DNA from: Hemiscyllium ocellatum
Lineage: Eukaryota
DNA length: 64,000 bases
Assembly: GCF_020745735.1 (NCBI RefSeq)
Contig: NW_026867716.1
Span: 1 to 64,000 of the forward strand
Direction of reading: 5' to 3'
The notes under the pieces were generated by a model that saw only the letters and a program-made list of their open reading frames with translations, was not told the DNA's origin and did not search any database. Of the stretch, positions 1 through 64,000 are shown in pieces; the stretch's first letter is position 1; the number at the start of each line of letters is the position of its first letter. Made by a program: the position numbers and the translations under genes.

Positions 1-54
1 CCCTCCCCTCCCCATCTTCAGCATCTATACCAACCTTTCCCCAGCTATAATCAG

Positions 55-1298
55 TTATAGAGTCATACAGCAACGGAGCAGACCCTTCAGTTCAACTAGT
101 CCACACTGAACACAATCCCACTTGCCTGCGCTTGGCCCATATCCCTCAAAACATTTCTTATTCATGAAATTATCAAAATGTCTTTTAAGCATTGTAACTG
201 TACCCACATCCACCATTTCCTCTGGAAGCTCATTCCACATGAACCACTCTCTGTGTAAAATAAAAACTGCCCCTTATGTCTTTTTAAAATCTTTCTCCTC
301 TCACCTTAAAGATATGCCCCAGTCTTGAAATCTCCCACAAGAGCAAAAAGACACCTGCCATTCACTGGATCTAAATTCCTCAGGCTTTTGTCGATCTTGA
401 TAAGGTCACCTCTCAATCTTGTACACTCCAGTGAGAAAGGTCCCAGTCGCTCCAGCCTCTTTCGGTAACTCAAGGCCTACTTTCTCGGCAACTTCCTGGT
501 AAATCTCTTCTGAACCCTCTCCAGTTAAATGATATCCTTGCAATAACAGGGTGACCAGAACTGGACATAATAGAGGCCTCACAGCATCCTGTCCACCTGA
601 ACATAATATCCCAACTCCGATTATCAAAGGTCTGAGCAATGAAGGCAAGTGTGCTGAACCACCGTATATATAGATGATGCAAACTCGGAAGAATTCTGTA
701 CCTGAATACCTAGGTCTCTGTTCTACAGCACTACCCAAGGCCCTGCTTTTAATTGTGTAAGTCTTCCCTTTGTTAGTTTTCCCAAAGTGCAATACCACAC
801 ACTTATCTTAAACTCCATCTGTCACTCTTCAGCCCATTAACCCATTTGATTATGATCTCTTTGTATTCTAAGATAACCTTCTTTCATTGTTTAATGGACC
901 ATCAATGTTGGTATCAACCGCAAACTTGCAAAACATTCTTTCTGTGTTCTTACCTCAATTTTTAAAATAAATGAGTGACAAAAGTGAGCCCAGCCCTGAT
1001 CCCGTGGAACCCTGCTGGTCACAGGCCTCCAGAACAAAGCCCTCCCTCCACCGTCACTCTCTGTCTTCTGCCTTTCAGCCAATTGTGCATCCACTTGCCA
1101 AGCTCACCCGGAATCCCATGGGATCTAACTTCACTAATTAGTCTACTATGGGGAACCTTGTCAAAGGATTTACCAAAGTCTAAGTGAACAATGTTAACCC
1201 CTCTGCCCTCATCAATTTTCTTGTTTACCTCTTCAAAAGACACAATCAAGTTTGTGAGACACAATATCCCTTGCACAAAACCATGCTGACTATCACTA
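55..1298 (-). mobile_element. CR1 LINE, degraded 3' fragment
   Basis: RT C-terminal remnants (VNIVHLDFGKSFDKVPH; WNELPEEMV) and CR1 3' tail. Confidence 0.9.
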
Positions 1299-3990
1299 GA
1301 GTCATAGAGCCATAGAGATGTACAGCATGGAAACAGACCCTTCAGTCCAACCTGTCCATGCCGACCAGATATCCCAACCCACTCGAGTCCCACCTGCCAG
1401 CACCCGGCCCATTTCCCTCCAAACCCTTCCTATTCATATACCCATCCAAATGCCTCTTAAATGTTGAAATTGTACCAGCCTCCACCACTACCTCCAGCAG
1501 CTCATTCCATACATGTACCACCCTCTGCGTGAAAAATTTGCTCCTTAGATCTGTTTTATATCTTTCGCCCTCACCCTGAACCTATGCCCTCTAGTTCTGG
1601 ACTCCCCAGCCCCAGGGAAAAAACTTTGCTTATTTACCCTATCCATACCCCTCATAGTTTTGTAAACCTCTATAAGGTCACCGCTCAGCCTCTGATGCTC
1701 CAGGAAAAACAGGCCCAGCCTGTTCAGCCTCTCCCCATAGCTCAAATCCTCCAATGCTGGCAACATCCTTGTAAATCTTTTCTGAACCCTTTCAAGTTTC
1801 CCAACATCTTTCCGATAGGAAGGAGACCAGAATTGCACACACTTTTCCAACAGTGGCCTAACCAATGTCCTGTACAGCTGTAACATGAGCCCCGGCTCCT
1901 GTACTCAATACTCTGACCAATAAAGGAAAGCAAACCAAATGCCTACTTCACTATCCTATCTTACTGCGACTCCACTTTCAAGGAGCTAAGAACCTGCACT
2001 CCAAGGTCTGTTTGTTCAGCAACACTCCCGAGGACCTTACCATTAAGTGTATAAGTCCTGTTAAGATTTGCTTTCCCAAAATGCAGCACCTCGCATTTAT
2101 CTGAATTAAGTTCCATCTGCCACTTCTCAGCCCATTGCCCCATCTGATCAAGATCCTGTTGTAATCTGAGGTAACCCTCTTCGCTGTCCACTACACCTTC
2201 GATTTTGGTGTCATCTGAAGCTTATTAACTGTACCTCTTATGCTTGCATCCAAATCATTTATGTATATGACAAAAAGTAGAGAACCCAGCACCGATCCTT
2301 GTGGCACTCCACTGGTCACAGGCCTCCAGTCTGAAAAATAACCCTCCATCACCATCCACTGTCTTCTACTTTTGAGCCGTTTCAGTATCCAAATAGCCAG
2401 TTTTCCCTATATTCCATGAGATCTAATCTTGTTGATCAGTCTCCCATGATGACCATCCCTAATCATTCCTTGCCTCTCCAAATGCATATAAATCCCAAAT
2501 TTCAGAATTATTTTCAACAACTTATCCACCACTGAAGTCAGACTCACAGGTCTGAAGTTCCCAGGCTTCTCCTGACATCCCTTCATGAACATTAGTCACT
2601 CTCCACTCACTCAGCGTCTCACTCGTATTTATAGATGATACAAATGTTTCTGCAAGGTGCCCAGCGATTTCCTCTTAACATCTGACAAAGTCCTGGGATT
2701 CATGAGATCAGGGCTCAGAGATTTATATTTCAAAGACCTCTAGCCCTTCCTCTTCTGTAATGCAAACTGTTTTCAAAACATCAATATTTATTTCTCAGCG
2801 TTCTCTCGCCTCCACTTCTATCTCCACAGTAAAAACCAACACAAAATATACACTTAAGATCTCTCCTATCTCCTGAGGTCGAAGACAAAGGAAATCTCTT
2901 TGCCCTATACTCTGTCTCTTGTTGCTGTCTTGGTCTTAATGTATTGATAAAATCCCTTTGGATTATCCTTAACCTTATTTGTTGAGGCTATCTCATGTCC
3001 TTTCTTTGACATCCTGATCGCCCTCGTATGAATGCCCCGACATTCATTATATGGTGCAAGAGATCCATTTGGATCCTGTTGTTTATATTTAGTGTATGAT
3101 TCTCTCCGATCCCTGACTGGAACCTCCATCTCTTTATTCACACATTGTTCCTTAAAGCAGTACAGTTGAAACCGTCCTTTGTGAACGGTCTTTTCTGTCT
3201 CAGAAGAGGTCGCAGTGATCCAAGAATCTGAATCCCTGAACATGACACCACCTCTTCAGCCATTGATTTATCTCCTTTATCCTTTTGTTCCCACATCTGA
3301 GCTTGGGCTTTGGGAGTAAAATAGAGATTATTACTTTTTTAATCTTCAACCTAACCTTTGATATTACTTTGTAAAGCCTTAATCCTTTCCCTAACAATGT
3401 CATTCCCATCAATGTGTACAAAAACTTCCAGTTTCTCATTATTCCCTTTAACAGTATGCTTCAAACATTTTGCAATGTCCTTAATCCTAGCACCAAGAAA
3501 CAGTATAATATCCTAGATCCATGCTCACTGCTGCAGAACCACCTGTCTGTGCCCTTGACAGGAGAATCACCTACAACAATTATTCTTTTAAATTTTGTCA
3601 AACCCTTTGAACATAAGGTTCATTTTTAGCGCCCAAGATCTGACTGTCCCTTCTAATTTCCTCTGAGAGATTATCCTTTCAACAGTATGAGAGATTTCTG
3701 AACTACCTTCTTAACTTTCCTGACAGTCATCCATCTATCTGACTGATCCTGCTGTTATCACCTCTCGAAATCTACTGGCCATCTAACGCTGTGTCTCTTG
3801 TATGTCCTCAATGTCATTAAGTCAAAAAAGAAGCAACTTACACTGACATTTTAACTGTAAAATAAACTACATTTCTTTATCCAAAGAGCTAATAATAAGC
3901 ACAAGTGGTCAGCAGACAGCTTTCAATGTTCTGATTAAAAATAAAATCCCACTCCAGAGCCAACCACGTGTTAACCTGTCCAAGAGCTCT
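1299..3990 (-). mobile_element. CR1 LINE, long degraded copy with internal deletions (RT plus ORF1 remnants)
   Basis: LYRTLVRPLLE.CVQFWSP, NFRPVSLTSVV; ORF1-like remnants near 3200-3600; 5' boundary approximate. Confidence 0.85.
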
Positions 3991-4699
3991 GTGAACACAA
4001 CTTGGTTTGAAACAAAACTTCCCTCAGCAATTATTTTCCGTCAACAAAACTTCCCACAGCCCACATGTGGGCCTATCCAAAAAGTCCATTGATAGGATTC
4101 TGTTTGATTAAAAAAATTGTGTCTGTCCATTTTGGGAATTTTTTTGTGTTTTGAATATAAAATGACGAAAAGTGAATCAAACAAAAAGCTTTTTGACTGA
4201 AATGTAATAAATGTAAGAAAGCTGGAAGTAAATTGGGAAATAAATCTGAATCTCAGGAGTAGCTGCAAGACCCACACTCCTCCCAGCCCACTGTTTTTGA
4301 TCATTTTATTTCTGAAGAAATGTCACTGGACCCAAAACATTAACTCTACTTTCTCTCCACAGATGTCACCATACCTGCTGAGTTTTTCCCACAATTTCTG
4401 TTTTTGTCTCTGCCATCCTTACTTGGTCAGGTCTCCAGGACAGAGGTGGACAGTACATCAGGATTGAAGAAGGGTGTTCACTGTGTCAGGTCAGTGGAAG
4501 TGAGTGTGGGTCCTGGAGGTTGGGCCAGGGGCTGTGTGAGGAACAGCACTAGGTCCCATGATTTCTGTCCCTAGCCCCATCTACACGTGAATGCTGACCC
4601 ACTGAATTATATTTGCCTGCTGGGTAAGGAATCTTCTATGATGCTGGGGACATCTTCTGGGTCAAGTTAAGTGTGAATGCCACAGCCCTATTAGTTGCA

Positions 4700-5590
4700 C
4701 TGATGAGCAGGGCCCTCCCTCATTGAGGATGGGGATATTTGTGGAGACTCATATTCCTGTTAGTTGCTTAATTGTCCTCACCCATTCATATCTGCATGTG
4801 ACAGGTCTGCTGAGCTTATATCTGATGCACTGACAGTGGAATCACTTCCCCCAGAGCATCAATTGTGGTTTATGATGTTTGACACAGAAGTAGTTTTATA
4901 GCTGACATCTCATTTTCAGGTTTGCTGGTGATGTTCCTGGCATCACCTCCTGCATTGTTCATTGAACGAGAATTGATGTCCTGACTTGATGTTAATGGCT
5001 GAGTGGGGGAGAATTACATGCCATGAGCTTACAGATTGTATTCCAGCTCAATTCTGCTGTACGGATGGTCCACAGTGTCTCAGGGATCCCAGTCTTGACT
5101 TGCTCGATCTGTTCAAAGACTGTCCTATTTAACACAGGCCTAGTGCCATACATGATGGGGATGTACCTCAATGTGATGAGGTCTCCACGGGACTGTGAGG
5201 TAGTTACTCCTCCCAATCCTATAATAGGCAGATAGACGGCTGAGGACAAGGTCAAGCTTTTCTCTCTCTTGTTGGTTCCCTCACCACCCGCCACAGACCC
5301 AGTCCAAGAGCTATGTCATTTCAGATTCCACCAGCTCAGGCAGTAGTAAAGCTGCTGAGTCTGTCTTGGTGTTGGACAGTGACGTCTCCCACCCAGAGTA
5401 CATTCTGTGCCAGTGTTGACCTCAGTGCTTCCTCCAAGTGGTGATAAACATGATCAGAAGCCTGGGAGTGGGGGGATTGTGGCAGTGGGTAGTCATCCGG
5501 AGATTCCCTTGCTCATGCTTGACCTGATGCCATCGGACTTCATGATAATGTTTCGAGTTCAGAAAATTCTGCTGAGCAACTGCTGTCTGA
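4700..5590 (-). mobile_element. L2/CR1-clade LINE endonuclease-region relic (also 32270-33160)
   Basis: Translation ..AELSWNTICKLMACNSP resembles the APE/linker region of L2-type LINEs; related fragments at 21150-21940 and 24100-24700. Confidence 0.55.
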
Positions 5591-5880
5591 TTGGTTGAGA
5601 TGTGCTGTTACAAAGCTATATGTTCCTGGAGTGTCTGAAAGTGGAAAGTATCTGGAGCCTGCAAAGAGAAAGCAGCCAGCTCTGCCTCTCCCCCATCACT
5701 GTCGAGAAAAGCAGAAAAAAACACAAGTAATCTGGAAAGAAAGAAGTCACATGTGAAAAGTTCTAAGTTCACCTGAATGGCCGTTGAATTTGAAGCATAA
5801 CCATCGCTGTCCAGAACACAGCATTTCATTCCTGCTAAAAAACACAAGGACTGTGAGAGAGAATGATCCTTCCATTTTTT

Positions 5881-6171
5881 TTAGATTAGATTAGATTACT
5901 TACAGTGTGGAAACAGGCCCTTTGGCCCAACAAGTCCACACCAACCCGCCAACCACCACATTTAAAACTTACCGAACACTACGGACAATTTAGCATGGCC
6001 AATTCACCTGACCTGCACATCTTTGGACTGTGGGAGGAAACCGGAGCAAACCCACACAGACTCGGGGAGAATGTGCAAACTCCACACAGTCAGTCGCCTG
6101 AGGTGGGAATTGAACCTGGCTTTCTGGCGCTGTGAGGCAGCAGTGCTAACCACTGTGCCACCATGCTGCCC
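5881..6171 (-). mobile_element. HE1-like tRNA-derived V-SINE
   Basis: Reverse complement gives a tRNA-like head (TGGCACAGTGGTTAG A box, GGTTCAATTCC B box), V-domain TTCTCCCCGAGTCTG and a (TCTAA)n tail. Confidence 0.9.
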
Positions 6172-6253
6172 ACAAAAAATCTTGTGGTCAGGACTTTTAT
6201 TTTCAGAGTTTTGTTTACCCTGTTACCCTGTCTACATTCTTTTGTCACTCATG
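6163..6253 (+). CDS. Candidate signal-peptide (leader) exon, cassette A
   Basis: GCCACCATG start; MLPTKNLVVRTFIFRVLFTLLPCLHSFVTH has a basic N-region and a hydrophobic core; ends in phase 1 at a weak donor (CATG|gtagaa), matching the phase-1 V1 acceptor. Confidence 0.4.
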
Positions 6254-6589
6254 GTAGAAATATAAATCATCTATCTTTTCTCTGTCTTTATTTTATGTGT
6301 GTGTGTGTGGCTTTGAAGGGATGCTGTTTAGGAGCATTAATTAGGTATCCATTTCTTTCACTGCTCTTATTACTGGAATTATTCATTAATGGAATTATTT
6401 AACTGTTACTGAAGAATCCTGGTGTGGCTCACTTCTGTCCCGAGTAACAGTCTGTCAGGCACTTTGGATGTTGGGGTCATCCTATTGGGATTCTTGCACA
6501 TTTGTGTAGCTGCTGACAATGTGTGGATCAGTAGGGCATGTTCAGACATAACATGACTCATTGAGTTTATGAAGGAGTGATGAAGATGA

Positions 6590-7360
6590 TTGATGAATGA
6601 GTGGTGGACATGGCCTAAATGGACTTCAGCAAGGTATTTGACAAGGTTCTGCATGATAAACTGGTTAACAAGGTTAGATCACATGGAATACAGGGGCAAC
6701 TAGCCATTTAGATACATAACTGGCTTGTAGATAGGACACAGAGTGTGGTGGTGCAGGATTGCTTTTTAGACTGGAGGCCTGTACCCAGCGGTGTGCTGCA
6801 AGGATCGGTGCTGGGTCCACTGCTTATTGTCATTTATATAAATGGCTCGGATGTGAATATCAGAGAAATGGTCAGTAAGTTTCCAGATGACACCAAAATT
6901 GGAGGTGTCATTGACATCAAAGAAGGTTATCACAAAGGACAACGGGACTTTGATTAGATGGGCCAATGGGCTGAGGAGTGGCAGATGGAGTTTAACTTAG
7001 ATAAATTTGAGGTGTTGCATTTTGTTAAGGCAAATCAGGGCAGGACTTATACACTTCCTGGTAAGGTACTGGGGAGTGTTGCCAAACAAAGAGAACTTGG
7101 AGTGCAGGTTCATTGTTCTTTGAAAGTGGAATCAAAGTATAGACTGGTTAATGAAGAAGGCATTTGGTATGCTCGCCTTTATTGTTCAATGCATTGAGCA
7201 CAGGAATTAGGAGGTCTTATCATGGCTGTACAGGATGCTGGTTGGACCACTTTTGGAATATTGCATTTATTTCTGGCCTCCCTGCTGTAGGAAAGATGCT
7301 GTGAAACTCAAAAGGGTTCAGAAAAGATTGAGGAGAATGATACCAGGGCTGGAGGGCTTG
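6590..7360 (+). mobile_element. CR1 RT fragment (continues as 34510-35520 in copy 2)
   Basis: GVLQGSVLGPLL..IYIN, SKFPDDTKIGG motifs. Confidence 0.9.
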
Positions 7361-7560
7361 AACATAGAACATAGAACATAGAACATAGAACATAGAACAA
7401 TACAGCACAGAACAGGCCCTTCGGCCCATGATATTGTGCCAAACATTTCTCCGAGCTGAAGCACCTTTCCATGTACCTATCCAATTGCAGCTTAAAGGTC
7501 ACCAATGATTCTGACTCTGCCACTCCCACAGGCAGCGCATTCCATGCCCCCACCACATTT
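7361..7560 (-). mobile_element. CR1 3' end with (AACATAG)n tail
   Basis: Tandem aacatag units at 7361-7398 followed by CR1 3' UTR sequence. Confidence 0.8.
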
Positions 7561-8742
7561 ACTGCATAGAAAGAGGTCATTTGGACCATCGTTTGTGTGT
7601 GAGTTAACAAAAATCTGACTATACTTCCCCCAGAATACAGCTCTTGATCTTTGTGCCTTTTTAAACAACTGTTTTGAGGGTTTTAAACTAAATAATGGGC
7701 GATAGGTAGAGGTGGGAGGTGGAAGCCAATTGGACAGAAGTTTAAAATGTCAAAAAGAAGTAAGACAGCAGAGATGCAGGCTACTGAAGAGGCAAATGGG
7801 AAGTCTACAAAATCCCAAAATACTGCTTAAATTTTACTCGCGTTTCTAACTCTAACACTCTTTCAGACAGTGAGTGCCAAACTCTTAAATCCCTCTGTAT
7901 GAAAACGTATCTCTCCTCAACTCTCCTCTCACCCTTTATTTCTTACCTTGAGCCTGTTTTCCCATTGAGCCTGCCCCACCATCCAATAAGACCATGGGTG
8001 ACCTTTCCATGGACTCCGCTGTCCTTACCCACTTGCTGACCATAACCTGAAATTCCTTTTGTGAAGAAGCTGCTCCTTTAACAAGGTTCAGTTGTCCTTG
8101 GTTTTTTTTCTTTTGCCTCTAACCCAAGCTGCTTCATTTTCACCTGAACTTTAGCCTCTCTATAGATTCTGATGGAGTTTCCAACAAATGTAAATGTTGA
8201 GCTCCTGCTGTAAGTATCTGTCCTTTCCTCACGGAAGGAGGCAGCTCCAACTCCAGCTTGTTTGCTCATTCCCACAGCTTGGCTTTAACCACCTTTTTGT
8301 AAAACTCCCAAGGTCACTTCCTCCAGCCCCAGAAAACTTTTGCTGACTGAAAGAGCCCTGACTTCACCAAGCAACACCAACCAAAACCAACATCCACAAC
8401 AACAGACACTAACACTTACCATTCACTGCCTTCAAGTCCAACAACTCGAATCCCAGTTTGCAACTAAACAACAAATCCTGTAAAGAGTCCCCATTCTGTT
8501 ATGGACCAGGCCAGATCCCTCAAAACCTTTAAGAAGGGAGTCCAGACCTTAACTTTGCTCGTTGTCTTAAACAGGTGTAAAGTGGATATTGCAGGAGAGA
8601 ATTGGCTGGTCAAACCACTTAGTTTTAAACAAAACAGAGTTCATTTACAAGATTTGGAGGAGTCGGTGTTGGACTGGGGTGGACAAAGTTAAAAATCACA
8701 CAACACCAGGTTATAGTCCAACAGGTTTATTTGAAAGCACTA

Positions 8743-8769
8743 GCTTTCTGAGCGCTGCTCCTTCATCAG
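8743..8769 (-). ncRNA. Degenerate minimal hammerhead ribozyme motif in a Penelope-type terminal repeat
   Basis: Reverse complement CTGATGA-A-GGAGC-AGC-GCTC-A-GAAA-GCT(A). Confidence 0.55.
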
Positions 8770-8969
8770 ATGGTGTGAAATAGGACCATAAGACACAGAA
8801 TTTCTGTCAAGAGATTACAGTGATGCAATGATACATTGAACAAACCTTGATTATTCAGTCTTTCATCTTTTAGAATGGATTTGCTGGTTTTGATTCGTTA
8901 ATGTGTATTACCCAGAACTTTATTTAAGTCACATTCTCAAGATAATTTGAGGCTTTATAACAAAAGGCT

Positions 8970-9940
8970 GATGCCCCCTAGTTCTAGTTTCACCCACCAG
9001 TGGAAACAACCTCCCTGCTTCTCCCTTATCCATTTCCTTCATAATTTTACATATTTTTGTAATATTCTCCCATCATTCTTCTAAATCCCAATGAATGTAG
9101 TCTCAGCCGACTCAATCTTCCCTCATAAGCCAAGCCCCTCAATTCTGGAATTAACCAAGTGAACCTCCCCTGCACTATCTCCAGTCCCAGTGCATCCTTT
9201 CGGAATTAAGGAGACAATACTGCAGGTGTGGTCTCACCAGCCCCCTATACAGCTGCAGCATAACCTCCATCTTTTTAAACTCCATCCCTCTTACAATGAA
9301 GGATAATATTCCATTTCCTTTCAGGAAACAATGTATAGCAGCTTCCAAACCCCAGAAGCTTCTCAAAGTTAAACTGAAAACCTGGTTATGTAGGAGTATA
9401 ACCCCACTCGTTCAGAGTGCTTCTATTGTTTCAACTGTTCACGAGCTGTTTACTTTAATGTTTTGAAACAGACTTTTTTTCACCTCTATCTCAACCTCTT
9501 TTCATGAAAAAATAAATACCAGGACAAAATATACCTCTGAAAGACTGAGTATTGTCACACCACGCCAATCCCTAACACCATGGGCTTTTATCTTATTTAG
9601 CAGCTTCCACTGGAGCACCTTGTCAAAAACCATCTGGAAATCCAAATAGGTCATGTCCTCATTAATGACCAACTTTGTTCTTTTTTATCTCTTTTGCCTG
9701 TTTCCTCCTCAAAGATTTCTAACAGATTTATTTCAGGCATGACCTGCCTTTGATGAAGCCATACTGACTCAGCTGTATTTTATCCTGCACTTCCAAGTTC
9801 TCTGCAATCTCATTCTTAGTAATGTTCACTAAAATCTTACAAACAACCGAGGCCAGACTAACAGCAGATAATTTCCCATCTTCTGCCTCCCTCTCCTTAA
9901 CAGAGTCATGCTGTCTGTTTCTGATTAATCCCTGCCTCCT
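8970..9940 (-). mobile_element. CR1 RT fragments
   Basis: MLQLYRGLVRPHLQYC; YGFIKGRSCL. Confidence 0.8.
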
Positions 9941-10139
9941 CAAGTGTAAATTAATTCTGTCCCTTTAAATTGCTTCCAATGGATTCCCCACCACTGAGCT
10001 CAGACTCACTGACCTGGAGCTACCTGGTTTATCCCTTGCTCAATTTTTAAATCAAGGTGCCACATGAGCTTTCCTCCAGTCCACTCACACTTCTCCAGCT
10101 GTAGATCTAAACTCCATCTCCAAACGTCAGTGGATTACG

Positions 10140-10450
10140 ATCAGTAAAAGAGACAGTCTCATTGTCTCCATGTTGAGTGTATAATCCAAAGTGTTGAAAA
10201 GCTGCTAACTTCCTTTTCTATCGGCAAGTCGGTTTTCTGATGTTGGTTCGACCTTTTTTGAAAAATAAGCCACAAGTTTCTCCATCCCAGCCTCGTTGTC
10301 CTGTAGGAGAACTGCTCCAATCCCCAAATCGCAAACATCTCCTGCTAATTGAAATGGTTTATTAAAGTTCGGTGCAGTTAATACACATTTATTTGTTAAA
10401 ATTACTTTCAGTTTTGCAATGGCTGCCATTCCATTTTCATTTATTGTTGG
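10140..10450 (-). mobile_element. Gypsy/Ty3 pol relic (RT-RNase H)
   Basis: VLTAPNFNKPFQLA.D.CDLGIGAVLLQ...VAYFSKK motif. Confidence 0.8.
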
Positions 10451-12459
10451 ACCAAGTTAGTTAAGGATGTGGCTGCTTTCATAATATTAGATCCAAATGC
10501 CAAAGGACCTCATTATCTCTCTCATTTCGCTGGCTGTCAATGGACGGTTAGGAAAGGGGCTTTCAGATCTTCATGTTGTTACTTCAACAGCCAGACTCCT
10601 CCCCAAAACCCAGTTCAAAACTGTGGCCTCTCCCTGACAGACTGGCCATCTCACTGCAATGTCCCAGTTCCTAGTGAACATCTGCCACCTCCCTGAGCAT
10701 TCGGTCTCTCCCAGACTTGGTGGAACCAGTTCCCAGGGACTGTCCTTATTAATGACCAACGTCTGTCTGTTTACATGCACTGCTCTTCCCCAGTGTTGAA
10801 GAATCTATGGAATTGTTTTGATCAGAATCAACATGCAAATAACTTCCACGTCTGGCCTCATAAATGAAGCCAGGTTTGTTTGTCTTCCTCAGGTAACAGT
10901 CCTCAGTTTACAACTCTAAGCAAAGATTGATAAAATAAAATAAAAATCATTAAAAGTCACCAAGGATTCTAACATCATTGGCTACAATATTTCAAGGAGA
11001 CAGCTCACCAGTACTTTCTCAAGGGCAGTTAGGAACAGACAAGAAATGCTGGCCTCACTTGTGACACCCTCATCCCATGAATGACTAAAAAAATCAGCAG
11101 TGCCTGTGAAGTCGTCTGAACAGCAAATGGAGGCCCAGGCTTTTGGGACTTACAGAATCAAGCTATCTGTGCAGTTGGTTTTTGCCGGTGATCGTGTTCT
11201 GCACAAGTTCACCTCCCCCACCCTTCTTTCTCTCACTTTGACAGCACTTCCCTCTGTTGCTTCCTCCCTCAAGTGTCAATCAAGCTTCCCCTTCAGTACA
11301 ACAATGGTCACTGTGTCAACCACTTGGTGTATGAGCAGGTTCCACAATCTAACCACTCCCTGCAGAGAAGCTTTTTCTGAATCCCTTGGTGATTTGGTGC
11401 TGACTATTGTATTTATGGTTCATAGTTTCAGGGTCCTCCACATTTCCTGTTTTTTGATCCTATCGTACCAGTTATGAAATCCAATGAGTTGGTTCATCTT
11501 TGTGGAGATTTTAAGCAAATGGTTAACCATATAAATACTTATTGAATATTCATTCAGGCAGCCATTTTCTATTCAAAAACATTGATGAAGCAAGGTGAAT
11601 CTTTCTCAACCAACCTCACCTGATCAAGCTCGGGTCCAAACCCTTTACTACAATCAGTGATAACTGAACCAGCTGCTTCTCATAAGAGACTGGAACCGAA
11701 GTTGTATCCTTAATTTGGAAAGGTTTCCCGGTATGAGGTTCTCAATCTCGCTGAGGTCTTGTGTAAACCTAAGAGTTGGAGTCCAGGGCAAATTTTGTTA
11801 AAGACTGGTTGTATGATCACTGCAACGGCCATTCTGGTATTGACCTCAACTAGAATAGATCGTCATTTAACCGGACTCCATTTTTGATTGGTTCTGATTT
11901 TGGTGTCACTAAGCAATTTAATTATTCTACACTAGATGTAGATGGACTTTCCTGGACACTGACTGATGAGTTCTCTTACTCAGTTTAGGTCAAGTGAGAC
12001 TCTTTTACTATCTCGAGTCCTGATTCCTGCAGCAATGACAATGCTGTGCCGGCCTGGATCCTGAAGAAAGTTTTCACTGTTTGGTTGAAGCTTGGTTTTG
12101 TTTTGGGGTTTTGCTCTGGGCTGACCTGGAGTCCCTCTGTTCAGGATATGTCCTGAGTGAGGCTGTTCAATTGCCTTCACTCAGGTGGTGGTTCCCTAAG
12201 CTCAGTCAGTCTAGTGCGGGAGCCCACTTCCAGGGGAATATCCTACTACTCATCGGCTCCACTTGCTGCATTTTCCATTGGTAAAGCCAGTTGTACTGCT
12301 TGTTTGAAGCTAGTTGGCACTTTTGCATGGTTACATTATTAATCTCACCCCTGTTGTCACTGAAATAATTCCACAAAAGCTGGTATTTAATCACCAGGTC
12401 AACCCTTATTTACATGTGGAGAGTCCTTGGCATTGATCCAGCCCCCTCAGAGTGAACAG

Positions 12460-13220
12460 GATATCTCACACTCCTGTTCTTCTCTTCCAGCCAGGACTCC
12501 CTGATTGGACCAGATTACCTGCACCAATTAGGGAACTCAAATTCTGTGAGGCCCACCTGACTGACCTTGTTATAATCTCTATACACTCCTGATAGTTTTC
12601 AAGAGATTTGCTTGATCCCAGTTGTTTATAACTCACAAAAGATTCCTTATTATTCTTGAGCATAGCCTCAATATCTTTGTTCATCCATTATCCCAGACTC
12701 CGACCAGCCTTACTCTTCAATGTAACAGGAACATCATGTCTCTGAACTGTCATTATCTCAGTTTTGCAAACTCCAATTTCCAGTCGTCCCTTTACCTGTG
12801 AACAGTTTACTCCAATCAAGTTTGAAAGTTCCTGTCCCATGCCATCAAACTTTGCTTCACTCTAATTATATACTACTTTACAATGCCTACACATTTTCAT
12901 AACTAATCTAAAACTAACAAAATGATGATCACTGCTCCCAAACGTTTCAGTCGCTCACCTTACTTTCCAAGAGAATGTCACATTTTGCTCCTTGTCTGAT
13001 AGGGACAGATACAGATTGAGACAGAAAATTTTCTTGAACACATTTAACAATTTCCTCACTTGTCCAAGCACCGAAAACTATGGCAGTCCCAGTCTCTATC
13101 TGGAAAGTTAAAATTGCCTTTTATTACAACCCTATTATTCTTACATAGAGCTGAGATCTCGACATTTTTGCTCCTCAATTTCCATCTGTCTATTGAGGGC
13201 AGATAGAGCAATCCCATCAA
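12460..13220 (-). mobile_element. CR1 endonuclease-region fragment
   Basis: GNFNFPDRDWDCHS motif, similar to 51500-52100. Confidence 0.75.
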
Positions 13221-13495
13221 GGTGATCATTCCTGAGGTTAATAACATCGTGAGGAGCATACAGACAGTGAATAACAAAGGTCTTTGTCTCAGGGTGGGGG
13301 GAGTTCAAAGCAAGGGGCATATTTTTAAGGTGAGTGGAGAAAGAATGAAGAGGGACATGATGGGCAAGTATTCACACAGAGGGGGGTTTGTATGTGAAAT
13401 GGACTGCCAGAAATAAAACGTTAGATGCAGGTACAGTTACAACATTTATAGGAAATTTGTATAGGGACATGAATCAGAAAGGTTTAGAGCGACAC

Positions 13496-13690
13496 TTTGG
13501 CTCAGTGTTACGCACTGCTGCCTCACTGCACCAGGGGCCTGCATTCAATTCCAGCCTTGGGCGACTGTCTATGCAATGTTTGCACATTCTCCCTGTGTCT
13601 GCGTTGGTTTCCTCTGAGTGCTCCAGTTTCCTCCCACAATCCAAAAGATGTGCAGGTGAGGTGAATTAGTTAGGGGTAAATGTAGAATCC
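13496..13690 (+). mobile_element. HE1-like SINE, partial and degraded
   Basis: Head and V-domain similar to the other HE1 copies. Confidence 0.75.
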
Positions 13691-13699
13691 AGGCACCCT

Positions 13700-14550
13700 G
13701 AGTGTCCTACTTAAACGACAGAGTCAATAAGACTGGGTAACAGCCATTGGAAGAGGGCAGGCAGAGGTGACCCTAATTCCCACATCAGTACCACAGCTTG
13801 GGTCGTTCCTGGGGCTGGTGATCTATTACAGGAAGTTCATACATAACCTGACGTCCATCCTGGCACCTTTGTATCAACCTGCTTGTGGTGCCTGCTTGTA
13901 CACACATCAGAGTAGTGTGAGCTGATTGGTGGCCCGGTGGAGAGGCATAACCAATTAGAGATGTATCCGGGACTTTGACTTCTGCAGAACGTAAATATAC
14001 CCAGAGAGGGAAGTCACTTGGGCGTTCATATTTGGAGTCAGCACATTCTGTTAATACCTATATGAATGCAAATTTCTAATAATCACAGACCACAAGCTCC
14101 TGTTATGTCTTCCTAAAGAGGATAAGACAGTGCTGCCCATACCTTCAGGTCAGATTCAGCAATGGGCTTGAATATGAAGTGGGTTTAATTACAATTTGGA
14201 CACTGTCCGGGAGCCCAAGTAACAAATGTGGATACATTGAGCCACCTCCCACTGGCAGAACACCATCGATGGTACCACCACTGGAAAAGTCCGTGAAGGT
14301 TTTAAATTTTCTGGACACACTTCCAGTCACAGCTGACAATATCAGACTTTGGATGGAGACAGATCCAAACTTGGCCAACCTGAAATAGCTGGTGTGCTGG
14401 GGGAAACCAAAGGGTCATCACAACCAGAAGTGAAACCTTTCTCAACCACAGGAGAGGATGGCAGATTATTATGTGGAGCAAGAGTGTCTGCCCCGAGTCA
14501 AGGTCATCCAGGGGTTTCCAAAATGAAGATGTCAGCCGGGTGGACCTCAT
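13700..14550 (+). mobile_element. Gypsy/Ty3 pol relic (RT, RNase H, integrase-proximal)
   Basis: Degenerate ERKY.Q..K..L..IFGV...ITDHK.LL RNase H motif near 13985-14105. Confidence 0.75.
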
Positions 14551-14779
14551 AGGATATGAGTTCCCTGACTGGGGTTGTTAGTTTAAGAACAGGAATGTTA
14601 GCGATTCTGTTCACTCTGAGAGCTTGCTGCGAGGGAGCTGGATCAGGGTCAGGACTCTCCCTGTGTAAATAAGGGGTGACTTGGTGATGGGATACTGGTC
14701 TCTGTGGAGTTATTGCGGAGTGTAGGGGAATTCTAAAGAGGGATATCAGGAGGGAGGAAAGTGCATATGAGATAGCCAT

Positions 14780-15640
14780 GGCAGAAACTGTTCAATACAG
14801 ATAATCCAAAGAGCAACTGGGGAAAGAACAGGGCCCCTTAAAGATCAATGAGGTCATCACTGTGTGGAACCACGGGAGATGGGAGGGATACTAAATGAAC
14901 ACTTTGCATTTGTGTTTATTGTGGAGAAAGGAATGAAGGCGAGGGAACTTGGGAAAATAAATATTGATGGCTTGAAAACAGTCTGCATTTCAGAAGAGGA
15001 AATGCTGGAGTTCCTGAAAACATAGCGGTGAATAAATCATCAGGACATGGTCATGTGTATCCCAGGGCATTATGGGACGTTGGGGAAGAAATTATGGGGC
15101 CTCTAGCTGAGATATTTGCATCATCTGCATCCAAAGGTAAGGTGCTGGAGGACTGGAGGTTGTCTAACATTATGCCTTTATTGTAGAAAGGCTGCAAGGA
15201 GAAGCCTGGGAACTATAACCCTGTGATTCTGACATCACTGGTGGGTAGGTTCTTGGAGGAGGTTCTGAGAAATAGGATTTACAGGCATGTGAAGAAGTTA
15301 GGACTGTTAAGGAATATAATGTGGAGGTGCCGGTGTTGGACTGGGATGGACAAAGTTTAAAAACCTCACCGAACACCAGGGATAAGGGATAGTCAGCACT
15401 GCTGTGTGCAGGGGAAATCATGTCTCACAAACTTGATTAAATGTTTTGATGATATAACCAGAAAGATTGATGAGGGCAAGATGGGAGATGTTATTGACTT
15501 GGTCATTTTACAAAGCCTTTGACAAATTCCGCATGGTAGACCATTAGTAAAGTCAGATCACATGGGATTCAGGGGAAGAATGTGAATTGGATACAAAATT
15601 CATGTGATGGTAGGAGACAGAGGGTGGTGATGGGGTTTTG
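14780..15640 (+). mobile_element. CR1 ORF2 fragment
   Basis: Degenerate GNY.PV.LTS.VG and KAFDK.PHGR motifs. Confidence 0.75.
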
Positions 15641-15813
15641 TTTTTACATTGTACCATGTGGCCTCATTTGAAGAATATTCTAAGATATCATCCATCTTAT
15701 TACAGCAATTGACTCCTTGATCAATGTCGCAATACCCCCTCCTCTTTTACATTCCCCTTCCCCCACGTGTCTCATCTGATGGTTCTATACCCGGGACATT
15801 GTGCTGTCAATCT

Positions 15814-18462
15814 AGTAGGAGAAAGTGAGGACTGCAGATGCCCCCACGCCGATCCCCGTTCGCAAGCCTAACCCCGCCCCCCACGCCGAACCCCACCCCT
15901 GCCCCGATCTCCGTCTCCGCCCCGATTCCCGTCCCCACGCCTAACCCCGCCCCACTCCCAGCTCCAGCCCCACACCAGTCCTAGCTCCCAGCCCTGCCGT
16001 GTTTTCACCATCCCTCCAGACCTCCCCCTCTCTGAGGATGAACGATCGGTCCTCGGCAGAGGTCTCACCTTCATTCCTCTACGCTCTCGGATTAACGAGT
16101 TCAACATGCGGCGAGACATTGAACAATTCTTCCGCCGCCTTCACCTCCGCGCCTACTTCTTCAAACAGGATTCTCGCCCACCCACTGATGCCCCCTTCTT
16201 CCGCCTCCAACACACCCCATCCACCTGGACGCCCCGTGCTGGCCTCTTACCTGACCTCGATCTCTTCATTGCCAACTGCCGCTGCGACATTAACCACCTC
16301 AACCTCTCCACCCCTCTCACCCACTCCAACCTCTCATCCTTGGAACGTGCAGCCCTCCATTCCCTCCACTCCAACCCCAACCTCACTATCAAACCAGCAG
16401 ACAAGGGAGGCGCGCTAGTAGTTTGGCGCACTGACCTTTACACCGCTGAGGCTAAATGCCAGCTCGCGGATACCTCCTCCTACTGCCCCTTGACCATGAC
16501 CCCACCTTCCACCACCAAACCATCATCTCCCAGACCATCCATAACCTCGTCACCTCAGGGAATCTCCCATCCACCACTTCCAACCTCATAGTCCCACAAC
16601 CCCGCACCGCCCATTTCTACCTCCTGCCCAAAATCCACAAACCTGACTGCCCCGGCCGACCCATTGTCTCAGCCTGCTCATGCCCCCCTGAACTCATCTC
16701 TGCATACCTTGACACGGTTCTGTCCCCCTTAGTCCAAGAACTCCACACCTACATTCGGGACACCACCCACGCCCTCCACCTCCTCCATGATGTTCGCTTC
16801 CCCGGTCCCCAGCGCTTTATCTTCACTATGGACATTCAGTTCCTGTACACCTCCATCCCCCATCACGAAGGACTCAAGGCCCTCCGCTTCTTCCTTTCCC
16901 ACTGTACCAACCAGTACCCTTCCACTGACATCCTCCTTCAACTGACTGAACTGGTCCTCACTCTGAACAACTTCTCTTTCCAATCCTCCCACTTCCTCCA
17001 AACCAAAGGAGTCGCCATGGGCACCCGCATGGGCCCCAGCTATGCCTGCCTCTTCATAGGATATGTGGAACAGTCCATCTTCTGCAGCTACATTGGCACC
17101 CCCCCCCACCTTTTCCTCTGCCACATCGATGACTGTATCGGTGCTACCTCGTGCTCCCATGAGGAAGGTTGAACAGTTCATCCAACACTTTCCACCCCGA
17201 CTTCAAATTTATCTGGACCATCCTTCCTCCCCTTCCTAGACCTCAACATTTCTATCTTGGACGACCAAATCAACACGGACATTAACTATAAACCGACCGA
17301 TTCCCACAGCTACCTAGACTACACCTCCTCCCACCCTGCCCCCTATAAAAACGCCATCCCATATTTCCAATTCCTTCGTTTCCGCCACATCTGCTCCCAG
17401 GAGGACCAGTTCCAATACCGAACAACCCAGATGGCCTCCTTCTTCAAAACTGCAATTTCCCCCCAGACGTGATCGACAATGCCCTCCACTGCATCTCCTT
17501 CACTTCCTGCTCCTCCACCTTTGAGCCCCACCCCTCCAATCGTGACCAGGACAGAACCCTACTGGTCCTCACTTACCACCCCACCAACCTCCATATACAT
17601 CATATCATCCGTTGACATTTCCACCTCCAAACGGACCCCACCACCAGGGATATATTTCTCTCCTCTCCCCTATCAGCGTTCCGAAAAGACCACTCCCTCC
17701 GTGACTCCCTTGTCAGGTCCACATCCCCCACCAATCCAACCTCCACTCCCGGTACCTTCCCCTGCAAACGCAAGAAATGCAAAACTTGCGCCCATACCTC
17801 TTCCCTTACCTCCCTCCAAGGCCCCAAGGGATCCTTCCATATCTGCCACAGATTCACCTGCACCTCCACACACATCATTTACTGCATCCGCGGCACCCGA
17901 TGTGGCCTCCTCTTTCTTGGGGAGACAGGCCGCCTACTTTCAGAGAACACCTCTGGGACACCCAGACCAACCAACCCAACCAACCTGTGGATCAACACTT
18001 CAACTCCCCCTCCCACTCCACCAAGGACATGCAGGCCCTTGGACTCCTCCATCGCAAGACCATAGCAACACGAGTAGCAACTGGAGGAAGAGCGCCTCAT
18101 CTTCCGCCTAGGAACCCTCCAACCACAAGGGATAAACTCAGATTTCTCTAGTTTCCTCATTTCCCCTCCCCCACCTTATATCAGTCCCAACCCTCGAACT
18201 CAGCACCACTTCCCTAACCTGCAATCTTCTTCCTGACCTCTCCGCCCCACCCCACTACGGCCTATCACCCTCACCTTAACCTCCTTCCACCTATCGCATT
18301 TCCAACGCCCCTCCCCCAAGTCCCTCCTCCCTACCTTTTATCTTAACCTGCTTGGCACACTCTCCTCATTCCTGAAGAAAGGCTCATGCCCGAAACATCG
18401 ATTCTCCTGCTCCTTGGATGCTGCCTGACCTGCTGTGCTTTTCAGCAACACATTGACACCTC
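15814..18462 (+). mobile_element. Penelope-like element (RT plus GIY-YIG), near full length with a few frameshifts and stops
   Basis: IKPADKGG, YLLPKIHK..PGRPIVS, GVAMGTRMGPSYA, HIDD, YKPTDSH, GIY-YIG-like C-terminus; 12-bp TSD TGCTGTCAATCT at 15802-15813 and 18463-18474. Confidence 0.95.
18372..18399 (+). ncRNA. Minimal hammerhead ribozyme motif (degenerate)
   Basis: CTGAAGA-A-AGGC-TCAT-GCCC-GAAAC-ATC in the 3' repeat of the Penelope-like element. Confidence 0.55.
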
Positions 18463-18474
18463 TGCTGTCAATCT

Positions 18475-19146
18475 TGCCCCACCCTAAAGAAGCCTTCCAC
18501 ATCCATCAAAGTTTTATCTGCAAATCCACCAATATCATTTGTTGAATCCATTGCTGCCGATGCGGTCTCCTCTACATTGGGGAGACTGGACGCCTCCTAG
18601 CAGAGCACTTGAGGGAACATCTCCGGGACACCCGCACCAATCAACCCCATCGCCCTGTGGCCCAAAATTTCAACTCCTCCTCCCACTCTGCCAAAGACAT
18701 CCAGGTCCTGGGCCTCCTCCACCGCCGCACCCTCACAGGAAGAGCGCTTCATCTTCTGCCTCGGAACACTTCAACCCCATGACATCGATGTGGACTTCAC
18801 CAGTTTCCTCACTTCCCCTTCCCCCACCTCACCCCAGCTCCAAACTTCCAGCTCAGCACTGCCCTCATGAATTGTCCTATCTGCTAATCTTCCTTTCCAC
18901 CTATCCACTCCACCATCCTCTCTGACCAATCACCTTCTTCCCCACGCCCATGCACTTATTGAACTCGATGCTACCTTCTCCCCACCCCCACCCCCTCTCA
19001 TTTGTCTCTCCACTCTGCAGGCACCCTGCCTCTATTCCTGATGAAGGGATTTTGCCCGAAACATCGAGTTTCCTGCTCCTCGGATACTGCCTGATCTGTT
19101 GTGCTTTTCCAGCAACACTCTAATCTCGACTCTGGTTTCCAGCATC
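18475..19146 (+). mobile_element. Older Penelope-like 3' fragment (host of the 15814-18462 insertion)
   Basis: GIY-YIG region (YIGETGRLLAEHLREH-like) followed by the terminal repeat. Confidence 0.85.
19038..19065 (+). ncRNA. Minimal hammerhead ribozyme motif
   Basis: CTGATGA-A-GGG-ATTTTG-CCC-GAAAC-ATC; stem I ATTC/GAGT. Confidence 0.65.
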
Positions 19147-19369
19147 TGTTTTTGCCTGTTTTTACCTCAGTCCTTGTTTTTATCTGTTTATACCCACTCT
19201 CCACAATGTCTCTGCAATAACAACTAAATCATATACTAATGTGTTAATCTACACCCTCAGCTCATCTGCCTTACTCACAAGTAAATGCCATCCAGCCATG
19301 CCACACTCGCTTATGCCCTCACTTGATGATATTCACACTGCCTTCTGGATTTCCTTGGATCGTCTTCTT

Positions 19370-19575
19370 GGGTCAGTTAGCTTGGTTGGCTGGACAGTTG
19401 GTTTGCGATGTGGAGTAATGCCAATAATGTGGGTTTAATTCCCATACTGTCTGTGGGAAACATGAAGGTCTCAGGTTCTCAACCGTGCCCCTTGTCTGAG
19501 GCAGAGTGGCCCTCAGGTTAAATCACCATCAGTCACCTCTCTCTAATGAGACAGCAGTTCTCTGGAATTATGACT
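19370..19575 (+). mobile_element. Second tRNA-derived SINE family (also 26810-27025 + and 46560-46760 -)
   Basis: Three mutually similar copies with a TTAGCT..GTTGG..GGGTT(C/T)AAT(T/C)CC head and an AGGTTAAA(T/C)CACCA core. Confidence 0.65.
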
Positions 19576-20043
19576 GATTTATTTTTTTTACTTCAGTTCT
19601 CCTTCTTCATGTCTCTGTGTATCACCTTCACCCTCTGCAATACTTTCACTGTGTACCCCATCCCTCTGCTACGCCTGATGAATGAGCCAGGTTGCTGAAG
19701 GCTGGCTCGGTAATAGAGTAGAAGGTGATGGGAAATAGAAAAGGTTCTGCAGGGAGGGCCCTGAGTCCTGCTCTTCAGATCACTCTGGGTCTCCTGGAAA
19801 CTCTCAGGCACCAAAAACTCTCATCAACCAACAGCAACAAACACCCACAGTCAAACCACAAACCCCCTGAAACCTTCTGTTGTGCTCCAGCCTGTAGCTC
19901 ATTCCACACTGTCCCAGGTTAGTTTATAAACCATGACTGAACAATGTTATATATTTTCTCATCATACAACAGATTCAGTGTTTTACCTCACTGTTTGGTG
20001 TCTGTGCTGTGTTCATATCCTCTCTCTCTCTCCCCCCTCACAG

Positions 20044-20430
20044 CTTTGTCTGCTTCTGGTTGGTCAATGACAATCGCGGATGGAGTGTGGGCTGAGGAAG
20101 GAGGCTCCGCTGTCTTACCCTGCAGCTTCACCCACCCTGACACTCACCTCACACTCACCGGCTCCATCTTATGGTACAAGGGGAGATCACGGTCTTATAT
20201 CTTTAAGTGTACATATCCTGGTCCAGACCATTCCCAGGGTGAGCTGTGTGAGAATGTGAGACAGTGGGACGGTGGGAATCGATTCAGATTCGTGGGGATT
20301 CTCACCAACAAAGATGCCTCAATAATGATGGAGGGACTGAGCCGGGAGAATGCTGGTTCCTATCGGTGTCGTGTGGAGCTCAATATCGGCAAATTTGGAT
20401 CTGGAAAAGGAACAAGCCTGAAAGTGAAAG
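20044..20430 (+). CDS. Ig V-set exon V1 (Siglec-15-like), intact
   Basis: Acceptor ccctcacag, donor AAAG|gtgagc, 387 nt phase 1/1, open frame. WSM..V.AE.G..AVLPCSFTHP..H..W..IFKC..GELC..RFR..G..Y.CRVE matches recalled SIGLEC15 V-set motifs, including the extra Cys pair and the F-strand Arg. Confidence 0.9.
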
Positions 20431-21924
20431 GTGAGCAACAATGTTCTGATATGTCACTGCGCTGACAGCTCAATGGGGACAGGCTCCACAAGGTCCAGGA
20501 GCTCTTGGGTTGGGTTCTTCTCCTGGGCTCTTCCAGTTGGTCTCAGGCAGGAGGCAGTGAGAAGGACAGAGAGAGAGAGAGAGAGGGAGAGACCAGGCTG
20601 GGATTTACAGACCAATCCATTTCTGACTCTGAAACCTCCCACAGTCACTCATTTGCTGTGGTCAGACGGATTCAGCTTTTTGGGGCAGGGAACAGACACA
20701 ACATCATCAAGGATTCAAGCTCCAAGACCCCCTTCCCAATGAGAGTCCTGCTCTATCAGCATTGGGTGAGAAAAAGAGATCCATAAATTCCGAGCCCTCA
20801 TTGGATGAGCACGTCTCAGAGTGAGAGAACCCTCAGGTCACATTGGATGAAAACCTCACTGTTTCTATCTTCACTTTCTATTGGCTGAGCAGAAAATAGA
20901 TGGATGGGGGGAGAAGGACTGTGCAGAGGCTCATGTCCTGGGAAATACTTTCCAATCCAAGGCAGATTGTGAAATTTGAATTTGAAAGGAATCTCGACTG
21001 AAAAACTAGTTTAATAAAAACCATGTAGACACCTCTGACAAAAAAAAACGTGATTCACTCATGTCCTTCAGGGAGGGAAATCTGTATCCTTAATGGTCTG
21101 ACCTACATGTGACCCAATACCTACTGTAATGAGGTTGACTCTCAACTGCCCCCTGAATGACTCACTCTGTTGTGGACAAGGAGTGAACCCAGGAGTGTAA
21201 ATGGAATTGTGGTTCCAAGAGTAGGCCACAGGCTGGAGATCGTGTAAATTAACACACCTCCTGACTCCAAAGCATATTGACCAGTTAGAAGTGTGATGGA
21301 ATACTCCCCACTTGTCTGGAAGAGTGCAGGAAAATATATTGCTCTCCTGTCACTGTTACTGGGTAAAAATCCTGGAACTCCCACCCCAACAGTATTGTAA
21401 CAATAAAAATAACAAAAAAATACACTGCAGCAAGGCAGCAACACTTCCTCCACCAGCACCTTCCAAAGTAGTGACCTCTATGACCTCAGTGTAAAAAATG
21501 GCATCAGATGCAGACCATCCTGACTGGGAAGTATAGTTATCTTTTCATTGTTCAGGGGGACGTGGGTGTCACATGCTCGGTCAGCCTATATTGGCCATCC
21601 CTAATTGCCCTGGAGAAGGGAATGGTGAGCTGCCTTCTTGATCTGCTGCATCCCCTCAGCTGCAGGGAATTCACGATAAGGTTGGTTAAGGATTCCAAGG
21701 GCTTTGTCCCAGTCACACTGAAGTAATGATGAAATATTCCCAAATCAAGATGGTGAGTGTATTGGAGGGAAGCTTGTAAGTGGTGATGTTCTCATGTATA
21801 TAGTGGAGGGAAAGTCATTGATGATACAGCAGGAGATGATTAGGCCGAGGACACTACCCTGAGGAACTCCTGCAGGGATGTTCTGGAGCTGAGATGACTG
21901 ACCAACAACCACAACAATCTGGGT

Positions 21925-22222
21925 TTGATTCCAGTCTGAGGTAACAGTCTGTGTGGAGTTTACACATTCTCCCTGTGTCTGTGTGGGTTTCATCTGGGAA
22001 CTCTGGTTTGCTCGCACAACCCAAAGATGTACAGGTCAGGTGAATTAGCCATGCTAAATTGCTCATAGTGTTCATGGATATGCAGGTTAGGTGGATCAGT
22101 GCAGGGTAAATGTAGAGTAATAGGTTCGGGTAGGAGAATGGGCCTGGGTGGGTCACTCTTCAGAGGGTTGGTGTGGACTTGTAGGGCCAAATGGCCTGCT
22201 TCCACAATGAAAGGATTCTATG
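21925..22222 (+). mobile_element. HE1-like SINE
   Basis: V-domain and tail match the other copies. Confidence 0.85.
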
Positions 22223-22439
22223 AACCATCTTCCTCTGTGCCAGGTCTGATGGAAACCCATGGAGGTTTCTCCCCTCGGCTTCCCACTGGCTCAGGTTCCT
22301 TGATGCTACACTCGCTCAAATACAACCTTGATGTTAAAGGCAGTCACTGACACCTTCCATCAGTTCAATTGGCCTGGTCAGACCCACATTGCTTTTTGTG
22401 GACAGGGTATACCTGGGTAGATGCCAGTGTCATAATTAG

Positions 22440-23650
22440 AAGAAGAACAAATAACAATACAGCACAGGAACATGCCCTTCCATCCCCCAAACCAGCACTG
22501 ACACATTTTGCCTTTCCATACTAAAACTGTCTTCAATTACAGGATCAGCATCCTTTCCTATTCATGTATTCATCCAGGTGCTTCTGGAATGCTGCTATAG
22601 TGTCTGCTTCCACCACCTCCACTGGCAGTGTGTTCCAGCCACTCACCCACCCTTTGTGTGAGAAACCTGCCTTGTACATCTCTTAATACCACCAGCACCT
22701 CCCTCCCCCCCAACCCTCTCCAAACCCCAGCCCCATATCTAAAACCCATGTCCTCTAGTAATTGACCCCTCTACTCTGGGGAAAAGCCTCATATATTCCA
22801 CTTTGCATGTTCCACTTTATACCTGCCATTCACAATCTTATAAACTTCTATTAGGTCGCCCCTCAACCTCCTGTGTTCCAATGAAAACAAACTCAGTCTA
22901 TCCACCTGTTCTTCACAGCTAAAATCCCCCATTCATGACAATCTCCCGGTAAACCATTTCTGTACTCTCTCCAAAGCATCCATATCCTTCTGGTAGTGTG
23001 GTGACTAAAACTGCACCTAATATTCCAAGTGTGGCCGAACTAAAGTTCTTTAAAGCTGCAGCATAACTTTGTCTGTCATTATACTCAATGCTCCTCCCAA
23101 TGAAGGCAATGATGCTGTGGGCCTTTTTCACTCCCTTATCTGTCTGCGTTGCCACCTCCAGTGAGCTGTAGACCTGCACATCCAGATCCCTCTGCGTTTT
23201 AATCCTCCTCAGGGTTCTGCCATTCAGTGTTTAATTTCCACCTGCACTTGACATTCCAAAATACATCAGTCACATTTGTCTGGATTAAATTCCATCTGCT
23301 ATCAAACAGATCTGTATCCTGCTGAATCTTCTGACAATCCTTCTCACTATCCTTAACTCCACCAATCTTTGCATCGCCTGCAAAATTACAATTTAGACCC
23401 GACATATTTTCCTCCAAATCATTGGATAGACCATGAACAGCAGACGTCCCAGCACTGATCCCTGTGGAACATCACTTGTTACAACCCTCCATTCCATTGT
23501 TACCCTCTGTCTCCTATGACTAAGTCAGTTCGGTGTCCACCTTGCCAGCTCACCCCGATACCATGTGACTTCACATTTTTACCAGTCTGCAGTGAGGGAA
23601 CTTGTCAAAGGCTTGACTGAAGTCCATGGAGACAACATCAACTGCTTTCT
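22440..23650 (-). mobile_element. CR1 3' fragment
   Basis: VDVVSMDFSQAFDKFPH, FAGDAKIGG remnants. Confidence 0.85.
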
Positions 23651-23841
23651 GTACTGGAACAGCTGGTTCAGCAATTGTCCCCCACCATTCAGGACTGTCT
23701 AGAGCAGGACTGCAGAGCCATCTGATCCATTGATTATGGGGTGGCTCTGTTGTGTGCTGTTTCTGTTGTTTGATGAGCAAGTAGTCCTGGGGATCTGGGT
23801 GTTGGCCTCACACATATCAGTTTGCCTGGTGTTGCATACAG

Positions 23842-24067
23842 TCAAGGTTAGAGTGGTGCTGGAAAAGCACAGCAGGTCAGGCAGCATCTGAGGAGCAGGA
23901 AAATCAATGTTTCAGGCAGGAACCCTTCATCAGGAATGTGGCTGATGCAGGGCTCCTTCCTGAAAAGATGATTTTCCTGCTCCTTGAATGCTGCCTGACC
24001 TACTGTGCTTCTCCAGCACCACTCTACTCTTGACTCTGATCTTTAGTATCTGCAGTCCTCACTTTCA
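23842..24067 (-). mobile_element. Hairpin-shaped non-autonomous Penelope-derived element
   Basis: Inverted arms of the PLE terminal repeat; minus-strand CTGATGAAGGG..CCTGAAAC; flanked by CCTGGT(G/A)TTGCAT(A/G)CAG at 23825-23841 and 24068-24084. Confidence 0.8.
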
Positions 24068-25716
24068 CCTGGTATTGCATGCAGCAAAATCACATGTCTT
24101 TTCAGTGATCTCCCAGCCTGACGGGAATGTTGGTGTGGGGGGTGTTAATGTGAATTGTGAGGTGACAGATTGAAGTTCAATGGGCTTACAATGTTATCTT
24201 TAACTTGGGAACTTCATACTGGGGAGTCCCGGGGCAACTCCCTCCTGACGGTATACCACTGTGCCTCCACCTCTGCTGGCTCTGTCCTGGTGGTGGGTCA
24301 GGCTGTGTCCAGGGACAGTGATCGTGGTGTCTTTGATATGGTAAGTTATGGTTCTGTGAGTTTGACCATGTGAGGCTGTTAGTCGACCCGTCTGTGCACT
24401 AGCTCCTGGATGTTACTGAGGAGGCCTTTGCAGGGTTGACAGGGCTGGGACTGTTCTCACTGTTATTGGTGCCTTGGTCAATGCAGAGAAGTCTGAGTCT
24501 ATTTGTACTCTTTTGGCATTCCTTCACTGTTGCTGGGTCAAAGTCCTGAAACTCAATCCCTTAAATTACTTTGGATAACCCCGACACCTCAGGGCTGCAG
24601 CAGTTGAAGAAGGCAGCTTCTCTTGGGCAATCAGGATGGACAATAAATGCACATCATCTGGGCCAGTGACACCCATGACCAAATAAAACAAAAGTAGAAA
24701 TTAATGAAACAGCGAACATCCTGAGGAAAATACAAACAAAAATCTGCAGATGCTGCAAATCAGAAACAAAAATGGAAACTGTTGGAAAAGCTCAGCAAGT
24801 CTGGCAGCACCTGTGGAGAGAAATCAGAGTTAATGTTTCAGGCAGAGTGACACTTCCTCAAGATCCTGAGGAGCTTGACAATGCAGTTTCTGAGAGGATA
24901 TTTGCTCTTGTGAACAGAAGTCAAACAGGAGAACAATTACAAAATAACAGATTACTGATTTAAATAAGAATGAGGGAACATTTAATCTCAAAGCTCCTCT
25001 TTTAAGTTCATGAAGCAAAGATCCACATGGCTGGTTATCCCCCCTCCTCCTGCACCCAAATATTTTACTCAGTGTAGGAAAATGTAATCTGGACTCTGAG
25101 TTTAAATTAACCTGTGCTCATTTCAAAGGTCACAGGTTGGAGCTGGTGAATGGTTACATTAGGAATGACACCAGGGGGCTCTCCTTCACACAGAGTGTGG
25201 TCAATACTTTGAAAGTATGTGATCAACAGAGTGAGTGGGGAGGCTGTAAAATCCTTGACCTTCTTTAAAGAATATTAGTATTGAGCATCGGGCGGAGGGT
25301 TCTGCATGAATGAATTCAGGAGGGTTCAATGGATCCGATCTGTAAGTACCTTCAGCGGTCACACGGCACCAGGTTATAGTCCAACAGGTTTATTTGAAAT
25401 AACAAGGTTCAGAGCACTGCTCCTGAATCAGGTCAAGTCCTGGTGCAGTGTGACTTCTGACTTTGTCCACCTCAGTGCAACACTGGCACCCCCACATCAT
25501 GGAAGTATCTTGTAATCAAGGTATTCAAATTGAGTGACGAGGAGACATTTTGATCAGAGAGACTCTTGTTGGGGAATGTCTAGGACAGACCTGTTAGAGA
25601 TGTGAGTGGGGTCTTTAATTGTTCATTTTATTGTGACGTTGAAAGAAATATAACATATTGAAATAAGACTTTCTGCACACTGACCTCATCCATTCTGATG
25701 TTTGTCCTTTCCTCAG

Positions 25717-26064
25717 CTGCTCAGGGAAATGTCTCAGTGGTGAGTGGGACAGAGGGAGATTCAGTTACTTTACCCTGTATCTTCAGTCGCTGGGACTCCC
25801 ACACCCTGACCACTGTTACCTGGATGAGGAAGGAGCCCTACCAACACATTGTTACATTTACAGCCCAATCACAGGGAAATTGGACAACTGGACACGGTGG
25901 AAATCGGTACGAGCTCATCGGGAACCCAGAGGAGGGAAACGCCTCGACCAGGATAAACCAGCTGAGTGTGAGGGACAATCACACTTACCTGTGTCTGGTG
26001 GAATACAGGTCAGAACACAATCTTTTGTATCTGATCCAGAAAGAGACTCGGCTGCAGGTACATG
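25717..26064 (+). CDS. Ig V-set exon V2, intact
   Basis: Acceptor tttcctcag, donor CATG|gtaaga, 348 nt phase 1/1. LPC.F, VTW, RYELIGNP..GNAS.RI, D..TYLCLVEY motifs; N-glycosylation sequons NVS, NWT, NAS, NHT. Confidence 0.9.
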
Positions 26065-27089
26065 GTAAGAAACCGTTCCCACATTCTTCAGCCTGTAGAA
26101 GGTGCACAGTGAGAGTGGAACAGATTCTGTGAATGTTTTGTGATTTGATTTTCTGGTGAAAGGACATGGAACTAAAACATTAACCCTGTTTCTTTCCACA
26201 GGTACTCTCTGCCCTGCTGAGTATTTGCAGCATTTTGATGTTTATTTAAAATTTCCACCATCTGTAGAGTTTTAGCTTTGGGTTTCAAATTTAATTTTAG
26301 TCCATATTTAATGTACTATGTTGTGCTGCTATTTTTAGGTGCATTCTGATGTCAGTATTGAAAGACATTGACAGACTCAGAATATTCAGTTATATCTCCA
26401 AATGTCCCAAAGTTATACTGACATTGAGATCATCTCCTCGAACAGGAAGGTGCAACAGTCTGATGTGTCCCTCTAGGTTACAATCTTCATCAGGAATAGT
26501 TCCATTAGTGCAACTACATTCCCAGTGTCCATCTGACTGTGTGAGGCATCACAGCCATGTGGGACTTATCCGCGCCCTGCATTCACACATGGGTTATAAA
26601 GGAAGGTGGTGGTATACTGTTACTGTCACTGGACGACCAATCCAGACACGCAAGTCTGTGGCTATGGGTTCAAATCCCATCACAGCAGAAGGTGAAATGT
26701 GATTAAATTTTTTTAAAATCTGGAATTTGAAGGAAAGTCTAACCTAATGGCTGAGATTTGGAAATTCTGATCTGATTCCGTTGTACACTTCAGGGAATCT
26801 GGAGTTTGGTTCAGTTAGCTGGATGGTTGGTTTGCAAAGCAGTGTGATGCCAACAGTGTGGGTTCAATCCCTGCATTGGCTCAGGTGACCATGAAGGACC
26901 CTCCTTCTCAACTCTCTCCTCACTGAGGTGTGGTGGCCCTCAGGTTAAACCACCACCAGTTCTCTCTCACTCTCTCTCTCTCAAGAGAAAGCAGCTCATG
27001 GTCTGGTCGGAATATGGCGACTTGATTTAGAGAATGAAATCTGCCATTCACACTCAGTGTCATGTGTTGCCATATGCACAATATTGAGA

Positions 27090-27600
27090 CCTCTCTCTCC
27101 ATCAGCACCACCTCACACAGGCTTAGGGCTGCTCATAATTCACCAACTCTGCACAGTCCACTTCTACCTGCGCCTTGAGAAAACAAAACACAGACTGGGT
27201 GACCACTTTGCAGAACCGAAATGTTCGTCCACAAAAATGATGCTGAGCATCAGTTGCCTGCCAGATCGACACACCAGCTTTTGGGGACCCAGTGACGTTC
27301 TGGACTCAATATTGGGGTCAATAATTTTAGGGCCTCAGCACCTTCTCCTATCTCCTTCCCCCAACCCCCACACACCAGGCCTTGTCATGACATGAGCTAC
27401 TACCAAAACAATCCATTGTTAGTGACGAATGGTCCCCATTAGCAGCTGTTCATTCTCCCAGGCCGACCTTTCCCCTTTTCTTTGTCTGTCCAATTGCTTT
27501 TCTCTCTCTCTGGGCTCCATTTCCACTGAGTGTTTACTCCTGCCCCCTCACCCCCCTCCCCATCTTCAGCATCTATACCAATCTTTCCCCAGCTATAATC
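27090..27600 (+). mobile_element. Penelope-like 3' fragment at the cassette junction
   Basis: KTKHRLGDHFAE (GIY-YIG region); related 3' repeat at 44655-44975. Confidence 0.7.
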
Positions 27601-30600
27601 AGTTATAGAGTCAAACAGCACAGGAGCAGAGCCTTCAGTTCAACTAGTCCACACTGAACACAATCCCACTTGCCTGCGCTTGGCCCATATCCCTCAAAAT
27701 ATTTCTTATTCATGAAATTATCTAAATGTCTTTTAAGCATTGTAACTTTACCCACATCCACCATTTCCTCTGGAAGCTCATTCCACATGAACCACTCTCT
27801 GTGTAAAATAAAAACTGCCCCTTATGTCTTTTTAAAATCTTTCTCCTCTCACCTTAAAGATATGCCCCCAGTCTTGAAATCTCCCACCTGAGCAAAAAGA
27901 CACCTGCCATTCACTTGATCTAAATTCCTCAGGCTTTCATCGATCTTGATAAGGTCACCTCTCAACCTTGTACACTCCAGTGAGAAATGTCCCAGTCGCT
28001 CCAGCCTCTTCCGGTAACTCAAGGCCTACTTTATCGGCAACATCCTGGTAAATCTCTTCTGAAACCTCTCCAGCTAAATGTTATCCTTGCAATAACAGGG
28101 TGACCAGAACTGGACACAATAGAGGCCTCACCAGCATCCTGTCTAACCTGAACATAATATCCCAACTCCGATTATCAAAAGTCAGAGCAATGAAGGCAAG
28201 TGTGCTGAACCACCGTATATATAGATGATGCAAACTTGGAAGAATTCTGTACCTGAATCCCGAGGTCTCTGTTCTACAGCACTACCCAAGGCCCTACTTT
28301 TAATTGTGTAAGTCTTGCCTTTGTTTGTTTTCCCAAAGTGCAATACCTCACACTTATCTTAAACTCCATCTGTCACTCTTCAGCCCATTAACCCATTTGA
28401 TTATGATCTCTTTGTATTCTAAGATAACCTTCTTTCATTGTTCAATGTACCATCAATGTTGGTATCAACCGCAAACTTGCAAAACATTCTTTCTGTGTTC
28501 TTACCTCAATTTTTAAAATAAATGACTGACAAAAGTGGGCCCAGCCCTGATCCCCGTGGAACCCTGCTGGTCACAGGCCTCCAGAACAAAACCCTTCCTC
28601 CACCGTCACTCTCTGTCTTCTGCCTTTCAGCCAATTGTGCATCCACTTGCCAAGCTCACCCGGAATCCCATGGGATCTAACTTCACTAATTAGTCTACCA
28701 TGCGGAACTTTGTCAAAGGATTTACCAAAGTCTAAGTAAACAATGTTAACCCCTCTGCCCTCAACAATTTTCTTGTTTACCTCTTCAAAAAACTCAATCA
28801 AGTTTGTGAGACACAATATCCCTTGCACAAAACCATGCTGACTATCACTAGAGTCATAGTGCCATAGAGATGTACAGCATGGAAACAGACCGTTCAGCCC
28901 AACCCATCCATGCTGACCAGATATCCCAACCCACTCGAGTCCCACCTGCCAGCACCGGGCCCCTATCCCGCCAAACCCTTCCTATTCTTATACCCATCCA
29001 AATGCTCTTAAATGTTGCAATTGTACCAGCCTCCACAACTTCCTCCAGCAGCTCATTCCATACATGTACCACTCTCTCTGCGAAAACTTTGCTCCTTAGA
29101 TCTGCTTTATATCTTTCCCCCTCACCCTAAACCTATGCCCTCTAGTTCTGGACTCCCCAACCCCAGGGAAAAGACTTTGCCTATTTATCCTATCCATACC
29201 CCTCATAATTTTGTAAACCTCTGTAAGGGCACCCCTCAGCCTCTGATGCAACAGGGAAAATAGCCCCAGTCTGTTCAGCCTCCCCCTGAAGCTCAAATCA
29301 TCCAATCCTGGCAACATCCTTGTAAATCCTTTCTGTACCCTTTCAAGTTTCACAACATCTTTCCAGTAGGAAGGAGACCAGAATTGCACACAATCTTCCA
29401 ACAGTGGCCTAACCAATGTCCTGTACAGCTGCAACATGACGCCCCCGGCTCATGTACTCAATACTCTGACCAATAAAGGAAAGCATATCAAATGCCTACT
29501 TCACTATCCTATCTAACTGCGACTCCACTTTCAAGGAGCTATGAACCTGCACTCCAAGGTCTCTTTGTTCAGCGACACTCCCTAGGACCTTACCATTACG
29601 TGTATAAGTCCTGTTAAGATTTGCTTTCCCAAAATGCAGCACCTTGCATGTATCTGAATTAAACTCCATCTGTCACTTCTCAGCCCATTGCCCCAACTGA
29701 TCAAGATCCTGTTGTAATCTGAGGTAACCCTCTTTGCTGTCCACTACACCTTCACTTTTGGTGTCATCTGAAAACTTACTAACTGTACCTCTTATGCTCG
29801 CATCCAAATCATTTATGTATATGACAAAAAGTAGTGGACCCAGCACTAATCCTTGTGGCACTCCACTGGTCACATGCCTCCAGTCTGAAAAACAACCCTC
29901 CATCACCACCCACTGTTTTCTACCTTTGAGCCATTTCTGTATCCAAATAACTGGTTCTCCCTGTATTCCATGAGATCTAATCTTGTTCATCAGTCTCCCG
30001 TGTTGACTATCCCTAATCATTCCTTGCCTCTCCAAATGCATATAAATCCCAAATTTCAGAATTATTTTCAACAACTTATCCACCACTGAAGTCAGACTCA
30101 CAAGTCTGAAGTTCCCAGGCTTCTCCTGACATCCCTTCTTGAACATTAGTCACTCTCCATTCACTCAGCGTCTCACTCGTATTTATAGATGATACAAATG
30201 TTTCTGCAAGGTGCCCAGCGATTTCCTCTTAACCTGTGACAAAGTCCTGGGATTCATGAAATCAGGGCTCAGAGATTTATATTTTCAAAGACCTCCAGCC
30301 CTTCCTCTTCTGTAATGCAAACTGTTTTCAAAACATCAATATTTATTTCTCAGTGTTCTCTCGCTTCCACTTCTCTCTCCACAGTAAAAACTGACACAAA
30401 ATATTCACTTAAGATCTCTCCTATCTCCTGAGGTCGAACACAAAGGCAATCTCTTTGCCCTGTACTCTGTCTCTTGTTGCTGTCTTGGTCTTAATGTATT
30501 TATAGAATCCCTTTGGATTATCCTTAACCTTACTTGTTGAGGCTATCTCATGTCCTTTCTTTGACTTCCTGATCGCCCTCGTATGAATGCCCCGACACTC

Positions 30601-31500
30601 ATTATATGGTGCAAGAGATCCATTTGGATCCAGTTGTTTATATTTAGTGTATGATTCTCTCCTATCCCTGACTGGAACCTCAATCTCTTTGTTCACACAT
30701 TGTTCCCGAAAGCAGTACAGTTGAAACCGCCCTTTGTGAACGGTCTTTTCTGTCTCAGAAGAGGTCGCAGTGATCCAAGAATCTGAATCCCTCTTCAGCC
30801 ATTGATTTGTCTCCTTTATCCTTTTGTTCCCTCATCTGAGCTTGGCTTTGGGAGTAAACCAGAAATTACTGCTTTTGTGGGTCTGTTTTTTAATCTTCGA
30901 CCTAACCTTTGATATTACTTTGTGAAGCCTGAATCCTTTCCCTAACAATGTCATTCCCATCAATGTGTACAAAAACATCTGGGTTCTCATTATTCCCTTT
31001 AACAGTATGCTTCAAACATTTTGCAATGTCCGTAATCCTAGCACCAAGAAAACAGTATTATATCCTAGATCCATGCTCACTGCTGCAGAACCTCCTGTCT
31101 GTGCCCTTGACAGGAGAATCATGTAAAACAATTATTCTTTTAAATTTTGTCAAACCCCTTTGAACATAAGGTTCATTTTTAGCGCCCAAGATCTGACTGT
31201 CCCTTCTAATTTCCTCTGAGAGATTATCCTTTCAACAGTACGAGAGATTTCTGAACTACCTTCTTACCTTTCCTGACAGTCATCCATCTATCTGACTGAT
31301 CCTGCTGTGTTATCACCTCTCGAAATCTACTGGCCATCTAACTCTGCGTCTCTTGTATGTCCGCAATGTCATTAAGTCAACAAAGAAGCAACTTACACTG
31401 ACATTTTAACTCTAAAATAAACCACATTTCTTTATCCAAAGAGCTAATATTAAGCACAAGTGTTCAGCAGACAGCTATCAATGTTCTGATTAAAAATAAA
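27601..31500 (-). mobile_element. Two CR1 copies duplicated from 55-3990
   Basis: Same motifs and nesting as copy 1. Confidence 0.9.
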
Positions 31501-33475
31501 ATCCCGCTCCAGAGCCAACCACGCGTTAATCTGTCCAAGAGCTCTGTGAACACAACTTGGTTTGAAACAAAACTTCCCTCAGCAATTATTATTTTCCATC
31601 AGCAAAACTTCCCACAGCCCACATGTGGGCCTATCCAAAAAGTCCATTGATAGGATTCTGTTTGATAAAAAAAATTGTGCCTGTCCATTTTGGGAATTTC
31701 TTTTGTGTTTTTGAATATAAAATAACTAAAAGTGAATCAAACAAAAAGCTTTTCTGACTGAAATGTAATAAATGTAAGAAAGCTGGAAGTAAATTTGAAA
31801 ATAAATCTGAATCTCAGGAGCAGCTGCAAGACCCACACTCCTCTCAGTCCACTGTTTTTGATCATTTTATTTCTGAAGAAGTGTCACTGGACCCAAAACA
31901 TTAACTCTACTTTCTCTCCACAGATGTCACCATACCTGCTGAGTTTTTCCCACAATTTCTGTTTTTGTCTCTGCCATCCTTACTTGGTCAGGTCTCTCCA
32001 GGACAGGGGTGGACAGTACATCAGGATTGAAGAAGGGTGTTCACTGTGTCAGGTCAGTGGAAGCAAGTGTGGGTCCTGGAGGTTGGGCCAGGGGCTGTGT
32101 GAGGAACAGCAGTAGGTCCCATGATTTCTGTCCCTAGCCCCATCTACACGTGAATGCTAACCCACTGTATTATATTTGCCGGCTGGGTAAGGAATCATCT
32201 ATGATGCTGGGGACATCTTCTGAGTCAAGGTGGTGTGAATGCCACAGCCCTATTATTTGCACTGATGAGCAGGGCTCCCCCTCATTGAGGATGGGGATAT
32301 TTGTGGAGACTCATATTCCTATTAGTTGCTTAATTGTCCTCACCCATTCATAACTGCATGTGACAGGTCTGCTGAGCTTATATCTGATGCACTGACAGTG
32401 GAATCACTTCCCCCAGAGCATCAATTGTGGTTTATGCTGTTTGACACAGAAGTAGTTTTATAGCTGACATCTCATTTTCAGGTTTGCTGGTGATGTTCCT
32501 GGCATCACCTCCTGCATTGTTCATTGAACCGGAATTGATGTCCTGACTTGATGTTAATGGCTTAGTGGGGGAGAATTACATGCCATGAGCTTACAGATTG
32601 TGTTACAGCTCACTTCTGCTGTACTGATGGTCCACAGTGTCTCAGGGATCCCAGTCTTGACTTGCTCGATCTGTTCAAAGACTGTCCCATTTAACTCAGG
32701 CCTAGTGCCATACATGATGGGGATGTACCTCAATGTGAAGATGGGACTTTGTCTCCACGGGACTGTGTGATAGTTACTCCTCCCAATCCTATAATAGGCA
32801 GATAGACGGCTGAGGACAAGGTCAAGCTTTTCTCTCTTGTTGGTTCCCTCACCACCCGCCACAGACCCAGTCCAAGAGCTATGTCATTTCAGATTCCACC
32901 AGCTCAGGCAGTAGTAAAGCTGCTGAGTCTGTCTTGGTGTTGGACAGTGACGTCTCCCACCCAGAGTACATTCTGTGCCAGTCTTGACCTCAGTGCTTCC
33001 TCCAAGTGGTGATAAACATGATCAGAAGCCTGGGAGTGGGGGGATTGTGACAGTGTGTAGTCATCCAGAGATTCCCTTGCTCATGTTTGACCTGATGCCA
33101 TCGGACCTCATGATAATGTTTCGAGATCAGAAAGTTCTGCTTAGCAACTGCTGTCTGATTGGTTGAACTGCAGCTGTTACAAAGCTATACGTTCCTGGAG
33201 TGTCTGAAAGCTTAAAGTAACTAGAGCCTACAGAGAGAAAGCAGCCAGCTCTGCCTCTCCCTCATCACTGCAGAGAAAAGCAGAGAAAATACAAGTTATC
33301 TGGAAAGAAAGAAGTCACATGTGAAAAGTTCTAAGTTCACCTGAATGGCCGTTGAATTTGAAGCATAACTATCACTGTCCAGAACACAGCATCTCATTCC
33401 TGCTAAAAAAACACAAGGACTGTGAGAGAGAATGATCGTTCCATCTTTTTTTTAAGATTACTTAAAAAAAAGTAA

Positions 33476-33760
33476 TCTTTTAAGAATCCGCAGGGTGGAA
33501 ACAGGCCCTTTGGCCCAACAAGTCCACACCGACCCGCCAACCCCTACATTTACCGCTTACCAAACACTACGGACAATTTAGCATGGCCAATTCACCTGAC
33601 CTGCACATCTTTGGACTGTAGGAGGAAACCGGAGCAAACCCACGCAGACACGGGGAGAATGTGCAAACTCCACACAGTCAGTCGTCTGAGGTGGGAATTG
33701 AACCTGGGTCTCTGACGCTGTGAGGCAGCAGTGCTAACCACTGTGCCACCATGCCACCCA
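33476..33760 (-). mobile_element. HE1-like SINE (duplicate of 5881-6171)
   Basis: Same position within block X. Confidence 0.9.
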
Positions 33761-33841
33761 CAAAAAGTCATGTAGTCAGGACTTTTATTTTCAGAGTTTT
33801 GTTTACCCTGTTACCCTGTCTACATTCTTTTGTCACTCATG
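33751..33841 (+). CDS. Candidate leader exon, cassette B (duplicate of 6163-6253)
   Basis: Same length, frame and donor as copy A; MPPTKSHVVRTFIFRVLFTLLPCLHSFVTH. Confidence 0.3.
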
Positions 33842-33877
33842 GTAGAAATATAAATCATCTATCTTTTCTCTGTCTTT

Positions 33878-33908
<31 letters not shown>

Positions 33909-34184
33909 CTGTGGCTTTGAAGGGATGCTGTTTAGGAGCATTAATTAGGTATCAATTTCTTTCACTGCTCTTATTACTGGAATTAATAATTAATGGAATT
34001 ATTTAACTGTTACTGAAGAATCCTGGTGTGGCTCACGTCTGTCCTGAGTAACAGTCTGTCAGGCACTTTGGGTGTAAGGGTGATCCTATTGGGATTCTTG
34101 TACATTTGTGTAGCTGCTGACAATGTGTAGAGCAGTAGGACATGTTCAGACATAACATGACTCATTGGGTTTCATGAAGGAGTG

Positions 34185-34500
34185 TGATTAGATTAGATTA
34201 CTTACAGTGTGGAAACAGGCCCTTCAGCCCAACAAGTCCACACCGACCCGCCGAAGCGCAACCCACCCATACCCCTACATTTACCCCTTACCTAACACTA
34301 CGGGCAATTTAGCATGGCCAATTCACCTGACCCGCACATCTTTGGACTGTTGGAGGAAACCGGAGCACCCGGAGGAAACCCACGCAGACACAGGGAGAAC
34401 GTGCAAACTCCACACAGTCAGTCGCCTGAGTCGGGAACTGAACCCGGGTCTCAGGCGCTGTGAGGCAACAGTGCTAACCACTGTGCCACCATGCCGCCCA
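34185..34500 (-). mobile_element. HE1-like SINE present only in copy 2
   Basis: Empty site in copy 1 (gaaggagtgatgaag near 6575-6590); short AGTG duplication. Confidence 0.92.
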
Positions 34501-35831
34501 AGTGATGAAGATGATTGATGAATGGAGAGTGGTGGACATGGCCTAACTGGACTTCAGCAAGGTATTTGACAAGGTTCTGCATGATAGACTGGTTAACAAG
34601 GTTAGATCACATGGAATACAGGAGGAACTAGCCATTTAGATACATAACTGGCTTGAAGATGTGTGGTGCAGAGTGTGGTGGTGCAGGATTGCGTTTTAAA
34701 CTGGAGGCCTGTACCCAGCGGTGTGCTGCAAGGATCAGTGCTGGATCCACTGCTTCTTGTCATTTATATAAATGGCTCGGATATGAAAATCAGAGAAATG
34801 GTCAGTAAGTTTCCAGATGACACCAAAATTGGAGGTGCAGTGAACAGCAAAGAAGGTTATCACAGAGGACAACGGGACTTTGATCAGATGGGCCAATGGG
34901 CTGAGGAGTGGCAGATGGAGTTTAACTTAGATAAATTTGAGGTGTTGCATTTTGGTAAGGCAAATCAGGGCAGGACTTATACACTTCCTGGTAAGGTACT
35001 GGGGAGTGTTACCAAACAAAGAGACCTTGATGTGCAGGTTCATTGTTCTTTGAAAGTGGAGTCAAAGGGTAGACTGGTTAATGAAGGAAGCATTTGGTAA
35101 ACTCACCTTTATTGATCAATGCAGGAATTAGGAGATCTTATCATGGCTGTACAGGATGCTGGTTGGACCACTTTTGGAATACTGCATTCATTTCTGGCCT
35201 CCCTGCTGTACGAAAGATGCTGAGAAACTCAAAAGGATTCAGAAAAGATTGGGGAGAATGATACCAGGGCTGGAGTGCTTGAGTTGTGGACAAAGCTGAA
35301 TAAGCTGGGGCAAGATTCCCTGGAGTGTTGGTGGCTGAAGGGTGACCTTATAGATATTTATAAAATCATGGATTCAGACATGATAAATAGTCAAGGTCTT
35401 TTCTCCAGGGTACGGGCGTCCAAAACTAGAGGGCACAGGTTTAAGGTGGGAGGGGCAAGATTTAAAAGGGACCGAAGGGACACCATTTTCATGCAGAGTG
35501 TGGTGTCTGAACATCAGTGAACCAGATGGATTTTTTCCAACAATTGATCATGGTTTCATGGTTCCCATTAGACTGGTGTTTAATTCCTGATGTAATAACT
35601 GAATTGAATTTCCAGCAGCTGCCATGGTGGGAACTGAAACTCTGTCCCCAGTGTATTGGATTGCTCATGAATTTACATTACTATTTGTTCACTACCTCTC
35701 ATTATAGCTGTGAAACCTGTTCTCACTAAATAACACACTCAGAATAGAGTCTCCAAGTTTCAGATCCACACACTGATATCTGTCCCAGTGCTGTGTTCAT
35801 ATCCTCTCTCTCCCAGTCTTTCCCCTCACAG

Positions 35832-37974
35832 CGGTTTCTGCTAAGGTTTAGAACATAGAACATAGAACATTACAGCACAGTACAGGTCCTTCAGCCCTCG
35901 ATATTGCACCGACCAGTCATGCCAATCTGAAGCCCATCTAACCTACACTATTCCATGTACCTCCATAGGTTTGTCCAATGATGACTTAAATGCACTTAAA
36001 GTTGGTGAATCTACAACAGTTGCCGGCAAAGCATTCCATACCCTTACTACTCTCTGAGTAAAGAAACTACCTCTGACATCTGTCCTATATCTATCACACC
36101 TCAATTTAAAGCTATGCCCCCTCGTGCTCGCCATCACCATACTTGGAAAAAGGCTCTCCCTGTCCACCCTATCTAACCCTCTGATTATCTTTTTTTTCTC
36201 TATTAAGTCACCTCTCAACCTTCTTCTCTCCAACGAAAACAGCCTCAAGTCCCTCAGCCTTTCCTCGTAAGACCTCCCCTCCATACCAGACAACATCCTA
36301 GTAAATCTCCTCTGCACCCTTTCCAAAGCTTCCACATCCTTCTTATAATGTAGTGACCAGAATTGTACACAATACCCCAAGTGCGGCTGCACCAGAGTTT
36401 TGTACAGCTGTAGCATAACCTCATAGTTCCGGAACTCGATCCCTCTATTCATAAAAGCTAAAACTGTATGCCTTCTTAACAACCCTGTCAACTTGGGTGG
36501 CAACTTTCAAGGATCTGTGTACATGGACACCAACACCTCACTGCTCATCTGCACTGCCAAGAATCTTACCATTAGCCCAGTACTTTGCATTCCGGTTACT
36601 CCGGCAAAGTGAATCACCTCACATCTGTCCGCATTAAATCCTATTTGCCACCTCTCAGCCCAGCTCTGCAGCTTATCTATGTCTTTCTGTAATCTACAAC
36701 ATCCTTCGTCACTATCCACAACTCCACCGACCTTAGTGTCATCTGTGAATTTACTAACCCACCCTTCTACGCCCTCATCCAGGTCATTTGTAAAAATGGC
36801 GAACAAGAATGGACCCAACACCGACTCTTGCGGTATATCAGTATTATCTGGACTCCAGGATGAACATTTCCCATCAACCACCACCCTCTATCTTCTTTCA
36901 GCAAGCCCATTACTGATCCAAACAGCTTTATCTCCCACAATCCCATTCCTCCGTATTTTGTACAATAGCCTACTGTGGTGAATCTTATCGAATGCTTTGC
37001 TCAAATCCATATTCACCACATCAACCAGTTTACTCTCATCTACCTGTTTGGTCACCTTCTCAAAGAACTCAGTAAGGTTTGTGAGGCATGACCTACCCTT
37101 CACAAAACCATGCCGACGATCCCTAATCAAATTATTTTTTTCTAGATGATATTAATCCTACCTCTTATAATCTTTTTCAACACTTTACCAACAACTGAAG
37201 TCAGGCTCACTGGTCTATAATTACCAGGGTTGTCTCTACTTCCCTTCTTGAACAGAGGAACCATATTTGCTATCGTCCAGTCTTCTGGCACTATTCCTAT
37301 AGACAATGACGATTTAAAGATCAATGTCAAAGGCTCGGCAATCTCCTCCTTGGCTTTCAAGAGGATCCTAGGATAAATCCCATCCGGCCTAGGATAAATT
37401 CCATCACACTCTACAGGGTTTCTAATACCTCTTCCTTGTGAACCTCAATCCCACCTAGTCTAGTAGCCTGTATCTCAGTATTCTCCTTGACAACATTGTC
37501 GTTTTCTAGAGTGAATACTGTTGAAAAATATTCATTTAGTGCTTCCCCTGTCTCCTCTGACTCTACACACAACTTCCCACTACTATCCTTGGTTGGCCCT
37601 TGATTGAGCAATGACAATAGCGGATGGAGTGAGGGCTGAGGAAGGAGGCTCTGCTGTCTTACCCTGCAGCTTCACCCACCCTGACACTCACCTCACACTC
37701 ACCGGCTCCGTCTTATGGTACAAGGAGGAAACACGGGCTTTTATCTTTAACTGTACATATCCTGGTCCATACCATTCCCAGGGTGAGCTGTGTGAGAATG
37801 CGATACAGCTGGACAGTGGGAATTGATTCAAATTCGTGGGGAGACTCACCAACAAAGATGCCTCAGTAATGATGGGGGGACTGAGCCAGGAGGATGCTGG
37901 TCCCTATCAGTGTCATGTGGAGCTCAATATTGATAGTTTTCAAACACAGTCTCCAACAAAGCTGGAAGTTGAAG
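35832..37974 (+). pseudogene. Disrupted V1 exon, cassette B
   Basis: Exon start at 35832 (ccctcacag|CGGTTTCTGCT) is split by a CR1 insertion (~35849-37600). In-frame TGA at 37605-37607 (Trp in A) and 37824-37826 (CGA in A); CRVE becomes CHVE; donor GAAG|gtaagg retained. Confidence 0.9.
35849..37600 (-). mobile_element. 5'-truncated CR1 inserted in the V1 exon of cassette B
   Basis: (AGAACAT)n tail at 35850; RT motifs GNYRPVSLTSVVGK, MDLSKAFDK, SKFTDDTKVGG. Confidence 0.95.
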
Positions 37975-38399
37975 GTAAGGAACAATATTTGGATGGTGTC
38001 ACTGCCCCGATAGCTCAATGGGAACAGGGTCCACCTGGACCGGGAGCTCTCGGGTTGGCTCTTGCTCTTGGGCTCTTTCAGTTGGTCTCAGGCAGGAGAC
38101 AGTGAGAAGGAGAGAGAGAGAGAGAAGGCTGGGATTTATGGACCATTCCATCACTGTGTCTGAAACTTCCCACAGTCTCCCATCAACTCCCTAACTTGTT
38201 GTGTTCAAACTGGCTTCAGTATTCTGAGGTCGGGACCAGAGAAAACATCACAAAGGATGCAAGCTCCAAGATCCACCTGGTTCCATGTTCCCTCTGGGCA
38301 ATATGGAGTCAATGACAGGGATCTCAAGGATGGATCTGGATAAAGGAAGTCGGGGGTCAGAGTGCATCGGTTTTTGAAGATGTCAGGACATGTTGAGAA

Positions 38400-51100: not shown

Positions 51101-54050
51101 CTGGGGATTATCGTTTCAAGACATCCAGCACTTCCTCCTCTGTAATCTGGACATTTTGCAAGATGTCACCATTTATTTCCCTACAGTCTATATCTTCCAT
51201 ATCCTTTTCCACAGTAAATATTGATGCAAAATATTCATTTAGTATCTCCCCCATTTTCTGTGGCTCCACACAAAGGCCACCTTGCTGATCTTTGAGGGGC
51301 CCAATTCTCTCCCGAGTTAAACTTTGGTCCTTAATATATTTGTAAAAGCCCTTTGGATTCTCCTTAATTCTATTTGCCAAACCTATCGCATGTCCCCTTT
51401 TTGCCCTCCTGATTTCCCTCTTAAGTATACTCCTACTTCCTTTATACTCTTCTCAGGATTCACTTGATCTATCCTGTCTATACCTGATATATGCTTCCTT
51501 CTTTTTCATAACCAAACCCTCAATTTCTTGAGTCATCCAGCATTCTCTATACCTACCAGCCTTCCCTTTCACCCTGACAGGAATATACTTTCCCTGGATT
51601 CTTGTTAGCTCATTTCTGAAGGCTTCCCATTTTCCAGCCCTCCCTTTATCTGTGAACATCTACCTCCAATTAGCTTTTGAATGTTCTTGCCTAATACCGT
51701 CAAAATTGGCCTTTCTCCAATTTAGAACTTCAACTTTTAGATCTGGTCTATCCTTTTCCATCACTGTATTAAAATGAATAGAATTATGGTCGCTGGCCCC
51801 AAAGTGCTCTGCCACTGACACCTCAGTCACCTGCCCTGCCTTATTTCCCAAGAGTAGGTCAAGTTTTGCACCTTCTCTAGTAGGTACATCCACATACTGA
51901 ATCAGAAAATTATCCTGTTCACACTTAAGAAATTCATCTCCATCTAAACCTTTAACATTATGGCAGTCCCAGTCGATGTTTGAAAAGTTAAAATCCCCTA
52001 CAATAACTACCTTATTATTCTTACAGATAGCTGAGATCTCCTTACAAGTTTGTTTCTCAATTTCCCTCTGAGTATTGGGGGGGGGGTGCGGGTCTATAAT
52101 ACAATCCCAATAAGGTGAACATCCCTTTCTTATTTCTCAGTTCCACCCAAATAACTTTCCTGGATGTATTTCCGGGAATATCCTCTCTCAGTACAGCTGT
52201 AATGCTATCCCTTATCAAAAATGCCACTTCGCCCTCCTCTCTTGCCTCCCTTTCTATCCTTCCTGTAGCATTTGTATCCTGGAACATTCAGCTGCCAGTC
52301 CTGTCCATCCCTGAGCCATGTTTCTGTAATTGCTATGATATCCGAGTCCCATGTTCTGAGTTCATTTGCCTTCCCTGTTAGGCCACTTGCAATGAAATAA
52401 ATGCAGTTTAATTTATTAGTCCTACCTTGTCCCTTCCTGCCCTGATTGTTTGACTCACTTCTGTTCTCAACTGTACCAGTCTCAGATTGATCTCTTTCCT
52501 CACTATCTCCCTGGGTTCCACCCCACCCCCACCCTCCCCCAAACCTTACTAGTTTAAATCCTTCCAAGCAGTTCTAGCAAATTTCCCTGCCAGTATATTA
52601 GTCCCCTTCCACTTTAGGTGCACTCCATCCATCTTGTACAGGTCACTTCTACCCCAAAAGAGATTCCAATGATCCAAAAATGTGAATCCTTCTCCCATAC
52701 ACCAGCTCCTCAGCCATGCATTCATCTGCTCTTTCCTACTATTCCTGCCCTCTCTAGCTCATAGCACTGGGAGTAATCCAGATGTTACTACCCTTGAGGA
52801 CCTCCTTTTTAAATTTCTGCCTAACTCTCTGTAATCTCCCTTCAGAATCTCAACCTTTTCCCTTCCTATATCGTTGGTTCCAATGTGGACAATGACCTCT
52901 TGCTGGCCCCTCTCCCCTGTGAGAACATTCTGCATCCTCTCGGAGACATCCTTGATCCTGGCACCAGGGAAACAACACACCATTCTGCTCTTTCTCTGCT
53001 GGCCACAGAAACGTCTTTCTGTACCTCGGACTACAGAATCCCCAAACACAATTGTTTTCTTCGAAGCCAACTTACCCCCTGTTGCATTAGAGCCAGTCTC
53101 AATACCAGAAACCTGGCTGTTCGTGCTACGTTCCCCTGAGAATCCATCACACCCCTACATTTTCCAAAACAGCATACCTGTTCGAAATAGGTATATCCAC
53201 AAAAGACTCCTGCCCTAAGTGCCTACCTTTCTTACCCTTCCTGGAGTTAACTCATCTATGTGACTGTATCTGAGACTTTCCCCCTTTCCGATAACTGCCA
53301 TCCATCACATAGAAGCGATGAGGAATTTGCAACAGCAACACTATCTGTCTCTCCAACTGATCCACTCGATTTGATAAGATTCGCATCCAACAGCATTTAT
53401 GGCAGATATAATCCGCAGTAACCCTAAAACTCTCTTAAATCTGCCACATCTGACAAGAAGTACATATCACTGCAAAGGCCATTTTTGCTCCTTCACAATC
53501 TACAGACCCAGAAAATAACACTTTCTTATTTCTCTACAAAACACTGCCCCAGGTTAAATTAATAGCTATGGCTTATATTTTAAGTTTAATCAAGAGACTT
53601 ATCTCCAAAAACATAAAATCAAGAAAGAACCCACTGTACTCACTAATACAGCCTTTCTCTTGGACAGATATAAAACAACAATTAACTTATCTGATTCTGT
53701 GCTGTGAACTTCGCCCAAACTGGTTCCTCCAAGATTAGTTGTGAAATTCACTGTTTGTTAATTTTCCCAAATGCACTCCAATGTCCAGCGAAACATGAAT
53801 TCAAAAACAGCAAAGGCAGTAACTGTGCAGGTTCTCTCTCTCTCTCTCTCTCTCTCCTGCACTGTCCTCACCAGGTGCTTCCTTTGTCTGTTCTTCTCCC
53901 TTTTAAAACTGATGTTGTTTTGACTTTTTTTTCCCAACGTCCCAAAACAATGCAACAGCAGATAAAACAGTAATTGCTGCTCCTGGAATTTGAGGAAATC
54001 ACCTCCGGCACCTAAAATACCTCAAAAAAGGAGCAGCTCTTACAGCCAGA
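48118..54050 (-). mobile_element. Near full-length CR1 LINE (5' UTR, ORF1 esterase, APE endonuclease, RT, 3' tail)
   Basis: ORF1 IVFGDSVVRG...VHIGTNDIG (SGNH esterase, 52759-53070); APE DIIAITETWL; RT 49983-51380; many stops and frameshifts. Confidence 0.95.
48263..49696 (-). mobile_element. Young 5'-truncated CR1 nested in the older CR1
   Basis: Host sequence cccatcc|aaatgcc is split exactly; uninterrupted RT frame NYRPISFTSVVGK...GYGENAGKWS*; (ATAAGACC)n tail. Confidence 0.95.
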
Positions 54051-55006
54051 AATGTTTCCCGTCTCCATCTTGGATTACCCAGAATCCTGAATATCTCTTG
54101 CTCACAGACAGAATGCAGGTCCCTGCTGATGAGCTGCTAATGTGGGTTGTCCTTTTAAGAAGCTGCTCGAACACTCAGAGTTGGAAAGTAATCAATAGAC
54201 TGAGGTAAATGACAGGTTAATGATTTCTGAGCAGGATTTGTCAATTTCCAGCTGTTTGTAAATCTCTAGCTCCCGATTCACCGTCCCCAAATTAACCTGC
54301 AATTTATCCTCATGCAAAACTGAAATGTTGCTCATTTTTATCACAGGGGATACTTTGAATTGTAACGAATGTTTTATGGAGGGAAAGATTAAACTGTTAT
54401 CACTTACAGTGAGTGCTGAGGTTAAAAAGAATGTTTTTGTGAATCCTACTATTTTCTCCCTTGCTCTCCAAGCAGCTGAATTTCCATTGGATGGGAATGT
54501 GATTTCCGTATCACCCTCCACTTTCCAAGATTTCCATGCCCTGTAATATACTCCAAAGTTACAGCAGATGGGAAGCCCCTGCAAGCACTTTCCCCTCATC
54601 TCCAACACCCTCCCTCCCTGCCCTGTGACTAGTTGCTCCAAGCTGACCCAGAGCTGCCTGGAATGATCTGTCACTGTGATTCCTGACAGTGTCTGCACAG
54701 CCCTCCCTGTGTTACAGCTGCTGACTACACCTTGGGTTCCCTGGGTGCCAGCCATATTCTGATGCCAAGGCAAAACTGTTTCTCATGACAACTTATTCAA
54801 TGGTGGCTTTTCTGATTGTGTCCACATCTGAGTATCTGTGATTTCTATCAAAGTTCATTCCATTAACGGTGTTGATCACTCTTTGGAATCTGTTCTCTGT
54901 GTAACCAAAGCAAGAGATTGATGTCCAGTCAGAATGTTCCTTTCTGTGACCTGGCAGAATGCATTTAGATTCCTTGGAATATTCATGTTCCTTGTGTATT
55001 TTTCAG

Positions 55007-55068
55007 GAATGATCCAGGTTCATCCAGCATTCCCGGGACTGATCAGGCCCAGCAGCTCACTGTTCCAG
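55007..55068 (+). CDS. Cytoplasmic mini-exon 2
   Basis: gtatttttcag acceptor, CCAG|gtactg donor, 62 nt phase 2/1, complementing the phase-2 end of the previous exon; NDPGSSSIPGTDQAQQLTVP. Confidence 0.7.
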
Positions 55069-57190
55069 GTACTGTCTGTACTCTAACTGACTGATCATTG
55101 TCCATTTCAGAGACTCTAACAGAGAGAGTGTGAATCCTGGAGAGATATTCAGGGGCAGACCGTTACATTGAGTTAAACAGTTCTCCAGCACAGAATAAAG
55201 CCCTTCGGCCCATTGACTCTGCATCTGTTGAAAACTATCCCTACCCCCAACCTTAACCCTTCACACTTATTGCACAGATTGACGTCTTTGATAGATGAAC
55301 CTTTTAACTTTCAGACCATTCAATGTAAATGAGTGAAAAGCTATGGGTTTCCATTAAGGGATCTGACCAGACTCTGGATTATTGTCCGGGCAATGGAGAT
55401 GGAAATATTCTCCTCAGTCCCTGACCCTGGATGGATTCTTGGACAATAACCATTTCCGATTCCCTGAATCATCTGGCTGAGTAACTGGCTCGGCCCGGTC
55501 CTTGCTGTCTCGAGCTGTTCACGGCCAGTCTGTCTGCTGCTTCGGGATGGGTCAAGGAAAACAGTCAAGATGTGAGTCACACATCTCAAATGACTCCCAG
55601 TAGCTGGGCTGCTGGGGAACCTGAGGATCAGGTTCATGCTCTGGGGAGAGGGGTTCAATTTTCACCATGGCAACTTGCAGAATTTACATTTAATTATTAA
55701 ATCTGGAAGCATAAACTCAACTCTGTGATGGTGGCCATCTGAATTAACATTAGTTGTTGTCTTAAAAAAGTTCTGGTTCACCAGTCTCCTTCAGGGAAGC
55801 ATCTTTACCCAATCTGCCCGACAGGTGACTTCAGATCCCCATTTCAAACCTCAGTGTGTCTTTTTAGGAGCGATTGAATACAATGTGTCTGACTCTGACC
55901 TGCTGCCCTCTGAAATGGCCAAGCAAGCCTCTCACTTCAAGGGTGTTCAGGGATGGGCAACAAACGCTGGCCTTGCCTGTGAGACCCACGTGCCTTGCAC
56001 GGAGATGAAAACTACTGAATCTGTTCTCACTCTCTTCTCAATCCCTGCATCCTCTAATGCTCCCCCCCTGCCTCACCTCAACTCTCCACCAGCGTCCAAC
56101 ATTGAACATAGACATTACAGTGCAGCATAGGCCCTTTGGCCCTCGATGTTGTGTCGACTTGTGAAACCAATCTGAAGCCCATCAAACACTATTACATTTT
56201 CATCCACATGTTTATCCAATGACCATTAAATGCCCTTCAAGTTGGTGAGTCTACTGCTGTTGCAGGCAGTGTGTTCCACACTTATACTACTCTCTAAGTA
56301 AATAAGCTACCTCTGACATCTGTCCGATATTGATCCCCCCTCAATTTAAAGCTATGCCCCTTCGTGCTAGCAATCACCATCTGAGGAAAAAGGCTCTCAC
56401 TGTCCACCCGATCTAACCCTCTGATTATTTTATGTTTCAAATCAGTCAGCTCTCAGCCTTCTTCTCTCTGATGGAAACAGCCTCAAGTCCCTCAGCCTTT
56501 CCTTGTAAGACCTTCCCTCCATACCAGGCAACATCCTCGTAAATCTCCTCTGCACCCTTTCCAAAGCTTCCACATCCTTCCTGTAGTACGGTGACCAGAT
56601 CTGCATTCAATACTCCAAGTGCAGCCACACCAGAGTTTTGTACAGCTGCAGCATGACCTCATGGTTCCAAAACTCAATCCCTTCACTAATACAAGCTAAC
56701 ACATCATATGCCTTTTTAGCAATTCTATCAATCCAGGTAGCAACTTTCAGAGATCTATGTGCATGGACACCAAGAACTCTCTGCTCATCTACACCACCAA
56801 AAATCTTACTATTATCCCAGAACTCTGTATTCCTGTTACTCCTTTCAAAGTGAATTGCCTCACACTTATCCACATTAAACTCCATTTGCCACCTCTCAGC
56901 CCAGCTCTGCAGCTTATCTATGTCTCTCTTTAACCTACAACATCCTTCAACATGATCCACAACTCCACCAACCTGAGTGTCATCTGCAAATTTACTAACC
57001 CATCCATCAAAGCCCTCACCCGGGTCATCCACAAACATGACCCAAAACAGATCCTTGTGTACACCACTAGTAATTGAACTCCCGAATAAACATCTCCCAG
57101 CAACTAGCACTCTCTGTCTCCTTTCAGATAGCCAATTTCTGATCCAAACAACTAAATCACCCTCAATCCCATTCCTTCATATTTTGTGCA

Positions 57191-57393
57191 GTAAAAAGTG
57201 AGGTCTGCAGATGCTGGAGATCAGAGCTGAAAATGTGTTGCTGGTTAAAGCGCAGCAGGTCAGGCAGCATCCAAGGAACAGGAAATTCAACGTTTCGGGT
57301 CCTGATGAAGGGCTCTGGCCCGAAACGTCGAATTTCCTGTTCCTTGGATGCTGCCTGACCTGCTGCGCTTTAACCAGCAACACATTTTCAGCT
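57191..57393 (+). mobile_element. Hairpin-shaped non-autonomous Penelope-derived element
   Basis: 76-bp inverted arms (57225-57300 / 57318-57393) with 2 mismatches; 10-bp TSD ATTTTGTGCA at 57181-57190 and 57394-57403; interrupts a CR1. Confidence 0.93.
57302..57329 (+). ncRNA. Intact minimal type I hammerhead ribozyme motif
   Basis: CTGATGA-A-GGGC-TCTG-GCCC-GAAAC-GTC: full core, 4-bp stem II, palindromic ACGT stem III, GUC triplet. Confidence 0.8.
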
Positions 57394-59226
57394 ATTTTGT
57401 GCAATAGCCTACCATGGGCAACCTTATCAAATGCCTTATTGAAATCCATATACACCAAATCAACAGCTTTCCCCCCAATCCACCTGTTTGTTCACCTTCT
57501 CAAAGATCTCAATGAGGTTTGTGAGGCATGACCTACCCTTCACAAAACCATGTTGACTATCCCTAATCAACATATTCCTTTCCAGATGATTATAAATCTT
57601 ATCTCTTATAATCTTTTCCAACACATTACCCTCGTTACTCACTGGTCAATAAGTACCAGGGTTGTTCTCTACTCCCCTTCTTGAACAAAGGAACAACATT
57701 TTCCCTCCTCCATCTTCTGACACCATTCCTGTCGACAATGACAACATAAAGATCAAAGTGAAAGGCTCAACAATCTCCCCCCTGGCTTTTCAGAGAACCC
57801 ATGGGAAATCCCGTCCGACTTATCTATTTTCACACTTTCCCAAATTGCTAACACCTCCTCCTTGTGACCATCAATTCCATCTCGTCTAGTAGCTTGTATC
57901 TCAGTATTTTCCTCGACAACGTTATCTTTATCTTGTGTGAATACTGAGAAAGAATATTCATTTACCGCTTCCCCTATCTCCTCTGACTTGGTGTACAACT
58001 TCCCACTACTATCCTTGATTGGCTCTAGTCTTACTCTTGTCATTCTTTTATTCCTGATATCCCTATGGAAAGCCTGAGGGTTTTCCTTGATCCTATCTGA
58101 CAATGATGTCTTATGTCCCCTCCTGGCTTTTCTTAGCTCTCTCTTTAGGTCTTTCCTGGCTAACTTGTCACTCTCAAGCACCCTAACTGAGCCTTCACAT
58201 CTCATCCTAACATAAGCCTTCTTCTTCCTCTTGACAAGAGATTCAACTTTCTGAGTAAACCACGGCTCCCGCGCTCAGCAACTTCCTCCCAGCCTGACAG
58301 GTACATATGGATCAAAGACCCACAGTAACTGTTCCTTGTCTAAGCTGCACATTTCAATTGTGCCCATTCCCTCCAGTTTCCTTGCCCAATCCATGCATCC
58401 TAAATCTTGCCTAATCACATCGTAGTTGCCTTTCCTCCAGCTCATAACTCTTGTCCTGCAATATATATCCATCCCTTTCCATTGCTAAAATAAACTGAAC
58501 CAGTTTGTGGTCACTATTACAAAAGTGCTCACCTACCTCCAAATTGAACACCTGGCCAGGTTCATTACCCAGTACCAAATCTGACGTGGCCTCGTCCCTT
58601 GTTGGCCTGTCTGTGTACTGTGTCAGGAAATCCTCCTGTACACATTGGACAACAACTGACCCATCTAAAGTAGATGAACTATAGTATTCCATATACTATT
58701 TCCAAATAGTCAATATTTGGAAAGTTAAAGACCCCCATAACAACTACTGTTTCACTCTTGCTCCTGTCCTGAATCATCTTTATTATCCTTTCCTCTACAT
58801 CTCTGAACTATTTGGAGGCCTATAGAAAACTCCCGACAGGGTGACATCATCTTTCCTGTTTCTTATCTCAGCCCATACTACCTCAGTAGACAGTCCTCAA
58901 ATGTCCTTTCAGCAATCATAATATTGTCCTTGACTAACAATGCCACCACACAAACCCTCCACCGACCTTACCATCTTCCCTGTTCTTACTGAAGCATCTA
59001 AATCCTGGAACTGCAACAACCATCCCTGTCCCTACACTACCTATATCTCCAAAATGGCCACAACATCAAAGTCCCAGGTACCAACCCATGCTGCAAGTCC
59101 AATATTTCACCCGCTCCAATCACATCTCTAACTCAGAGAATGATATGGTTTCCACTGACCCATTGCTGACATTTAAGGACAAGCCTGTCGATGCATGGCC
59201 CTTTATCATTCCTGTTTGTGTTACAG

Positions 59227-59274
59227 ATCAGGACAGTTCCATCCTCTATGCCGAGATTGACAGCAACAGAACAG
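59227..59274 (+). CDS. Cytoplasmic mini-exon 3 with ITIM
   Basis: cctgtttgtgttacag acceptor, ACAG|gtaaat donor, 48 nt phase 1/1; (D)QDSSILYAEIDSNRT. ILYAEI fits the ITIM consensus (I/V/L/S)xYxx(I/V/L). Confidence 0.8.
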
Positions 59275-59367
59275 GTAAATGGCTGCACCTTAAAGGTTTT
59301 GAGCAATTGTCTAATTGATATTCAGATTCTATAATCAAACTAAGAGAACATTTTGTCTTTGTTAAAG

Positions 59368-59403
59368 GTGGCAAGAGATTCACAAACAGTCTGTCAGAAG
59401 ACC
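59368..59403 (+). CDS. Cytoplasmic mini-exon 4 (candidate)
   Basis: ttttgtctttgttaaag acceptor, GACC|gtgagt donor, 36 nt phase 1/1; (G)GKRFTNSLSED; 93-nt intron from the ITIM exon. Confidence 0.55.
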
Positions 59404-59689
59404 GTGAGTCAACGTTTGTTTCTATATTGAGAAAATATATTGTTTGAGATCACTCCCACTCCCCCATATCTTTAAGAGCTGATTTCACTGTGGGTCTGGT
59501 CTCCTGAGGAGGAGTTGCTGTGTTGATGTTTGAAGCTGCAGTGGGAAACTGGTCAACTCATAGAATTCGTGCCTGGCCACCGTCAGAGAATCATCCCAAA
59601 TGAGAACTCCCAGTTCAGTTTTAACTAACCTTGAATTCTCCCCTGATGAGGTCTTCATGATGCCAGTCTGACCCAGTACCACTCCCTCA

Positions 59690-60610
59690 GAAGATGATTG
59701 TTGAAGGGCGGTCAGGTCTGATAAACGTGATTGAATTTTTAAGGAGTATTGAAGGATGGTTGATTGGGTGTTGGATATTGACCATCAATGCGGATGTTAG
59801 CAAGGTGTTTGATGAAGTTCCACAAGGAAGACTGGTCACAGAATCAAAGGTTCATGGGGTCCAGGGGAAAGTGGTGAGATTGATCCAAAGCAGGAGACAT
59901 TGAGTTATTGTGAGTGGGTAGTTTTGTGACTGCGATGCTGTTCCGAGTGCCACTCAGAACTAGTTCCCTCAGTGTTCAGGTTCTATCAAGGTTTGGACAT
60001 GTATGTAGGAGTCATGATTGAGAAACAAACAGACAAACTCAGCAGGTCTGGAGAAAAGAAATGGAAGAAAGCTACAACATGAAGGGACTTAGGGACACTT
60101 GTGCACAAAACAAAGGTGCAGCAGAGATTGAGCAGGATGTTCCCTGATTTGGTGTGCGTTAACTATCAGGAGAACTTGGTCAAACCTGGATTTATTTTTG
60201 TGAGAGTATTGGAGGGTGAGGGGAGACCTGACAGAAATACATAAATTTATGAGAGGCAGGGATAGGGCGGATAGTCAGTTTTTTTTTCAAAGAGTGGAGA
60301 TGTCATATACAAGCGGCATAAATTTAAGGTGAATGAGGAAAAATTTGAGGGTGATTTGTGAGGACAGCTTTTAACAAAGAGAATGGTAGGTGTCTGGAAA
60401 AGGCTTCCAGGGGAGGTGATGGAAGCAGATATGTTAGCAACATTTAAGAGCCATTTAGACAGGCCCATGCACAACAGGAATAGAGAGGGATGGACCATGT
60501 GCTGGGAAATGAGATTAGTTTAGAATGGCATCATGGTTTGTACTGACATGGAGGACCAAAGGCCATGTTCCTGCACTGTCCTGTTCCATATTCTGTAGTC
60601 TATGTTTAGA
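59690..60610 (+). mobile_element. Degraded CR1 3' fragment
   Basis: ADVSKVFDEVPQGRL remnant and 3' UTR. Confidence 0.75.
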
Positions 60611-60641
60611 GAGACAGGAACCATCAACACATCTAAAACCC

Positions 60642-60846
60642 AGGAGAAAATGTAGACTGCAGATGCTGGAACTCAGAGTCAAAATGTGTGGTGCTGGAAA
60701 AGCACAGCTAGTTCGGCAGCATCCGAGAGGCAGGAGAGTCGATGTTTCATGTATAAACTCTTCATCAGCAATGAGTCTTCTGCTCCTCGGATGCTGCCTG
60801 ACCAGCTGTGCTTTTCCAGCACCACCCTTTTTGACTCCGACATTTC
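60642..60846 (+). mobile_element. Older hairpin-shaped Penelope-derived element
   Basis: Inverted arms GGTGCTGGAAAAGCACAGC...GCTGTGCTTTTCCAGCACC with the tail on the left arm only. Confidence 0.75.
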
Positions 60847-61004
60847 AAACTCACTTGGATAAGGATTTGAAGAACATGAGTCTCCAGGGCTATGGACCAG
60901 GAGCTGGGCAGTGGGATGTTCTAGAGAGCTCTTTATCAATCATCATAGATACAATGGGCTGAATAGCCTCCTCCTCTTGTTCAGGAAACCTTCCAATATA
61001 AATC

Positions 61005-62760
61005 AAGAGAAATTGCTGGAGAAACTCAGCAGGTCTGGCAGCATCTGTGGAGAGAAACCAGAGTTAAAATTTCAAATCCAGTGATCCTTCTTCAGAACTG
61101 TCTGTAGCTGGGGAAAAGTGGTATCTATGGTAAAGACAGATGGTGGAGGAGGGGAAAAGGAGTGAGCAGACAGGGGGAGATGGAGCCCAGAGAGAGTGAA
61201 TGGAAGTCAGATCATCAAAAGGATGCCAGGGAGAATGAAAAGCTGTTAGTGGGGACAATAAGTTAGTGAAAATGGTTTGGCTGTGCTTAAAACAACTCAT
61301 GTCATGACAGGGCCTGAGGTGTAAGGATGGATAAAGCACATGGAATGGTGTGTTCTGGCTGTAAAAGTATTTAGAACTCAATACTGAGGCCAGGAAGCTG
61401 CAGGGTGCCCATGTGGAGAATGAGATGCTGTTCTTCCACCTTGCACTGAGCACAGCTGGAGTGCTGTGGAAATGGTGGTTAATGATCCTCTGGATGTGGA
61501 TGTGGGTGGGATGATAGATGATGGCAAGGCAAGGGAAGGGAATTGATGAGGGCAGAATTGCAGGAGATGGGTTGGACACGGCTGAGGGCCTTGTCAACCG
61601 TGGTGATGGAGAATCCTTGGTTGAGGATAAAGCTTGACATTTCGGAGATCCCCTGTGCAGAATGTGACACCATCAGACAGATGCGGTGGGCTTGGAGAAA
61701 CTGGGAGAATGGAACAGAGTCTTTACAGGAAGCAGGGTGTGAGGATGGGGAGTCAAGGTAACTGTGGGAATCCAAGATTATCGTGAATATTGGTGGCCAG
61801 CCTATCCCCAGAAATAGAAACAGAGATGTCAAGGAAAGGAAGGCAGGAGTCCGAGATCAGGTGACGGTAAGAGCTGGGTGGATATCGGAAGTGAAATAGA
61901 TTAGATTTGATTAATTACTTACAGTGAGGAAACAGGCCCTTCGCCCAACAAGTCCACACTGACCCGTCGAAGTGCAACCCACCCATTCCCCTACATTTAC
62001 CCCTTTACCTAACACTACAGGCAATTTAGCTTGGCCAATTCACCTGACTAAATTCATCTTTGGACTGCGGGAGGAAACCGGAGCACCCGGAGGAAACTCA
62101 CGCAGACACAGAGAGAATGTGCAAACTCCACACATTTAGTCGCCTGAGTCGGGAATTGAACCCGGGTCTCTGGCGCTGTGAGACAGCAGTGCTAACCACT
62201 GTGCCACCGTGCTACCCATAATTGATAAAATATTCCAATTCTGGATGAGAGAGGGAAGCAGCACTGATGATGTCATCGACATACAGGAGAAAGAATTGTA
62301 TGAGTGACCTGAGGAGGCCTAGAATGAGGAATGTTCTACTTTCCCCGCAATGAGAGAGGCATAACTGGGGCCCATATGGGTACCGATGGCTACACCATTG
62401 AAGAGGAGTTGGCTGAAGCTCACTAACCAGTAATTCTGACACTGATATAAAGTGGCAAAAGAATCACAGATGTAGTTGGGAAGGGCTGGACAAGGTGAGG
62501 AAAAATTCAGTCAAGGGAAAAAGAGAGGAGTTCCCTCAGGCAGGAAGAAGCAGGAACCCTGGGTCTGCCCGGGCAGTCCAACTATAGATTTTGGGAAGAA
62601 GGTGGAAGTGGGAAAGTCTGGATTGTGGGAATATGAGCTTGGAGGGTGTGGGGGTGGTGGGGAGAGCCTGGATCAGATGAACTTGTGACTGTTGTGGACA
62701 CAACAGCCTGAGACCAGTCAGTTTGGGGGACATAGGGGTGAATGGAGGAGGACAGAGAAA
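61005..62760 (-). mobile_element. Degraded Penelope-like element interrupted by an HE1 SINE
   Basis: HFHLLPKIY (RT), VDDII, HSYLDSPSSHPASCK motifs; terminal repeat at 61005-61100. Confidence 0.8.
61897..62218 (-). mobile_element. HE1-like SINE
   Basis: Full head, V-domain and tail. Confidence 0.9.
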
Positions 62761-64000
62761 TTAAAATGACCAAGGTAATGTTAGCTGCTCTTGATGGACA
62801 GGCAAAATCTCCGGTGTGAGATTATTGATGATCATTTCAATCCGTTCAACCACAACATTGATTACTCTTCTTGAGTCATTTAGTCTGTAGCTTGCCTTCT
62901 TATCAGGAGTAGCTCCCTTATTCCTTGTTACATTCAGTGTTAACTCTTTCCTGTCTACCCAGAACAGATCCTTGATGTTGCATTGACTCCTTCTTCTCAG
63001 GGATGGCTAATTAACATTTGCTTTTAATTCCTTGATTACAGTTTCTACTTGTCCCTAGTACCACTGCATTTCAGAAAAAAGTCATTATTGATTCATTTAA
63101 GCTCTGAATCATTACCAAAGTTCTGAAGTTTACATTCTCACAGCCCCTCATTATTCTAAACTTCAGGGGAAACAAACCCAGCCTGTCCTCCCTCTCCTCA
63201 TGAGACAACCTCCTTCTCAATCTCAGAAACCTCCTTTGAGCCAGCACCAATATCCTTCATTGTGTACAGCATTTGAGATGTGATCTCAGAACTGCCTTGT
63301 ATATCTAAAATAACATGTTTACATTTATATCCAATTCCTCTTTTATTCAAGGAGAGCATTTTATTAACCTTCCTGAATCCATGGTGTAAGATTGTACCTA
63401 CCTTTGTGACCTGATTCCCACCACATGTTAGAATTCTGCAGTGGTTCTCCATTCACATATTTCTCTACTTTTTCCCTGTGTTTCGTGTGTCTGCCCTGCC
63501 CAATGTCTGTACTCTGTGATCAGTACAGGCGAATCCAACTCTCCTGTTCAGTGCTTTAACCAGATGATGACATCATGATCACATTGTGGTTTGTGGCAGC
63601 TTGCAGTAAGAAATTAGTTGACTGCAAACATAAAAATAGAGCTTCATCTGCTGTAAGGGGTTATTCAGTGCCCTGAGATCATGAAAAGTTAGGCATAAAT
63701 GCATTTATTTTCATTCTTGTAATGAGAAATGCAACAACCAGTTTGTGAAGAGTAATGTCCCACAAACAGCACTGTGTTCAATCAGTTAGCCTGTGTATTT
63801 TCATGATGTAGCCTGAGGGATGAGTGATGGTGAGGACACAATGATCTGGGTTGAGGGATGAGTGACAAGGACACTGTAGAGAGCTCCTCTGTTCTTCATT
63901 GAAATAATGCATGTGGAATTGTTCACATCCACCTGAGAAAGCAGGCCAGTGCAACCTTTAACATCTCAGCCACAAGATAACACTTTAGACATTGCAGCGC

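Follow-up and report, generated by a model that had tools for sequence, protein, structure and literature searches.

Can the V domain of Siglec-15 be carried by an inhibitory receptor? Siglec-15 combines a V-set with a C2-set domain, possesses a transmembrane (TM) lysine for coupling to DAP12 or DAP10 as well as a short tail, and has, to our knowledge, been regarded as an activating Siglec that is conserved and present in a single copy. In mammals, the CD33-related group has given rise to expanded Siglec families with ITIMs and paired members (PMC6288428). The question is raised by a locus of the epaulette shark, Hemiscyllium ocellatum, located in a stretch of 64,000 nt that was analysed here as a whole (the window), and for which an earlier note had proposed a Siglec-15-related V domain on an inhibitory receptor with the layout V-V-TM-ITIM.

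Gene structure and transcripts

Most of the gene of a shark Siglec-15-like inhibitory receptor lies within positions 20044-59403 of the window. Its seven exons, all on the + strand and flanked by canonical AG/GT splice sites of compatible phases (Table 1), join to a single open frame of 345 codons; exon structure and open frame are far beyond chance. All motifs which the earlier note had read in V1 and the tail (ILYAEI) were recovered in their places on the + strand. A C2 exon was found neither in the window nor in the RefSeq product. The gene is RefSeq LOC132809452, listed as an 'uncharacterized protein', and with its model already public the single locus is modest news.

Table 1. Exons, motifs, pseudo-exons and repeat blocks of the locus, in order of position in the window.
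Feature	Position	Strand	Remarks
Block X	5..7361		93-94% identity to 27553-35282
V1 exon	20044..20430	+	Siglec-15-type V-set domain; phase 1 at start and end
WSM (V1)	20061-20069	+	
VLPCSFTHP (V1)	20112-20138	+	
YRCRVE (V1)	20361-20378	+	
V2 exon	25717..26064	+	second V-set domain
Block X'	27553..35282		duplicate of block X within the intron that follows V2; rich in LINE fragments
V1' pseudo-exon	37588..37974	+	86% identity to V1; acceptor lost; TGA stops at 37605 and 37824; Arg codon changed to His (37914-37916)
V2' pseudo-exon	43343..43689	+	93% identity to V2; TGA stop at 43417; 1-nt deletion at donor, phase shifted
Stalk and TM exon	45463..45579	+	VKTQPAQYVSVYSLVIPLLILLLLLIIIVIIFITFRKKG; 117 nt
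Cytoplasmic exon a (cyt-a)	48028..48067	+	GSQQMDLTAALK; phase 1 to phase 2
Cytoplasmic exon b (cyt-b)	55007..55068	+	NDPGSSSIPGTDQAQQLTVP; phase 2 to phase 1
Block Y''	56098..58023		80% identity to 35852-37597 (flank directly upstream of V1')
ITIM exon	59227..59274	+	DQDSSILYAEIDSNRT
ILYAEI	59241-59258	+	
Cytoplasmic exon d (cyt-d)	59368..59403	+	GKRFTNSLSED; ends in phase 1

We compared the joined product with RefSeq isoforms X4 and X5 of this gene. It is 100% identical to XP_060678549.1 in its V1-V2 part and to XP_060678550.1 from the TM exon to cyt-d, and the two isoforms taken together use every proposed junction. X4 skips the TM exon, which with its 117 nt can be omitted in frame, X5 uses an acceptor inside V2 (half of V2), and the complete V-V-TM-ITIM layout is thus the union of both and is contained in neither one singly. 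It is present in paralogues, for example the XP product of LOC132826572 (P0163). X4 and X5 both begin at an internal Met, inside the WSM of V1, and therefore show no signal peptide; likewise, the 20 kb of the window upstream of V1 yielded no leader exon. Paralogues carry the leader MRSLYVCLSAVLLSVSVRG, and the strong polypyrimidine acceptor of V1 together with its phase 1 leads one to expect an upstream coding exon, either a leader or a V2.

Decayed copies and the integrity of the locus

A decayed V1/V2 pair (V1' and V2'), skipped by X4 and X5, resides inside the 19-kb intron and carries in total three stop codons together with a frameshift and the loss of an acceptor, while V1 and V2 are intact. 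Block X' starts ~1.5 kb past V2, and the resemblance of block X to this sequence points to another V1/V2 block that terminates just before the window begins. Block Y'' holds remains of a LINE reverse transcriptase and breaks off at the first bases of the flank of a V1-type exon; it is the relic of a third V1 copy. The earlier note had made no mention of the decayed pair, the missing leader, the tyrosine motifs past the window's end or the public gene model.

These observations bear on the possibility that the copy in the window is a 5'-truncated duplicate without function, or else a haplotig of the assembly. Its exons would then be real and perhaps transcribed, yet for want of a leader they would give rise to no secreted or membrane protein. 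The scaffold that carries the gene is 122 kb long and unplaced. In protein sequence, its TM and tail are nearly identical to those of a chromosomal gene (P0198/P0219), from which they differ solely in a four-residue stretch, SESA, so that the gene could be a haplotig or could have arisen very recently by partial duplication; the lack of a leader exon in the window, the internal start of X4 and X5, the aberrant make-up of both isoforms and the decaying sister exons at the same locus point in the same direction. However, seven exons have stayed intact over 345 codons while V1' and V2', at 86-93% identity, have accumulated their lesions, and both the phase-1 acceptor of V1 and block X at the window's start imply that more of the gene lies upstream. 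Moreover, the sample that gave the genome's DNA runs is also the source of two small runs in which 56% and 39%, respectively, of the words of the V1 exon occur but none of the intron words; these runs behave as RNA would, which favours expression of V1. Hence, we regard a dead duplicate or haplotig as unlikely.

Ancestry of the first V domain

V1 passes the Pfam V-set model (E 9e-12) and, beyond the motifs listed in Table 1, exhibits IFKC, GELC and RFRFVG. It retains the Trp of WSM, Cys26/Cys108, an extra Cys54-Cys69 pair and the F-strand Arg of YRCRVE. As judged from its sequence and predicted fold, V1 is clearly a Siglec-15-type V domain by descent. Searched against the PDB as a single sequence, it matches Siglec-15 at 1.5e-11, with the next family at 2e-5 and PILR, at about 0.01, much weaker still. 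The profile of the shark and ray V1 family matches the Siglec-15 structure 7ZOZ with an E-value of 5e-22 (81.5 bits), compared with 8e-10 (42 bits) for JAML, 8e-9 (39 bits) for CD33, 36 bits for TIM-3, and 2e-6 (31 bits) for NKp30, one of the families with which the earlier note had suggested that V1 be checked for grouping. Foldseek, applied to the V1 model, likewise ranks 7ZOZ first, and every one of its best matches is a V domain that binds sialic acid (Siglec-15, sialoadhesin, CD33, Siglec-7, Siglec-8 and, at rank 19, PILR). Finally, in a domain tree that among the Siglec families sampled Siglec-15 alone, and whose outgroup consisted of a frog protein named pIgR-like by NCBI and two unnamed distant matches, V1 and the vertebrate Siglec-15 V domains form a starred clade (98/97). 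The agreement of PDB search, family profile, Foldseek and tree thus bears out the proposed relationship to Siglec-15.

An origin of V1 from another V-only family (NKp30/NCR3, NITR, CD300/pIgR, PILR or TIM), with the Siglec-15 motifs due to convergence or chance, might be entertained in view of (i) the absence of a C2 domain, as in those families, (ii) the widely varying NCBI names of the relatives (pIgR-like, JAML-like, A33-like, HAVCR1-like), and (iii) a pIgR score of V2 that slightly exceeds its Siglec-15 score. The last, however, is a sum over the domains of five-domain pIgR, none of which passes alone, and the best single-domain match of V2 is Siglec-15. Given also the gap in profile scores, the starred support in the tree and the Siglec-15-specific extra Cys pair of V1, we consider this origin largely rejected and most improbable.

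Siglec-15-type descent is to be distinguished from orthology. Within the tree, the shark and ray V1 domains form a clade of their own (100/99), which indicates a paralogue rather than a Siglec-15 orthologue, and orthology was also rejected on account of the missing C2 domain and TM lysine. The tree also contains a separate V-V-C2 lineage of cartilaginous fishes.

In human Siglec-15, the essential Arg is R143, which follows the Cys of the F strand; the WSM Trp and the G-strand Phe of V1 would stand for human W44 and Y154, respectively. In the alignment, YRCRVE of V1 corresponds to FCRVE of human and golden mole. No substitution of the Arg occurs among 28 aligned domains (shark V1 and vertebrate Siglec-15), Cys26/Cys108 and the Trp are invariant or nearly so, and Cys54-Cys69 is kept in nearly all. 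The claim that V1 shares the Arg, the Trp and both Cys pairs with Siglec-15 is borne out in that all of them align; the four cysteines (LPC, IFKC...GELC, YRC) would, at the sequence level, form the two disulfides that have been described, along with residue roles, for human Siglec-15, namely the inter-sheet C64-C142 and the Siglec-15-specific C95-C104 (PMC10264397).

The second V domain, the membrane and the tail

V2 passes the Pfam V-set model with an E-value of 2e-17 and is thus, as proposed, a second V domain. It has Leu at the Arg position (YLCLVE), lacks the extra Cys pair, and bears all four N-glycosylation sequons of the ectodomain. In the tree, the sister group of V2 (94/84) is formed by domain 2 of the V-V-C2 Siglec-15-like proteins of cartilaginous fishes.

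The TM helix, LVIPLLILLLLLIIIVIIFITF, contains no charged residue, in agreement with the earlier reading, and without a lysine coupling to DAP12 is not expected. ILYAEI fits the pattern (S/I/V/L)xYxx(I/V/L), and paralogues as well as other shark species retain the ITIM exon (xxYAEI/YADI/YVEI). Past the end of the window lie the 45 C-terminal residues of the RefSeq product, which contain CTYASI and VTYAAV, so that the tail of ~110 residues comprises two canonical ITIMs (ILYAEI and VTYAAV, both kept in paralogues and other species) with a YASI motif between them. An uncharged TM helix combined with at least one cytoplasmic ITIM is what characterizes ITIM-bearing inhibitory immunoreceptors, and the gene has both.

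A family in sharks and rays

We found no papers on this shark and ray receptor family. The relatives retrieved comprise ~24 cluster representatives that combine a short tail with a TM lysine like that of Siglec-15, and ~41 with a neutral TM helix, most of which have an ITIM tail. One of the former, P0190 (LOC132829874), is encoded in the same genome, has the architecture leader-V1-V2-TM(Lys) with a short tail, and is 71% identical in V1 and 73% in V2. The suggestion of a paired activating/inhibitory family thus holds at the level of the family; it does not extend to a tight pair, and no TM-Lys exon was detected in the 64,000-nt window.

Conservation differs between the two types. The Arg is invariant in 19 aligned V1 domains of ITIM-tailed, neutral-TM proteins and, in a wider survey, is kept in all neutral-TM V1 domains but one (Heptranchias, His); the Trp and the aromatic position of the G strand hardly vary either, and this pattern argues for selection on the putative sialic-acid site. 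Several TM-Lys members have replaced the Arg by His, Tyr, Ser or Gly. It is tempting to speculate, if only tentatively, that the Siglec-15 lineage has expanded in sharks and rays as its own fast-evolving family of V(Arg)-V(Leu) receptors that lack a C2 domain and arose by tandem V1/V2 copying, in which ITIM members keep the Arg and DAP12-type TM-Lys partners lose it in some lineages, for example in carpet sharks. If so, the family would parallel the mammalian CD33-related Siglecs, and the sensing of self sialic acid by means of paired decoy and activating receptors would have arisen independently at the base of the jawed vertebrates.

Proposed function and significance

Taken together, LOC132809452 probably encodes a type I receptor with a distal Siglec-15-type V1 (Arg), a glycosylated V2 (Leu), an uncharged TM helix and an ITIM tail, for which we propose sialoside binding, signalling through SHP phosphatases and a history of C2 loss. 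V1 would bind a sialylated ligand via its F-strand Arg, Src-family kinases would phosphorylate the ITIMs, and the phospho-ITIMs would recruit SHP-1/SHP-2 and thereby damp activating signals; TM-Lys relatives may signal through a DAP12-like adaptor. As to its origin, a V(Arg)-V(non-Arg)-C2 ancestor may have lost the C2 domain, after which the V1/V2 block would have been copied in tandem within the gene; the copy adjoining the TM exon (V1'/V2') may then have decayed and come to be spliced over, and the leader, perhaps with another V1/V2 block, presumably lies upstream of the window.

The lectin activity of V1 is not assured: its F-G loop lacks three residues relative to tetrapod Siglec-15, and no position of V1 in the alignment clearly corresponds to human Y87. 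V1 might thus be Siglec-15-like by descent and have lost lectin function, with a protein or pathogen as ligand and an Arg retained for its structural role or as a legacy of descent. Apart from the short F-G loop, the longer loop between the extra cysteines, the poor quality of the V1 model at residues 55-78 and the replacement of the Arg in TM-Lys members are consistent with such a loss; a large birth-and-death family with TM-Lys partners is, moreover, typical of pathogen-driven paired receptors (a concept discussed in PMC6288428), and fast-evolving paired receptors often bind protein or pathogen ligands. Against this stand the near-complete retention of the Arg in ITIM-tailed V1 domains and the fact that the top structural matches all bind sialic acid. 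We therefore consider loss of lectin function a serious, if somewhat unlikely, alternative to sialoside binding.

The broader interest resides in the finding that sharks and rays carry the Siglec-15 V domain on an inhibitory scaffold of two V domains and no C2, in a family with at least 12 loci in the H. ocellatum genome. Should Arg-dependent lectin function hold, inhibitory self-sialic-acid sensing and the evolution of paired receptors would be older and more often reinvented than has been assumed, and structure-function studies could draw on the family for naturally occurring variation in the Siglec-15 binding site.

Comparison with known systems

Vertebrate SIGLEC15 (PDB 7ZOZ; Angata 2007; PMC10264397), the best match of V1 in both sequence and fold, has in common with it WSM...AVLPCxFTHP, C64-C142, C95-C104, R143 and W44, while the G-strand aromatic residue is Y154 in the human protein and Phe in the shark domain. 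The shark gene, however, has a second V-set in place of the C2-set domain, and a long ITIM tail without TM lysine in place of the TM lysine of SIGLEC15.

The V-V-C2 Siglec-15-like proteins of cartilaginous fishes (Callorhinchus LOC103174418, P0023; Heptranchias, P0028; Pristis, P0224) exhibit the same order of an Arg V domain followed by a non-Arg V domain; V1 groups with the clade of their domain 1 and V2 is related to their domain 2 as described above. They likewise occur in a TM-Lys form (Callorhinchus) and in a neutral-TM, tyrosine-tailed form (Heptranchias), but they keep the C2-set domain, have His rather than Leu at the Arg position of domain 2, and possess TM and tail sequences unrelated to those of the shark gene.

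Mammalian CD33-related Siglecs, including the paired Siglec-5/14 and Siglec-11/16, also place an Arg V domain on an ITIM tail and have undergone duplication-driven expansion, with DAP12-type TM-Lys partners and repeated loss of the Arg in some members (PMC6288428). Yet they constitute a distinct lineage with a different V-domain disulfide pattern, always contain C2-set domains and have a tail with an ITIM and an ITIM-like motif, and the two expansions are independent. PILR-alpha/PILR-beta, finally, likewise combine a V-only, C2-less ectodomain of siglec-like fold with Arg-dependent sialic-acid recognition and ITIM/TM-Lys pairing, but have a single V domain devoid of the Siglec-15 motifs and the extra Cys pair.

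Gene structure and transcripts of LOC132809452

The motifs quoted in the earlier note are all found on the forward strand, where it had placed them. They belong to seven exons (see table) that follow a correct phase chain (1-1-1-2-1-1-1) and leave 345 codons open when joined. Both immunoglobulin exons, V1 and V2, pass the Pfam V-set threshold, and the helix encoded by the TM exon was rightly described as free of charged residues. A HMMER search with V1, followed by a homology search, revealed two proteins with an exact coding match in the window, XP_060678549.1 and XP_060678550.1, which RefSeq lists as X4 and X5 among the isoforms of 'uncharacterized protein LOC132809452' from Hemiscyllium ocellatum; the model is thus already public, and the gene is located on a 122,477-bp unplaced scaffold.

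Isoform X4 comprises V1, V2, cyt-a, cyt-b, the ITIM exon and cyt-d, the TM exon being skipped in frame, while X5 runs from V1 to an acceptor within V2 and then through TM and tail. The proposed V-V-TM-ITIM model thus holds in that X4 and X5 together use its every junction, but neither isoform contains the whole layout. Isoforms X1-X3 and assembled transcripts (Logan contigs) of the gene were not among the results of homology searches, which covered 129-715 residues. The complete leader-V1-V2-TM-tail layout is present in paralogues, e.g., P0163 (LOC132826572, 410 aa). Skipping of the TM exon as in X4 keeps the tail sequence on the product, and a soluble form could arise in this way.

Features of LOC132809452 and of its pseudo-exon copies (primed) in the window
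Feature	Position	Strand	Remarks
V1 exon	20044-20430	+	AG acceptor, GT donor
V2 exon	25717-26064	+	AG acceptor, GT donor
V1' pseudo-exon	37588-37974	+	86% identity to V1; acceptor lost; TGA at 37605 and 37824; Arg codon changed to His
V2' pseudo-exon	43343-43689	+	93% identity to V2; TGA at 43417; 1-nt donor deletion shifts phase
TM exon	45463-45579	+	AG acceptor, GT donor; 117 nt
cyt-a exon	48028-48067	+	AG acceptor, GT donor
cyt-b exon	55007-55068	+	AG acceptor, GT donor
ITIM exon	59227-59274	+	AG acceptor, GT donor
cyt-d exon	59368-59403	+	AG acceptor, GT donor

The last 45 residues of the RefSeq products (PQPDSCTYASIVFDSNRKGGKTLRVADSEESESADVTYAAVVKTH) are absent from the window, and the full tail contains two canonical ITIMs (ILYAEI and VTYAAV) with a YASI motif in between. 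That the ITIM exon represents a chance motif in a repeat can be rejected, since it (i) has no self-repeat match, (ii) is part of the RefSeq product, and (iii) is conserved across species; the exon is genuine.

Of the V1 exon words, 56% and 39% are found in two small runs that share their sample with the DNA runs of the genome, but these two runs contain none of the 126 words sampled from the intron (20700-21900); in the DNA runs, exon and intron words are both present. RNA would be expected to show such a pattern, which suggests transcription of V1 and removal of intron 1.

The 5' end and duplicated blocks

V1 is preceded by a strong polypyrimidine acceptor and begins in phase 1, and thus cannot be the first coding exon, and since X4 and X5 both start at the Met of WSM, neither includes a signal peptide. 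Within the 20 kb upstream of V1, searches for hydrophobic ATG exons with a phase-1 donor, motif searches, and tblastn with the leaders of paralogues yielded no convincing leader exon. A signal-peptide-like candidate at 18386 (MPETSILLLLGCCLTC, 18380-18450) proved false, lying in what we take to be a common shark interspersed repeat, and MESLRVFL at 58065 was dismissed as a chance occurrence. From an ATG at 19944, a reading in the V1 frame continues across the acceptor (MLYIFSSYNRFSVLPHCLVSVLCSYPLSLSPLTALSAS-GWSM, 19944-20043); it is only weakly hydrophobic and probably a translated pyrimidine tract, but were transcription to start upstream and this region to remain unspliced, it would act as a cryptic leader. 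We infer a leader located upstream of the window or outside the scaffold. Alternatively, the copy in the window may be a truncated duplicate. Its TM and tail protein is identical to that of a chromosomal gene (P0198/P0219) except for one four-residue stretch (SESA), and given this near-identity the scaffold may represent a haplotig or else a copy of very recent origin.

Blocks 5-7361 and 27553-35282 share 93-94% identity over 7 kb at a spacing of 27.5 kb; the latter begins ∼1.5 kb after V2, and the former at the first bases of the window. Since block 5-7361 thus resembles the sequence following V2, a further V1/V2 block ending just upstream of the window is implied, and this suggests that such a block, perhaps together with a leader, may be located there.

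The 19-kb intron between V2 and TM contains a decayed copy of the V1/V2 pair that, in total, has acquired three stop codons and a 1-nt deletion, lost an acceptor and exchanged the Arg for His. As the TM and tail exons are located downstream of this dead pair, the live V1 and V2 must splice over it. A third relic, block 56098-58023, duplicates the upstream flank of V1' and stops in the first bases of a V1-type exon. LINE reverse-transcriptase fragments abound in the introns. The longest open reading frame in the window (510 aa, 48364-49896, reverse strand) encodes a reverse-transcriptase domain (Pfam RVT_1, E 3e-30), and related fragments are found at 50219-50731, 29673-30146, 16456-17172 and 56607-57110.

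Relationship to Siglec-15

The proposal that V1 is related to Siglec-15 is borne out by PDB sequence search, family profile, AlphaFold structure match and phylogenetic tree alike. Searched alone against all PDB sequences, V1 matches human Siglec-15 (7ZOZ) at 1.5e-11, followed by TIM-3 as the next family (2e-5). A profile built from shark and ray V1 domains only finds Siglec-15 at 5e-22 (81.5 bits), compared with 8e-10 for JAML, 8e-9 for CD33, 2e-6 for NKp30 and 3e-6 for sialoadhesin. Likewise, 7ZOZ is the first structural match of the V1 AlphaFold model (pLDDT 82), ahead of sialoadhesin, CD33, Siglec-7, Siglec-8 and PILR. For V2, a V-set domain in which Leu replaces the Arg and the extra Cys pair is missing, Siglec-15 is again the best single-domain PDB match (5e-13), the higher score against pIgR being summed over five domains. 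All four N-glycosylation sequons of the ectodomain are located on V2.

In Siglec-15, R143 forms a salt bridge with sialic acid, W44 and Y154 provide CH-π contacts, C64-C142 is an inter-sheet bond, and the C95-C104 bond is unique to this protein (PMC10264397). When V1 is aligned with mammalian, frog, turtle, teleost and lungfish Siglec-15 and with three cartilaginous-fish Siglec-15-like proteins of V-V-C2 layout, the F-strand Cys-Arg is invariant, with near-invariance of the B-strand Cys and the WSM Trp. Nearly all family and bony-vertebrate sequences also retain the extra Cys pair, but the cartilaginous-fish V-V-C2 proteins do not. V1 differs from human Siglec-15 in having Phe at the position of Y154, no clear counterpart of Y87, and an F-G loop three residues shorter.

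The tree comprises 79 V domains and was rooted on the most distant matches of the V1 search (a frog protein named pIgR-like at NCBI and two unnamed proteins); other Siglecs, NKp30, CD300 and PILR lie outside the tree and were judged by the PDB profile ranking instead. The V1 domains of sharks and rays form a clade (support 100/99), which is embraced by a larger one (98/97) together with the V domains of bony-vertebrate Siglec-15 and domain 1 of the V-V-C2 proteins from Callorhinchus, Heptranchias, Pristis, Amblyraja and Mobula. Based on ranking and tree, ancestry of V1 from NKp30, CD300, pIgR, PILR or TIM was rejected. V2 domains form a clade of their own (100/99), whose sister group (94/84) is domain 2 of the cartilaginous-fish V-V-C2 proteins; in that domain, His occupies the Arg position. 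Grouping of V1 with domain 1 and of V2 with domain 2 indicates that the V(Arg)-V(non-Arg) tandem is older than the shark/ray family, and most simply this family would have originated by loss of the C2 domain.

A family with putative activating and inhibitory forms

Relatives, which go by many different automatic names, occur in no fewer than 20 species of sharks and rays, with a dozen or more loci in H. ocellatum alone. A survey of their TM and tail sequences identified two conserved forms: one with a neutral TM in ∼41 cluster representatives, most with an ITIM tail, and a short-tailed one with a central Lys in the TM (ILCIPLGLKTLALLVM type) in ∼24. The latter form resembles the Siglec-15 TM (LPLGALGLKVLLLVG in golden mole). 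The suggestion of a paired activating/inhibitory family therefore holds at the level of the family, the genome itself encoding the TM-Lys member P0190 (LOC132829874), but not within the window, where a search for a TM-Lys exon found none. Comparison of TM-Lys proteins (P0190, P0188, P0004, P0193) with ITIM-bearing ones (P0163, P0151, P0169) showed that, among carpet sharks (Hemiscyllium, Chiloscyllium), the V1 Arg is replaced by His or Tyr in the TM-Lys members and retained in the ITIM members. Over the whole survey, all ITIM-tailed members except one retain it, and so do the TM-Lys members of Heterodontus, Scyliorhinus and most rays.

As a putative mechanism, we propose that the glycosylated V2 would hold V1 away from the membrane, that V1 would bind a sialylated ligand via its Arg pocket, and that the ITIMs, after phosphorylation, would recruit SHP-1/SHP-2 and thereby dampen activation, while TM-Lys relatives may signal via a DAP12-like adaptor. 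In the literature searched, there was no paper describing a shark Siglec-15-like family. Overall, the observation of the earlier note is confirmed and its interpretation, with corrections, supported: LOC132809452 is a solid if rather ordinary representative of a receptor family that is interesting and undescribed.

Two teleost proteins, P0056 from Labeo rohita (named Siglec-15) and P0122 from Albula glossodonta (a 'hypothetical protein'), have a V-C2 ectodomain, no TM lysine, and tail tyrosine motifs (TVYANI, VCYTEV). Hence, DAP12-coupled Siglec-15 is not universal in fishes, and an inhibitory-looking Siglec-15 relative has precedent. LOC132809452 itself is not the Siglec-15 orthologue, and we class it as a Siglec-15-derived paralogue with a new domain layout; two features that define Siglec-15, the C2 domain and the TM Lys, are missing from it.
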